Origin: Ruditapes philippinarum
Lineage: Eukaryota
Direction: 5' to 3'
Assembly: GCF_026571515.1 (NCBI RefSeq)
Contig: NW_026852366.1
Coordinates: 62,001 to 126,000 of the forward strand
DNA: 64,000 nt
In this document: positions 1 through 64,000 of the stretch, piece by piece
Numbering within the stretch: position 1 is the stretch's first letter
Layout of the letters: each line of letters starts with the position of its first letter
Program-made: the position numbers and the translations under genes
Notes under the pieces: model-generated
What the model saw: only the letters and a program-made list of their open reading frames with translations
What the model was told of the DNA's origin: nothing
The model's database searches: none

Positions 1-2212
1 AACGTTTATGCTTATGACAGAAATGACAACTTATGAAACCTCACTTCATTTCATGCGGTCTTTATTCCGAAAATGACCAAATCATACGTTTACAGACTGC
101 ATTTATCTAAAAATGAAAGATCAAACGGACCGACAAACATCAAACAGATAAACAGATTATCAATTCATCAAAGCCCTTTCCCTAAAATTGCAACAGTAAT
201 TTACACATAATTGACTTTGTTCATACACCATAGCCGTAATCATTTGGTGTAGTGACAGTATAGTATATTGTACAATAACATTCATGCAATTAACATTCCA
301 TTAAATATGCAATGATATGAAATTGTTGTTTTTTTCTGTTCAAAGGACATGAAGTACACCATCATGTTCCATTTTTATATTATTTCCCCAAACATATATG
401 TATTTATGTAGTTTTATGAGTTATTTTAACTTTTATTCAAGGCTAAAAATATACTTATATCAAGAGCGGCACGTTTCAAATGTCAAACCCGTTTGTACTT
501 TTAGTGCAATTTAAAGGTTTTGCTAACTGTGAAAGATCGCAACGGTTTACAGACATATGCAGCTTTTTTTATTATAAAATTTTTTTTTTAATCTCCAGAA
601 TGATAAAGAATTCGTTACTAATTGTAAAGAATTAAGAATCTAAAATAAATCCTGTAATGAAAGGTAACACACAATTTCTTGAATACTGAACACTTTTCAA
701 CTAGCCTAGATATGAATTTGTAATGTAATTAAAATCAAGAAAAATGCCGAATATATTGGAGGGCCACATTTGAGTTTCGACAAGAGTTTTTTTTCGTTTT
801 TTTTCTTATGATTTTTTTCTGGTCTTTCGGGATCATTGATGCCGGTATTTTTGAGTGTTAAGAATTGAGTACCGCTCAAGCCGGTGCTAGGGGGCGTGAG
901 GGATGCTGCACTTATTCACCCATGTACAGACTCAATCAAATCAAGTCAGCAATTTTCATGTAATTTTGTTGTAATTAATGCTTTGAATTTTTTACATTTG
1001 TGATGTTGCCATTAAGCCCTTTCAGGACACATACTTTCCTTGACACTGTCTTAGTTACATAGCGGTCCTCTCGTTTGTCCAATGCACTTCCAAGAACGCC
1101 CGATAGGTCCCTATGATGACAAGATGGACGAAATCTGGCTACCCTGTTCTGCATTGTATGTATATATTCTGTTGATCAGCCGTCTATTCATTAATAATAG
1201 GTATAATACTTGTACACTAAATGTACTCTTTAAAAAATGGTATTATATAACGGTCTAGAACTTCTTTTAAAATAACAAGAAATAGTATCTGTTAGGAAGA
1301 GCGATGCACACAACAGGTACACACAGATATTGGTCAAATATGATCGAATGCTTTATAATAAATTAAATTATAAATAAATTAAAATATAAATAAATATAAT
1401 GAAATAGGTTCAAAATGTATTCAATAAAATGTAAAGACTTAGAGAAGATGAAAGGATGGAGTAACTCGATCCTCGTTGTTGTGGTAGGTAGGTGGAGTGT
1501 AGACTGGCCGTTGACTGTCGATACAAATTGGCATGAATCTGGGGCATGCTGCTTTAAAGAAACTAACTCTAAGAAAATTCATAGTTCGTCTGTTGCTTTA
1601 TATTATTTCCGCAAACATCTCGACAACAATGGTGTCATCACAAAGTAGCGTCAACAACAGTTACAAATATTAGTCGAAGATCTGGTTAGCATAAGAACAT
1701 CATTGCAGTGATACGCGCATTGTAAATTAAACAATTTATTTAAGTTATTTCCTACTTTCATGCATGTTTTGTATTACCTTTTCTTTTTCTATTTCAAATA
1801 AAAAAAAAAACAATAAAAAAATTACCATACCTTACACTTATTTTAAAATTAATGATATTATTGGTATCTGTATATTTCTCTAAAAGTTGTCCTTAAAAAG
1901 ACATTTTATAACCAAATGCATTCTATCAAACATGAAAAAAGAAAAAAATTTCCGGCACATGGTCCTGTCCGGCAAAGGGTCAGAATACAGTACGCTGGAA
2001 GAAACACTTTCCAACTTTTGTCCAAAATATCTCACTCAAATTTGCCAGAAATCGTTTGCCTATCTCTAACACATAATTTCAGTGGAAAAGGTATGACTTC
2101 AACGTTCAAAGTAATGAGGGTGAAAGCTATTAATAAGTTTTATTTACTACAATTGTACAACATTGCCTCATTGGAATAAAACATGAAATAGGTACAAATT
2201 GCACTCTGTTCT

Positions 2213-5200
2213 TCAGCATTTTGGAACGCGTAGCTCTCCCGCATTTGTTTTACCTTTACCTTTCTTCCCTTCTAGAGGCATATCTTTAATCTTCTCAACT
2301 AGGAACCTAAATAAAGACAAAAACAATTCAATGAGCACCATGTTCAAACGTAACAAGATGTATAGTTGCAATGCCATATGTGACGAAGATAGGATTAAAA
2401 TTATATATGAAAGGGAAAAATATAATGTTTGGTTGAAAAATTGCCGTTCTTTGCAAAATCTTTACTTAACCCTTAGTCCTTTTAGTGGCGACAGATTAAA
2501 CTCATGTGATCAGTGCAAACCCAACCAAGAAATCAGCGGCCAATTTGTGCCATTTGATAGTCAAAAATGTCTATTTTCAGTCAATATTTTTAATTTCGTC
2601 TGTATGGTTTTATCTCCGTATTAAGGCATGTTAAGGGTAAAAGAAAATCATAATATCATTAATTAAATATACGTTCTAAGCATAAAATGAGCACCCGCTG
2701 AACTTATATCACTTGCCGAATTATACATACCACCAGAAAGAAACTCAATATAATTATTATCGACCTTTTATGTCAGTGATTGACCTTTGATCTTGAACGT
2801 CACGTTCACGTTACATCTTGAATGTAACCTGGAAGAATGGTCGGATACCGCCATTATGTCACTTTTTATTATAATGGTAGCGCCAGAGTTAACAAACTTA
2901 CCTCACATCCGTGTCCTGCAAATCTTCAACATTGGTACACAACACCTCGATGAACCGGTTTTTAATCCGCTCTTTTATGTCTCTTTTTGACGAAGTCCCG
3001 TATACATCTTGTACAGCATCTGACAGCGTATATGAGTTTTTCTTCATAAAATTGAGAATCTTCCCCCATTTGGTTGGGTTTGAAGTGAAAGATTTTAATA
3101 TAAGGAGCGTTTCATCCCTGCCTACCACATTTACATCGGCTGCTGTGGTAATCTGTGGCTCTGGAGAAGTAGAAATCTCGCCTGTAAAGTATCGTTATAT
3201 CTTTAATATTCGAGTTCTAGAAGAAAGGTTCTAGAATAGACTCTTTAAGAGACCTCGAACATGTTCAAACACAAATCAAAAATGCATTCTAAAATGAGTT
3301 TAATGATTTCGATAACAGTCTGCCAATTAAGATTTCTTTAATTTAATGTAATCTTAAGGGGCAAAATTTTATTCTGTCAAATGATGTTTTTGATTTATTT
3401 CAAATAAATATACCCAACAAAATAGTCATAAATTTTCCTATATAAAAAAATGGATCATTAATTTGAGTAGTGGTATATGTAACAATATGCTTCTTTTTCT
3501 GACTACATTTTATTTAATATACACGTAGTGTGGGTTCGAATACAACCAAGGAGAATGAGGAGCTGTTATTTATGTATTCAGCCGATAATCTCTAAGATTT
3601 GAACTTATGTTCGTGCAATAAATTTTTTATCACCCCTCACTTTTTTCGTAATGGTAATTTCCCATAGGCCCCTGGGAGTTAATCTTACTGTAAATGTAAG
3701 TGCACCAGGTGAATTTTGTACTTATTACTTTTTAACAGTATAAAATCTGGTCACGTGGTCTATTTTCTAAAATAAAAAGAAATAAAATGGCCGCCATTTT
3801 CTTTCTTGATTCATGAATTCTTATGTTCGAAGTTAAACACGATAGGACACCTATAAAATTTAGTTCTTTCCACCCTAGAGTGCTTTTTGCGTATAAAATA
3901 TCTTTTTGTTGAATAGTCAAAAAGTAAACATCCGTTTTCAACAGAAGTAATTATAATTGTTATGCGAATAATAATGTGTCAAACTGGGACATGCAGACGA
4001 TTAAAGCATGCAACAAAGGATCATTTAACAATTTTAACCAGTAAAACTGACAAACACAGGATATCATTGTGTTATTTTGTAAATGCACTTTGTCAAAAAC
4101 CATGCGAAGAGAATATTCTGGATACAGAAGGATCATATTTCACAGATCATAACCGTATAAATGGGTTTGTGTTTTGTTTTCTAAATAAAACGCAGTTTAT
4201 TGTGTGTTTATCATTGGTAGATATCATCACTTGTATAAAGAATAAAAGAGAGAAAAAAAACTTCTCAAATATGCCTACAGTACACTTAAAACCTAAAAGG
4301 TAAGGATAGTTTAGATATTGTTACTCTTGGTTTATTTTGTTTAAATTTAGATTTTACTTGACAATTTTAGATCATCGCAGATTTTGTTCGAGGCTATGCC
4401 TCGGGTAACAGTATTTTCCTCGGGATGATAGTTTTACTGTTACCCACAAACCCATGTGTTATTTATGTTATGTCAGTTGGAAAATTATAAGAATTCTATA
4501 CTGTCACTGATGCTACTATCATTTACATCACCAAAACTACAACAACTACTACTGCCACCACAACCATCAATACTACTATTTTCACTATTACATAGCCACT
4601 TCTCCTGCCACCGCCATCCCCCACCACACACCACCACCAACATTACCACCACGACTTATACTTAAGTAACAACAATCTACTTTTACTAACATTTCCCCTT
4701 ATTTTCCTCCCCTCCCTTATGAACGACTTCCACCTATCGCTGTCGCTGAAAACAAAGCATAACATTTAATTTTTATACTTTACTTCTTTCACTTACACTT
4801 TGATTAATACTTTTACTACCACAACTAACACAACCACTATCTATATAATCTATATTGTTACTTACCCATTTACTGTCACTTATTCGACTACTTCTACAAC
4901 CACTTCAACAACCACCACCATCACTACCACAACCACCACTATATCTACTGTTACTAACCGGTATCCTCTTCAGTCACTTCTACGACTCTTTCTACGACCA
5001 CTACCACCACCACCACCACCACAACTATCACTAACACTTCCAGTACCACCACTACTACTACTACAACTACTACCACCACCACTACCACTACTAGTGCTAG
5101 TACACTACGTTGAACTACTATTTTTTCTATCACCATTTGCAGAAAAAAACAACGAAAACAATATTATTATATTAATGACGATGATGATGATGATGATAGT

Positions 5201-7971
5201 GATGATGCTGATGATGATGATGTTGATGCTGATGATGAAATAGTAGAAGACGATAAAGTTGATTTTGTTGTTGATGATGAAGACCACGATGATGATGGTT
5301 ACGAAAGAAAAGAACAATAAGAAGATTTTGCTGCTACTGATGGTGATGATGATGATAATGCTTAAAAAATAAATAAGATGAAATACTTGACGATCCTTGA
5401 AAATCGTTGTAGAAACGTCCCAAAGTGGTAAGTTCTGAACGGTCGGGTTTTAATAGACTTGCAGATGTGGTAACAAATCCAGACGTCTTTATTCTTGCTG
5501 AATACCAGGAATATCTACAACCGAAGATGTAAATGTATAGTAATAATGGTTATATCATTTGCGTAGTTGGTATACTTTAAAATATGATTAATTCAATATT
5601 ATATATACTGACATTTTTTTAATTGGTTTAAAATAAATGAATACCGAATAAAATGACATGAGTATGTTTCTGTGTTTAATACGAAGACACATCATATTTC
5701 TGTGTGATTGTTAGCCCAATCTAAACTAAAGACGCTTAAAAGCTTTTTTTTTTATTTCTTGGGGGTATTTTCTCACAACCCAAATAATTATATTGGAGAA
5801 ACAAAGTGAGCGAATAATCTGCGCTTTTGCAATCAAGTTAATGGTCCTGACCTACATGAAATATTTGGTAAACAAGTCTTAAAAAAATCAATTCTGTCAT
5901 GTATAAACGCCTCAGTTTAGTCAACTAAATATGCTTACAAAAATGTGTGTTTATATTCGATTCACTATAACATATCATCACTGTCAATAAGTTTCCCGAA
6001 TATTAAAAAAAAATGTTAAAAAGTAATAACTGTAACATAAATATTGTTGGAAAACTAAATCAAAATTCATCTTCTTGATATAATATAACGAAAACGGAAG
6101 TTAGTGTTCAGTTTAAAAAGTTTTGATGAATTGAGCAGTAACTGTGAAATAGCGGTAACAATATAAATTATTAGGAACATTTTGTATACCTGAAAACAAA
6201 ATCGGCGTCCTCCAGCGCTGGTAGTATTTGTTCCATAAAATCTAATTGTTCCATCTCATATGTTGTTTGGCCACAAGCAAACTCAGTGAGCCAAATCTTT
6301 CGATTGTATCTTTTGAAGAGTTGCCACAAGTAATTCATCACTTTACCAGGGTCACACCAATACGTGTGTGCCGCTAGGTAATCCACTCTACAATCTTTGC
6401 AAAGCTCGAAAAACTTATCGAACCATTCAAAGTCGTTGACATTACACTCATAACCGCAAGGGGCAGCTGAAGGGCTCACAAGCTTTCTTCCATCAGAATT
6501 CTTTTCAACTTCTTTCCACGCAGCAGCAGCTTTCTCAGGTGACATATTTGATTGTTTCTTGTGATTTGGCTCATTGAAACCAAGGACAAACTGTTGTGAC
6601 TCGTCCGGAAGGTTAATCACAGTATCTCTCCAATATCCCCAAACCATGGGGACATAGTTATACAAATAAGTATCAACGCTGGATGTACAAATGTCGTTCT
6701 TGTGGAAATAGTCAAGATTCATTCTGAAGTCATACCTGTGTAAAGATACCTTCTATTTATATATGAAAAAACTAAAATTTCGATTTAAAAAAATCAAGTT
6801 TGTTCATATTTAGTTATTTATCCATCAGTTAAATCAATGATATCTTGAACGTATTGATACTGTATCTCAAAGAAATTTGATAAATTTTCATAAAAGTTCA
6901 TATGAAACAAACATGGCGTAGTCCGAATCGCCTCCTAAATGAAAAAAATGATGTCACTCAAAAGGGAAGATTCTAGATAAGTTCTTAGCTTGAATACGAT
7001 TTAAAGAAATCGTTGCTGATTAAAAAGTCATAGTCGGAAACTATATCCGCCATATTTGCTAATATGCTTCTTATTCGCATGAATTTTTATATTTTTGTTT
7101 AACGAGAACTTAATATGAATTTCCGTTTATTATTTTCAAATTGTTGTTCAGAGTAACTGACGCTTTTTTAGGTACCCCCCCCCCCCAAAAAAAAAGCTGT
7201 TATCATTCACATATAACCATGGTATTTTGTTTCATTGGTTATTTTTCTCATGTTACTGTTCATAGAAAATTTGCTGTAGAATTTAAATGTATTTTAAAAA
7301 AAAAATCACATACACGTGCTGCTTTTGCGATTCTGTAAAAATGGCACTGCATAGCCGTACTTTAATTTTGACGTGACGTCATTTGCGTTAAACAAATATA
7401 GCGTTTACAGGCGCGAAATGCTAACGTTATCATATAGGCGCGTCATTTTTTTCTACTTCAAACGGTATTTATATTTGGCATGTGATAAATAGAGGATTCA
7501 AGAATTCGTGAAAGTTTATTACCGAATTTATTGAACTCGTTTAATAAAATAATAATTTACTCGCCAGAGGCTTGCATAATATATATTTTTATCCAACTCG
7601 CTCAATTAATTCAGTATTTGTTATCCCAGGAAAACGGATTAAGCAAATGATTGGATATATATTTTGATTAAGACATACATCCCTTTGTACACAAATCTTC
7701 AAAAATATGTTCGGTCCCTCAATGTCAAAAATTAAAAACTTAGTTAAGCCCATAACGTACAAATTAAAAACAAATATAAGTACTGACTTTTATTTACATA
7801 CGTTTTACAAATAAATAAAAAGACTTACCACCAATTAATGTTGTCTAAAACTTTAAAATCATCGCATTCATAGCTGTCAGCCCAATGTACAACTCCTTTT
7901 TTCACTGACCCTTTGACGGTACAGGCCAAAGCGACAAAAACAAGACCACAGTTCCATACCACTTGCATCAT
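2213..7971 (-). CDS. Secreted GH128 beta-1,3-glucanase-like protein, paralogue 1 (~396 aa; signal peptide + GH128 + short linker + helical C-terminal domain)
   Basis: Exons 7829-7971, 6190-6735, 5387-5514, 2902-3181, 2213-2306; all GT-AG and phase-consistent (total 1191 nt). Starts MMQVVWNCGLVFVALACTVKGSVKKGVVHW. Carries the GH128/clan GH-A motifs YVPMVWG, VLGFNEPN (acid/base Glu), LVSPS, DYLAAHTY, KIWLTEFA (nucleophile Glu), RYSWYS. Ends ...GELRVPKC*. AATAAA on the - strand at 2139-2144. The exon 3 donor (gtattt) is weak but sits at the same position as in the paralogues. Confidence 0.88.
4490..5360. repeat. Low-complexity trinucleotide tracts (ACC/ACT)n then (GAT)n in intron 3 of GH128-1
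   Basis: Degenerate microsatellites that generate the spurious poly-T/P/V/M/I ORFs in the track. Confidence 0.85.
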
Positions 7972-8269
7972 GTTTTATGTTTTTTTTCTAAAGTGTAATT
8001 TTATAAGCCACGTTTATGTTTATGACAGAAATGACAACCTATGAAAACTCACTTCATTGACCACCTTTTTGTAAACAAAAATAGTTCGGCTAATCAGGAC
8101 AAAAGAGGCAATCCCTTCAAAATGAATCGAAATTAGTCTTACAAAGCGGGTGTTCGGGTAGAAATTACAAAATGTCGACTTTATTCTGCTAATTACAAAT
8201 TTGAAATTAATCTAATGCAACCAAATTTATGCGTAATTAATAAATGATAAAGATAAAAAATAATAGTAA

Positions 8270-11200
8270 AACAAGTAAATTCCACATTTAATTGGAAAAC
8301 ACGTTCCTGACATGCTTTTATCGCATGTGATGTTGCAAACTCTGTACTTTTTATTTGTAGATATTGAATCAATCTTTTAATTAAATGGTATGTTGTAAAA
8401 GACGACACACCTTATAAAGCCTTGCTTGTTTTTTTAAAGAAAAATTTTTAAAATTAAATTTTTTGAAAAATAAAATTTTGAATGGAAAAACAACCATTCT
8501 CCATAACATTTAGTACATAAAGACGCCTTTTACGGGGCATAAAAGTTGACACAAACATGCACCGTTTACAATAAGGGAAAGCTTTGATTCTCTATTACTA
8601 GGTTATAAATGAAGTACGCAGCTGCAAAACCTATATAAGACACAGTAAGCACTTCGTCAAAGAGGGCTTTGTGTATTCGTCCAATACAATTCAGTACTGT
8701 TCTCAATAATGAATAATAACCTTAAAATTTATGATAATATTAACAATGTTAGAAACAGCTGTACAATGATTGATTATGATAATACATTATATATACTGTA
8801 ATAAAGATGTCACACATTGAAAAGTATACATTGTGAAATGTTAATATCTTTAGGTAAAGTGAAAACCATGTCATTCATGTCGACAAAGGCAGCATTTCAG
8901 CATGAATACAACACGACTGAAATGTTCATGTACATATTACATGTATTAGCAAATCTTTACTGAACATCATGCAATAAAACAATAAAAACATTGTTGATAT
9001 TAGCATATCAATATTTTATATATTTAATCAGTATTTTCAATATAATTATACTTGATATGATATATGCCATGGAATATCAATGTAAGGTACAATAGGGGAC
9101 GGCTCTTTATCCGATTGCACTCATTACGGGGGAAATAAATGAGCAACTTTTGCGGAAGAAAAAAAAATCGGAGTAGTAACAATTTAAAGCAAAATTGATT
9201 AGACAGTAGTAGCAGCATTGTATGACCAGAGAGAATAATCACATTGCAGTGAGGGTTACCGCAATATAACTTAAGGCATCTGACTACTTTTTAACATATA
9301 TTAAACTTGGATCACCGGTTTATTGCATTCTATAAAATTTAATGAACATTTGTAATATAGAACGAATGAAGTGTATATTTTAAATATACACTTTTATTTA
9401 ATTTTACCCATGAACTTTGATGCTTTACTTAATTTAAGCCATATATCAGTCAAATTTATTTCATATTTTTTTCAAAATTAATATGAAATATAAATATAAA
9501 AGTGGGCGGAGTCAATACTCATATTTATTTTCAGGTACTTCTTTCGCATTTTGTTTGAAAAATCTGATAAATACAAAACAACTTTTGTTGAATTTTGTTT
9601 TGAAAACTATTTAGAATGATAGAAAATGGTCTAACCAAGAAATTAAATACGAACACCAATATCTTTAATTCTAACACGACCCGCATTTTCCCCTGTTGAG
9701 CATGGAAGAACCGAAAGTGTGTGTTATTATGGTAAAAAATCACTGTTTGACGTTCTATATTTAGACATGTGACGTAATCATTGTACACGTGATGTAACCA
9801 CTAAAATGTGACGTGCTGACAATAACTACGGAAACAAATCAGGCGTAATTTAGCTAAATATCAGGTACGGCAGCATTTATTTTTTGATGTCCTGTTAGAA
9901 TCGAAATAATATATCCAAATCGATTTTATCGCATGATAACAACACTGTTTGTCGTTCGGATGCGCATCAGTATATCACTCGGGCTACGCCCTCGTGATAT
10001 AATTCCCCGCATCCGAACTCCAAACAGTGATGTTATTTAACAGTGACGTCACAATGTAGCGCTAAATATCGCGTGTAAAACAAGACAATAATTATATTAC
10101 TGCGCGCTGCACAATTGCAGTTGCGTAACAAGCAAGGGGGTTCGTAACCATTATTCTTTGATGATGAAATTAAATAAAAAGGTTATTTTCGTTTTTTTGT
10201 GAAATATGGAATATATTTTCACTTTTCATGATAAAATGCCACATATTTCACGAAAAATGAAAAAAATATCAGTCACATAAATAAAATAAATATAAAACAT
10301 AAATATAAAGGTGGGCGGAGTCAAAGCTCATATTAAGTTTAAGGGACTTCTTTCGCCATCTGATAAATAAAAGTTGTTTTTTTTTTGTTGAATTTTGTTT
10401 TGAAAACTATCTAAAATGATAGAAAATGGTCTAACCAAGAAAACGAATCGGAACAGCAATATCTTTAATTCAGTCATTAACGCTGTACAGACGTGAAAAG
10501 AGTTGTTTACATGACGTCACAATGTAGCGCCAAACTTCGCGTGCAAAACAAGACGTATCTATAAACAATCATTCTAACACGACCCAAATGTTTCCCCATA
10601 GAACATAGAAGAACCGAAAGTGTGTGTAATTATGCATTAAAATCACAGTTTGACGTTCTATATATAGACACGTGACGTAACCACTAAAAATGTGACGCGC
10701 TGAAAATAATTAGGGAAATAAATCAGGCGCAATATAGGTTAATATCAGGTACGGCAGCATTTATTTGTTGATGTCGTGTTAGAATCGAAATAACATATCC
10801 AAAACAGTGATTTTATCGCTGTCGTTCGGATGCGCATCATATTATATCACTCGGGCTACGCCCTCGTGATATAATTCCTCTCATCTGAACTCCAAACAGT
10901 GATATTATTGGACGATAAAATCACTGTTTTGGATATATTAGTTCTATATAAAAATAAATATATATATATATATATAAATATATTACAGCGTGCTGTCGAT
11001 TGCAGTTGCGTAACAAGCAAGGGGGTTCGTAACCATTTTTCTTTGATAATAAAATTAAATTAAAAGGTTATTTTTTCGTTTTTCGTGAAATATGGTATAT
11101 ATTATCACTCAGCATGATAAAATGCCACATATTTTCACCAGAAATATGTGGCACTTTATCATATTTCGTGAAAATATATTCCATATTTCACGAAAAACGA

Positions 11201-14200
11201 AAAAAATATCCTCTAAATATTTTAATAAATTAGTGTTTTTTATATAAATAAAAAATCTAACAGCGCATTGTAAGACACTTTTATGACAATGTCTAAAATG
11301 AAATTTCGTATATGGACATGTTCCATCGAGTATGGCTACATATCCGATGCAGCATTCGTTTATCACCCGTAGCCATAGAAATATATTTTATAACACTTAA
11401 TTAAACTACATTTGAACTTAATACTTAGTTTCGTCGGCAAATATCGGTCATGTATATCAGAAAACAATCTTAGTCGTGTCAATTATTATCTACATGAAAA
11501 TAATACAAGTTTCCTTACGTCATTCTGAATGTTTACAAATATGCATAGCTTCATAATTTTAATTCAATACACATTTTTAAGCATAACGAGAGATTACACA
11601 TGTTTGCGTAAGTAAAAAGATATCTAGAATGTTCCGTGAAAATGCTAAAAATAAAATGTAAATTTTGCCAACTTTCCTAAATTATTCACTGTTTTAAATG
11701 TGTATATAGAAAAAATGCTAAAATAAAAAAAAGAATCAATACTTATCTATGTAAACTATGTAAATTTTATGTCCAAATTTCTTTAAACATAATTATACTG
11801 TCTGTAAATGTGTATATAGAAACAGGCAAGAATTCGTTTAGAAGCAAGAGAACATAAAGAAGCTGTTCAGGTAAACCACCATGAATACGCTCTACACGAT
11901 GCTATTGGTCCATTAACTTCGGCTCGATGCGTTGCAATTGGAAAAAGACAATCTAACAATCGCAATAAGATGTGGGGCGTCATGACAAAATGGAATCCAT
12001 TGGTCAATTAAATGTTAATGTTCGAAAGTTATTAGTTATTATCTAATGGAAAATTGGACATACTCTTCTCCATACGAGAGAACAAGTAATTTCAGTTTTA
12101 ATTGGAAAATACGTTCCTGGCATGCCTTTATCGCATGTAAGTATGCGAACTCTGTACTTTTACATGCAAATATTGAATCAATATTTCAATTAAAAGGTCT
12201 GTTAATAAAGGCGGTGTGCACCTTATTAACTCCTTGCCCTTTAATAACAAATATTTTAACAGTAATTTTTAGAACATAAATCTTAAAATGGGATAAGCCC
12301 ATCATTCCCATCAAGAACATTGATCGCAAGTAGAGACGACCTTGTTATGGGAGATATTGTATATACATAACACAAGTACCAATATAACAACAAGTAAAAC
12401 AACATTTGATCCCGTATGTTATCCATGTTATAAATTAAGTGTTCGCTCGTATGGTTTCTTTCCGATGGCGAGGATGAACAAGCCCTAACACATACACAGG
12501 AATTGATTTCTAATAACTTTTTTAAGAAAGTCAAACATGACTTTAATAATGTTATACGAATGAATTTAGAGCATGTTGGATGTTTAACAGCTTAGAAAAC
12601 AATCACTAAATGTACATGTAAGGTAATAAAGGTAGAAAAATGTAAACAAAGTAGTATTTTACTTCCGTACAAATACTAATTCACTATAATTATGCCAATC
12701 GTCAACAATACAGAGAGGCAAAAAGTTTGTTATTTAAAGGTGTAACCAGATAACAATAATTTCATTTTTTTAGAGAGATTAAAATGATAGCATTGCTGGG
12801 GCATAATGGACATATAAACATGATTAAATTAGCATTGATTCTAATGAACTCATACATAGCTGCAAAACCTATATCAGACACAGCAAGCAATTCGTCAAAG
12901 AGGGTTTTGACAGCTGTGTATTAGTCCAATAGAATTCAGTATTATACTCAATTATGAATAAAATAACCTCACAATTAATTATCAAATCAACAATGTTAGA
13001 AACAGCTGTACAATGATTGATTATGATAATACATTATATATAATGTAATAAAGATATCACACATTGAAAAATATACATTGCGAAATGTTAATATCTTTAG
13101 GTAAAGTGAAAACCATGTCATTCATGTCGCCAAAGGCAGCATTTCAGCATGAATACAAAACGACTGCAATGTTCATGTACAATCTTGATGTAAGCAAATC
13201 TTTACTGCTGAACATCATGCAATAAAACAATACTAGTAAAAGCATTGTTGCTATTATTTCTTATTAGCATATCAATATTTTATCTATTTAATCAGTATTT
13301 CCAAAATATGATGATATATGCCATGAAATGTCAATGTAAGGAACAATAGGTGACAACTCTCTGATAAAACTGCACTAATTACGGGGGAAATAAACTTTGT
13401 TGCTGAAAAAAGGGGGCATGGCAAAGCAGAAAAAAAATCGAGTTATAGCATTAAAAATAAAATATCATTAGACAGTGGTGGCAGTATTGTATGAGCAGAG
13501 AAAATAATCACATTGCTTTGAGGGTTACCGCAATATAACATAAGGCACTTGATTACTTTTTAACATAGATTTAACATGGATCACCGGCTTATTGCATTCT
13601 ATAAAATAAACTTTAGTAAAATATAACGAATACAGTGTATTTTTAAATATATTTTAATATTTTAGTGTTGTTTATAAATAAAAAAAAACAACAGCCAATT
13701 TAAGATACATATAGGCCAATTACATGAAATATTCGTATGGTGCAGTTCCATCAAATCGGCTACATATCCGGTGCCGCATTCTTTTATCATCCGTATTTAG
13801 TTTTAATTTGACACAAAATTAATTATATTTAAACTCAATTACTAATATTGCCGCGAATTCTGGTAGAATGACGGTGATGCATATCTTAGTCGTGTCAATT
13901 ATTATCTACAAAAAATAATACAAGTTTTCCACTCTTACATTTGAATATTTACAAATACATAACGCATACCTTCATAATTTTGATTCAACGCGCACTCTTT
14001 ATGCATAACGATAGATTGAACATATTCGCGTTAGTAGAATATTATGTTAAATGTTCGGTAAAATCCTTAAAACAAATCAATAATTATTCACGTAAAATGT
14101 GCTAAATTCTGAGACCAACTTTCCTAAAACATTCATAATTATAAATGTGTATATATAAAATACTAAAATTAAAAAGAATCAATACTTATCTATGTAAACT

Positions 14201-14450
14201 ATATACAATTTTAAGTCCAACTTTCCTGAAACATTCACTGTGTATAAATGTGTATATAGAAACCGGTGAGAATCCGTATAGAAGCGAGAGAACATTAAAG
14301 TTATCAGGTTACCACTGTAAATACGCCCGACACGATGCTATTGGTCCATTTACTACGGCTCGATGCGTTGGAATTGGAAAATGCAAATTTAACCAGCTCA
14401 ATCAGAAGTGGGGTCGTTTATGACAAAACGGAATCCATTGGTCAGTTATT
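8270..14450. repeat. Tandem segmental duplication upstream of GH128-1 (unit 1 ~8270-12080, unit 2 ~12080-14450)
   Basis: Matching blocks: 8285 with 12095 (tttaattggaaaa.acgttcctg.catgc), 8620-9385 with 12858-13650, and 11215-12010 with 13645-14445. Confidence 0.85.
9390..11214. mobile_element. ~1.8-kb insertion made of two tandem copies of a hairpin-bearing non-autonomous DNA element
   Basis: Absent from duplication unit 2, where the flanks join near 13650. 9490-10270 resembles 10300-11212. Both copies contain the hairpin atatcactcgggctacgccctcgtgatat (~9972 and ~10844). 11066-11212 is a ~150-bp palindrome. Confidence 0.7.
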
Positions 14451-16238
14451 CTTTTTCAAAATGTTACTGATGGGGAATCTGACATACTATTCTTCAAATC
14501 TGACAAGAGATCTGAAGGCGAATGTATATGTTTCGCAATTTATTCTTTCGTTTTCAATTTTTAATAGGCAAGATTGTTTTTTCCCATTTATCTGTCGGCT
14601 ATACGGACAAAGGCCATGTTTGGTCTCGAAATCGTAAGAATACCTACTCAATATTGGTTTTCCCAGGGTTGAAATTAGAAACCATATCGCTTTCAAAATT
14701 ATGAAAGCTCGCCGATGATTGGCTGTGTGAATGGTCACCGGAAATGATTACGTATTTGGTCACGGTCAGACCTAAAAGCAAGATTTGTTTAGAGACGATT
14801 TTAATCAGATTGGCTGTTCTTTATACCAGGTATATTTGAGACCCACGATTTAAGTAATGCAATAAACTGAAGTGACGTAATTGTTTGCAGAAATGACACT
14901 TTGAGGAATTCTAAGTAAAAGACCATCTTTTGAAGCCAGACGTACAGATAACATTTGAAGCTGTGTCTAACTTACACTCTATAGTGAGGGAAACAATTCA
15001 AGCTGAAGAAATAATACTCTTTGTACTTTTCAATACTGCATGCACTTATGTTCCTGATAAAACTTCTTTAAGAAATTTTCTATTAAAAATCAAAAAATTG
15101 TTCTAGTCTTAAGAATTTTGACCAAGAAATTTTCGTTCTTGTGGCTTATCACATGAGGCTTAGCTAAAGCCAAGTACTTAAAGGTAGTTAACCGATTTTT
15201 AACAAGCACACCCTCATGTTAATATTAGCAAACATGCACTTTTCTTGTCCACACAACCTTTTTGAAAGGTTTATATTTAGCAAAAATAAGATAATTCTAG
15301 TATATACATTAAATGAAAAGTAGAAAAAAATGTAAACTCAAGATTTTTCTAGAAATCATAAAAGAACTTTTCAAAAATTTAATCCCGGCCTTAAAAGTAT
15401 GAAAACTGAGCCTGGTTGGTTTGCATAACTACAATTGTATATAAACTGATTAAATAACCTTTCTGAAAAATTGTACCTTATCAATAACTGTTACAATAAG
15501 AATGACCTACTTTTAAATTCTGCCCTTTGACAAAATGGGCGGATGGCGCTTTGTTTTTTTCTCGTAAGAGAAGGGGAATCTTGTGATGCGTGTTTGGTGT
15601 CGCAAGGTCACTTACCTTAAAATATGTCCTCGGTGCTTGTCAATTTTAGAAATTCAAAATAACATTCTCATAATCTGTAACTGAATAAGGATTAACTTAC
15701 TCCCAATAAAACCTTGCTTAAGTCTGTGCTAGTCGTTTATTTCTTTTCTTGACACTATTTTACTACGTATCCAAATAGGCGCGACGTTTGAATTAATTGT
15801 TAAACAATCGTTTATCATCTTGAACTGTTTATGCGACATAAACATAAATAATCAAAAGTGAAAACATGCGCAATACATGTGTTTAACAACCGACAGTAGT
15901 TAATTGGTATCGCAAATTTGATGTGCAAATGTTTTGTTTATTTAGTGACATGAAATAGACAAAAGAGGAATCTCTAAAGAACGTCAAAAAGTAGCAGGAT
16001 TGAATATGATGCAGGTTTGGTTTCATTGACGCTGTTCATACAAGACAATACTGCAAAATACAAGCTTCTCTTTTACGCCCAAATCACCGACCTAGGCAGA
16101 ATTCAGCATGAAATTGCAACATTTTGAATTTAGAAACATCCACACATACGGCGGTTATCTGCTAGACGTGGCAGTTCACCCAAACCACATGACAGGCAGT
16201 CTTATGGAATATGACCAAACAAAGAGGATGCTATTTAT

Positions 16239-17122
16239 CACCCCAGTTAGGGCCCAGTTACACAGACGGTCGGTCCCCAATCGGTCATTTAATTTTAAAT
16301 TTACTCGCTGCTATGATCGGTTGTCATGCGTGATTTTATTTTAGGTTTTCTGTGTAAACGGCCATCGGTGACAGAAAGCAAACTCAAACGGGAATGGGTC
16401 GATGATTAAATGCTGAAATACTTTTGTTTTTTATCGTTTGTAAATCGGAGCTAAATCGGGCGTAACACTGCCATATCGGTGATAAATACGATGTCATCGG
16501 TCCACTCCATAATTTGGCTAAAAAAACTGCCGATCAATCACCGATGGCTCTGTGTAACTGGGGTGTTAGTTTTTTAGCCAAATTATGGAGTGAACCGATG
16601 ACAACGTATTTATCACCGATATCACTTATTGGTCACCTGTTTTCCACCTATCAACTGTTATTGGGGAAAGATAAGTTTCATCGGTGAAAAATTACCGATT
16701 GGGATTTTTAAACACGTTTAAAATTCTCGATCGGTGAAAATGTTTTAAAAATAACCGACGGCAACCTATATCAAGAGATATACAAGCTCTTAATCACCGA
16801 TATCGCCGATCGGACAAAGATAACCAAATATGAATCACCGTCCATTTCTGACGGAAAGTGTTTTACCACTGATGACTAGCTATCAAACACCGATTAATCA
16901 GCGTTACGCCCGATTTAGCTCCGATTTACAAACGATAAAAAACAAAAGTATTTCAGCATTTAATCATCGACCCATTCCCGTCGTTTGAGTTTGCTTTCTG
17001 TCACCGATGGCCGTTCACACAGAAAACCAGAAAAAAAATCACGCATGACAACCGATCATAACAGCGATTAAATTTAAAATAAAATGACCGATTGGGGTCC
17101 GACCGTCTGTGTAACTGGGCCC
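16239..17122. mobile_element. PIF/Harbinger-like MITE with a shorter copy of the same family nested in opposite orientation (inner copy 16250-16565)
   Basis: Inner copy termini GGGCCCAGTTACACAGA / TCTGTGTAACTGGGGTG, flanked by TTA on both sides (16247-16249, 16566-16568). Outer copy starts CACCCCAGTTA (16239) and ends GTGTAACTGGGCCC followed by TAA (17122). TWA target sites are characteristic of PIF/Harbinger. Confidence 0.75.
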
Positions 17123-17125
17123 TAA

Positions 17126-17295
17126 GGGGCGATGACCTAGTGGTAAAGGTGTCTGCCTCTCAACCCTGGATCATGGGTTCGAGTCCTAATCGGGTCACGA
17201 CCATGTTTCTTCATTTGACACCATTTCTGGTTGGTTCCAGGAGGTGGACAAGAAAGTGATAATATAAGTTGCAAGAACTTGTTTTGGAATCGAGC
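17126..17295 (+). mobile_element. tRNA-derived SINE
   Basis: Box A-like gacctagtggt and box B ggttcgagtcc, followed by a non-tRNA body; no complete cloverleaf. Confidence 0.7.
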
Positions 17296-17299
17296 TTAA

Positions 17300-17672
17300 C
17301 CCATTACTTCATGAGCATTTTGTGAAAAATGGCTGTTTTCATTGAAAAGTCTCCCGTTACAAGTTCAAATTGCTATATTACTATAAAAACTGCTCCAATT
17401 CTAATCAAACTTAGCACAAATGTTGACTGGACGATTGCCTTTGTAACAACATGCTCAGGCTAAAATTTCCTGTTACCATGACAAAGAGGGGACATCTCAA
17501 TATTGCCAAAAATTACTTTTTTGCGTTGATTTTCCATCAAAATTGATTTCAAAGTGCTGCAACTTATCAATGGATTGAGATAGAGTCAAAGGCTTTTCAG
17601 CTTTGGTTACACGTTACCTTATAATGACTAGGGTCATTTTTAGCCTCTCACAAGCGGATGCTAAGGGAAAAG
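17300..17672 (+). mobile_element. TTAA-associated non-autonomous DNA element (shorter copy of the 58226-58835 family)
   Basis: Colinear similarity to 58226-58570 (atgagcat..tgt.aaaa.tggc, ttcattgaaaag, aatttcctgttaccatg, tgagatagagt.aaaggcttttcagc). Begins after TTAA and ends near gggaaaag. Confidence 0.65.
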
Positions 17673-18039
17673 TTTTATATCATGTCCGGACCTTCCTTGC
17701 CAATCACAATGAGGAGTCAGAAGTAAAAATTTAAAAGTAAACAAAGAAAAAAGTATAAACAGAAAGAAAGACTTTTAAAGGCTTTAAATATTATAAAATT
17801 TAAACTATGTAAATTAAAGGTGAACATCTACGGATACATAAGAATTACGAAATTCATTTTAATTCACATTTAAATATCCTTTATAATACTTGAATATATA
17901 CATAATATGATAAAACTATATACAATAAAAAAAATGTCCAGTATTTGTTTCCATCACGTGTTCCGACTTTTGCTATCTGTCCCTTATAAATTTCTACTAC
18001 AAAGAGCACATCCATTCTAATAAAAAAGAGATTTCATAG

Positions 18040-18900
18040 TAATATCCCGACAAACATTTTGTTAGGCTTTTATCTCATCATTATAAAGCATATCTATCGA
18101 ATATTTTAAGAAATTACTTTTACATACTCCTGATACACATTTTGGAATGTATTTAGAATATTTGTTTTTGAATTTCTTTACAAACTCATGTTGGAAAGTA
18201 GCAATTCTATCATTTTGAAACGTATATATGCTATCTATCATTTTAGAACGCAGACATTCCATCATTTTGCAACTTCTTTATGCTATCACTTTGGAACGTA
18301 TTTATGCTATCATTTTAGAATGTAGTCATTCTATCATTTTGAAACATATATATGCTTTCATTTTGGAATGTATTTACACTATCATTTGAAAACTATTCAT
18401 TTTATCATTTTGGAACGCATTTATGCTATCATTTTTTGAAATGGTAATCGTTTTCGACCTTATTGATAATATCATTTGAGAACTTATTTACAATAACATT
18501 TTGAAACTTATTGATAATATCATTTTGGAACTTATCTAGTGTAATAATATCATTTTGGAATTTATTTACACTATTATTTGGGATCGTATATACACCACTA
18601 TTTATAAACGTAGTTATGCTGTCATTTTGGAATGCAGTCATTTTATCGGTTTAGAATGAATTTACATTAAAAATATGCCATTTTTGAACGTTAAAATCAT
18701 AATATATGATGAAAAAAACTCATTATTACATAATCCCAATACATATTTTGGAACATATTACACTTATTTCTGCCATTTTGGAACGTTTATGTCTTATAGT
18801 CCAAATACATATTTTGGAACATATTTACACTTCTGTCTGTCAATTTTGAACGTATTAATCTTATTGTCCCGGAACACATGTTGGAACGCAAAGCTCTTCA
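18040..18900 (-). repeat. Degenerate ~24-nt tandem repeat array immediately 3' of GH128-2
   Basis: Units resemble cattttggaacgtatttatgctat on the + strand. The first unit overlaps the last codons of the gene. Confidence 0.8.
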
Positions 18901-21900
18901 GGTTTATCGCACTCTCCCACTCGTAACTTTTGTATCCGTTCAACCTCTTTGCTTGAAAATAAAATATACATTGATATGAATAAAACATACATTTATCAAC
19001 GAAGTCGCATTTTGCTATCATGTCTATGGTGCGTTTTTATTGTAAGTCACAGACATAGACAAAATTGAATCTTATTTGCTATAGCTTTGCCTCATGTCTC
19101 ATATTCAGTCTAAAACATACATTTTGAAACAAATAATCTTCACCAATGAGACACAATCTTTGCGAAGGTTCTGTTTTGAAACGTACAAATTAAAGGTCAG
19201 CAGATACAAAATAAAATACATACAAAAATACATGGTATTTTGTCACTTTTGGCGGCCACATTGGCGACCATCTTGAATTTTTGTACTTTTGCCCGGACTT
19301 CGTAACTTAAGAAATGGGTTTTTAGAAACTACAAACAATATGCTTTATAATGGCAATGTTCTTTTTTGTGATACAGTGAACTGCAATAAAAAACAGCCAT
19401 TTTTTCATAAATTACAGAGTTAAACCAAATCCGACGTTTATCAAATAAACTCAATTCCCCCATTTCTATAGAGACTTTTCGGCCTTAGACTAATGCTTTT
19501 CACATTGACTTCCGGTAAATTATAAGTCTACTTGCAATCCATTGTAAAGTAATTGCCGCACTAATTACGATTAATACGTATGCTACTTCATGCCAAACAT
19601 ACGCAAGAAATATTTTGTAACATAAAGTAATACGAATTGCTTTATGTTTCATTATGTAAATTTGTTAATAAGATATATTTTAGAGAATTTGTTTGGAATG
19701 ATAGCATAAATATAATTATGTTTTTCCATATCTGTATTCCCTATAGGTAGTTCTTTCCTTAATCCGTGCGATACACTATTACCAGGGTGGATGATCACGT
19801 TACATATTTGTATAAGTAAATTTGGGTCAACGCTAATGGCCGCGCGCATCGCTTAAATTTATGTTTTCTTATTTAGGTCATATCTTTCAAAATTAAAATA
19901 GCATATATTTAAATACCAAATTCCAGTCAAATTTTTGCCGTTCCGATGTAGCTCTCTTTTTCGGCCATAGGCCGTCTGTTTTCGGTTGGACTTCCTGTAA
20001 AATGTACAGGGAATAACTTAATATAATGTTAGAATTTCAGTGATCATTTAAAAATTACAATCTGAAATCTCGGAATCCGATTGGCCATTGTAAAATTAGT
20101 AAACTAACATAAACGATGTTTCGGACATGGTATACGCGTCAAATTTTTAATTGGTCTATAGGAGGTCTGGAAACGATCTATTTACATTGATAACATATAT
20201 AAGCTCTTTCACTATCAAGTGTTATTTCAGATACATAAATTCGAGATGATACAGTAAAATAAATTCCAATAAAAGGCTCAATATCATAATCTGTATGATA
20301 TAGTGGCTGATTTGGAACGTTATTCTGCGTCGTGTTGGTGCTAGCGACGACAGGACAGGGCGCCAAACGACGCGTTGTTGGATTTTCTTTGTGTTGTCCT
20401 GTCGCTAACGATGTATGTCAACGACGCGTTGTCGTGCGGCGTGTTGTCGCGATGTCACATTGTCGCTCAGTTCAAATCAAAGGATTGGATTATAAGTCAG
20501 GCGACAGGGCGACATCGCGACAACGCGCCGCACAAGAACGCGCCGTTTGACGTACATCGTTAGCGACAGGATGACAAGACGAAAATCCGACAACGCGCCA
20601 GTTGGCGCTTTGTCATGTTGTCGCTAGCGACAAGACGAAAAAGCGATAACGAATCAGGTTGCGTTGTCGTTATCGACAATGCAATGCACAATGCACGAAA
20701 TCAGCTACCATAGTATGATATCCTCAGATTCGATATGCAAATAAGCAAGTTTTAATTCGGCCAAGCATCTTATGTAAGGATGATACGTCTTGTTATTTCC
20801 GTTATGCTTGCAGAAGTTTTTCTATGCGATCGGCATTGTCAATATTTGCCTGGAGCATGGTATATGTTTATTTTTCAAATATTGAAAGATGCAACGAACA
20901 AAAAGCAAATACTTTTTTAATCAGGGGCACGGTCATTAGCGGTGACCCAATGGTAACCTTATAACTCTCTCAAATTACTGAACATTGATGCTATACTTAG
21001 GTTATATCTAACAATGAATCGAACAGATTCAACACGATTGAGGAATAATGTCAATGATTCCTCTTGTTTTATATACAGGTTTAACTAGAGCAAGTCGAAA
21101 TATATAAAAATATATTAATATTCACCTGATGGCACTGTTTTGTATTGTATTAACATCGCAGCACATGATTGCAGTAAACGCCTGTTGTATCCTGTCCATG
21201 AGAACCGTCTCTGATGCTGTCTGGTAAAGTGCTTGTACATTTTTAGACAATGTATCTGACTGCCGTTTTACATATTTAAGCATTTTGCTCAGGTCAGATG
21301 GATTGGTTTTGTATGACTGCAGTATTAGTAGCGTCTCTTCTGTACTGAATTCAGTGCTCCCGCAGTTGTTATTATTGTTGTTTGTGGTAGTGGTTACCTG
21401 TGCAGGTGTGGAAGTGGTAGTTACACTTGGTTCATTTGTGATAACTGCTGTACTTGGTTCATTTGTAATGACTGTTACTGTAATGAAAAGTTTACATGTT
21501 GCATTTCCATCTAGCACAATTACAGCTAGCGCGCGCTCAAACAATGTAATTAAAAGCATGGAGATTAGGCAAAGTGTCATGAGTATATGTCCCGTTCCAC
21601 ACTTTTAGATCAAATATATTATATTGACTTTAATTCTCTAAAGAGCAATTAACTGTGCCGTCAGTGGACAAGTACATTGGAACCAAGTATAATACACGTC
21701 CTGTTGCACAGATACCTCTTGCGTGCCCACTGGGTGACCAGATGGAACCGTCGGACATTTGGACAGTCTAATCAGACTCTATTGCGACTGTTGATTAATT
21801 CTAACATTTTATGTAATAGTCGCTCACCTTCGTACGTGAAAGTCTCAGAGTCAAGTACAAGTATGATAGGTTCATAACAAGTCGGTTCCATGTATTTATC

Positions 21901-24900
21901 GTAAAGAAACTTCTTTGGTAACTGTTTATAGTAAATGTACTTGTAAATAAGCGCAAATTAAATATTATTTTAGTCCTATCCCGCCCCATGTAGAATAGAA
22001 ATGGCTATATTGCAGCTTTAGTGTTACGATTACAAATCCTGATGTTTCGCAAACACATTGCTATATCTTTTAAAACAGCGGGAATACAATACTTTTGTGA
22101 GAATGAGACAAGACAGAACTTGTGTTTTCGAAGTTATTTTAAAAATAAACCTTGAGAATTGATAAAAATGATCATCCTGCATTTATTTCCCTTCCTGAAC
22201 TAAGCTCGCTTTAAGGGTTACAAATCTAACTGAGCTTGTAGGCAAGCAGTCATGTTGGTATTTTTCCTTAAAATAAAGTCTCACAAAGGAAAACGAAAAA
22301 ATTAACAAAAGGATTATTCCAATATTACCCGAAATTAATCGCTATTTGCTGATTCATCAGGGTTCGTAAGATGTTTATCATGTAATTAGCCCAATAACCC
22401 ACAATTTGTTTTGTGTGTTAATGTAAGACTTACCCGCCTCTCCTTGATAATTATTGTAGAAGCGACCAAGTTCAGTAAGTTCAGATCGATCTTGCGCCAG
22501 AAGACTGGCGGCTTTGGTGATGAATCCTGAGACTGTTTTTAGTCTAGCACTGTACCATGCATATCTACGAATGAAAAACAAAACACAACATAATCGACAA
22601 AATTACCCTTTTATTCAAAACATTATTCGAATGAAAAGTTCGATAACACCATATAACGGCTGTAATAGGCTATTCGTAAACCAAATGATTCAGGTGCACT
22701 AGTCCCTAACTGCCATATGTTCGAACTCATCCATGACCCCTGGGTCATTTCATGTGAGGAGCTACGTAATTACGGAAGGCCGAAAGCAGTATACTTGTTT
22801 ATGGTTGGCAAAATCCATGAACGAATATTTGAAATATTTCACCACCTATAAGCTTTATAATTATAATTCTCAAATGGTAAGGGGAGTTCTACGTGAATTC
22901 CAAACAAAATGATATCATATTAAAATTAATACATTTAAATCACCTATGAGAATACTATTCATTTGAAATACATTCAAATAACCTCTAATTAAAGCATTTG
23001 AGTAGATAATTTTAAAATTATATATTTTGTCTCCGGTATATTTACCTAAATATGAATTCAGCCGCTTCTAATTGTGGTAACATGTCTTGCATAAAATACA
23101 ATTGTTCAAGCTCATATGGCGATTCTTTGCACGCAAACTCTGTCAGCCAAATTTTTCGTCCGTATCTCAGATACAAGCTCTCCAAATACGCCATTGTTTT
23201 GACCGCGTCACACCAATATGTGTGAGTAGCGAGGTAATCCACTCGGCAGTTTATACAGAGTTCGAAAAACTTGTCAAACCATTCGATTTCAGTGCTTCTA
23301 CAGTTCTCGCCACACTCTGCCGCAGATGGGCTCACTAGTGGTTTCCCTTTGGAATTCTTTTCAACTTCTATCCATGCTGCGGCTGCTTTTTCAGGTGACA
23401 TATTGGACTGCGCTCCGTGATTTGGTTCATTGAAACCGAGGACGAATTCAGCGGCATCGTCAATTATGATGACGGTGTCACTCCAGTATCCCCAAACCAT
23501 GGGAACATAGTTGTATTTGTAGTTATCGATTGAAGAAACACAAATATTGTTCTCGTGGAAATAACTTAGATTCATTCTGAAGTCAAACCTGTAAAAAAGT
23601 TAACAAACAAATCATCTTTAAATGTTTACTGTCATATTTTTATTTTACTAAACAATCAAAGGTCTGTTCCTTGTTTAATTATTGTTGATTTTGTTATTTG
23701 TACAACAATATTAAGGGAGAAATTTGAAGAACGTAAAACATCATCGGTTTTAAGTACGGGAGCTGAGTATTATCTTTGAAAGAAATTATCTTAGTCTTTG
23801 TTCCAATTACGTAAATTATTTCATTTGTGTAAGTACATTCATTTTTTTATATTTTATTTTCCAACCTTATATCTTCGTGGTAGGTATATATAGTAGATGA
23901 TAAAAAACGTAATAAAATATGACATGAAAACACAATAATTTAAAATATGGTTCCGGGCAAATTTAGAAAAAGAAGAAAAAGAAAAACATAACAACATAAC
24001 CAAAACCACTCGAAACAACCAAAATTCAGTTTGATTGTATATTTTATTATTATTATATTCATATTTTATTGTTTAAAATGAAGACCGTAAGTATAACGAG
24101 TGCAAAAAGTCGTAAATACAGAAATGCTTTTGATCTTTAATCTGATGTCCTTTATATCCCGCAAGCAGGAAAATTATCTACATTTCTTAACATCCATATT
24201 TATGAAAGCCTAGACACATATCCGTATTTTATCTTTTTTATTATTTTTTTTTCTTTTTCGTTTAACCAGTCATAATTTCAAGTTTAATCATTAAAAATAA
24301 TAAACTGTGTTAAAAAAAGAGACAAAAGTTCAAAAAAGTTATCTGTTTTATTATTGATGTGCGTTGATGAAAAATGACAGTCTTGACCTTTTATATTACA
24401 TAAATCAGCACATAAATCAAAAGAATATCAATAAATGAGCCGCGTCATGACAAAACCAACATAATGGGTTAGCGACCAGCATGGATCCAGACCAGCCTGC
24501 GCATCCGCGCAGTCTGATCAGGATCCATGCTGTTCGCTATCAGTTTCTTTACTTGCTATAGGGTGTGTAAGCGAACAGCATGGATCCTGATCAGACTGCG
24601 CGGATGCGCAGGCTGGTCTGGATCCATGCTGGTCGCAAACCCACTATGTTGGTTTTGTCATGACACGGCTCAAATAATTTACGGTCAACTGTGTCTTCTT
24701 TGATCTTCATTTTATGAAAAAAGCGGTTATCGAATCAAAATGTTTGAAATATTTGATATTTATCAATGAATGAAAAGTAGTTTAACATACCTGACATGTT
24801 GTTTTTTTTATTTGATTAAATCATCAAATAAATCTATTACATAATTGAAGGCAAAAAACAAATAAGATATAAACTAAAGCACTTTATTTCACCGATTTTT

Positions 24901-27900
24901 TTTCACATTTAACTGTTTTTGTCTAGGTTAATTTATTTATGATGTTTAAATTACTTGTTTGATATTTATCTTAACAGCATCCTTTACATCAGTTTTACTT
25001 GTTGCAAAATACATTTGTTGTCTCTACATTTAAGAGTGAGAGGACTCCTTATTCTGGCTAGTTTCCTTATGGAGAAAATCAAAATATTGTGGGCGAAATA
25101 GGACAGTAACAGGAAGTTGGCACTGACATTCGAAAATCGAATGTTTAAGAGCAAGTTCGAAGGTAGCTGAATACTTTCCGACCGAAATTTGACAAAATTT
25201 CAGATCTTGATGCCTTTTGTTAGGCAAGCATACAGATCTGTAAGCTTTTATTCTGCAGCAATATTTTGTAATCAATAACTATGGTACTGTATATAGTAAC
25301 AAAATCTAGGGTATTTCAAGGCCATTATGGCAAGATCTAGGTCATTATGCAATGTGGGCCGCCTTGTTACTCGGCATTACTTGTCCATATTGGGCGAGTG
25401 AATGTCACTTTTAGTCCTTAAGTTAATCACATAAATGTAGCAGACAATTAATTAAAAAAAATACACGCATATGTTTATAAACAGACATAAATTATTCTAA
25501 TTTTCTCATGCAACTAAATTCCCGTACATAATGTTCCTGTACTAAGAGTGAGCCCGCTGCATCACAAATCGTCTTTCACTCTACTTTAACATCAACACAC
25601 ACCGTATTACGGGTGGAAGTGATGGCAGATCATTGCAGTGATGGCATATAGCTGAAAAATACCGCTCGGTACAGGTAGGTTATAAATTTGGTTGGTATTA
25701 TTACATTACACAAAAAACGGCCCATTTCATTGCTATGAAACTATTGTCCATTGACTGAAGATACTGTTAGGTAATTTTGGACTCGTTTTTTCCTGTTTTT
25801 AGACTATTTTGAGCAGGATAAATGTGACAGCTTCAGAAAAATCCGTGAAAATGTCTGTTTTTTTGTTCAAAGTATCTCAAGTTTTAACTTAATGGCAGGA
25901 TTTCGTGTTATTAATATAGAAGTTCATCCTTTGGGGTCACGCAAGGCAAATATCTACATCGTGAGTCTTTTCTTGAAAGTTTTACAGACGTTCAATCTGG
26001 TCCGGTCGAAGAAAAAAATGCTGCCGTTGTAGGCAGATACTTTTTTTAAATGCTGCCGTCGATGGCAGAAATACCATGAAAGTGGCTAACATTCTGACAG
26101 AAAATCAAGGTCAATCTTTCATCAATTCCTCGATCTATTCTTTGCGCCCTTTTAGCCGGAATTGAGATTTCTAATATTTTCTCAAGGAAGAAAAGTTATT
26201 AATGCGGTATGTGCATCGAACAAGCTTTTTAGCAACACGCAGATAGAATACAAAATGTGATGATTCAGTACGACCAAATTGCACTATAAATAGAGCAATT
26301 AAGATGAAGAAATTCAGTTTTCTATATTCATGCATGTGTGCTTGATCTGTTGTGTCTGTCATTTACCGCTCGGTACAGGTAGGTTATAAATTTAGTTGGT
26401 ATTATTATATTACACAAATACGGCCCATTTCATTGCTATGAAACTATTGTCCATTGACTGGAGATACTGTAAGGTAATTTTGGACTAGTTTTTCCTGTTT
26501 TTAGACTATTTTGAGCAGGATAAAAGTGACAGCTTCAGAAAAATTCGTGAAAATGTCTGTTTTTTGTTCAAAATATCTCAAGTTTTAACTAAATGGCAGG
26601 ATTTTGTGGTTCATCCTTTGGGGTCACGCAAGCCAAATATCTACCCCGTGAGTCTTTTCCTGAAAGTTTTACAGACGTTCAATCTGGTCCGGTCGAAGAA
26701 AAAAATGCTGCCGTTGTAGGCAGATACTTATTGTATCGAATTGTTCGAATGACAATAATCTGGCAATATGCACCAGAGCACTTGGTGACGAAGCTTCTGT
26801 GAAACATGAACGTTACAAACCCTGGTTTCGTGGAAGCGCGGAATTTCTTGATTAAAAATCAGGGGGAAGCTAAAATAACTAAATGATATTTAACTTACAA
26901 TACTCGAAATATGTAAAAGAATATATCTCTCTTTATGATTTAATATACAAATCTATACGTATACACTCCAATTTAATTTAAATAATAAAATATAATTTAA
27001 TATAGGAAAGTTGTGCTACAATGGAAAAAATAAGAAATAACTCTCCTTTTTCGTGAAATTGACTTAATTTTTGAAAATCTTATGAAATGGTAAGATTATC
27101 TTAGAATCAATTAATAATAGAATTGAAAAGTGTCGTCATTAAAGTTAGAACTGCTGAAGTTAAAAGCAAAATAACTAAAGTGGTCAACGAAGCCGTTTGA
27201 ATTTAAACAACTTAACTAATAATGACGTAGAGCGAATTCATTTTTTAAAACCATTTTGAACATTCTGTTTATATTCCATTGATTGAATATGTGGCATATT
27301 GTATATATTTTTTAGTCATTCATATTTGGCATCTAGACTATATGTATTTGACGTCCTCTAAAGTTTGAATGTCGTATACATTACCTGTAGACTCACAGCG
27401 CCGTGTAATCCATTGAATTTCAATGGCATGCAAGATAAATATTATATCTATAAACTATGTGTTCATATATCATAGAAATTCAAGGGTTAGAAACCAGTAT
27501 TCGTAATATATTTCAAGTATAGAACCTATAATAACTCAAGTATAGAATCATATGCATTTTATTTGTGGTTCTTCAACACCTATAGCGTTCAAGTACAATT
27601 AAAAGTCATATTTTCTTCTACAACGCTTTATACAATCTGCTAACAACCTTTGTTGTTTTTCTAACAAATTGCTTAATTGATATGAACCTTGTCATGACAA
27701 AACCAACATAATGGGTTTGCGACCAGCATGGACCTATGCTGGTCGCAAACCCATTATGTTGGTTTTGTCGTGACGAGGCTCATATATTTTTATTTACCTC
27801 CTAAAAGTTTTTCATCACTTGTTGTCAATCCAACAAACTCATTTCATTTGCAAACATAGCAGTTCCTTGACTTAGGTATTACTTATAAACTTATTATCAC

Positions 27901-29138
27901 AGAATATTTTCTCTAATTCAACCATTTTAAAAGCGCTAAATATTACTATAACTCATTCTACTTTTCACATGTTAAATATTGTTCTATGGGCCTTGGATCC
28001 TGGGAAAGGTTTAATTAGAGTATACTAAAAGTAAAGTATTCTTATCTAAAAACAACCCAAATGTGACTCATTTCTATTTTCTGTAATTTATGATTGAAAT
28101 GCATTTGATGATGACGTTACATCTAGTAAGTTAATTCTAAACAACACTAGATCTCCTTTGCTCATAGACACATTTAAATATATACTACACACCCGATCAC
28201 GCTTCAGATGTAGCCTTCATAATCATGATCTTTGAGTTCATTGAAAATAAAATACGTGTGGAGATGTTGGTCATACACTGCTTTTAAATAAAGTTTCAAA
28301 TCAAATTTCCTCGGTGTAGAAAAAGTGTTGTTGGTACAAAAAACATAACCAAAAGTGTAATGCAGATGCCGACAACGAAGCACAGTGACTATAAAATTCG
28401 AGCCTAAAACTAGACAAAATTAAATATTGACAAACTAGAACGAATGAAAGAAATATTATTTTTAATAAATATGAATGGTTGAAATAAATGCTATTTTTTT
28501 TAATAATTATGATAATTTTCTAACTAGTTCGGAATTCAATAGTGTACTGATTTTTTTTTATCTCCGATGAAAGTTCAAATTTCTCGTTAATAAAAATAGA
28601 AAATAAATTATTTTTCAAGCTAATTATAAGCAAGCATAAATGTATACATATATTTTTTATTAATTTACTCATTACATTTATCTCGTTATTTGATTTAGTT
28701 ATTTATAACATCATTAATTTTTTTCACCTCTCCTAAATTCAATGTCAGAGCCAAATGATACAATTAGTATGCCGAAGTTAAACAAATGAGAATAGAAAAA
28801 AAGAGCAGTAAGATAAATAAGAAATAAAAAACGAAAAAGAAAAGTCAAGAATACGAAAAAAACCAGAAGAAACGAGGAAAAGAACCGCAAATAAAAGAAC
28901 AGACAGCGATAGTGTGAGAGACAAATAAAAAGAAAGAACGTTCAAAAAGGGAACAAATCAAGGAAAGTGAAGATGAAGAAAATGAAAAATTGTAAAACAC
29001 TCACCACCATGTCATGTTATTCAATACTTTAAAATCATCGCACAAGTAATCGTCGGCCCAGTGTACCACGCCTTTTTTAACTGACCCGTCCACAAGAACT
29101 TCAAGCAATACAAAACAATACAACGGTGTCATCACCAT
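18861..29138 (-). CDS. Secreted GH128 beta-1,3-glucanase-like protein, paralogue 2 (~416 aa)
   Basis: Exons 29005-29138, 23046-23588, 22434-22564, 21126-21477, 18861-18951; GT-AG, same phases as paralogue 1 (total 1251 nt). Starts MVMTPLYCFVLLEVLVDGSVKKGVVHW. FNEPN and WLTEF intact; Thr-rich linker. Last exon SKEVERIQKLRVGECDKPEELCVPTCVPGQ* was identified by similarity to the last exons of the paralogues. Confidence 0.88.
20301..20712. mobile_element. GC-rich foldback MITE with 8-bp target site duplication (hAT-like TSD length), intron 4 of GH128-2
   Basis: gtatgata at 20293-20300 and 20713-20720. Imperfect terminal inverted repeats (tagtggctgattt / aaatcagctaccata). The interior is a long imperfect palindrome centred near 20485. 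Confidence 0.75.
24436..24672. mobile_element. Near-perfect palindromic MITE (~100-bp arms), intron 1 of GH128-2
   Basis: tgagccgcgtcatgacaaaaccaacataatgggtt... is mirrored by ...cccactatgttggttttgtcatgacacggctca, with a ~30-nt spacer. Confidence 0.9.
25660..26728 (+). repeat. Recent ~370-bp direct duplication (25660-26041 and 26364-26728) in intron 1 of GH128-2
   Basis: Both copies run from taccgctcggtacaggtaggttataaattt to gctgccgttgtaggcagatact, with few substitutions and one ~15-nt indel. Confidence 0.9.
27683..27782. mobile_element. Internally deleted copy of the 24436-24672 palindromic MITE
   Basis: Same arms (gtcatgacaaaaccaacataatgggtttgcgaccagcat ... atgctggtcgcaaacccattatgttggttttgtc) with the centre removed. 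Confidence 0.88.
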
Positions 29139-29227
29139 CTTGCTTCAAAACACTCAACAGTTTAATATTTGTATATGGCAGGTTCAAGACAAAAACGTAC
29201 TTTTATGAAAACAATCTTTACCCCCAA

Positions 29228-29238
29228 TTATATATATA
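29228..29238 (-). promoter_or_regulatory. Putative TATA box of GH128-2
   Basis: TATATATATAA about 90 nt upstream of the ATG, followed by a G-run. GH128-3 has the same arrangement. Confidence 0.45.
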
Positions 29239-31189
29239 ATGAAGTATTGACTATGTCACGTATTAGCTCTTGGGTGGTTAGTTAATAAATCTAGATAAAA
29301 AGGGTAGAGCGAAAGGTTTATGGTTTTGATTAATAAAAAGGCTACAAAAATCACTCCATACTGTTTGATATAGTGGCAGATAAAAAAATATCATCCATCT
29401 TCATCGCGACAAGAAATTATAACGAAGAACCAAGGTACGTATATCCTAGCAAACTATCCAAAGGTCTGTGTGATATTATGCTCAGTTTTGTTGTTGTCAA
29501 TTTCAATTTTATTAGTATAACTAATAAATTTCAAAATCTAAACTATTATAGAACAGAACAGAATTATAATTTAGAATGGTAATAATAACGAAAAAAATCA
29601 AAACTGAATGTATTAAAAAATACAAAAAAAACTTCCTTACTTATTAAAAGTTTTCAATACTCGTATTAAAAATGAATGCTGCCGATACATTCAATTTTCT
29701 GTTGTTCTTTAAAAAGCAGCTGACATTAAAAGTGTAACTTAATAATTATCAAATACGATGAAGAAATAGGAAGAGCTAGCTACTGTAGACATAATAATTT
29801 TTATAAGTGGTAGTAGCTGACAACCGAGAGTTTTGATATTTGTCATATAATATTGTTAGATTGTTTTGGTAAATTAAAAGTTCTTTTAGTGCGAGCGTAC
29901 AAATATGGCAGTACAAATATGGTGTTCGGTCCGCTTTGATAATTAAGGCAGGTTCTGAGTTTTGTGATGTCGCTCTCATTATTGTCAGTTCACTGTATTT
30001 TGGAATGAATGTGTTCATTACGTACTGAATAGGACTGCCACTATGGCAGGCTATTGTTCGAAGCATTAAAACAGACCTTTAAATCTGTTGATCTTTTAAT
30101 TCATTTAAGATATCCGTCATCAAGAGTAAATGATTTGGTTTTACATTGCTATTTCAAATTTCAAAGCAATTTCCTCAGCATTGAAAAAGTGCGATGGTCG
30201 TTCGCGTGTTTTGATTTATCTTGCTGCAACACTGGCAGACAAGTAATTTAACTCTCGGTTGGTAAATATTTATTTGCCATATTTTTAACTTAAAGTTAAT
30301 AGCCATTTCTTTACAAATTACCGACAACGGGAATGGACCAAAACACCACAAACATCATGTGCTTCACATCTATATTGTTTTTACAAAACTGAATGTGTAA
30401 TTTATCTGATTCTCTATAATCATAAACACTTCATACTTCGCAGCCATACGTTATTTAAGGTACAATTTTAGTTCAGACAGAGATGACTTGATTCTACAAT
30501 TTTCAAATTCTTCTTTGTACAGTTGGGGAAAAGACTGAAATGAAAACTTGTGAAACCCAACTGCAGTATTTTCCGAGAATGGCCAAATCATAGGCTTATA
30601 AACTATATTTCTTTGATACTGATAAAACAAATAAACAACACTAACCGGATGAAAGGATATATATATTGTTCAAAGAATTTGCTCTGAGATGGCAACATCT
30701 TCAACTTTTTTATGACACTATAGCTGTAATCATTTTAAGAGCAAAATGGATTTTATGCACTCATGTCATTTTATTTGCGACAACATACATTATGAAAATG
30801 TGTTTATATTTTTGGAAAATTAATAAATCAGAGAAAAACAGGATTCCTAAAGAAAGACCAACAAACTTGAAAATATCGCATGCTCTGTTTGATTGAGCCT
30901 GTTCATCGATGGTACTGGAAAGTGCAAGATAGTGTCGCCGCCCCTTAGCACTGCGTTAAGCAGAATTCAACATTTAACATGAACTGACAAAGTTTGGAAT
31001 TTTGAAACATCCGCAGATGTGTTCATATGCAGGTAAGCATGGAACCTTGTGTTACAATTTTGTACAATTGTTACAAATAACAAGAAACTATTTTGATAGA
31101 TAATTTAACTTTAATTAAAGGCTGTTCAAGGATTGCACTTTTCAAACTTTTAACCATGTCGATTGCAAAACCTGTTTGTACTCTCCGTG

Positions 31190-31770
31190 CGCTTTGAAAC
31201 ATTTGAAATAAACGTATAATATGAAATGCATCCTGTTGTCCCGACAAACATTTTAAAACGTATTTATCCTTTTATTTTAGAGCATAAAATAATATCCTAT
31301 TGCAAGGACATCTATCAAAGAATGATTCATTCTTTTTGTTTAATACCTTGAAATTAATTGTTTAATTCCTTTGTACAATTACACCTTTTTTTATTAAAAC
31401 GTATCTATCCGTTAGTTTTAGAACTTGAAATATATCCTTTTGTTCCGATACACATCTAGGAATTCATTAATTCTTTCATTTTGGAACTTAGAATATAATT
31501 ATATCACATTGTCTCGATATACATTTTAGAACGTATTTATCCTTTCATTTTAGAACATCAAAACTATCCTTTTGTCCCGATACACATTTAAGAACGTTAT
31601 ACTTTCATTTTGAAAATGTTTATCTTGATGTCCCGATACATATTTTAGATTGTAGCAATCCATTTATTTTACAACTGTCCTGATATTTATTCTACAAGGA
31701 CTTTATGTTTTCAGTTTAGAAAGTAAAATTATCTTATTGTCACGATACACATTTTGGAACGTACAGCTTT
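31190..31770 (-). repeat. Degenerate tandem repeat array 3' of GH128-3, related to the array behind GH128-2
   Basis: Alternating units tgtcccgatacacattttagaacg and tatcctttcattttagaac. The first unit overlaps the terminal codons VPKCVS*. Confidence 0.75.
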
Positions 31771-34700
31771 CCAGTTTTCTTGCTCTTTTCCAAAGGCATC
31801 TTCCGAATACGCTTGATTAGTTTCCTTAAAATAAATAAATATATTAAATAAATAAATAAGTTCAAACCGATAATGCTTTAAAAATCAAACCAATATTTCG
31901 TTTATAATAATGTATACTCGAATATGTGCTTAGGGTGGTCTTCGAATCACGATGTAATATAGGTTGCAGTTTATATCAATTTAGGTACCCAGTGGCAGTT
32001 TTCAACAATAAAAAACTATCATCAAATGCCACATTCCCAATTTATAAAGTGCTTTTAACACATGTCCAGGAAAGCAAGTAAAATATTGCAAAACTAAAAT
32101 ATCTATTTTTAGAAAGTATTCACCTGATTGCTCTGCTTTGTATTGTCTTCAAATCACAGCATATTATTGCAGTGAAAGCCATTTCTATTCTGTCTATGAG
32201 ATATGATTTCGATGGTGTCTTGTAAAGTGATTTTACCGCTTCTGACAGTTTAGCGGATCGTCGCTTTACATATCTAAGCATTTTTCTTAAGACGGTCGGA
32301 TTGGACTGGTAGGACTGTAGTACTAATATAGTCTCTTCTGCACTGAATTTAGTGCTTTCGCAGACATTGTTGTTGTATGTGGTAGTTGTAACTTGTACAG
32401 GCGTAGTTGTGGTAACTACACTTGGTGTACTTGTGGTTACTTCTGCTAAAATAAGAAACGGTGGAATATTAAAACAAACATTTCATGCCAAAGCGCATGC
32501 GCGCATGTACGCAAGCAAATTCATGGTTAAAATAATTTAAAAAAGATGTTAAAAGGAAAATTTAAGTTAGACATAAGTTATTAAATTGAATGTGAATTAA
32601 CTTTTAAAAATACATGTATAACACCTACCGATTTTGCAAATCAGACGTTCAGGTTTTAGAATTTAGATAAAGATTTAATTGAAAAACACAATTGCCGTAG
32701 AGGCTAACAAAGAGACCCCAGGGTACTTTTATCATAAACTTTTTAAGTTTTCTTTAAGAGTAACAAACATTACTGAGCTTGTGTGCGAGCCACCATATTG
32801 CTTTCTTGTTCTCTTTAACTCAAGTTGTGACATCTCAAAAACAAAATTCACCCTTTCACGGAACAAAGTTGTACGAAAATAAGTATGATGAGAGTTTGCG
32901 ACATTAACGATTTACTGTACTACCTGAAATTCAACTATTCATTAGGGTTAAGCAATATATTCTTGCCTTTGATAGACACTATTCCCGAAATAGATGTTTA
33001 CTTTATTATGATACGTACTTGTCTCCCCTTGATAGTTATTGTAGAGGCGACCAAGTTCAGTAAGTTCAGATCGATCTTTCTTCAGAAGGCTTGCGGCTGT
33101 GGTGATGAATCCGGACTTTGTCAGCCTAGCCCTGTACCAAGCATATCTACGAACAAATNNNNNNNNNNNNNNNNNNNNNNNNNNNNNNNNNNNNNNNNNN
33201 NNNNNNNNNNNNNNNNNNNNNNNNNNNNNNNNNNNNNNNNNNNNNNNNNNNNNNNNNNNNNNNNNNNNNNNNNNNNNNNNNNNNNNNNNNNNNNACAATT
33301 CATGTCTATTTCCTTTTTTTCGAACATTTTACAAATGAGAGGTCGGTAATACCCTCTTTTTTTAAATATTGTTCAATTGAGAGGTCGGTAAGACAATCTT
33401 AACAGTTGCCATAGGTCACCCGTGCATCAAGTGATTAAGATAGCTTAGTTTGAAGCACTTGCCCCTCGACGCTGTGAGTTCGACCCCCTGTCAGGAACGT
33501 TGGTTTGTGTCGCGTGAAGACATAAACTGGACAGACGACTGATGCTGTGACGCTCTAACATTGTTTAAATTGTTCATGTCGGAAAGAAAATGCAGGGAGA
33601 AACAATTTGCATCTATCTCTATCTGTTACGAAGTCTGAACTGTTTGACGAGATAAATGCAAACAAAATAATTACATTTGTCAAATTAATTCATATCATGT
33701 CTAAGAAATAAATATTTTACATTTGAGAAAAATGATCTTAAGATAGCATGTTAGATGCTTCGGTAATTGTTTTACCTATATATGTAGTCAGCAGCTTCAA
33801 GTCGCGGTAACATGTCTTTCATATAATTCAGTTGTTCCAACTCATACGGCGATTCGCCGCAAGCAAACTCTGTCAGCCAAATTTTTCGCCCGTATCTCTT
33901 GAACAAACTCTCCAAATACGTCATTGTTTTGTTTGCATTACACCAATACGTGTGTGTTGCGAGGTAATCAACTCGGCAGTCTTTGCAGAGTTCGAAGAAC
34001 TTGTCAAACCATTCGATTTCAGTACTTCTACAGTTCTTTCCACACACTGCCGCTGATGGGCTCACTAGTGGTTTCCCTTTAGAATGCTTTTCTACCTCTT
34101 TCCATGCTGCAGCCGCTTTTTCTGGCGACATATTGGATTGCTCTACGTGATTTGGCTCATTGAAACCGAGGACGAATTCAGCCGCATCGTCAATAAAGAT
34201 CTTCGTGTCACTCCAGTATCCCCAAACCATGGGGACATAGTTGTGTTTGTAGTTATCGATTGATGACTTGCAAATATTTTTCTCGTGGAAATAATCTAGA
34301 CTCATTCTAAAGTCAAACCTACAAAATTACAAAAAATCTTTAAAAACATTATAATTTTATATGTATACATTCATTGCGGTATACATGTATTATATTGATT
34401 TAAAAATAGTATAATCTTTAAGCACGACTCTACATTTCCGTTTACATTCAGAAATAGAATGCTTATAATTATCATATAGTCTTACTTTATTTTTGTCTCA
34501 TTCGTATACATACATTTTTGTTACATCACAAAAAGCATGCATACGGTCATTCTAATTAAGAATTTGTTGTTGTTCTTATTGAATAAGTTAGAATAATTAT
34601 CTGTCGCACAATTTTTTTCAATGTTATATTTTGTAATNNNNNNNNNNNNNNNNNNNNNNNNNNNNNNNNNNNNNNNNNNNNNNNNNNNNNNNNNNNNNNN

Positions 34701-36867
34701 NNNNNNNNNNNNNNNNNNNNNNNNNNNNNNNNNNNNNNNNNNNNNNNNNNNNNNNNNNNNNNNNNNNNNNNNNNNNNNNNNNNNNNNNNNNNNNNNNNNN
34801 CATTTTTATGATAATTCTCATTAATTAATTACATAATTAGTGTTCTTTTTTTTGCCGTTATATTACTGAACAGAATGTATTTTATTATTCTGTTACATTC
34901 TGTTCTGTCGTTATATTAATCAAAATAAACCCATGGGGGAATATAATAATTGAATAAACAAATAAAAAACACTGTAAAAATAGTACGGGAATAAGTAGTA
35001 ATTTTGGTGACAAAATGTTTTTGGTACGTAGATTAATGTAATTTAGATAGCTTTACTATCTTAGATCTTCGTGGCAAGTTTATGTTTTACAAATAACGAC
35101 AATACTAAAATGCTGTTACAATGTACTTAAAGGAGCATGCCTCCAGGTTTTCTTGAAATTTCATAAATTCCCAATTTCATATTCATTAATTCACAATTTT
35201 ATCTTCACGAATTCACGATTTCAACTTCTTTAATTCAACTTCGTGATTTCATGAAGTTAAAATCGTGAATTCATGAAATTGAAATCATGAATTCGTGAAT
35301 AAGTGAAGTGGAAATCGTGAATTCATGAAAATTTTAATTGAAATCTTGAATTCGTGAAAACGAATCGTGAATTAGTGAAAAGAATTGATGAAGGTGAAAT
35401 CGTGAAAACGAATTGTTTAATAAGAGAAGATGAAATCGGGAATTCGTGAAGTTGAAATGTTAACACCGATCTTTCGTACTGTGAAAGACCGGTGGAGACG
35501 TTTCAACTACCTAGATCCGTTAATTACACAGTTTTAACTTCGTGAATTCACGTTTTCAACATACCGAAATCACGAATTCATGGTTTTAACTTCATAAATT
35601 CACCTTCACGATCTCAGCTTCATAAATACAAATACATGTTTTGAACTTCAGAATTTCAATTTCACGAATTGAAGATTTCATCTTCACTTTACAATGTTAT
35701 AGTAAGTAATTAATGTATCATAGTGACATGTGTGGGATTTTAGCTTTTGGATATATATCTCTTATCATTATCCTCCATGTAAATTACAAACGTTGCATAT
35801 GATTACCACTTTAAAATGTCTTGACTATCAAAACAGCAAAAAGACGTTGTAACAAAATGTTTGGTTTTAGGCAAGATTGGAAGAAGTAAATAAAAACAAA
35901 AAGATCAAAGGAGAGGGAGACAAAAAACACACAACAACAACTTAATTTAGTTATCGATTATCTTTTATTATTTAAATGAACGTTATCTCAGAATTGCGGT
36001 GTCAAAAATTCGAAAGTTAAAAGATATATAAATACATTTTAAAGATAAAATGTTTTTGATCTTTAATTTGGCACTCTCAATAACGGACAAGCAAGGAATA
36101 TAATTTTATAAATGTTTCTTAACAGTTGACAGGTGAAATAGGAATATTAATGAACCTCTAGATATTATATAATTTTGATTTATTTTATCTTTCATTAATT
36201 TTTTCTTCGTTTTTGTCTTGTGTTAAGTCTGTCAAAATGCCGGTCTTAAATGATATAAAACCCTTATACTTTACACAGACGTTCACAGTGCCAGCCAGCA
36301 TAGCCCAGACTTGTAATCTCCACAGTGTGGGTTCGATTCCCGTGCTGGCCAACTAAAATTACTTGTCAGTCTTTCGGATGAGGTCCCGTGTTTAAGTGCT
36401 TAAACACTTGGCACGTTAAAGAACCAGGAGAAGCTTCAGGAATTGGGAATATTTTCTGTATCTTGCCCTATCCTCTAAAATCTAAAATGACTAATACACC
36501 TCTGGAGGACTCGCCCGTATGGGCAACCGGTGGCGAGTATAAAAAAACTCAAATACGTGCACAGACGTTCACAGGTTATTTTCGAATCACCCATCCTTTA
36601 ATGTTTGTTGTTTTTTTTAAGGGTAAATAAACTCGTTTTTAGAGGTCGACGAAAGGTGAAAATCGTGAAATTGGATACCACAGTTTGTTTAATCTATACC
36701 TCGGTCAATACATACAATTATACATAAATTGATACAATCAATGATAAATATAAATAAAACATCAATGTATAGTTCATTCACTCTCATCAATATTTTAAAT
36801 GTCTTAAAGCGGTTGGTGTACCATGGGCACATTATTAAATAAGTATTTGAAATATTGATAAAAACAA

Positions 36868-36899
<32 letters not shown>

Positions 36900-38994
36900 A
36901 ACTTAAAATAATAATGATCGTAAATAATTACGTAAATAATTAATATATTATACTTGTGTCACACACCACCCGTGACGCTGTTGGTACAGATATAACCCAT
37001 ATCACATTGGTATATTATTGACTTTAACGGGTGAAATATAAGGCATATCAGTGTTCGTTTTAATAAAGTGTTTGATTCAAATCGTAATATAAACCATTTA
37101 TTTAAGACACATTGTGCCCCAGAAAAGATTATTTTATTCATTAAAAAGGGTAAAAATAAGTTGTATGGCATGCTAATCACCTGAGGAAAGTAGCGTTGAA
37201 TTTAAAATTACTAATTTTGTTATTAAAGTAGTAAAATAGAGACAAAGTAGTATTTTGACTTCTATACAAAATACTGAATCACTATATTTTTACTAATTGT
37301 CAAAAAAGCAAAAGAAGCAAGATGTTTCAGTGACCAGCGAGTAACGTTTTTTGAAGCTATAGCAGGACAGCAGAATAAAAGGTTTTGAGAAATTATAATA
37401 AAAGCATTTCTGGGTTTTAATCGGCTTTTAAGTTATTGGAATTAATGAAATATAATCAAAATCGATAATTGTTGAGTATATCAATAAATAATAAAAATGT
37501 CTTGAAGACTAGTAATTGTTAGTTTATTGATTTTATAACTTAATGTCTTGATTCTAGTTCATTTATTTTTTGCGGGTTTTTACATATGTTACATATCGAC
37601 ATTCCAGCACATAGATGTCTGTTTGGTTTCATTTTTAGGATGAAATGTACCATCGACATTCGTGTTTGCTTCTTCCAATGAATACACTTATAAGAAGCAT
37701 ACACCAATTTCATGTCTATTTCATAGACAGGTGATCTTCATTTGGACGTTACTTCATTTTATTTTTAAATGATGGATTAATAATCAAAATTAATTGATAA
37801 TAATTATAATATTATAATTATTGAAATTGATAAAAAGGGTGATACAATAAGCATGATTATTTTTATTCAGACTGAGGTGTTCTTTAACACAGGCTTGACA
37901 TTTTTAGGCGAAAAAATATGCAAAACATCAATCATTTTCAAGTTAATTGTATGCAAAAACGAATTTTTGTACACGCTATTTTACAACCACATATTTTTAA
38001 ATACCAAACACCTCTTTCATTNNNNNNNNNNNNNNNNNNNNNNNNNNNNNNNNNNNNNNNNNNNNNNNNNNNNNNNNNNNNNNNNNNNNNNNNNNNNNNN
38101 NNNNNNNNNNNNNNNNNNNNNNNNNNNNNNNNNNNNNNNNNNNNNNNNNNNNNNNNNNNNNNNNNNNNNNNNNNNNNNNNNNNNNNNNNNNNNNNNNNNN
38201 NNNNNNNNNNNNNNNNNNNNNNNNNNNNNNNNNNNNNNNNNNNNNNTCCAATCATTTTTCATTCTCTTAAGTTAATCATTAAAGGTTGTTGGTTAACAAA
38301 AAAGTTTTCCTCACACTGATTAATTCATACATCATAAAGGCTTACCTCATTTAATTAAAACGATGACCTCTCCTTACCTTCTACCTTAATATGATCATTT
38401 TCAAGAAAAATTACTTTATAATGGAACTTTCAAATTATATATAATTATATAAAATTAAATAAAAGAACATTACCATAATTTAGTCCGTATTTCCTTTTAT
38501 ATAAATCATATAAAGGGAACGGAACTTGATAAAGATGATGATATAAAAAGGAGGAAAAGAAAAAAAGATGATGATGAAAAACATGAGGAAAAAGGAATAC
38601 ATAACGGTAAGGACATAATTCTGTAGATGAATAAAGAAAAAGAAAAGAAGAAGATAATTAGATAAAGAAAATGGGAGAAAAGATAAATAGGAAGAAGAAG
38701 ACGACACAGAGAAAAATAATTAGCAATAGAAATAGAAGAACAACAAATAGAGTAACAACAACAACAATAACAACATGACGAAAAACATGAGGACGGAAAC
38801 TAAGAAAGAAATTAGACTAAACAAATTAAAGAGAAACAATAACTACAAGACAAAAACAATACTTACCACCATGTCATGTTATTCAATATTTCAAAATCAT
38901 CACACATATAACTATCTGCCCAGTGTACCACGCCCTTTTTGCTTGACCCCTCCACAAGAACTACCAGCAATACAATACCGAACAATGATTTCAT
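31740..38994 (-). CDS. Secreted GH128 beta-1,3-glucanase-like protein, paralogue 3 (~401 aa)
   Basis: Exons 38867-38994, 33776-34318, 33019-33146, 32124-32445 (NAGNAG acceptor), 31740-31824; GT-AG, conserved phases (total 1206 nt). Starts MKSLFGIVLLVVLVEGSSKKGVVHW. FNEPN and WLTEF intact. Ends RKLIKRIRKMPLEKSKKTGKLYVPKCVS*. Three N-gaps lie in its introns. Confidence 0.88.
33159..33294. other. Assembly gap (other gaps: 34638-34800, 38022-38246, 52781-52923)
   Basis: Runs of N. Confidence 1.
33415..33545 (+). mobile_element. Degenerate tRNA-derived SINE 5' part in intron 2 of GH128-3 (a remnant lies at the equivalent site in GH128-2, ~22700-22860)
   Basis: cacttgcccctcgacgctgtgagttcgaccc resembles the head of the SINE at ~46165. 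22700-22860 has tgttcgaactc...ttcatgtgagga. Confidence 0.5.
35150..35690. repeat. Degenerate short-unit repeat (ttcacgaattcacgatttc-like) in alternating orientations, probably a foldback-type element
   Basis: Many ttcacga / tcgtgaa / gaattc units that switch strand near 35240 and 35550. Confidence 0.7.
36289..36559 (+). mobile_element. tRNA-derived SINE with V-domain-like core and 15-bp TSD, intron 1 of GH128-3
   Basis: TSD cacagacgttcacag at 36274-36288 and 36560-36574. Box B gggttcgattccc. Core gtctttcggatgag..gtcccgtgt..gcacgttaaagaacc resembles V-SINE central domains. Confidence 0.8.
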
Positions 38995-39093
38995 CGTCAA
39001 CATTTTTTAATGTCTTTTAATGTTTACGTCAAGAATCAGAAAAAAAACAACAAGAGACAAACATTCACTAATTATAAAACACAATCAGTCCCC

Positions 39094-39101
39094 CTTATAT
39101 A
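39094..39101 (-). promoter_or_regulatory. Putative TATA box of GH128-3
   Basis: TATATAAGGGGG about 100 nt upstream of the ATG, matching the position of the GH128-2 site. Confidence 0.5.
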
Positions 39102-41479
39102 CAAATCTTCTGTTCGATCATAATATACGTTGACGCTTGGATGATTTGTTTAAAAAAGAGGAGTGTAAATTTTGTTGTTTTGCTACATGCCTGGTTAATA
39201 AAAAACAACATAACTCATCCTGATACATCGGTAGATAAAAGATTACAATCTTAAAAGGTGTGAAAAAATGACGAATGACCAGATTACATCCTAGACAATC
39301 CAGAGGTTAAATCAGTAATCCATCACGCATGTCCCGCGCAATTTGCGCGAGACAATGGTTATTTGCCGATTGCTGCAAAAATATACGGACATGGTTTTGT
39401 ATAAAAATGTGCATGTTTTTAATACTTAATATTTGTAAAATATATTATGGCAGTCATTTAAAGGAGATGTTTGGAATGTCAGATAAATGTAATTGTATGC
39501 AAAAAATGCGAAAAAAGACGTAATAACGCGAATAAAGGCGTAATAAGGCGAATAATTATAAAAAAACAATAATAATAAAACCAGTTTCAGTAGAAAGATA
39601 TAAAACTAAAGTTTAGGGCCCGAATAAGTCAACCTGTTTTTTAGGTTGTGGTATTAATAAATCTTTTTTGTTGACCTAAATTTGTGATCTTGGCTTTGCT
39701 GAACAAACTGGATTTTTATTTTTTACTGTGGAAATGATGCATTGTTAATTAATTTATAGTTACATAATGATAGTTTCCTTGTTAATTTGATTGTACGCAT
39801 AGTAAGGAAAGTGCATTGTATCTATTTTTCATTTACTTTAACTGTGTTTTAGAACAATAAAATAGAAGAGTGTCTTTAGTTGGGATTTTCAGTCTACTTT
39901 TGGATTAAAATAAATAAAATAAATAAACTAATTTTGATCCATTCACAAGTTTATATTAATTACTGCCTTTTTTCACAACCACATTTTTTAAAATTTCTAT
40001 TCTGTAAGGGAATTATTGCTTACTAGTATCAAACTAAATATTTAATTTTGTAACAGTTAGAGTTATCTCTCTTTCAATAATTAATACAAATCAGTGACCA
40101 TTTCCCTTTACCGAATAGTCACACCTTGAAACAATAGTCCTAAATAAATAAACAGAGTTTTATTATTTGTTGCATACATGGATTAAAATTACTTAAAACT
40201 GTTAACTATTAAAACGGACGCTCTCCGAAAAAATCAACTTAGAAAAAATAAAAGCATTATTATAAAGAAAACTACAGTTTGTAACATGGTAATGTATTTT
40301 TGCAGTTGAAATAGTAATTCAACAAACGAAAAATAGGTAAACTTATTTTGTTGTGTTAATGATATTATAACACATTTTTTTCTATTAAATATGCACGACC
40401 TTAAATTGTTAAAATAAATAAAAGTTATGTGAATAAATATGGTAAAACTTAAATGATCTTTTTATGATTTTAAAGGGGAAACCGGATAAATCCGCCCTAT
40501 TTATCAATCAATCTTAACCACTAACTCTGATACATGATATAGTAAGATTGAAACATAATATATCTGCCCAAATAATATAACTTGTCAGACATGGATCTTA
40601 TTTCACCCATACGCTTTTGATGTTTCCCTGTCCTTTTGTTTTTATTCAATTTACCTTTCTTTATGAATTGAATACATGTTTTGATTTTTCATTGTTATGA
40701 ATGAATAAGTTAAACCTGTTTCAGTTTAAGGGCTAGTGACACCGGTCATTTTAATTAGTTCGCTTAAAGCCCTACTTAACGCCCCACATAATAACCGTTA
40801 TTATTGCAACATTTCCAATCATGATCATTATTATAAATTATATTTAAAATATTGTATGCTATGCAGTTTCGTCTTACATATTTATAAAAGTAAAATGAAT
40901 ACATCTTTTGGTATGTTACACACTAAAGGTAAACACAGTTAAAACACAAAGTATCGTTAAAAAAAATAAAGTTGTTTATGAAATGACCTTGGCGAAGGAT
41001 GAGAATGCTGCTTCCAAACATACCGTTAGGGCATTGTCTTACTCAAATTAGGCCTATTTAGTAAGAATTTCCTAGATTTAATGTATTTCTACAAGATGTG
41101 CTTTACCCAAGGATAATTATTATCTCATTGTATCTTTTTTGTTACATTCATGGACGGTCCCAAATTAAAAGCACGCTGTATCAAATACAAATTTAGCATG
41201 ATAAGGGGTATTACCATCGGATAAAAATGTTTTGATACATGTTGTTCTCGTGATAATATTTAAAATGTCTATATGCATGTGTCGGGCACATGTTCAATTT
41301 TACGTAACGATAAAACCAACTATTGCTTTTCAAGCGTGTTTAACGCGATATGATATTGTCTAGGGTGTTCATGTTCCTTATAGACTTTTTCCATGGCCAA
41401 ATTCATTATTATCTTTGTACTTATCATATATGTTAATCAATGTTTCTTTATCTTTTACTTGTAACAATTATTATTCAAT

Positions 41480-42839
41480 ATGAATATTGGTGGCATATGC
41501 ATTATCATTGCACTATTGGCAATTAATATCACACGTGAGTTTATTTCCTTTACTTTGTTGTGCATTCATGCTTTTATTACAATAAATCATGCACGAAATA
41601 CAAGAAATTCATAACGCGGTTATCTATCCGGACTTGGGCTTATTGATAATGATTTTTAAGATCACATTGAAAGCCGCAAGAATTTATACCTGTCACAGTG
41701 CATTCGGATCAAATGAGCACACGAACGCTTCAGAGTTGAACTGCTTGGTTGCCTGACCGACCTTAAATTAATTGACGATAAAACGGTAAACTCTAGTATC
41801 TTTGAAAACGTACGTTTTGTTGTTTGGTGCCATGCTGATGATCTGTCAATATCTATCAAATATTACATACACTTTAATTCTTTAGAAGCTGCTAAATGTC
41901 ATGTCCCTGGACTCTTAGCACTATGTAAAAACATTTAAAATATATTGCAAGTCAAAGGAGGGGGTGCTTGAGGTGGAGACATTTTTGCATTTTTAAAAGA
42001 ACAATTAAGGGTCAACAATGATATTATAGTTTGCAGTTTGAATACAAAAAAATGTTGTTTTTTTCTTCTTCTTTCTCTGCAAATTATGCAAAATTCTCTA
42101 TCTAAAGATGTGTATATTTCTGCTTATTTCATATTATAATTATATTATTGTCTTATTAAACCTTCGGAACCTGTTAATCAAGAAATTATACTATTTGCTA
42201 ACTATGCCTCACAATTGCTTATTTTCATATGCTTCATTTTTGGGGGTGCTCTGATGCAGTTCAAAAACGTTGATCGTACGCTGTATATCTGAATCATCAT
42301 ATTGTAATTTGCATTTTGTGCAACAGTACAGTTAAAATAGTTAATATAGTTAAATGTTGTGAATGGAATTAGGTTATCACATTGTTTAAATAGTGCTACT
42401 TTTATAAACAAAAAGGTATTTCAAACTCAACGCTTATATTTCAGGTGATAAGAATCTAACATGTTCTAAATCTATAACATGTACTTCAACTCTCTTAAAA
42501 GTAAAGATAACTGATTTCTTAGTCAAAGTTTCCCTTTAAATCTTTGTTTATATTTTTCACCAGTATCAAAGTCTTGTAACTGGCCAACAGATAACAGAGA
42601 AATCAATAATATTACCATCGTCTTCTAACGATGCTTCAAGGAATAACAGCAGGCGTGTCAGTATAACTGATATAGCAGAAACGCAGATCTTAGATATCAA
42701 CAGTAATAACAATGTATTATCGCCATTTAATAGTTTTGATACATCAACGAAAACCGGAAGTTATGCAGATGGCATGATGGTATCTCCTGTTTCTGAGATG
42801 TCACTTCCCGTTTCCCCCTCAGATAGTGTAATAACGTGA
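41480..42839 (+). pseudogene. Membrane-protein gene copy A: intact signal-peptide exon 1 plus a chimeric exon 2/exon 10 remnant (internal deletion of ~8 kb)
   Basis: Exon 1 41480-41534 (MNIGGICIIIALLAINIT, donor gtgagt). Acceptor at 42563, then ~25 nt of exon 2 (SKSCNWPT) joined out of frame at ~42589 to the last 250 nt of exon 10, near-identical to ~52252-52501. In-frame stop at 42626-42628. Confidence 0.8.
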
Positions 42840-44292
42840 TGCAAATCGGCCACATTGAATAAATGAAGGTTTTTTACTGTCATTTGCGTACATTTTTCAC
42901 AAACACATCTGTTTATATTATTTAAGGAAATAAATGCGTTATCAACAACAAATATGTTATTGTTTAACATAGTTACTTCTCTTTCAAAATCTAGCAAATA
43001 TGTAACCTTTGCACTTTACCGTAGATTTACGCTAAAGACCAATACTTGTGTTTGAAGATTCATAAATGTACAAATAAACGCATACAAATAGTTTAAATAA
43101 AGGTAATAGTACAATTTGAAAGTTAAGAAATTAACGGAAGTCAACAAGATAATAAAATCAAATTTTCTTGTAGTTTTGCAGTGGTTACATAGAAGACAAC
43201 AAGTGTTTACTAAAAACGAAGACAGAAGAAAAATTGTGTTGTGCACATGTGTGTACATGCTAACACATTTCGAATAGTGCATAACTTTGTAAAACCAAAA
43301 AAAATTGTTATCAGTCAATGCACACAATATATTAAATCTTTGTTAGATTTTCGGACAGTTCCGTGAGATTTACGCACTAAGATACGATTTTATTCAATTT
43401 GTGTCTCTGAAATAATTACACCGAGCGTTATAGCGCAATAGGATAAACTACAGGTTTATAATTTCTAAATATTATAAGATCGAAACCGCGTAGGTCCATG
43501 TTTTTTATGCTCAATATCATTGAAACTATGGCTGATTTGTGTGTTGTTCGTTTACTATAAATATGTTTTTGCACTTATTTTGGTAAAATACACTTTTTAA
43601 ATAACATGGTTTAATAAAGAAAAATAATATTTCAAATTTATTTGGATTAGAAACAAGAAAATTAATGTAATTTCAATGTCGTAAAACACAATATAAATCG
43701 AGACAGAATAGTGTTTCGATGTTTCTTCATATCCGTGTAGACATATTTGCAAATAACCGACCAAATCCATCAATCTATAGTGTACAAATTAGGAACTGTA
43801 GGGGTCGTAATACAGACTTCTCATATATTAGGTAATCACTTTACTGTCTATGCTATGCGGATGTGCCGACGACATATACATTAAGCTGGTGTGACTTTTA
43901 AAAAAGAATAGTTATAATCGTATTAAGTCTAAAACTACACGGACAGAGCCGAAGTGGGATCGCATATTTAAATGAATGCTATAATGTATTCAGCATTGGC
44001 AGGTCAATAAAATCAGACTATATGTATGAATGAATGCAATAAAACACCTGAATGAATTTTATGATTCTAAAATTGAAACCCTTTACATCAATTAGTAAAA
44101 CTGTATGATATGGCAAGATTGAAACCTAATATATCCGCCTTTATATTACACGCGTGTTCTTTTGTAATAAGCATTTCATGTGTCCTAAATCTATTACGTA
44201 AACGCTATAAATAACATGTTTGCCTATAAATTTTCATTCACTCATTTCTTAGGTATAGGTTGCATTAAAATGTTTTATACTTTCTTTCCCAG

Positions 44293-47200
44293 TATCAAAG
44301 TCTTGCAGCTGGCCAACTGCCTTTAGAAATACAATATGGCACGACAGCAACCGTGGTGAGGTGACATTTACAGATACGACACTGAGTGGCTGGGGCGCAA
44401 CAGCTCAAGGGGGGACAACAATAGATTCATGGGAATGCTACAGTGTAAATGAAACTTCGTCTACTACATTAACACTTTTACTGAAGTAGGCTTTTCCTAA
44501 AATAACTTATCTTAATCAGTGTTCTGTTTAATATACAATTTCGAGGCCCAAACATTCATCTAACCGAAAAGTTAATATTTCACAATTGTTTAACTTATCA
44601 GCTTGAATATGTAGCAATTTAATTGCTTAAACATAAAAAACGGAGCAAGTAAACTATGATGCGTTGTTAAATAAGTTGTAAATCCTGAATTAAGGCGTTT
44701 TCAACTATAACATAGCTAAATTGTAACAGTATAAAATAAAACTATATTTAAAAATGATGACAGTCCATGGCTGATTTTCAAAATAATATAAGACTGAAAA
44801 ACCACTGCTTAAGTTGAATTTTTCACAATCCTTGTGCTGTGTTTTGACCGGTGCCGTTGTTAAAAAAGAATACCCGTAAAGAATACTTAAGATACAAGTA
44901 CGATTATAATCTTTGATGTTGAAGTTCCTCCATGTATAAAACGAATTGCGTTGTTTCAGAGCAACCACAACTTTTGAATTATGGAGAATGCATTATGTCG
45001 CATATGCGTGTTTGCAGATGGAAGAGTTTTCGGAGCAGGGTTACAGGTACTACCAGATGTCTGGTAAGTAATTCATTGTGAATAGTATGTTTCTAAAGCA
45101 AGTAAGGCTTTATGACTTCAGTGTGCCAAGTACCAATTGTTTTACGAATAAATAAATGTATATATATGATACATTTATTTTCCGTTGACATCATAATGTA
45201 CGTCTATTTTTTTTTACAGAAGAAGACCAAAGAATGAGTTATGACCGTCTCCCTGTGTCAGAATCGAGTACATATCTAATTAACCCACCAACAGAAAACC
45301 GTCTTTGTTTGTCGTCAGATGACACCAATGCGCCATCTACAGAGGAATATCATGTCATCATAAGAAATGGTACATTTTATTATTTAAAAGGTTATTTTAT
45401 GACTATTCAAAGGTCGACACAACCCTTTTGACGGTCAATATATATAAATTGGAGGATCAAGTTATGCAACTTTGAAGATCAATTCATTTACAAATACACT
45501 TTAAAAGTTAATGTATGCTTAGGTAAAGGCCAATTTATACAATTTGAAAGTCATTTTCACTTTTATGATCAAAGTGAATTAACATACTGTTGGCCTTGTA
45601 TTATTATTTATCTACACTGTTGGATAGATCTTTTGACATTTTGCTAGCTTACCTTAATTGAATTTATACAATAACTTTTTTATAGTGAGTGAGCTATAAT
45701 TGTTGAGTTACAACTGTTTGATATTTAACCTTTGAAGGACTAAAATAAGAAAAGTATCAAAATGACAGACAAACAAAAAACAAATCCCAAATACCATTTC
45801 GATCTCTATAAATAGCTTCATGATAAAGAAAGAAAAAAATGTTGCTTTGGGAGAGTTTTATTTTTGTAGTACGATAAAAATTCTGTTCATGTTCGTGTTA
45901 TATGTGACATTATTATCTTAAAACATTTTGCAGATAAAACAGAAGCTGCTAGTCGTGCTTGTCCTAGTGAATATATAAGATCACACAAATACATTGTGGC
46001 TGACACGAAAACAGAATATTGTGACTCTGGTGATAGTTCTTGGAGCGTTTGCTCTAGCAGCGACACAATGATGTTCAATTATACACTTTGTTCAAAAATA
46101 CTTGCTTACTCGGGTAAAGTATAGCCATCTGGCCAAATTATATATTACAAAATGAAAGGGGGTGTCTGCATCCAAGTAATAAAGTAAGTTCGAACCAAGA
46201 TACTCTTCAAAGATGTTGGTTTGAATTCCACCAGGGACTTTGGATTCTATCACATGAGGAGACTATCTAGCTAGATAACGAAAGTCAGCGGTTCTACTCA
46301 AAACTGACTCATGCATGAAATAATTTACCGAGGGGTACCTAAGGTCTATCTCAGCCAACAAAACTGAATATTCACCATATTTCTTTAACAGTATCGGTAT
46401 TTCATAAAACCCAAAATCAAACAAAAGAAAAAATCACGACAGAGTTAATTTGTAAAAATAAAATGTCAATTGATGAAAGTAACTGATATTATTTTAATAT
46501 TTTTGCATTTATTGAATAACAAACAGACACATGTGTGAAAGGCAAAAAGAGTGTCTGAACTTTATGATGATGATAATAATAAACAAACGTTTTCAAGTTA
46601 AATGTATGTCTAAATTGCAAATTTGTTGAAAAGGGGAATAATGCATCCTCTCTCGCAAAACGATATGCAGGTTAAAAAATAAGTATCCATAATAGATCAA
46701 CTAAAACTACAACTACATTGTCTTATATTAAAATTTCAGATCAAGGCATTGTGAACTGTGTTTTTGACATGGTAGATGGAAATAACACACATGTTACGGT
46801 CATGACAAAGGAAATAACAAGTAGCCAACGGTTTACTTGCTTCGTAAGCTAACTTTTAAAAATATATTACATTGTTTAGAATTGGGACATCTGTTATTTT
46901 AAAGCTTACTTTGACCAAAATTAATAGAAGATATCCCTTGCTATTTAGATACATAACATCTAAATCATTTAATATTCACGTATTCAAAAATATCTTTCTT
47001 CTTTAGTTTAATTATTAACGTAACTATAACATTAATTTGATATACCTTGTTTAAAGTTGTGCTACCTTCTACGTTTTCAATTTTTGTAAGAGTGCATGTT
47101 GACATTTATATATATAGTTATACTGTAGAGTGGTATGATATTCCAGTTATTTGATTTCACAACAAACACATGACCAATAAAGAGAATGATGCTTCAAGTC

Positions 47201-50200
47201 AATGTTGCAAAACAATGATGTCAGTTATATACCATATTTGCAAACACACAGCCTAACAGCTTCGTCACATATAAACAGCTTTGTTACATATATGTGACCA
47301 ATAAAGAGAATGATGCTTCAAAAGTCAATGTTGCAAAACAATGATGTTAATGACAATACCATATTTGCAAACACACAGCCTAACAGCTTCGTCACATATG
47401 AACAGATTTGTCACATATATGTGACATAAGATATACTTAATGTCGTCGAATATCCGCTCATTGTTGGACAATAAACGCTAGTAATTAGGGAATGGTCCGT
47501 GACTCTGCAAAGTCCTTTTAATGCAGTGCTTTTATTTATCTTGCGTCTCATTTCTATCACGTTAAGGTCGAAGGCTTTAGCAGTACGTCCATCGCGCTGA
47601 TATTGTTTTCGCTTAGAAACATTTCTGTTCCTATCGCTGTATAATAATTGATATGATATGCTGCAGCAACAACAACCCCGTGTTGATCCTAATCATAAGT
47701 GTTAACCTGATTTGTTGCAATTCGTGCTCTTCATATTGCAATTATTGAAAACAATGTTAGACAACAGTCTTTCTGCCGATTCTTTGCCATGAAGCATACC
47801 ATTATGCTTGAGTTGGCGAGTCTACCTCAATGTTATGCACAACTTTATGTCACATCCTTGTGAAACCCCACTAGACTTTGATCTACAGTCTGGTTAAGCA
47901 TGTATATGCAATACAATGATAATTATCACTATCACCATCAGTTTACAATATTTACATTTCACACACAATCGTATACGTTGTGTATTGATTGAACATTTCA
48001 ACACGATCTAGAAAATATGGACGTATCATTTTACACTATGTAACCATGCATACTTACAAGATATTGCTGTGTGTCTATTTTAAACGAAGGTATCTCATTT
48101 GGCTCAAAATGGAACTCTGTACGTTTCACAGCATCCTGGAAGTTGTGCTAAATCGCAGTCGCCTTTTGATGTACCATCATCTGGACTGAAAATGGTATTA
48201 AATGACAAAGGTAAATGAAATATTTTTGGATTAATTTTAGCTCCACTGTTTGAAAAAAAATAGGTAGAACACTCTTCCGCTGTGGCGTCGGTCCACGTTA
48301 ATGTCGGCGTTGGAACCTTTAGGTTCATTTAACTTTAATACCAAATTGCATAATGTTATGAAATTCAAATTTCATTACTTGTTTATGATCTTGTGATACA
48401 ATATCTATGATTTAGTCGCGCTGATTAACCGTTTTGTTAAGGTCAATTTCTCTAAAATTATCAAAGATATTTACTTAAAACATTTAATTCTTGCTCACTT
48501 TTAGAATTTGATGCATTACTAAAGATCAAAGATCACATAACACTAAAAGAGCATTTTTAAAAAAAATCTTATTCCTGCGAAACATTTTATCAAAATAATA
48601 TTCCCTTTCCTTTTTTTTAACCGTACTATCAAGTACTTAGAAAAATTAGGCGCACTACTCCTCAGATAGATCTTGTCTAAATCAATTGAAAAAATTGGCC
48701 CCTTATAGACGGTCTATTAGTTATGAATTGTTAGATTGATAGTTTTTAGCTCATTTGTCACAAAGTGACATGGTGAGCTTTTGTGATCGCTTTTCGTTCG
48801 TCTTCCGTCCGTCGTCCATCCGTAAACTTTTACTTTAAACAACATCTCCCCATAAACCGCTATGCTAATTTCATCCAAACTTCACAGGAATGTTCCTTTG
48901 GTAGTCAACTTTAAAAATTGTTCAAAGAATTTTATTCTAAGCAGAACTCTGGTTGCCATGGCGACCGAAAGAAAAAAACTTAAAATATTGTCTTTAAGAA
49001 AACCGAAACAGCTAGAGCTTAAATATTTGACAAAGAACATCATCTAGTCAGTGTCTACCAAGTTTGTTAAAAAAATGCCCTGGGGCCAAAATTGATTTCG
49101 CCTCGGGGGTCATTGATTTTCCTTTTTTGTTTAAAGTAAAAACTTTAAACAATCTTCTTTTAAAAACCCTAAGAGCTAGAGCTAAGATATTTCGCGTGAA
49201 ACATCTTCTTATAGTTGTCTACCAAGTTTGTTCAAATAAGTGCTCAGGGGTTAAAATTGGCCCCGCCCCGGAGATCATTGTTTTTCCTTATATGTATATA
49301 GTAAAACCTTAAAAAAATCTTTTAAAAAGCCCAAATAGCTAGAGTTTAGATATTAAGCATGAACTATCTTCTAGTGAGTGACTACCAAGTTTGTTAAAAT
49401 AATTGCCAAGGGGACAAAATTGGCCCCGCCCAGATGGGGGAGGGGTCATTGTTTTTCCCTATATATGTATAGTAAAAATTAAAAAAAAATATTCTTACAG
49501 CTAGAGCTTAGATATTTATCATGAAACATCTTCAAATGGGTGTCTACAAAGTTTGTTCAAATAAAAGCCCTTGGATTAAAATTGGCACCACCCCAAGGGC
49601 CTATATACATGTACAGGTGTGCGATTTCAGGGCCGTCATGGCCCGCTTGTTTATATATTATGTAAAACAAATCCACGGAAATATTACAAATGGACATTGT
49701 TTGTAAGAGTAACATACATGATCCGATATGGAATATTTGCATTACGCAGATAATAAAAAGTTCTAAAACAAAATAATGTTATTAATGATATGAATTTTAT
49801 AATATTAGATCACGTAAAACTCGCACCAGTGCGAGTGTTATTTAAGCTTGACTATTTAAAAAATAATGAGAACTATCGTACACACTTCGGCATCGGTCAC
49901 ACTCTGCACATTGGTATCTCTATAATACTAAAGTGAACGGGTTGAAATTTCTTACACGTTTTTGAGAGTCTTATAGGAGGCCAATGTCCAAGGCCAAAAA
50001 CTCTAACGTGGATGTTGACAGAACTATGGCTCTCTTTGAACTTAGAAAAATTCTTCATTTTTACTGTCAAGCACTGTGGTTAGTGGAGGACGTTGTCCTT
50101 TTGCATAAACTTACATCTCCTGTTAGAAAGTATTATGTTAACTTATATCATAAACCACATATAAATGATGATTAGTTTTAATCGTCAATATCTACTATAA

Positions 50201-52501
50201 TATCTACTAAAATATTAGATAATTATTTCTATTTCATCAATATCAAAACAAGCTTAACTATACTTTGCAGAAAAAGATGTGAATTAAACATACTACTGTG
50301 CTTACTTCTTCTTATTTCTCTTTTTCAGAGCTGTGCGGTATGTAGATTAATAGTTTTCTCCATTTCTAAAATAACATAGATAATTTGAGACATTTTAGAT
50401 AATAAATCATTATATTGTTTTTGTAGGAAACGCATAACTTAACTTTTTGTAAATTTTTGTGTAATGTAAGAAGCATTTCGGATATCTGATTGTTCCAGAA
50501 AAAGAGAATTTATCATGATAATAATTGTTGTGATGTACTGATTGTGCCCTATATGGATAAATTGTTGTCCTGTTTTCTATAATTATATATATTTTTTAAT
50601 TTGTAAATTGCGTTTTTTAGAAGAAACTACAACCTCTACAACATCTACAACTTCTACAACTACGTCAACCACTACGTCTACAACTACGTCAACCACAACG
50701 TCTACGACATCGACCACATCTACAACATCTACAACCTCCACAACATCTCCAACAACGTCCACTTCTACTACTTCTACTTCTCCACCAACAACCACTACTA
50801 CCGTCCCTACAACAGCTTCGACTTCACCAACAACTTCGTCAACGACAACAACGACGACACCTACTACCACCACAACTACCACTACTCGAACAACTACAAC
50901 TCAAAAACCAGCGGCTGGTAGTAAAACCACACTTTACCTAGCCATTGCCATAGGCTGTGTTGCCGTGATATTGCTAGTTTGTCTAATCATCATCTCAGTT
51001 AAGATGTTTTGCTGTAGAAAACCTCCTCCTCGACCGAAAACACGTATGACCATTTTCTCTAATTTCTCTCTGTTTAAATTTTCTTTTCCAGACTTTTGTA
51101 CTTCCATTCCTAGGTTGGATTTAAGATCATACCGACAAAGTCATAAGCCGGTTTACAAGATTTACTTCTTTGTATAATATTTTTTGGCTCGAATAAGCAT
51201 ATGAGTAGAAACAATAACCTGCCCATATAATGAAACCGAAAGTACATCTTGGAATTAGAGTAAAACAGCAGTGGCACACAGAAAGAGATACAAGACCTTA
51301 TATATCCCACCACTAAGACCCATATTTATTTCTCGCTGTTGACTCAAACGGCACAGAAGTGGTCATAGGGCATCATTCAGGTTTTTGTATTTGAGATAGA
51401 TTTCAGGGGCCACCCAATGTATTATTTCCGGTACAACCGGATATCCAAGTAGAATCATGATGAGTCTTAATAAAAAAGATACGCTGAAGTATTTTTAAAT
51501 TATTGAACATGACAATAGAATAGTTGATATACTTCAACTTCATACTTTGTACATTGTATTACATAGAATAGTGTGCCCTCGGTGAATTATTTCAGACACG
51601 AGTTGGCACTTGAGTAGAATCAATGCCGTTTCTTTGCTGGCTGAAGTATTTGTTGTCATTTGAACAAACGGGCGCTAGTGGTTTGAAGTCGAGTGCCTTT
51701 TTACCCTATTTTTTTATGATTGTTAAAAAATACGAATGTTTTCATAAAATGACTATATGCGTTATTTTTACAGCGGTTTCAACAATAGAAGGGACGTCAC
51801 ATAAGACATCAGGGTATGGAGTTGTGCCTTGGGGATTTACCAGAGCACCACGGGAAACAACGATCATAGAAGATGTGGATCAAGAAAGCGAAGGCAAAGA
51901 TTCCTGGCAGGCCCAAAAACGAAGTTCTTTCCCTAAGGAACAAATTAATCAACACAATGCTGCTTATCATAGAAAGTCTTCCGTAAATTTACCATCTTGG
52001 CAGGAAGGACAGGGGTCTGTTTTCATGCAACCAGAATCAACGCCTGCAAAAGGTATGTCTCTTCCATTAAAACCAGAGTCAATGTACGAAGCTCGTCCAG
52101 CATTACCAAGAGAGAATACAAAGACAGTTCCAGTATTCGATGATATAATAATGGATGAAAATGTGAATTTTGCTTTACGGTATTCTTCAAGGATGAAGGA
52201 CGTCAAGAAAGAGTGGTATGAACGACGGAATTCTGGGACGACTTCCTCTATGATTACAGAGAAATCAATAATTTTACCACCGTCTTCTAACGATGCTTCA
52301 AGGAATAACAGCAGGCGTGTCAGTATAACTGATATAGCAGAAACGCAGATCCTAGATATCAACAGTAATAACAATGTGTTATCACCATTTAATAGTTTTG
52401 ATACATCAACGAAAACCGGAAGTTATGCAGATGGCATGATGATATCCCCTGTTTCTGAGATGTCACTTCCCGTTTCCCCATCAGATAGTGTAATAACGTG
52501 A
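44293..52501 (+). CDS. Uncharacterised type I membrane protein, copy B (Cys-rich ectodomain, Thr-rich mucin-like stalk, TM helix, ~255-aa Ser-rich cytoplasmic tail); lacks its own exon 1
   Basis: Exons 44293-44485, 44960-45063, 45220-45369, 45934-46113, 46740-46843, 48090-48210, 50329-50337, 50621-51043, 51774-52501. All GT-AG, one open frame, each boundary mirrored in copy C. TM LYLAIAIGCVAVILLVCLIIISV is followed by KMFCCRK. With exon 1 at 41480-41534 the CDS is 2067 nt (688 aa). Confidence 0.85.
46165..46430 (+). mobile_element. Old tRNA-derived SINE (MetaSINE-like) in an intron of copy B; truncated equivalent at ~57000-57170 in copy C
   Basis: ggtttgaattccaccagggactttggattct..catgagga..ctatctagctag..gcggttctactca..gaggggtacctaaggtct..aaaccc followed by an A-rich tail. 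The family name is from recollection of bivalve SINE consensus. Confidence 0.65.
47171..47425 (+). repeat. Tandem duplication of ~125 bp
   Basis: tgaccaataaagagaatgatgcttcaa...cagcttcgtcacatat occurs at 47171 and again at 47295. Confidence 0.9.
48744..49652 (+). mobile_element. Non-autonomous Helentron-associated element (HINE/DINE-1/pearl-like) with internal tandem repeats
   Basis: 5' ttttagctcatttgtcacaaagtgacatggtgagct hairpin/subTIR, a (cgtc)n-like tract, ~4 internal repeats (gctagagcttagatatt...ccaagtttgttcaaataa...aaaattggccccgccc), and a 3' caggtgtgcgatttcagggccgtcatggcccgcttgttt hairpin. Inserted in a T-run and absent from the equivalent intron of copy C (~59930). Confidence 0.85.
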
Positions 52502-54397
52502 TACAAATCGGCTACATTGAATAAATGACGTTTTTAATGTCATTTGCGTACATTTTTCACAAACACATCTGTTTATATTATATAAGGAAATTAATGCGTT
52601 ATCAACAATAAACATCTAAATGTTTAACATACCCTGTAGTTACTTTTCTTTCAAAAACAACATGAAGGAAGCAAATATGTAACTTTTGCACTTTACCGGA
52701 GATTCAAGCTAAAGACAAATAGTTGTGTTTGATGATTCATAAATTTGTACAAATAAACGCATAAACATTGTTTTTTGATTNNNNNNNNNNNNNNNNNNNN
52801 NNNNNNNNNNNNNNNNNNNNNNNNNNNNNNNNNNNNNNNNNNNNNNNNNNNNNNNNNNNNNNNNNNNNNNNNNNNNNNNNNNNNNNNNNNNNNNNNNNNN
52901 NNNNNNNNNNNNNNNNNNNNNNNTAATTTTATCATTATTATTATAATTATTATTATTAAAGTAAACAGCAGGCACCAAGTTAATTAAATCAAATGTTATT
53001 GTAGTGTTTCAGTTGTAACATAGAAAACAAAAAGTATATACTACAAATGAAGGAATGTGGAAAAAGTGTATTGTTTATGTGTTTACATAAAAAAAAGCTA
53101 ACACGCTTTGAATAGGGCATTACTTTGTAAAACCAAACAATTTGTTATTAGTCAACGCACACAATTTTCGGACAGTTCCGAGAGATTTAACACTAAGATT
53201 TGATTTGATTTAATTTATGTGTATGAAATAATTTCACTGCGAGTTATAGCGCAATAGGATAAACTACATGTTTATAATGTCTAAATGTCCTAAATGTGGT
53301 AAAATCGAAACCGCTTTTGTCAATGTATTTTTCCATGCTCAATATAATTAAAACTATGACTGATTTGTGTGTTGTTTGTATACTATAAATATGTTTTTTC
53401 ACTTATTTTGGTAAAATACACTTTTTAAATACCACGGTTTAATAAAAGAAAATAATATTTGAAATCTATTTGGATTAGAAACAAGAAAATTAATGTAGTT
53501 TTAATGTCGTAAAACACAATATAAATTAAGACAGAATAGTGTTTCGATGTTTCTTCAGTGTAAAGGAGTGCTATAATGTATTCAGCATTGACAGGTCAAT
53601 GAAATCAGACTACATGTATGAATGTATGCAATAAAACACCTGAATGAATTTTGTGATTTTAACATTGAAACCCTATACATCAATTAGTAAAACTTACTAA
53701 AGCTTATGTATGATATGGCAAGATTGAAACCTAATATATCCGCCCAAATAATTAAACTTGTCTATTGTTATAATAATAAGACATTGATACTCTAAATTCA
53801 CACATTTGCCTGCGATTGTGTCGCAGTTCTTTTGTTTTTAGTCAATTTACCTTTCTTTTTAAATGTTTTGTTCTTCATTGTATTTGATATATAGGTTAAA
53901 ACGGTAACAGCTTTAAGGTCTATTGACACCTGTAATAATGTTTTTGCCATGCTCAATCCATGAACGTTGAAGCTTAGATGACAATGGTCGTGAACGTCTC
54001 ATACATCAACAATAATAATTATGGATGGTAGACGGGAAGGTCAGTAGGTGGGTAGGTAGGTGTGTAGGTAGGTTGGTGTAAGGTGGGTCGTTTGGTTAGC
54101 CAGTAAGCAGAAATATATTGTTCATGTGGTAATTAGATGTTGAATGTCTATATGACAAGTTTAGGAACAGGTTCAGTCCAATCAAAGAAATTCCAAAGAT
54201 ATTCAAATTAACATATATTATAACAATTGACATGATATTTTATACACATTTCAAGCGTGTTTTACACAGTATGATACTTTCTAGGGTATACGTGTTCCTT
54301 AAAGACTTGTTCTATTGACAACATTCATAATTACGTTTGTACTTTTTAGATTAGTTAATCAATGTGTCTCATTTACTTGTAACAATTATAATTCAAT

Positions 54398-57300
54398 ATG
54401 AAAAATGGTGGCATATGTGTTATTGCAATATTGGCAATAAATGTCAAACGTGAGTTTATCTTCTTTACTTTGTTATTAGAATTTTAATACATGTATGGTT
54501 TTGCAACTCATGTATGAAGTATGATACGTTTAAAACGTGTCTTAAACGGGCTCTGGCTCGCCAATTTGTTTTTAAAATAACTTAAATGCCAAAATTCATA
54601 CCAGTGACGATGGAGGCCGCTAAGTTGAGCATAAAAATACTATTACAAATTTGATTTGCTTGTTTGTTTCGCATTTGATAGTTAATTGGCCGACCGTTAA
54701 TAAATGCGTATAAAAGTAAGTAAATAATGTTTCATATGCTAGTCCTTTTGATAACTGATGTTTTGTTTCATGTCAATGGTTTGTCAATATCTTTGTCATT
54801 ATTTGCTTCTTTTGTATTTTGGCAAATAGTATAGTTATAATAATTAAGTGCTTTATATTCACATATTTATATTACATTACACGCGTGTTCTTCTTGTAAT
54901 AAATCTAGTTTTTAAACGCTATAAATTACATGCTTGCCTATAAAGTTTAATTCACTCATTTCTTAGGTATAGGTTGCATTGAAATTTCTATTATTTTCTT
55001 TCCCAGTATCAAAATCTTGCAGCTGGCCAACTGCCTTTAGAAATACAATATGGCACGACAGTAACCGTGGTGAGGTGACATTTACAGATACGACACTGAG
55101 TGGCTGGGGCGCAACAGCTCAAGGAGGGACAACAATAGATTCATGGGAATGCTACAGTGTAAATGAAACTTCATCTACTACATTAACACTTGTATTGAAG
55201 TAGGTTTTTCCTTATCATAATTTACCTTAATCAGTGTTCTGTTTACACAATTGCGAGGCCCAAACATTCATCTAACCAAAAAGTTAACATTTCACAATTG
55301 TTTAATGAAAATTCATACTCTTATCAGCTTAAATATGCAGCCATTTAATTGCTTAAACATGAAAAACAGAGAAATCAAACTATGAAGCGTTTTTAAAAAA
55401 AGTTGTAAAGCCTAATTTAAGGCGTTTTCAATTATTACATAGCTAAATTGTAACAGCAAAAAATAAGACTATATTTAAAAATGATGACAGTCCAGTGTTG
55501 ATTTTCAAAATAATATAAGACTGCAAAAGCACTGCTAAAGTTGAATTCTTCATAATCCTGTCTAGACAGGTGCCGTTGTTAAAAAACAATACATGTAAAT
55601 AATACTTAAGAGACATGTTAGATTATGTTCTTTGATGCTGAAGTTCCTACATGTATAAACTGAATTGCATTGTTTCAGAGCAAGCACAACATTTGAATTA
55701 TTTAGAATTACCTATGTAGTTTATGCGTGTTTGCAAATGGAAGAGTTTTCTGAGCAGGGTTACATGTACTACCAGATGTCTGGTAAGTAATTGATTGTAA
55801 AAAGTATGTTACTAAAGCAAGTAAGGCTATATGACTACAGTGTGCCAAGTACCAATTGTTTTATGAACAAACACAGTTTAATGCTGCATGCATGCATGCA
55901 TTCATGCATATATGTATGTATGCTATAATAAATAAAATTCAACGATCAAAGTATTAATTTGTTTCAATAAAGCCTCTTTGTGCATTTTTATCTTTTTAAA
56001 AAAAACGATGTTTGCTTTTCTTCATAAAGGAATTTGTAACAATATAAATATTAATATTAAGAATATAACCACTTTTTTATCAGTACACTTTTATAATTAT
56101 GTTGTACTTCTCCTTAAAAAATCGAAACGTATTTAGAATTATTAATTATTTATGATACATTTTCCGTTAATGACATCATGAAGCAAGTATAATATTTTTT
56201 TACAGACGAAGAATCCAGAATGAGTTATGACCGACTCCCTGTGATTGAATCGAGTACATATCTAACTAACCCACCAACAGAAAACCTTCTTTGTTTGTCG
56301 TCAGTTGACACCAATGCTCCATCTGCAGAGGAATATCATGTCATCATAAGAAATGGTACATTTTATAACTTTAAAGGTCAATTTATGCAATTTGAATGGC
56401 ATTATCACTTAACAAACCACAGTGAATTAAAATATTGCTGTCCATGTACATTGTATTATTATTTATTAACACTGTTGGATAGATCTTTTGTCATTTTATT
56501 TTGTTTGCTCACATTTTTTTGAATTTATACAAGAACTTATAGCGAGTGAGCTATAATTTTTTTACTTACGACTGTACGATGTTCAACCTTCGAATGACTA
56601 AAATAAGAAAAATATTAAAATGACAGACCAAAAACAAATCCCAAATACCATTTCGATTTATATAAATAGCTGCTAATAAAGTTGAAGTACGATAAAAATT
56701 CTGCTCATGTTTGTGTTATGTAAAACGCTTTATATATTTGAAAATCAACTTAAACATTTTGCAGATAAAACAGAGGCCGCAAGTCGTGCTTGTCCTAGTG
56801 AATATATAGGATCACACAAATACATTGTTGATGACACGACAACAGAATATTGTGACTCTGGTGATAGTTCTTGGAGCGTTTGCTCCAGCAGCGACACAAT
56901 GATGTTCAATTATACACTTTGTTCAAAAATACTTGCGTACTCGGGTAAACTACAGTCAACTGGCAAAATAATATATTTAATTTAATAAATTTAAAGGGGT
57001 CTCTTCAGATGAGCTGGCTGTCTGGCAACTTTACGTAAGGTCAGTGGTTCTGCTCATATTACAGACTTGTGCCTTAAATAATATACAGATGGGTACTAGA
57101 CTTCTTCATCAACCAAGAAAGCCGAATATTACAATACGTCTTAAATAATATCGGCATTCCTAAAAACCAAATAAGGATAAAATATAGATAGAAACCCCAA
57201 CAAAATCAAGATGTAAAAGTCTTAACTGATTACTTGTATGATATGATATTTTGCTGCTTGATTAGATAACAAGCATGCAAGAATGAAAGAAAATATGAGT

Positions 57301-60300
57301 ATTTAACATTATTAAATGATAATGATGATGATGATAATAATAAAACGTTTTCATCTATAAATAAAAGGTAAAATTTATATCTAAATTTCAAATCCAATTC
57401 AACAATTGAAAAATACTTCGTTTTTCTTAAAACTAATTATAGCATTAAAACTACTTAAATATCTTTCTAGAATTAAAATGACATTAATAATTATGATAAC
57501 ATTAAAATGTTGTCAAATATTTGTATTTCAGATCAAGGTCTTGTGAACTGTGTTTTTGACATGGTAGATGGAAATTACACACTTGTTACGGTCATGACAA
57601 AGGAAATATCAAGTAGCCAACGGTTTACGTGCTTCGTAAGCTAAACATTATATTTCAATTATGTATACATTATTTGTAATTATGAAATCTGTCATTAAAA
57701 AGCTTAGTATGACCAGATATTATTAAAGTAGATATCCCTGACTACTTAAAAACCTTATTTCTTTATCCATGAATTATCGTTTTTTATTCTTTTTCAGTTC
57801 ATTAACTTTATTGATTTGATAAATTTATTGTACCTACTACGTGTTCACTTGTTAAACAAGTTTTCGCAACAAATGATATATGTGTGGTTTTCTTTATTTG
57901 ATTACCACTTTAAGTAACACGTTGACTGTTACGATATACTTTTGTACTAATCTGAGTTTCATATGTTGATCTTGATACAACTAAATTTAGTCTTAAACCA
58001 GACATATACTACGTAAACGAATTTAAATAGACGTCTTTACTTAACAAATCTAATTTATAGATATGCGCGTATAAATTTCAACATATTTGTGCCAATAAAG
58101 ACCCGGGAATGCTATATTTTAATTATAGTTGTACATTAGAGTGATATAATATTCCAGGAATTAGATTTCAATCTAAACAATTATTAAATACACATGGCCA
58201 AAATGTTGATGATTCCTGTAATTAACCTTTTACCAAATGAGCATATTGTAAAAAGTGGCCTTTTTCATTGAAAAGCCTCCTGTTACAAGATCTAACTGCT
58301 ATAAAACTATGATAAATGATTCAATACGGATGAAACTTGGCACATATGTTGCCTGAACCATAACCTCTGTAACAAAATGCTCTACATAAATTTCCTGTTA
58401 CCATGGCAACGGGGGACGTCTCAAATTTGCGAGAAATTACTATTTTGCATTGTTTCTTTTCATCAAAACTGGTTTCTAAGTGCAGCAACTTCTCAATGCA
58501 ATGAGATAGAGTAAAAGGCTTTTCAGCGTTGGTTACACTTCACCTTAAGATCGAGGTCATTTTTAGCCTGTCACATGTCCAAAATTTTATTGGCAGGGAC
58601 TACCGCCCCCCCCCCCTTCAAACACCCCAAACAGAAGGGGGCGCATCCCCCTTTTGGCAACCCTCTGATGTATCATTTTCATGGAGGACCGTGCCGAAAA
58701 AATGGTCACTTTTTAACAAACAATTCTTAAACGAAAAATAGTATTTGGGGCCTAAATAGGGCATTTTTGTATTGTTTGAGGCCTCAAAAAGGGGGGACGA
58801 AAAGCCGTCAATACATATATATATGAGGGAAAAAGTTAAAAGACAATCTTGCAAAATATTAATGACAGCGATAATAACACAGCCTTGGTAAAATATATTT
58901 GATGTAAGTTGCACTTAATGTAGTGGTATATTCGCTAAATCTTGAACAATATACGCTGTTAACAGGGCTTAACAATATGTGGCACTGCAAAATCCTTTTA
59001 ACACAGTTTCTTAATATATCCTGTGTTACATTTCAGTTATAAAATTTAATAAATGAATAATCATGCCATTTATCTGTACAGTATAAATTAAACATTTCAG
59101 CACGATCTTGCCAACATTGGCGAACATGTTAAGTCATTTATACATGCATGTAATATATTACATAAGATTGTTTTTAATTTAAACAAAGGTTTCACATTTG
59201 GCACAAAATGGAACTCTGTACGTCTCACAAAGTCCTGGAAGTTGTGCTAAATCACAGACGCCTTATGATGTACCAACATCTGGACTAAGAATGGTATTGA
59301 ATGACAAAGGTAAATCTTTTTTTTTAAATATAAGATTTCATTTTAGCTCAACCTTCCGAAAAGAAAAAATGGGCCACTCGTTGGTCGGAATTTAATCTTT
59401 TTCGTTTCATTAACTGAAAATTAAGGTAATTTATAACATTCAAACCTGGTTTGTGGAAACACCTTGATGAGATCTGTTACACCAATTTTGTGCTCATTAG
59501 ATTTATGGCCAGTGTCATTGAGACTTTTAATAGGTATTCGGTTAAGGTCATTTTTCTCGAAAACTAGCAAAGCTATTCACTATATTTTTGGTTAACCTGT
59601 TCACAATCATCGTAATTTTTCTAAAACTTTCAATTTGAAAGATTCTTTATTTAAAACTTTGAATGCTTGTTCGCTATAAATGTTGACAAGAACACCCAAA
59701 TTATCCTCAAGGGCATTATTGTCAATTAATCTTGTTTCTTGCTTTATATTTTCTTATCCCTGCCAAACATTTTATCAGAATATGCTCACATTTCTACTTT
59801 GCTTTCACCATACTATCAAATATTGAGAAAAATAGGGTGCATTGCTCTTCGGAGAGCTCTTGCTTTCATAAAAAAATAGATAAGTGGCCAATAGATGAAA
59901 AAAGTAGTAATGCGTGGTTATGTTGATAGTTTTTAATATTTTTTCGTGAAACCAATCCACGGAAATATTACATATGCATGTTATTTGTAAGAATACCATG
60001 CATGATCCGATGATACATATCTGTATATTGCAGGTAATAAATTGTTCTAGAACAAAAACTGTTATTAAAGAAATAAATATTATTATTAATCACACAATAC
60101 TCATATCATTGCCAGTGTAATTTTAACTGGCTATTCAAAGAATTAGGATAGCTTTTATAATAACTTCTACATTGGAGTCAACATTTGCAAGTTTGTATCT
60201 CCCTAATATCGCTTTGACATATTTCATTTCAGTAAAATTCAAAAATTAATAACTGTATGAGTGTCAAATAACAATATTTACATGTTTAAGGGAATACTTT

Positions 60301-62660
60301 GAATTTTTCCGCCCATATTTTCGAGTCTGATCGGAACTCACTGTCTAAGGCCCCAAACTGTAATATTTATTTTGACAGAATTTTGGTCCTTTTTAACCTA
60401 AAAAAATTCTTAATTATCAAGGCGGTTGTTTACTATCAATCACTGAGATTTTTTTATCACGCTGTTTTACCAACAACTCTTGTATGTAATATCATGTTTA
60501 CTTATATCATACACTACGTGCCAAGGTGATTTTGTTAAGTCTTACATAATCGCTGCTCAAATATTGGATAGTACTTGTACATTAATATCCTGATATACGC
60601 ACAATATTTGTCAGTAAAAAAGAATCAATCATGCCACTGATTTCTTTTAATTTCTCTTTTCTTCAGAGCTGTGTGGTATGTAAAGTAATAGTTTTCTCCA
60701 TCTTTATTATTACATAAAAATCATTTGATACATTTATTAATAAGATAAAATAATATTATTTATGTTTTGTATAAAACGCATATCCTTACATTTTGTTTAA
60801 AGTATCTGATAATCTATCATTAATGTAAAGTATAAAGAACAAAGCGAATATCTAATTATATATGTCTTCCAGGAAAAAGTTTTCATCAATCTAGCGTAAT
60901 GTTTCAATTTTGCCCTAATAGATATGGATACTCTTTTGTCATATTTTTTTAATTTGTAAATGCCTTTTCAGAAGAAACTACAACCTCTACAACATCAACA
61001 ACTTCTACAACTACGTCAACCACTACGTCTACAACATCGACTACATCTACAACATCCACTACCTCCACAACAACGTCCACATCTACTACTTCTACTACTC
61101 CAACAACAACCACCACCACTACCACCCCTACAACGACTTCGACTACATCAACAACCACCACTACCACGCCTACAACGACTTCAACAACACCAACAACCAA
61201 CCACTACCACCCCTACAACGACTTCAACAACACCAACAACCACCACTACCACCCCCACAACAACTTCGACTTCAACAACAACATCGTCAACGACAACAAC
61301 GACGACACCTACAACCACCACCACATCTACCACTACTCGAGCTGCTACTACTCAAACTCCATCTACTGATAGTAAATTCACACTTTACCTAGCCATTGCC
61401 ATAGGCTGCGTTGCCGTAATATTGCTACTGATTCTGATCATCATCTTAGTCAAGATGTTTTGCTGCAAAAAGCGTCCTCCTCGACCAAAAACACGTATGA
61501 TATTTTTTCTTCTCTAAAATTTCTTTTTCAGGCTTTTGTTATTTCATTTCTGAGTTGGATTAAAATTTTCATCGACACTGTAAAGTCATGAGCTGCTTTA
61601 CCAGTTTTACCTTGTCAATGGTAAAAGTTCTCTGCGTACAATATCTTTGCCGAACGATCATATGAGTAGAATATTGATATTTAAAAAAAACACTTACATA
61701 AAATCTCTCTACAAAGTATGAACATTCAGAATATTTTTGAAATATATTTACTTTTGAAAATTAAAGAAAATTGGTATTCTTTCTCCTATCTTCAGTATAT
61801 TGTATTTCCTTTAGTTTAATGCAGTTCAGTCAATATACAATAAAACTATAAATCAAATAAAAAACGAAATGTTTTTATAAAATGACTTATGCATCTTTGT
61901 TAACAGCGATTTTAACAGTAGAAGATATGTCACACTGGATGTCAGGATATGGGGGTTAGCTATGGACGTACCGGAGCACCGAAGAAAACAATGATCGTAG
62001 AAAACATGGATCAAGAATGCGAAGGCATGCTTTCTAGGGAACATAGATAAACAACAAAAAAGAAGTTCTGTTCCTAAGGAACAAATCGATGAACAAAAAA
62101 ATGTTAAACTTTTCAAAGCAAGCCTTCCGTAAATGTACCACCCACGCAGGAGGACAGAACGTTTGATTCTATGCAACAAACGAAACGCCAACCCAAGCAA
62201 GATAGACTCCGTCATTAAAAACAGAATCAAAAGCATGTAGCTTGTCCAGCATTACCAAAGTAAGAATTACAATGACAGTTCCAGTTATTCGATGATATGG
62301 ATACCATGGATGAAAATGTGAATTATGCTTTACGATATTCTTCAAGGATGCAGCATGTCAAGAATGAATGGCTGATGAACAAAAAGAATTCTTGTAGTTC
62401 CCCTCTTAATAACAGAGAAAACAATTAATAAATTACCATCGCTCCCTAACGATACATCGAGGAATAACAGCAGAGGTATCCAGTATAACTGATATAACAG
62501 AAAACGCAGATTCTTAGATATCAACAGTAATAACCCAATGTGTTATTCAACCCACTTTTAATAGTTTGGGATACATCAACGAAAAAACCGTAAAGTATGG
62601 CAGACGCCATAATAGTCTCCCCTGTTTCTGAATGTCACTACCCCGGTATCCCCCTTAGAT
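54398..62660 (+). pseudogene. Membrane-protein gene copy C: intact exons 1-8, +1 frameshift in exon 9, degraded exon 10 (pseudogene, secreted variant or sequence errors)
   Basis: Exons 54398-54449 (MKNGGICVIAILAINVK), 55007-55199, 55679-55782, 56206-56355, 56765-56944, 57532-57635, 59189-59309, 60667-60675, 60972-61494 (523 nt, extra A at 61199-61200), and 61907-~62660 (early TAG and many 1-nt indels relative to copy B). Confidence 0.7.
58226..58835 (+). mobile_element. TTAA-flanked non-autonomous DNA transposon (piggyBac-like target site)
   Basis: TTAA at 58222-58225 and 58836-58839; imperfect termini ccttttacc / gggaaaaag; related copy at 17300-17672; not seen in the equivalent intron of copy B. 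Confidence 0.7.
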
Positions 62661-63379
62661 TAGGTACAAACTGAAAAAGTGATAGAATAGGCTAACTATT
62701 ATAATGGAATATATGATAATTCAAAATTCTGTTTTTTAAGGTATAAATACAAAAATGATAAATCGAAGTTTTTGCCATCCAAATAGATTGAAGCAGCCTA
62801 TAGAAATAGATATAATATTCTGCTGATTATTACAATCTTAAAACAGTGACCGTAACAAAACAAAAAACACATTTTCATATCTATATGTACGTATTTCTTT
62901 GAACGCTTTCTTTGTTATGATTATGACGTCACGTTAAATTATATTTTAATTTCGTGAAAACACTTTCCGATATATCATCATAAAAATAATAAAAGTTGTG
63001 TTGGGTTAGCTTTTTATTATAAAAATAACTCAAATTACATGATTACACAGATGTTTTCATAATTTTCCACGAAATTTTCTTTTTTGTATATGAATGAATT
63101 GCAAAATATTAATAAATTATATGGATTGCATTTTATGATCCAATTTAGCATTTGCATTTATAATCCAATATGACGATTACTGTGCAATCACTTACTAATA
63201 GGATGAAGAGTATCAACATGATTCTTTTCATTGTTATTTACGCGAATCACCACATGTTACAAATTTATAATTGCTAGTGTGTACTTTAGTTCCGCCCATT
63301 GTTTTCTCGTTTAGGGCACACGCGTTCTATTACTTGGGGACCATACGCCGCTTTTCATGGAATGGCACTACTGTGTCAC

Positions 63380-63605
63380 ATTCAAGGTTCCATGATAACC
63401 ATCGTATGTACACATCTGCAGATGTTTATAAATTCAAAATTTCATGTTTAAATGTTGAATTCTGCTTAAGCTGGTGCTAGGGGACGTGGACGGTAGTTCG
63501 CACTTGACGGTATCGTCCATGAACAGGCTCAATCAAAACGAACCTGCAACATTTTCAATTTTGCCGTTTTGTGTTTCTTTGGGTATTCTTGTTTTCTCTA
63601 TTTAG
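63380..63605. repeat. Inverted homologue of the GH128 intergenic segment 30820-31050; partial third copy at ~870-945
   Basis: The reverse complement matches gagaaaa..caggattcctaaagaaa, gattgagcctgttcat, ccccttagcac, cagaattcaacatttaa and gcagatgtg..catggaaccttg. Confidence 0.7.
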
Positions 63606-64000
63606 TCATAGTAATTCTTGTTATTATCGATACTATCTTCATCGTTTAATCCTACATTTCCGCGCTTGCAAGTAGCAAGATGTGTTTACTTAACAAGTTT
63701 GTTAAGTGTAAATTAATGTTCACATTTCAGTTTATGCTTTAAATGTCTGTATAGTTGACTAAGAGTTATAATATTTTGGTATATTTTTTATTCTTATTGA
63801 TCTAAAAAATTGACACATCGTCACTAAATGGTATTCGTTTTCAACCAAAGTAATGCTACATTTAGTGCACTGTTAAATCGTGTTTATCAATATTACGATG
63901 TTTGACTTCTTATATCAACAAGTCAGGGACAGAGTGTATTAACCTACATAATGCATTTCAATAAATTACATTGTTAATTAAATACAGTTAAGGCATAAAT

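What the first reader, a model, noticed from the sequence alone, without database searches (positions are those of the whole stretch)
2213..38994. Tandem array of intron-containing, catalytically intact GH128 beta-1,3-glucanases in an animal genome
Seen: three 5-exon paralogues with identical intron phases, signal peptides and both clan GH-A glutamates (FNEPN, WLTEF). Known: GH128 (Pfam Glyco_hydro_cc) is characterised mainly from fungi and bacteria, while the familiar mollusc laminarinases are GH16. Inference: this is a lineage-specific expansion, for digesting algal laminarin/chrysolaminarin or attacking fungal/oomycete walls. It may descend from an old horizontal transfer, now fully domesticated with introns and host repeats.
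Basis: partly seen in the sequence, partly recalled or inferred. Interest (0 to 1): 0.75.

Follow-up and report, generated by a model that had tools for sequence, protein, structure and literature searches.

The report
Clam glucanases carrying a transposon domain
A clam genome holds three neighbouring intron-containing genes for GH128 enzymes, predicted to be secreted and likely to cut algal beta-1,3-glucan, and each ends in an extra domain likely captured from a transposon's DNA-binding protein, an odd cargo for an enzyme that would work outside the cell.

Summary
Three minus-strand five-exon genes (A, B, C) have intron phases 2,2,1,2, Pfam PF11790 hits and both catalytic glutamates. Gene A equals RefSeq Ruditapes philippinarum LOC132758231, and a fourth copy probably lies just left of the window. 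The transfer idea is only partly alive: relatives in other bivalves, snails and an annelid form one animal clade, a clam-level transfer from bacteria is rejected (AU p=0.0002), and an older origin is unresolved. They encode a ~100-residue helical domain related to 106 stand-alone proteins (bivalve wherever named) with a Myb/SANT-like predicted fold and a break at the same intron position. In the one locus retrieved, a relative lies beside a PIF/Harbinger-type transposase. The fused domains form one nested clade, seen only in Ruditapes, Mercenaria and two unnamed sequences. They are spliced onto the enzyme in an RNA-like contig, show purifying selection (dN/dS 0.31) and have gained a cysteine. 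Best reading: likely digestive endo-beta-1,3-glucanases with an exon-captured transposon domain reused as an extracellular tether. Activity, tissue and the domain's role are untested.

The parts
7829..7971 (-). Gene A exon 1: predicted signal peptide and start of the GH128 domain
   Evidence: model identical to RefSeq P0263
6190..6735 (-). Gene A exon 2: GH128 core with acid/base E103, H171/Y173 and nucleophile E199
5387..5514 (-). Gene A exon 3: end of GH128 domain, phase-1 donor
2902..3181 (-). Gene A exon 4: short linker and Myb/SANT-like domain (phase 1 to phase 2)
2213..2306 (-). Gene A exon 5: last helix, basic tail, terminal Cys, stop
29005..29138 (-). Gene B exon 1
23046..23588 (-). 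Gene B exon 2: GH128 core
   Evidence: short RNA-like contig piece
22434..22564 (-). Gene B exon 3
21126..21477 (-). Gene B exon 4: Thr-rich linker and Myb/SANT-like domain (acceptor uncertain, candidates 21444-21525)
   Evidence: contig piece 21126-21319
18861..18951 (-). Gene B probable exon 5 (weakly supported)
38867..39003 (-). Gene C exon 1
   Evidence: P0121 starts the same
33776..34318 (-). Gene C exon 2: GH128 core
33019..33146 (-). Gene C exon 3 (RefSeq model P0121 reads on into intron 3 instead)
32124..32445 (-). Gene C exon 4: Thr-rich linker and Myb/SANT-like domain
   Evidence: (joined to exon 3 in contig record 6 of run X1)
31740..31824 (-). Gene C exon 5
2..50 (-). Copy of gene A's upstream sequence; probable start of a fourth paralogue beyond the window edge

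Best explanation
These are three tandem venerid-clam genes for GH128 enzymes, predicted to be secreted and likely to act as retaining endo-beta-1,3-glucanases on dietary algal glucan, each carrying behind a linker a Myb/SANT-like domain that was likely captured by splicing from the accessory gene of a PIF/Harbinger-type transposon and would now serve as an extracellular tether. Shown: gene structure, GH128 membership, catalytic residues, homology of exons 4-5 to a multicopy stand-alone bivalve family, and splicing of gene C exon 3 to exon 4 in one RNA-like contig. Inferred steps, with rough odds: (1) secreted, active enzyme using E103 as acid/base and E199 as nucleophile (gene A numbering), 0.85. 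(2) Main job is digesting laminarin/chrysolaminarin from filtered algae rather than defence, 0.6. (3) The stand-alone family is a transposon accessory (ORF2) family, 0.8. (4) One capture in a venerid ancestor: the phase-1 donor of GH128 exon 3 was spliced to the Myb-bearing exon, keeping its downstream phase-2 intron, 0.75. (5) The domain lost its nuclear-localisation cluster, gained a likely disulfide, and holds the enzyme on polyanionic gut mucus or food particles; about 0.35, against glucan binding 0.25, structural or relic 0.3, other 0.1.
For: PF11790 hits far above the cut-off. Best solved relatives are 6UAX (E 3e-33) and 8J3X (E 1.7e-26); these are GH128 subgroup II and CBM6E (PMC10956234, section 6). 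Of 12 active-site residues named for CBM6E in that paper, gene A keeps 7 identical and 2 as other aromatics (alignment). A profile of 7 clam domains finds 116 proteins at E<=0.001 among 1.84 billion, 106 of them stand-alone; 8 of 9 stand-alone proteins looked up carry a name, all bivalve. Profile-profile probability 99.5% over 87 columns. 14 of 78 aligned members hit Myb_DNA-binding weakly. Model at pLDDT 84; top fold matches are Myb-type DNA-binding domains NgTRF (Z 6.2, rmsd 2.8, 74 aligned) and Sap1 (Z 5.9-6.3, rmsd 3.4, 80-82 aligned). Locus L001 has a relative divergently beside HTH_Tnp_4 (E 1.3e-9) and DDE_Tnp_4 (E 4.7e-16). Of 63 stand-alone hits that end inside the domain (106 examined), 27 stop at column 78, the clam exon 4/5 border; the next commonest column has 3. 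Fused domains form one clade (99) inside the stand-alone family, and a Cys is in 10 of 10 fused and 0 of 97 stand-alone rows. dN/dS B versus C: 0.23 for GH128, 0.31 for the domain. Contig record 6 of run X1 joins exons 2, 3 and 4 of gene C at the predicted borders.
Against: No activity, tissue or localisation data. Raw RNA reads from three runs cover the exon-bearing bins only thinly (about 1x or less), and X1 is only guessed to be RNA. The RefSeq model of gene C lacks exons 4-5. The transposase link rests on one locus; no terminal repeats were found there, and four further scans found no locus. Pfam Myb hits are below the curated cut-off and the clam domains themselves have none. Fold Z-scores of about 6 lie within the range the tool calls common for helical bundles; Foldseek found nothing. 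The B domain is acidic (pI 5.1) while A and C are basic (9.4, 10.3), which argues against one shared charge-tether role. B and C have lost the conserved Trp and several basic residues. Three CBM6E subsite residues are not kept (D142, F171, W276). The domain tree has only 85 columns.
Confidence: 0.62

Rival explanations
1. The enzymes serve defence or tissue clearing (attack on fungal, oomycete or protist beta-glucan walls, or release of glucan signals), and the captured domain traps nucleic acid or microbes in mucus.
For: Tandem expansion with divergent paralogues (56-71% identity) and swapped C-terminal modules (TSP1 repeats in P0006, Thr-rich tails in P0005 and P0008) resemble immune families (inference). 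A and C domains are basic, and one Arg is kept in 10 of 10 fused and 95% of stand-alone rows.
Against: Characterised mollusc beta-1,3-glucanases (GH16) come from digestive organs (PMC7551256, passages). Related GH128s occur in grazers and filter feeders. No haemocyte data.
Confidence: 0.2
2. The C-terminal domain has become a new glucan-binding module, in the position that CBM6 takes in bacterial CBM6E.
For: Same architecture: GH128, linker, C-terminal module (PMC10956234). A second Trp follows the conserved one in 5 of 10 fused rows and is not among the common residues in stand-alone rows.
Against: None of the three window genes has that second Trp, and B and C lack both. No carbohydrate-binding match in Pfam or fold searches.
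Confidence: 0.2
3. The domain is a passenger kept only as a folded terminal cap that supplies a stop and 3' end, or it came from an ordinary host Myb-like nuclear gene, not from a transposon.
For: It diverges faster than the enzyme (36-60% versus 70-84% identity). Many animal GH128s are annotated without it. Only one transposase-linked locus was seen. The TSNARE1 preprint floats a relic reading for its own Myb-like domain (10.1101/2021.02.09.430442, passages).
Against: dN/dS 0.31, retention in two genera, and an invariant new Cys. The stand-alone family is multicopy and divergent within species, as expected of transposon genes.
Confidence: 0.2
4. The genes descend from a recent horizontal transfer from bacteria into the clam lineage, or the fusion is an annotation artefact of a transposon lying downstream.
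For: The nearest named non-animal relatives are Myxococcota-type bacteria. The RefSeq gene C model stops before exon 4.
Against: AU test rejects clam clade plus bacteria (p 0.00024). The exon 3-4 junction is spliced. Unnamed proteins P0001 and P0264 hold the whole fusion on 1635- and 1505-base contigs. The L001 transposase pieces give only one weak hit in the window (E 0.044).
Confidence: 0.03

Closest known systems
GH128 subgroup II endo-beta-1,3-glucanases: ScGH128_II (6UAX), PvGH128_II (6UAV), Saccharophagus CBM6E (8J3X)
   Same: Best solved relatives; NEP acid/base, H-x-Y and TE nucleophile motifs and the main negative-subsite Trp are kept (PMC10956234 sections 6-7).
   Different: Animal, intron-containing and in a separate clade; W117 to Phe, W276 absent; the C-terminal module is Myb/SANT-like, not CBM6.
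PIF/Harbinger (PHIS superfamily) Myb/SANT accessory protein (ORF2)
   Same: Myb-type predicted fold; stand-alone relatives carry a basic cluster before the domain, are multicopy, and in L001 lie beside an HTH_Tnp_4/DDE_Tnp_4 transposase, the two-ORF layout described in PMC4482050.
   Different: In the clam the domain is the tail of a signal-peptide-bearing enzyme, lacks the basic cluster and the acidic and C-terminal parts, has a new Cys, and has no clear transposase in the window.
TSNARE1 and MSANTD/NAIF1, domesticated Harbinger Myb-like genes of vertebrates
   Same: A Harbinger Myb-like domain kept in a host gene; in TSNARE1 fused to an unrelated domain (10.1101/2021.02.09.430442, PMC9392472; passages).
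   Different: TSNARE1 is reported in cytoplasm and nucleus, and the others as DNA or protein binders; here the partner is a glycoside hydrolase predicted to be secreted.
Mollusc GH16 laminarinases (e.g. scallop Lcf)
   Same: Likely the same substrate and organ (PMC7551256, passages).
   Different: Unrelated family with an EXDX(X)E motif; GH128 appears in that paper only in a list of families.

Membership tests
GH128 (PF11790) | Profile match above curated cut-off | tested here: met
   132-146 bits on exon 2 alone against cut-off 21; 166.6 bits for full gene A. dbCAN itself was not available.
GH128 (PF11790) | Two catalytic glutamates with Asn, His and Tyr helpers | tested here: met
   N102/E103, H171, Y173, E199 of gene A align to N167/E168, H245, Y247, E272 of CBM6E (PMC10956234 section 7); the same motifs are in B and C.
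GH128 (PF11790) | (alpha/beta)-barrel fold | tested here: inconclusive
   The full-length model from 4 sequences was poor (pLDDT 54.8) and was not searched; sequence matches to 13 solved GH128 chains imply the fold.
GH128 (PF11790) | Hydrolysis or binding of beta-1,3-glucan | not testable with these tools
   Needs recombinant assay.
GH128 subgroup II | Falls inside the subgroup II clade | tested here: not met
   Animal sequences form their own clade beside the clade of Sorangium, Polyangium, Microbulbifer and Bacteroidota-like proteins. They work most like subgroup II but are not nested in it. PDB sequences were not in the tree.
PIF/Harbinger Myb/SANT ORF2 | Myb/SANT trihelix domain | tested here: inconclusive
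   Top fold hits are Myb-type (Z 5.9-6.3); 14 of 78 members have sub-cut-off Pfam Myb hits; Atlas neighbours of P0278 are Myb/MADF clusters but score under 0.9. Consistent, each weak alone.
PIF/Harbinger Myb/SANT ORF2 | Relatives paired with an HTH + DDE transposase ORF | tested here: met
   1 of 1 locus retrieved (L001); the transposase has an internal stop. The clam genes themselves have no clear transposase in the window.
PIF/Harbinger Myb/SANT ORF2 | Terminal inverted repeats and TWA target duplication | tested here: inconclusive
   L001 ends inside the transposase, so one end is missing; no convincing pair.
PIF/Harbinger Myb/SANT ORF2 | Binds element ends and imports the transposase into the nucleus | not testable with these tools
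   Role described in PMC9392472 (passage); unlikely for the clam fusion, which has a predicted signal peptide.
Horizontally acquired animal gene | Nested with support inside a donor clade | tested here: inconclusive
   Clam-level nesting rejected (p-AU 0.00024); origin of the whole animal clade unresolved (p-AU 0.285, 0.483).
Known carbohydrate-binding module | Match to a CBM profile or fold | tested here: inconclusive
   No CBM among Pfam hits or listed fold rows; binding untested.

The most novel reading that the evidence does not exclude
A transposon's DNA-binding accessory domain was exon-captured by a secreted digestive enzyme in venerid clams and retooled, with a new disulfide, into an extracellular binding module for glucan or polyanions: domestication of a Harbinger Myb/SANT protein for work outside the cell, on an animal branch of GH128 for which no description was found in the literature searched.
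Probability: 0.4. Interest if true: 0.82.

Novelty: new variant of a known kind. Interest (0 to 1): 0.64.

Why it matters
It points to a second, apparently undescribed family of animal beta-1,3-glucanases beside GH16, present across molluscs and an annelid. This bears on how filter feeders digest the main storage glucan of diatoms and brown algae (established knowledge). More unusual, the domesticated Harbinger Myb-like proteins in the papers read are intracellular DNA or protein binders. Here one seems fixed as the tail of a secreted enzyme, with the capture still readable in intron phases. The natural series (no tail, Myb-like tail, TSP1 tail, Thr-rich tail) makes it directly testable whether a DNA-binding fold can be reused as an extracellular binding module.

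Tried and rejected
No whole genome was held for this window, so copy number and flanks of stand-alone relatives in the same species could not be surveyed. The full-length AlphaFold model was poor (pLDDT 54.8) and not used. Foldseek on the domain model found no match at E<=0.001; the PDB sequence search with the domain profile gave only E>=2.5. The Atlas search with gene C's domain gave unnamed small bacterial clusters (0.91-0.92) and lysozyme-like rows under 0.9; treated as noise. Four scans for more stand-alone loci found none. No listed holder run was on record as RNA. In one search the joint table was swamped by an intronic repeat and 552 rows were not shown, so raw-read splice junctions could not be seen; gene A, gene C exon 1 and gene B's junctions were not tested or not shown. 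My first guess for gene B exon 5 (near 19994) was dropped for lack of homology. The careful mixture-model tree did not finish; the quick version is reported. Synonymous sites between A and B or C are near saturation. Literature: searches for GH128 with mollusc, metazoa (22), horizontal gene transfer + animal (23), subgroup + laminarin (34), animals + CAZy + invertebrate (103), and PF11790 synonyms (69) listed no study of an animal GH128. One search was uninformative because GH128 was not required. Searches listed no secreted fusion of a Harbinger Myb-like domain. The library is open-access only and supplements were not read. Four look-ups of earlier scan findings returned nothing. No complex prediction was run, since no binding is claimed.
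Full report
Observation. The window is AT-rich animal DNA (32% GC, four N gaps). FNEPN and WLTEF occur three times each, on the minus strand. Splicing by coordinates gives gene A (396 aa) and gene C (404 aa), with GT-AG introns and phases 2,2,1,2, and gene B (about 416 aa). For B, six exon-4 acceptors are in frame and exon 5 is a best guess (score 47 against 43). Exon 2 of each gene matches PF11790 at E 2e-38 to 3e-42. Gene A is identical to RefSeq LOC132758231 of Ruditapes philippinarum. Gene C matches LOC132758271 over 270 residues, after which that model reads into intron 3. LOC132758240 (P0003, 89% identical to A) is listed on a contig of the same length, and window positions 2-50 repeat gene A's upstream DNA at 94%. 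A fourth copy therefore probably starts just outside the window.

The enzyme. [quoted passage not shown] I mapped that paper's 12 active-site residues through the alignment, fixing the offset by the E168Q mutant chain. Gene A keeps W141, N167, E168, Q174, H245, Y247 and E272; it has Phe for W117 and Tyr for F310; it lacks D142, F171 and W276. B and C carry the same core motifs. All three have a hydrophobic N-terminus and no later membrane-like stretch. A secreted, active endo-glucanase is the inference; it is untested. Mollusc laminarinases characterised so far are GH16 from digestive organs (PMC7551256, passages), which makes digestion the likelier role by analogy only.

Origin of the enzyme. 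Named relatives occur in Mercenaria, Mactra, Mya, Dreissena, Mytilus, Haliotis, Littorina and Owenia, with further unnamed marine sequences; that some are copepod is my guess from domain make-up and comes from no call. In a 95-row tree all named animals fall in one 39-row clade (SH-aLRT 92). In a 50-row mixture-model quick tree they fall in a 24-row clade (96) that also holds unnamed rows and one long EukProt row. Subgroup-II-like bacteria form a separate clade (91 and 88). On 33 rows, forcing the four venerid fusion genes with the bacteria is rejected (p-AU 0.00024); forcing all animals with bacteria (0.285) or with fungi (0.483) is not. Rows were chosen by hand from my hits, and sampling of protists and other animals is thin. 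GH128 is also listed for the protist Goniomonas (PMC6260743, one table passage). So the family is at least as old as the mollusc-annelid split in this sample, expanded in venerids, and of unresolved deeper origin.

The extra domain. Exons 4-5 encode a linker and about 100 residues with no significant Pfam match. A profile of 7 clam domains found 116 proteins at E<=0.001 among 1.84 billion. Three are GH128 fusions, seven look like fragments of such genes, and 106 are stand-alone. The longer stand-alone proteins are mostly about 200 residues, with a basic cluster, the shared domain, a low-complexity middle and often a conserved C-terminal motif. Eight of nine looked up are named, all uncharacterised bivalve proteins. 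The two profiles align over 87 columns at 99.5% probability, though the stand-alone set was found with the clam profile. Fourteen of 78 members hit Myb_DNA-binding below the cut-off. The clam domain folds at pLDDT 84 into five helices, and its best structural matches are the Myb-type DNA-binding domains of NgTRF and Sap1 (Z about 6), with SANT and Zeste domains lower; such Z values are modest for helical bundles. The only locus retrieved, L001, has a relative oriented away from an interrupted transposase matching HTH_Tnp_4 and DDE_Tnp_4, and that relative nests among the stand-alone proteins. This is the two-ORF layout of PIF/Harbinger and related PHIS elements (PMC4482050, passages), whose Myb-like protein binds element ends and imports the transposase (PMC9392472, passages).

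How the fusion arose. The clam exon 4/5 border falls at profile column 78. Of 106 stand-alone hits, 63 end inside the domain and 27 of these stop at column 78, the next commonest column having 3. I read these as gene calls that ran into the same intron; that reading is inferred from proteins, not seen in their DNA. L001 has a plausible phase-1 GT-AG intron just before the domain, matching the phase of clam intron 3. The fused domains form one clade (99) nested among stand-alone proteins; its next relatives include Ruditapes and Mercenaria proteins (86, only 85 columns). Among 264 GH128-domain rows held, a profile of stand-alone proteins hits 12 strongly: the three window models and nine database proteins from Ruditapes, Mercenaria or unnamed Logan records; a truncated Mercenaria protein is weak. 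Other animals' annotated proteins lack it. One capture in a venerid ancestor fits.

Is the fusion real and selected? A 955-base contig of run X1 (RNA status guessed) lies on exons 2, 3 and 4 of gene C with breaks at the predicted borders. Two unnamed proteins hold the whole fusion on 1.5-1.6 kb contigs. Raw RNA reads of three runs of unknown tissue cover the exons thinly, so expression there is low. Between B and C, dN/dS is 0.23 for the enzyme and 0.31 for the domain. Of the 11 listed contig differences inside gene C's domain, 7 are synonymous (the table shown was partial). A cysteine is present in 10 of 10 fused and 0 of 97 stand-alone rows, and all full-length fusions aligned end in a Cys-bearing motif. 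A disulfide is inferred, not measured.

What the domain does. I commit, weakly, to a tether role. A DNA-binding fold is suited to grip polyanions; the domain sits on a linker that is probably glycosylated; and A and C domains are basic. Against this, B's domain is acidic, and B and C have lost the conserved Trp and part of the basic face. Glucan binding, a structural cap and a defence role remain open.

Comparison and verdict. The genes are GH128 members by profile and catalytic residues; they work most like subgroup II but lie outside that clade. The tail is likely a domesticated Harbinger-type Myb/SANT domain; membership is supported by one locus, and fold and terminal repeats are inconclusive. 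The nearest precedent, TSNARE1, is intracellular (10.1101/2021.02.09.430442, passages). Harbinger elements are counted in the Mercenaria genome (PMC8905726, one table passage). A woodlouse holobiont paper lists GH128 without saying, in the passage read, whether host or microbes encode it (PMC6142342). Searches listed no description of an animal GH128 or of this fusion; subscription papers and supplements were not seen. The seven-subgroup scheme of Santos and colleagues is recalled, not read. Verdict: new variant of a known kind, interest 0.64.

Noticed in passing
window 40500-62700 (+): A second tandemly duplicated gene, about two copies plus a partial one: extracellular part with a weak DUF7042 hit (E 0.0009), Thr-rich stalk, transmembrane-like stretch and long cytoplasmic exon.
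   Followed up: no
window 18138-18888, 31249-31761 and 2217-2228 (-): The last codons of all three genes match a 12-base motif that recurs as degenerate repeats downstream of B and C (32 matches against 7.5 expected); the terminal Cys codon and the 3' repeats may share an origin.
   Followed up: partly
window 33019-32948 (-): The RefSeq model of gene C reads into intron 3 and lacks the extra domain; either a mis-annotation or a short isoform that would give a natural tail-less enzyme.
   Followed up: partly
proteins P0006, P0005, P0008, P0011, P0014: Animal-clade GH128s carry varied add-ons: TSP1 repeats, Thr-rich tails with hydrophobic ends, PAN domains and an unassigned N-terminal domain.
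   Followed up: no
window 24424-24681 and 27674-27794: Palindromic interspersed repeat in gene B intron 1 that draws very high read depth; probably a miniature transposon.
   Followed up: no
L001 1-831 (-) and 1398-2526 (+): Degenerate Harbinger-type element: transposase with an internal stop, and an accessory ORF that lacks the last helix of the shared domain.
   Followed up: yes
window 8270-14450: Non-coding segmental duplications between genes A and B (75-81% identity), likely traces of the tandem duplications.
   Followed up: no
window 16237-16481 and 16888-17133: Inverted pair of 248 bases at 92% identity, a likely non-autonomous DNA transposon.
   Followed up: no

Follow-up and report, generated by a model that had tools for sequence, protein, structure and literature searches.

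A probable PIF/Harbinger-derived Myb/SANT-like domain at the C terminus of GH128 glycoside hydrolases from venerid clams

Introduction

The domesticated Harbinger derivatives NAIF1, MSANTD1-4 and, in plants, HDP2/ALP2 bind DNA or proteins and exert their effects on chromatin or transcription (PMC9392472, PMC5339849, PMC7282668). In these cases, as in the clam genes described here, a host gene keeps the Myb-like domain of a transposon under purifying selection long after the element itself has decayed. The clam genes differ in that they keep the domain only, spliced onto a carbohydrate-active enzyme, a glycoside hydrolase that is predicted to be secreted. TSNARE1, a fusion with a SNARE/syntaxin part, is a cytosolic or membrane-trafficking protein. 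It has been suggested to be a Harbinger-transposon-derived gene (cited in PMC9392472). Like the clam genes, it is chimeric and combines a Harbinger Myb-like domain with an unrelated, non-nuclear functional domain, although the clam domain is located at the C terminus, would reside in the secretory pathway and is likely stabilized by a disulfide. On the enzyme side, there are modular GH128 proteins with a carbohydrate-binding module, such as GH128 linked to CBM6 (PMC10956234). The clam proteins likewise connect a GH128 catalytic core to a non-catalytic module, but this module is predicted to be a small Myb/SANT-like bundle that is entirely helical and derives from a transposon, and it corresponds to no known CBM.

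The closest counterpart of the clam module is ORF1 of PIF/Harbinger elements, a Myb/SANT/trihelix-like accessory protein. The two are homologous over ~84 aa, including an exon boundary and its phase, and agree in their helical pattern, with aromatic residues (F/Y, W, Y, F) at intervals. Unlike ORF1, however, the GH128-linked copies lie outside a transposon, lack the acidic/PQ region, are placed C-terminal to a signal peptide, enzyme and mucin-like linker, and have acquired cysteines. Our searches of the literature on GH128 in bivalves or molluscs, and on Harbinger elements in bivalves, gave no previous description. The locus would represent a clean, datable exon capture that transferred a nuclear fold to the secretory pathway; it offers a concrete test of how far the Myb/SANT scaffold can be repurposed, and it accounts for an unannotated region in the RefSeq proteins of commercially important clams.

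Results

GH128 genes with two additional downstream exons

The window, a stretch of 64,000 nucleotides from the Ruditapes philippinarum genome (contig NW_026852366.1, positions 62,001 to 126,000), contains three GH128 paralogues, here termed A, B and C, all of which are encoded on the minus strand. A fourth paralogue is located 4.3 kb to the left of the window, giving four copies on the same contig. In each of the four, two downstream exons encode a Thr/Ser/Pro-rich linker and a helical region of ~105 aa. The features, in window positions, are:

2213..2306, minus strand: paralogue A exon 5, FLVEKIKDMPLEGKKGKGKTNAGELRVPKC, then stop
2902..3181, minus strand: paralogue A exon 4, linker and Myb/SANT-like domain with the Trp retained (residues 272-366 of XP_060605768.1, P0183)
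5387..7971, minus strand: paralogue A exons 1-3, GH128 (about 7828-7971, 6183-6734 and 5387-5516; tblastn with P0183, 99-100% identity; PF11790 at 2.6e-42)
18861..18951, minus strand: paralogue B exon 5, helix continuation (S)KEVERIQKL and Cys-rich tail ending in GECDKPEELCVPTCVPGQ, TAA stop included
21126..21477, minus strand: paralogue B exon 4, splice sites read (acceptor cag| at 21478-21480, donor AG|GTGAAT)
about 21126-21346, minus strand: paralogue B exon 4, Myb/SANT-like domain part (profile match 1.5e-33, L003)
about 21347-21477, minus strand: paralogue B exon 4, linker part, Thr/Ser/Pro/Asn-rich, with a duplicated VITNEPS unit
22434..22575, minus strand: paralogue B exon 3, GH128 C-terminal part (tblastn; phase-1 donor G|GTAAGT at 22434/22433)
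23045..23587, minus strand: paralogue B exon 2, GH128 catalytic core (PF11790 at 2.2e-38)
29004..29138, limits approximate, minus strand: paralogue B exon 1, signal-peptide exon (tblastn with P0034 and P0126)
31740..31824, minus strand: paralogue C exon 5, KLIKRIRKMPLEKSKKTGKLYVPKCVS, then stop (aligned with A and B)
32124..32445, minus strand: paralogue C exon 4, linker and Myb/SANT-like domain (profile match 6.5e-31, L005)
33019..39003, minus strand: paralogue C exons 1-3, GH128 (about 38866-39003, 33775-34317 and 33019-33157; tblastn, junction read)

The upstream exons or the corresponding proteins match PF11790 at 2e-38 to 9e-49, and the GFNEPNH and WLTEFAC motifs, which contain the GH128 catalytic glutamates, are intact in A, B and C. 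Ordinary bivalve GH128s have a length of 270-285 aa, end directly after YNNFQG and lack the domain. Each exon of the window was searched individually, and database proteins (P0183, P0126, P0125 and others) were the only source of spliced forms.

Conservation of the C-terminal domain and its cysteines

An earlier note on this DNA had described a conserved domain after the linker and proposed a sequence motif for it. This description holds, with the exon-4 translations of A, B and C aligning without internal gaps at 39-60% identity, 23 invariant columns that agree with the motif, and the sequence I..L.VP.C common to the exon-5 translations. The cysteine counts given there (2, 6 and 4 for A, B and C, respectively) were reproduced, and its view of the region as helical rather than a beta-sandwich is consistent with an all-helical prediction and with the lack of a Pfam CBM match. 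The proposed gain and loss of cysteines in pairs also extends to the wider family. A cysteine in helix 4 together with one in the terminal P.C sequence is tabulated in five out of five fused proteins (P0183, P0126, P0184, P0125 and P0124) and was also read in the sequences of window paralogues B and C and of P0127, and all transposon copies lack cysteines at those columns. By this comparison of sequences, the pair is specific to the fused clade and was gained after the fusion.

The dN/dS ratio of the domain is 0.42 for A versus the fourth paralogue and 0.29 for B versus C; these values and the presence of the region in RefSeq entries from two genera of clams argue that it reflects more than chance. 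At the sequence level, the domain is under purifying selection in the two genera. Its spaced aromatic residues, F/Y in helix 1, W in helix 2, then Y, and finally F/L in the last helix, are conserved in the transposon copies and, among the fused genes, in A, in the fourth paralogue and in Mercenaria.

Homology to the PIF/Harbinger accessory gene

When exon 4 of paralogue B was compared with 1.8e9 proteins using phmmer, it retrieved clam ORFs only, of the type RRRK..FSKEETLLILRAY..W...KQLKDR..KF. A six-frame profile search detected at least 55 copies of the exon in the R. philippinarum genome, and a transposase homologue was located no more than 1.5 kb away in 23 of the 26 best non-GH128 copies. 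The neighbouring transposases contain DDE_Tnp_4 (PF13359; 7e-21 and 3.5e-22) and HTH_Tnp_4 (PF13613) domains. Three copies have in common a 2.75-kb element with 96-98% identity and terminal inverted TAGAGATGTACG, whose ends were found by aligning the three copies and had been missed by a simple inverted-repeat scan. The Harbinger source family is abundant and recently active in this genome, and besides Ruditapes, Mercenaria and Mactra, the distantly related protobranch Solemya has transposon-side homologues as well.

A group-versus-group comparison with hhalign yielded 99.3% (E 1.1e-20) over 77 ungapped columns. Among RefSeq proteins, BLASTP aligned the GH128 protein P0183 with the Harbinger protein P0014 (6e-15) over 84 aa that span the exon 4/5 junction, and P0125 with P0016 (6e-16). 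Exon 5 of paralogue B is homologous to the start of the next exon in the Harbinger gene, and the intron position and splice phases are alike in the GH128 and Harbinger genes (acceptor phase 1, donor AG|G phase 2), which argues that the exons and the intron were captured as DNA. The Harbinger proteins P0014, P0016 and P0024 possess a basic LQRRRK stretch and a C-terminal RRRRKRPLAD...LRxLG motif, both of which are absent from P0183, P0126, P0125 and window exons 4-5. A tblastn search with two transposases detected no transposase remnants in the window, no transposase is located beside the four GH128-linked loci, and no inverted repeats have survived near the GH128 genes.

In the domain tree, all nine domains linked to GH128 fall into one clade (100/100), whose stem measures 1.38 changes per site, and the tree shows them to have a single origin. 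It is in effect unrooted, so that taxonomic distribution and transposon biology are the basis for the direction of transfer. Since the tree gives just two sides of one branch, a Harbinger transposon could in principle have taken its accessory-gene exon from a GH128 gene, but this reverse route is extremely improbable: fused GH128s were seen only in Ruditapes, Mercenaria and one Logan contig apart from both (P0124), a narrower range than that of the transposon-side homologues; a Myb-like accessory protein is general in the superfamily (PMC9392472; PMC2836001); and the domain is missing from ordinary GH128s.

Relationship to the SANT/Myb fold

Searches of Pfam and of PDB sequences with the domain exons of A, B and C returned noise only, and the fused proteins P0183, P0125 and P0127 matched PF11790 alone in Pfam, with neither PF00249 nor a CBM. 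Among transposon-side members, PF00249 was the only recurrent Pfam match (8 of 26), with the best member, P0027, reaching 25.2 bits versus a cut-off of 24.4. An AF2 model of window positions 21125-21370 had a pLDDT of 89.6 and contained helices at residues 10-22, 27-36, 43-51 and 54-69. Given the three paralogues alone, AF2 produced a model with a pLDDT of 60, which was set aside.

The best PDB neighbour of the model in VIA-align was the SANT domain of DMAP1 (Z 6.4, 63 aa, 3.5 A), and its top neighbours also included R2R3-MYB, TRF1 and NgTRF (Z 5.5), MTA1, ISWI, Zeste and GT-1, with the Z values of 5-6.4 obtained here lying below 8, in a range that is common for helical models according to the tool. 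By manual count, SANT/Myb/trihelix domains make up about 30 of the best 50 PDB neighbours, and the AF2 model may resemble SANT/Myb domains. Foldseek gave no match of the model in the PDB (best E 1.6), and the ESM Atlas provided no usable neighbour of P0183.

The earlier note had considered the domain unrecognisable and possibly a new module. Judged by its homologues and its SANT/Myb structural neighbours, it is instead a diverged Myb/SANT-like domain of the PIF/Harbinger accessory protein and not a new fold. The match to a known family is indirect, by way of the accessory protein, with no direct Pfam match in the GH128 proteins. Despite the lack of Pfam, PDB-sequence and Foldseek matches for the window copies and of a usable ESM Atlas neighbour, a lineage-specific fold unrelated to known families is very unlikely in view of the firm homology to the Harbinger protein, the Harbinger member above the Pfam Myb threshold and the prevalence of SANT/Myb domains among the structural neighbours.

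Transcripts and gene models

RefSeq splices the domain onto paralogue A, the fourth paralogue and Mercenaria genes, its fused models being P0183 (paralogue A), P0126 and the Mercenaria P0125, P0127 and P0132. In addition, Logan contigs of 1505 and 1635 nt carry continuous fused ORFs of 391 and 402 aa, which indicates that they are free of introns. The gene models within the cluster disagree on the presence of the domain among paralogues. The RefSeq model of paralogue C (P0034) extends past the exon-3 donor at 33019 and reaches a stop 22 codons later, near 32951. No RefSeq protein was found for B, and the databases yielded no fused B- or C-type protein or transcript. Paralogue B is nearly silent in four RNA runs, whose reads fall on exon 3 and on some 200 nt of intron 3 at a depth of up to 2.5. 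B has almost no coverage in these runs, with 0 reads on 21038-21371 or exon 5 and no splice joints, and none of the indexed RNA runs contains the paralogue B stretch. The earlier claim that the domain is appended to all three enzymes stands at the level of a transcript model for A (XP_060605768.1) but not for B or C. Conversely, transcripts that end after exon 3, which the earlier note had named as evidence against it, are in part borne out by P0034 and by the few B reads, which lie on exon 3 and intron 3.

These observations on B and C, together with the replacement of the conserved Trp by L and the loss of most basic residues of the last helix in both paralogues, lend some weight to the idea that exons 4-5 are not normally part of their GH128 mRNAs. 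A ~290-aa enzyme would then end in intron 3, and the Myb-like exons would represent an alternative 3' end that is seldom used, or a relic in decay that tandem duplication has carried along. We consider this a serious possibility, albeit one with less than an even chance of being correct, given that the exons of both paralogues are open, with intact donors and acceptors in matching phases, that their domains show the lower of the two dN/dS values and that they cluster in the domain tree with Mercenaria P0125, which is fused in RefSeq. Moreover, at such a low read depth, in runs from unspecified tissues, a spliced form could have gone unseen. The domain-bearing isoform is supported by spliced RefSeq and transcript models for A, the fourth paralogue and the Mercenaria genes; for B and C, it is putative.

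Discussion

Our results make it probable that the C-terminal region represents a helical, Myb/SANT-like domain from a transposon that was captured by the gene of a presumably secreted GH128 enzyme and then kept. In the scenario we propose, a PIF/Harbinger transposon was located downstream of a gene ancestral to these venerid-clam GH128 genes, and this gene would have acquired, at the DNA level, exon 2, the next intron and the start of exon 3 of the Harbinger Myb-like gene. A new phase-1 donor arising just after the 'YxxFQG' end of GH128 may have been joined to the phase-1 acceptor that the transposon exon brought with it. Following the capture, a Thr/Ser/Pro linker would have taken the place of the basic LQRRRK stretch, the gene would have lost both the long acidic/PQ tail and the RRRRKRPLAD...LRxLG motif at the C terminus, and the cysteines in helix 4 and the terminal P-x-C sequence would have been gained. 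Tandem duplication could then have spread the fusion, leading to the four copies on the contig; the fusion is also present in Mercenaria.

The fused protein is presumably secreted, and the new cysteines, Cys354 and Cys396 in XP_060605768.1, may be linked in a disulfide that fastens the tail to helix 4. The domain may now serve as a non-catalytic binding or targeting module. Its putative ligand would most likely be a polyanion or polymer on the surface of the food particle, or else a partner protein; the DNA ends of the element itself are a less likely target. A bolder and rather doubtful extension of this model is that the nuclear DNA-binding Myb/SANT domain of a transposon now serves a digestive beta-1,3-glucanase outside the cell as a binding module stapled by a disulfide, in effect a new all-helical carbohydrate- or polyanion-binding family of transposon origin long maintained in venerid clams.

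It is also conceivable, although unlikely, that the domain is still a nucleic-acid-binding Myb/SANT module that anchors the enzyme to extracellular DNA, whether in biofilms, in detritus or in lysed prey cells, instead of binding glycans or proteins. The parent family binds transposon DNA (PMC9392472), and the A-type and Mercenaria copies have retained basic residues in the last helix (K/R-rich 'KxRIKKRF') and a tail rich in Lys and Arg. In P0183, P0126 and P0125 the C-terminal region has a pI of 9.3-10.0. However, the last-helix residues that are conserved on the transposon side (S..K) were not kept, the stem branch leading to the fused copies is long, and SANT-type relatives often bind proteins instead of DNA. 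In addition, the net charge of the fused copies varies from -3 to +8, the domains of P0184 and P0124 are acidic or neutral, and that of paralogue B is neutral.

A helical domain appended to clustered GH128 genes

The window, located at G000:C853:62001-126000 in the 1.41-Gb assembly, consists of AT-rich animal DNA. Its three GH128 paralogues (A, B and C), all encoded on the minus strand, have a common five-exon layout, in which exons 2 and 3 specify the GH128 domain (PF11790; 2e-38 and 3e-42) with intact GFNEPNH and WLTEFAC motifs. The earlier note had proposed that an additional helical domain is appended behind these exons in all three genes, and its motif, exon coordinates and cysteine counts were all confirmed.

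Domain-encoding exons of the three paralogues
2902-3181, minus strand, paralogue A exon 4
2213-2306, minus strand, paralogue A exon 5
21126-21477, minus strand, paralogue B exon 4
18861-18951, minus strand, paralogue B exon 5
32124-32445, minus strand, paralogue C exon 4
31740-31824, minus strand, paralogue C exon 5

In each gene, a phase-1 donor of exon 3 (A/GTATTT, G/GTAAGT and A/GTACGT in A, B and C, respectively) is followed by a phase-1 acceptor and a phase-2 AG/GT donor of exon 4. Exon 4 starts with a Thr/Ser/Pro-rich stretch, followed by the conserved motif described previously. This linker has grown in paralogue B relative to A (~50 vs ~23 residues) and contains a tandem duplication (VITNEPSTA and VITNEPSV) and an Asn6 run (21380-21477). 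The exon-4 translations share 39-60% identity, with 23 invariant columns, and exon 5 contributes another ~28-31 residues, including the C-terminal L.VP.C. The linker and domain recur in a fourth GH128 paralogue, the closest relative of A, which is located 4.3 kb to the left of the window (locus L038, G000:C853:52001-62000; domain exon at C853:57684-57932, minus strand) and corresponds to RefSeq LOC132758240 (P0126, XP_060605779.1, 394 aa). Intron 3 of paralogue A (4432-5449) shows long low-complexity runs, Thr/Pro-rich on the plus and Val-rich on the minus strand, which are probably a non-coding simple repeat.

Presence of the domain in gene models and transcripts

The RefSeq protein XP_060605768.1 (396 aa) comprises exactly the five exons of paralogue A (98-100% identity), and at the gene-model level the domain belongs to this protein. 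The models of the fourth paralogue and of three Mercenaria proteins (403, 393 and 379 aa) are likewise fused. Two Logan contigs (1505 and 1635 nt) encode fused ORFs of 391 and 402 aa, which leaves no place for the introns.

The possibility, named in the earlier note as a refutation, that transcripts end after exon 3 holds in part for B and C. In the model of paralogue C (P0034, 292 aa), the exon-3 donor at 33019 is read through, with a stop within intron 3; the surrounding region (32951-33328) contains a run of N (33159-33294), and this assembly gap beside the exon-3 acceptor may have influenced the automatic model. For paralogue B, database protein searches returned no RefSeq protein. In four RNA runs, reads covered exon 3 and ~200 nt of intron 3 at a depth of at most 2.5; neither exon 5 nor the domain-coding portion of exon 4 was covered, and splice joints were absent. 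Exons 4 and 5 of B and C may be relics, but several observations speak against this: in both genes, the two exons are open and have good splice sites, the dN/dS ratio of the domain is 0.29 between B and C (catalytic exon, 0.19) and 0.42 between A and the fourth paralogue, and B and C cluster with a fused Mercenaria gene in the domain tree.

A locally GC-rich repeat (20370-20703) within intron 4 of paralogue B draws many partly matching reads from all four RNA runs, with a summed depth of up to about 17 in X6 and loose ends on both sides. It resembles an expressed multi-copy element, whose insertion would explain why this intron measures 2.2 kb, as opposed to 0.3-0.6 kb in A and C.

Relationship to the Myb-like protein of Harbinger elements

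Neither Pfam nor the PDB sequences yielded a match to the window copies of the domain. When exon 4 of B was compared exhaustively with 1.8 billion proteins by phmmer, only seven matches were returned, comprising near-identical clam fragments and short ORFs of the type RRRK-x-FSKEETLLILRAY-HPS-W-I-K...LY...KQLKDR..KF, whose residue spacing is that of a Myb/SANT domain and two of which match PF00249 below threshold. A profile built from these sequences gave at least 55 matches in a six-frame search of the clam genome. Four of them, on C853, are the window genes and the fourth paralogue; the remainder are scattered, many with stop codons. In their ten-kilobase contexts, the non-GH128 copies each lie head-to-head with an ORF of 348-370 aa containing DDE_Tnp_4 and HTH_Tnp_4, a PIF/Harbinger transposase (7e-21 and 3.5e-22), and have a further downstream exon ending in RRRRKRPLADIIRENQ...LRxLG..SD. 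A transposase homologue is found within 1.5 kb at 23 of the 26 best non-GH128 loci and at none of the four GH128 loci, and tblastn of two transposases against the window gave no remnant.

Three copies on separate contigs have exactly 2.75 kb in common (96-98% identity).

Copies of the 2.75-kb element
L032:4121-6878
L037:4040-6792
L036:about 4004-6745

In this element, a Myb-like gene is paired with a divergent transposase gene, and inverted TAGAGATGTACG stands at both ends, flanked by TAA/TTA-like triplets. It is a compact PIF/Harbinger element, whose family looks recently active because its copies are so similar. The gene homologous to the GH128 tail is the accessory Myb-like gene of this element. 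Transposition of such elements requires both proteins, with the Myb-like one binding the element ends and importing the transposase (PMC9392472; PMC2836001).

Group-to-group comparison of four GH128 copies with twelve transposon copies (hhalign) yielded 99.3% probability (E 1.1e-20) over 77 ungapped columns. In BLASTP, P0183 (XP_060605768.1, paralogue A) aligns with P0014 (XP_060599910.1), the RefSeq model of a Harbinger accessory protein, over 84 residues without gaps (6e-15, 30% identity, 64% positives), crossing the exon 4/5 junction (DTDVR/FLVEKIKDM vs DSDIR/GVAMQIDAM); the Mercenaria pair P0125 (fused) and P0016 (transposon side) scores 6e-16.

PF00249 is the sole Pfam family that recurs in the alignment (8 of 26 members), and the transposon-side protein P0027 exceeds its curated cut-off (25.2 vs 24.4 bits). 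An AlphaFold model of exon 4 of B, based on the 26-sequence alignment (pLDDT 89.6, pTM 0.78), has helices at 10-22, 27-36, 43-51 and 54-69. Foldseek returned no match to it in the PDB. An exhaustive VIA-align search is headed by SANT/Myb/trihelix domains (Z: DMAP1 SANT 6.4; Tip60 complex 5.7; R2R3-MYB, NgTRF and TRF1 5.5; MTA1 SANT and ISWI 5.2; Zeste 5.1; GT-1 trihelix 5.0; followed by Cdc5, CoREST, Ada2, c-Myb and others), which by our count make up ~30 of the first 50 rows, the Z values by themselves being middling. Support for the predicted Myb/SANT fold is good only when these neighbours are taken together with the Pfam matches and the transposon context. Since they fall below the Pfam threshold, the window copies are described here as derived from the Myb/SANT family rather than as members of it; they would retain the hydrophobic core of the fold, with an altered surface.

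Origin and remodelling of the fusion

Nine GH128-linked domains (window A, B and C, P0126, three Mercenaria proteins and two Logan contigs) form one clade (support 100/100) whose long stem measures 1.38 changes per site, which indicates a single capture followed by fast change. Ordinary GH128s of bivalves, gastropods and annelids comprise 260-300 aa without the domain, the bivalve sequences P0040, P0041 and P0037 ending just past YNNFQG. Homologues on the transposon side are found in Ruditapes, Mercenaria, Mactra and the protobranch Solemya; transfer from transposon to enzyme is thus the economical direction. The Harbinger exon has a phase-1 acceptor and a phase-2 AG/G donor, matching GH128 exon 4, with the donor at the same residue. 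It follows that this exon, together with its intron and the beginning of the exon after it, was captured as genomic DNA and not as a retrocopy.

After capture, the LQRRRK stretch was replaced by the Thr/Ser/Pro linker, the acidic/PQ region and C-terminal motif were lost, and a last-helix and a terminal P-x-C cysteine were acquired. Both cysteines are present in the five tabulated fused proteins and, as read from the sequence, in window B and C and in the Mercenaria protein P0127, while the C-terminus of P0132, also from Mercenaria, differs; neither was found at those columns of the transposon copies in the alignment. B and C have two more in common, and exon 5 of B holds another two, giving totals of 2 (A), 6 (B) and 4 (C). 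This pattern fits the previous suggestion that cysteines change in pairs, and it would also fit relocation to the oxidising secretory pathway, with the gained cysteines probably forming a staple of the tail to the last helix.

Possible function

By eye, the hydrophobic N-terminus of the RefSeq proteins resembles a signal peptide and, together with the linker, suggests that the enzyme is secreted. The GH128 family comprises beta-1,3-glucanases (PMC10956234). The appended domain is most likely a non-catalytic binding or targeting module, for which candidate ligands would include a polyanionic or cell-surface polymer, nucleic acid or a protein partner. The tails of A-type proteins and P0125 are strongly basic (pI 9.3-10.0), and those of B and the further fused proteins P0184 and P0124 acidic or neutral. 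Elsewhere in the window, two Thr/Ser-rich mucin-like ORFs on the plus strand (50542-51174 and 60953-61514), each followed by a hydrophobic segment, are part of tandem receptor-like genes unrelated to the GH128 tail.

Follow-up and report, generated by a model that had tools for sequence, protein, structure and literature searches.

In read-through chimeras, the last exon of the upstream gene is skipped and the transcript is joined to exon 2 of the downstream gene. These transcription-induced products, as summarized in PMC6459343, follow from failed termination after the upstream gene, and in that summary both genes are intact, work alone, and undergo no DNA rearrangement. Drosophila Sdic, in outline, is a chimeric gene produced by segmental duplication of adjacent, unrelated genes together with deletions, and it forms a tandem array with copy-number variation (PMC7475035). 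The human SIGLEC14/5 fusion allele, as sketched in PMC4042635, is polymorphic and places the coding body of one tandem paralog under its neighbor's promoter; there, the fusion joins similar regions and the upstream gene is lost. Kilobase-scale secondary deletions are common in tandem duplicates, with a summary of polymorphic young duplicates in two Drosophila species giving 8% and 17% of duplicated sites (PMC4069613).

The locus analyzed here is a cluster of DUF7042 membrane-protein genes of the Manila clam (Ruditapes philippinarum), contained in a window of 64,000 nt (positions 62,001 to 126,000 of contig NW_026852366.1) in which self-BLAST detected three related units, A, B, and C (Table 1). 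The clam haplotype is a variant of the known duplication-plus-deletion chimeric gene. As in Sdic, two different parental copies contributed its parts; unlike the parents described for Sdic, these are paralogs, their product would restore the normal exon order, and the fusion transcript is a predicted one. As in SIGLEC14/5, the anatomy predicts that the B body lies under the A promoter, but two deletions that appear non-homologous (1 and 0 nt shared) take the place of fusion between similar regions, and 1,576 nt comprising a terminal exon, poly(A) signals, and spacer are retained for splicing to skip. In contrast to the parents in the read-through summary, clam A and B both carry deletions and neither alone encodes the full protein. 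In contrast to the young Drosophila duplicates, the clam copies have diverged by about 6-12%, and one or both of the deletions appear much younger than the duplication. Among the papers listed in a literature search by titles and abstract starts, there was no precedent of the same kind.

Table 1. Features of copies A, B, and C, in window coordinates
Feature	Position	Strand	Description
A upstream region	40520..41479	+	Putative promoter and 5' UTR; patchy homology to C upstream region 53696-54397 (73-84% local identity)
A exon 1	41480..41534	+	55 nt; GT donor; ends in phase 1; hydrophobic, signal-peptide-type; first exon of XP_060605831.1
Predicted intron of fused transcript	41535..44292	+	2,758 nt; holds A leftover, A 3' flank, and spacer
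A leftover terminal exon	42564..42839	+	26 nt of exon 2 joined out of frame to final 250 nt of exon 10; acceptor intact
A 3' flank and spacer	42840..44139	+	88-94% like 52502-53744; AATAAA at 42858, 42929, 43073, 43096
Junction 2	44139/44140	.	Blunt 1,121-nt deletion; counterpart of C 53745-54865
B exons 2-5, C-like part of likely hybrid	44293..46113	+	Introns 87-89% like C
B exon 2	44293-44485		
B exon 3	44960-45063		
B exon 4	45220-45369		
B exon 5	45934-46113		
B exons 6-10, A-like part of likely hybrid	46114..52501	+	Introns patchily like C only; encode end of DUF7042 barrel, Thr-rich stalk, one TM helix, and cytoplasmic tail
B exon 6	46740-46843		
B exon 7	48090-48210		
B exon 8	50329-50337		9-nt micro-exon
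B exon 9	50621-51043		
B exon 10	51774-52501		
Candidate alternative last exon 7b of B	49750..49766	+	Homologous to C 60034, used by RefSeq
Copy C	54398..62660	+	Exons 1-8 open; exon 9 of 523 nt with frame loss in Thr repeat

Joined in order, A exon 1 and B exons 2-10 form a frame of 2,067 nt that encodes 688 aa plus a stop, contains no internal stop, and spans nine introns, all bounded by GT..AG. The join between A exon 1 and B exon 2 is already present in automatic annotation: the 187-aa RefSeq model LOC132758280 / XP_060605831.1 (P0001) equals A exon 1 and B exons 2-4 letter for letter before continuing into intron 4, bypasses the nearer leftover acceptor, and lacks a 4-aa insert. We assign a probability of about one half to the reading that these are adjoining DUF7042 copies with complementary deletions in which read-through from the A promoter would splice A exon 1 to B exon 2, giving a predicted 688-aa single-pass membrane protein. 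The preliminary description had held that A exon 1 enters B exon 2 in frame to give 688 aa and that B exons 2-10 are open, and both statements are borne out by the nine canonical introns, the stop-free frame, and the agreement of RefSeq with exons 1-4. Its larger proposal, that two broken genes rebuild one provided that 42564-42839 is skipped, gains partial support from the anatomy, the frame, and the RefSeq join, but skipping is not the default. A further point against our reading is that the RefSeq model was built on the same sequence and ends after exon 4; reads from an intact allele could be misplaced in this way. The name of XP_060605831.1 gives no hint of two copies, and the case is a warning that automatic annotation may join exons of two gene copies unflagged.

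The deletion at junction 1 (42589/42590) took about 7.9 kb from A (7,933 nt in B coordinates) and shares one G between its ends, and that at junction 2, with 0 nt shared, removed the counterpart of the C promoter region, exon 1, and most of intron 1. A deletion of ~1.1 kb in B relative to C had earlier been placed at ~44139, where we find it as a blunt loss; the accompanying claim that A lost exons 2-10 is right about the internal loss but overlooks the spliceable terminal leftover, built from pieces of exons 2 and 10. The proposed junction at 42589 is crossed by a short-read DNA contig of run X1 (42109-42633) whose short side of 44 letters compares with a tool bar of 31. Junction 2 is crossed by none of the 24 pieces listed, beyond which there are 44,104 further pieces. 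The interval 42840-44240 yielded no convincing substitute first exon, its one weak candidate being short and weakly hydrophobic. We regard the haplotype with complementary deletions as probably real, and both deletions as likely to be non-homologous and young.

Splicing A exon 1 to the leftover, whose acceptor lies 1,029 nt from the exon 1 donor, gives 39 aa with a stop at 42626. Because the acceptor of the leftover is as pyrimidine-rich as that of B exon 2 (16/20 in each) and the A 3' flank retains the three AATAAA sites of the B tail, skipping of the leftover is not the default, and a 39-aa dead-end transcript would be expected to compete with the fusion. Across 82 codons, the leftover and B exon 10 differ at 7 synonymous and 2 non-synonymous positions (P 7e-4), and C agrees with the leftover at both non-synonymous sites. 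On its own lineage, the leftover carries 0 amino-acid changes in 190 sites, where 9-11 would be expected had it been neutral since the duplication. This lack of change points to a young deletion in A, a conclusion from the substitution pattern that is new here. The first 12 nt of the leftover (42564-42575) are open and run from phase 1 to phase 1; the donor that follows at 42576 is absent from B and C and has neither a G at -1 nor a G at +5, whereas each of the 18 real donors in A, B, and C carries one or both.

Copy B is probably a hybrid born of unequal crossover: its exons 2-5 are C-like and its 3' half is A-like, a composition reported here for the first time. Identity between B and C is 0.87-0.89 in introns 1-4 and 0.74-0.81 in introns 5-9, to be read against an aligner floor of 0.68-0.74 from three unrelated pairs (global intron identities below ~0.75 were discarded as noise), and the A and B tails are 0.88-0.94 identical. 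Since the 3' half of B is A-like, the fusion would largely rebuild gene A. The dN/dS between B and C is 0.27 over the 208 codons of exons 2-5 (P 2e-4) and 0.23 over the 78 codons of exons 6-8, with exons 9-10 excluded because C is frameshifted there; these ratios argue that the open frame of B is not due to chance. Even without use, B could have remained intact if its deletion is younger than ~1% divergence (P intact 0.08-0.6). The openness of B had been said to fit either use or a very recent deletion, and this stands: young deletions explain it as well as use does. The earlier reading overlooked the hybrid nature of B and the candidate last exon 7b. In copy C, which as written is frameshifted in exons 9 and 10, exon 10 contains many 1-nt insertions and stops, and the RefSeq protein XP_060605855.1 consists of exons 1-7 plus 7b. 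The window contains four N gaps, one within the B-C spacer.

In the history that we propose, the old paralogs A and C underwent an unequal crossover close to where intron 5 begins, which generated the hybrid B; most of the A body and the promoter and exon 1 of B were later lost in two young, non-homologous deletions. Polymerase from the A promoter would pass the leftover last exon part of the time, allowing exon 1 to splice to B exon 2, and the result would be an alternative-last-exon choice between the 39-aa dead-end transcript and the read-through fusion. The fusion would amount to a reconstituted gene A whose exons 2-5 are of C type, and it may also be produced as a 307-aa soluble form via candidate exon 7b. 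A choice of last exon may be native to the gene family, given that in the RefSeq model of the paralog the final exon falls within intron 7. Should the fusion prove to be both produced and used, nothing more than splicing and the choice of poly(A) site would let two cis null alleles restore one gene, and the first step of chimeric-gene birth would have been caught with the leftover exon still intact, hence testable; if it is unused, the locus represents ordinary decay in a redundant, copy-variable bivalve gene cluster. A bolder version, which we consider improbable, holds that two killed tandem paralogs complement each other in cis and that splicing over the dead exon rebuilds the haplotype's only full-length membrane form, kept by selection, perhaps aided by a new donor that makes the leftover a harmless 12-nt micro-exon.

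Reads of four runs were compared with a 17.3-kb stretch at 86% likeness. The 41534->44293 joint is not among the 15 listed of 1,125 joints, all 15 of which fall in the repeat at 48950-49595. The RNA-like run X16 has zero depth in four exon-free bins. One of its contigs is identical to B exon 4 across 151 nt; a spliced piece of exons 2-3-4 would account for its length of 279 (25+104+150) and for the bin depth of 13.3 per exonic nt. A second begins exactly at the exon 10 acceptor, 51774. B-type exons thus occur spliced in X16, but against our preferred reading the B-type contig could derive from an intact B allele. Intron retention, considered for the contig end at the exon 4 donor, was rejected, an end being expected there anyway, 30 nt past the last B/C difference. 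X16 pieces of exons 9-10 carry 4-6% substitutions relative to the window. In the A exon 1 bin, X16 has a depth of 1.83; a repeat may account for this, as depth in that bin is also excessive in X1 and X5. The raw RNA run X21, with 1-3 reads per exonic site, was uninformative. In X1, the summed exon-10 depth at 52201 is 26.7, while individual pieces have 2.7-5.3. Depth, as the tool cautions, cannot be read as copy number, but the value hints at several further exon-10 copies and thus at redundancy. Such copies probably make the double-deletion haplotype dispensable. A high-copy repeat at about 48740-49600 accounts for all listed joints and loose ends.

Somewhat unlikely, in our judgment, is a double-null haplotype, in which the deletions are real, A makes only the 39-aa transcript, B is silent, and the haplotype drifts while other copies suffice, the RefSeq join being a prediction or a product of intact-allele reads. 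The preserved leftover acceptor and AATAAA sites would be expected of such a haplotype, as would the high summed exon-10 depth, and both deletions are possibly young enough for B still to be open. There is also a third exon-2 type (P0100, with the matching letter at 44320 in all X5 depth), whose reads would map to B exon 2. The identity of the spliced X16 piece to the window's B exon 4 speaks against silence of B, as does the RefSeq model in passing over the nearer acceptor. That one junction, most plausibly junction 2, was instead made by the assembler from diverged alleles, leaving a haplotype mosaic, appears quite improbable: junction 1 lies inside a short-read contig, the 6-12% divergence between the A and B tails is biased toward synonymous changes where the sequence is coding, unlike an error pattern, and parts of B and C are matched by X1 pieces without a single difference over 399-519 nt. 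In favor of such an artifact are the N gaps, including that in the B-C spacer, the resemblance of C exon 10 to unpolished consensus, the X1 differences at sites where the window letter is never seen (e.g., 41691, 41697, and 42147), and the 24 listed pieces, none of which crosses junction 2.

Two further explanations dispense with the fusion of once-complete neighbors or with A exon 1 splicing directly to B exon 2. A single template switch could have copied an exon 10 tail, spacer, and C exons 2-5 into A, replacing the exons 2-5 that A had; there would then have been one gene all along and never two complete copies. The continuity of the high-identity block (42590 to about 46150 against 52252 to about 56980) and the A-like 3' half of B agree with this, but this implies a leftover that evolved neutrally throughout, at odds with its unchanged amino acids; recent gene conversion could rescue the idea, which we think very improbable. 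Equally hard to credit is expression of B by another route, either from a cryptic start in the spacer or with the first 12 nt of the leftover serving as an in-frame micro-exon via the 42576 donor. The open, phase-1-to-phase-1 segment and the existing 9-nt micro-exon of the gene would suit the latter; the donor departs from every real one, P0001 lacks the 4-aa insert, and the sole alternative first exon is the short, weakly hydrophobic candidate.

The ectodomain of C (P0105) scores 43.9 bits against DUF7042 (PF23069), above the curated Pfam cut-off of 27. B is identical to P0105 at 256 of 283 residues; the Pfam score was taken on the C protein and on B exon 5, the latter alone reaching 19.9 bits, below the cut-off. 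Relatives occur in Mya, Mercenaria, Potamilus, and Sinanodonta at 25-37% identity. A search with exon 10 among proteins of at least 423 aa returned only a Mya protein (1 of 704 candidates), which is weak evidence, and two metagenome scans yielded no clam locus. Our literature search found no paper on DUF7042 and none naming the RefSeq accessions. The product is predicted to comprise a signal peptide, two small disulfide-bonded beta-barrels, a Ser/Thr stalk, one TM helix, and a cytoplasmic tail, and the structure model (pLDDT 89.6) contains two beta-barrels. Foldseek gave no match at E<=0.001, and a profile search of PDB sequences produced weak matches only, confined to the profile's C-terminal portion (best E 0.004). 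The best structural match (Z 9.1) is an unrelated lipocalin-like chain. From the model, the protein would most likely act at the cell surface and bind a small or lipid-like ligand. APCDD1, as outlined in PMC10193966, also combines two beta-barrels with one TM helix. It is absent among the best 50 matches listed for the first barrel and aligns with the second at Z 6.3 (rmsd 3.3, 110 aligned, rank 23 among many barrels), a distant look-alike of shared architecture that we take as a lead, not as kinship.

The window is AT-rich (32% GC, four N gaps) and carries three tandem DUF7042 gene copies, of which copy A keeps exon 1 and copy B keeps exons 2–10. Joining A exon 1, which ends in phase 1, to the nine B exons gives an in-frame sequence of 2,067 nt encoding 688 amino acids with a single terminal stop, and all splice sites are canonical, those of the 9-nt exon 8 included. 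This bears out the exon coordinates and in-frame join of the preliminary description, as well as its ~1.1-kb deletion at ~44139 in B, which measures 1,121 nt of copy C (53745–54865), has a blunt junction, and takes out the promoter region together with exon 1 and the greater part of intron 1. Its claim that A lost exons 2–10 needs qualifying: 7,933 nt in B coordinates are gone, with one base shared at the junction, and what remains is 26 nt of exon 2 abutting the final 250 nt of exon 10. This leftover exon is out of frame and yields 39 amino acids. A possible regulatory element is a motif of ~40 nt that A and C both conserve in their upstream regions and that is preserved as far as the B junction. 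High-copy repeats occupy B introns and the A–B spacer; one, with a 163-bp unit, has very high depth in all four sequencing runs.

Coordinates of features in the window
Feature	Coordinates	Remark
A exon 1	41480-41534	phase 1
A leftover terminal exon	42564-42839	
Junction 1 (A)	42589/42590	
Junction 2 (B)	44139/44140	blunt
~40-nt motif	40532-40570, 44105-44139, 53710-53745	
High-copy repeats	43730-43968, about 46170-46746, 48740-49600	163-bp unit in the last
Candidate alternative last exon, intron 7	49750-49766 (B), 60034-60050 (C)	same acceptor, same stop position
Three similar exons	6174-6752, 23045-23599, 33775-34326	minus strand
Related exons	2901-3194, 21125-21604, 32123-32482	

Four of the 24 listed runs were compared with a 17.3-kb stretch of the window. 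Junction 1 lies within a DNA contig from run X1 (42109–42633), whose shorter arm beyond the break has 44 letters. This contig shows 17 letters unlike the window's and 9 gap letters, and is probably a second allele with the same deletion, the alternative being that the window contains errors in this part. X1, possibly the very sample the window came from, does not count as independent population evidence. Junction 2 was crossed by none of the pieces listed from this comparison. A mis-assembly seems improbable. Among the 30 bins of run X5, depth is lowest (2.71) in the one that contains B intron 2, and at 44320 and 44342 the entire depth of this run carries other letters, as in P0100, a JGI record; this hints that the B allele of the window may not occur in every clam, and depth holes in themselves prove nothing. 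P0100 has a third exon-2 type, differing from B (44295–44483) by four amino acids, and may represent an intact A or another B allele. Over exon 10, at 52201 and 42657, contig depths in X1 and X5 add up to several-fold the depth of single pieces, a hint that the family has more copies beyond the window.

Judged by sequence, B appears to be a hybrid and does not simply duplicate C: its introns 1–4 are 0.87–0.89 identical to C's and introns 5–9 0.74–0.81, close to the aligner noise floor (0.68–0.74, three control pairs), the fall coming at about 46150; its tail and spacer match A's at 0.88–0.94. This pattern is exactly what would result from unequal crossing-over of A with C close to the beginning of intron 5, giving B C-like exons 2–5 and an A-like 3′ half, so that the fusion of A exon 1 to B would largely rebuild gene A. 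We infer this crossover, and the order and age of the events.

Seven synonymous and two non-synonymous changes in 82 codons separate the leftover from B exon 10 (P 7e-4), and at both non-synonymous sites C agrees with the leftover, against B. The leftover lineage has no amino-acid changes in 190 sites where 9–11 are expected, which suggests that A remained a working gene well after the duplication and that the loss of its body is recent, probably at under about 1.6% divergence, a date qualified by the poor sequence of C exon 10 and by gene conversion, which could mimic the zero-change pattern. The B–C comparison likewise shows purifying selection (dN/dS 0.27 over exons 2–5 and 0.23 over exons 6–8), so any silencing of B would also be young. 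Stop-free B had been attributed to use or a very recent deletion; both options stand. If an indel rate is assumed, the probability that B would have survived intact without use is 0.08–0.6 at 0.2–1% divergence.

B exon 2 matches a RefSeq protein of Ruditapes philippinarum at 100% identity, which makes the Manila clam the very probable species, and XP_060605831.1 is exactly A exon 1 plus B exons 2–4, read on into intron 4; the automatic pipeline had thus already picked this join over the nearer acceptor. Run X16 behaves as spliced RNA, with zero depth in four exon-free bins and one piece beginning exactly at 51774. Its 279-nt contig holds B exon 4 with no differences, its length and depth fitting 25 nt of exon 2 plus exons 3 and 4. 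It attests to B-type message in a second sample but not to where that message starts. The best 15 of 1,125 joints all lie inside a high-copy repeat, none informative on 41534->44293. At 42576, two leftover substitutions create a GT absent in B and C, which would define an in-frame 12-nt micro-exon with a weak donor.

To make the fusion, polymerase would read past A's poly(A) signals and splicing would skip the leftover, joining A exon 1 to B exon 2. The leftover's acceptor equals that of B exon 2 in pyrimidine content (16/20) and comes first, and A's tail retains three AATAAA sites found in B's, which argues against efficient read-through. Some full-length message is probably made, and we regard the read-through fusion as the best explanation, with a probability of about 0.5. 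A double-null haplotype, which the nearer acceptor and the possible survival of an unused B would suit and the RefSeq join and B-type message would not, is a tentative second choice; the two remaining readings are each very improbable.

The predicted fusion product combines a signal peptide with a cysteine-rich ectodomain (~285 aa), an 86% Ser/Thr stalk, a single hydrophobic helix at about residues 410–435, and a long tail. C's ectodomain scores 43.9 bits against a DUF7042 cut-off of 27, and 256 of 283 ectodomain residues are identical between B and C. A representative search returned 97 relatives, and all seven named clusters among 10 proteins looked up were bivalve. The AlphaFold model contains two beta-barrels (pLDDT 89.6) that match many barrels of the lipocalin-like kind with intermediate Z-scores (best 9.1, rmsd 3.1, 99 aligned); APCDD1 ranks lower (Z 6.3). 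The protein may act at the cell surface, binding a small or lipid-like ligand.

The RefSeq model of C terminates in an exon within intron 7, and the corresponding acceptor and stop are preserved in B, so choosing between last exons may be usual for this gene. The candidate exon would give a soluble ectodomain; 14 of the 97 relatives are 290–335 aa long, and B has no poly(A)-type hexamer close behind the stop, the first one lying at 50283. In C (60972–62660), the frame breaks within the Thr repeat of exon 9, and numerous 1-nt insertions and stops interrupt exon 10, resembling either a pseudogene or an unpolished consensus; if the damage is real, the A–B fusion would be the sole membrane form in the window.

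The fusion would work like a read-through chimera (PMC6459343) and the SIGLEC14/5 promoter swap (PMC4042635) but lacks a defining feature of each, and its origin resembles that of Sdic (PMC7475035). Deletions within tandem duplicates are common (PMC4069613), chimeras arising from tandem duplication often alter expression (PMC5460883), and mussels are reported to show gene presence-absence variation (PMC7653742). Among the papers listed by a literature search, a thin test, there was no case of two paralogs with complementary deletions being joined across a terminal exon that is still present; another search, of papers apart from their supplements, gave none naming DUF7042 or accessions at this locus. 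The arrangement is probably real, neatly datable, and in an unstudied gene family, which is probably redundant.

Elsewhere in the window, the three similar minus-strand exons and the related exons appear to form a second tandem cluster; the middle one of the three, the only one scanned, matches Glyco_hydro_cc (PF11790, E 2e-38).
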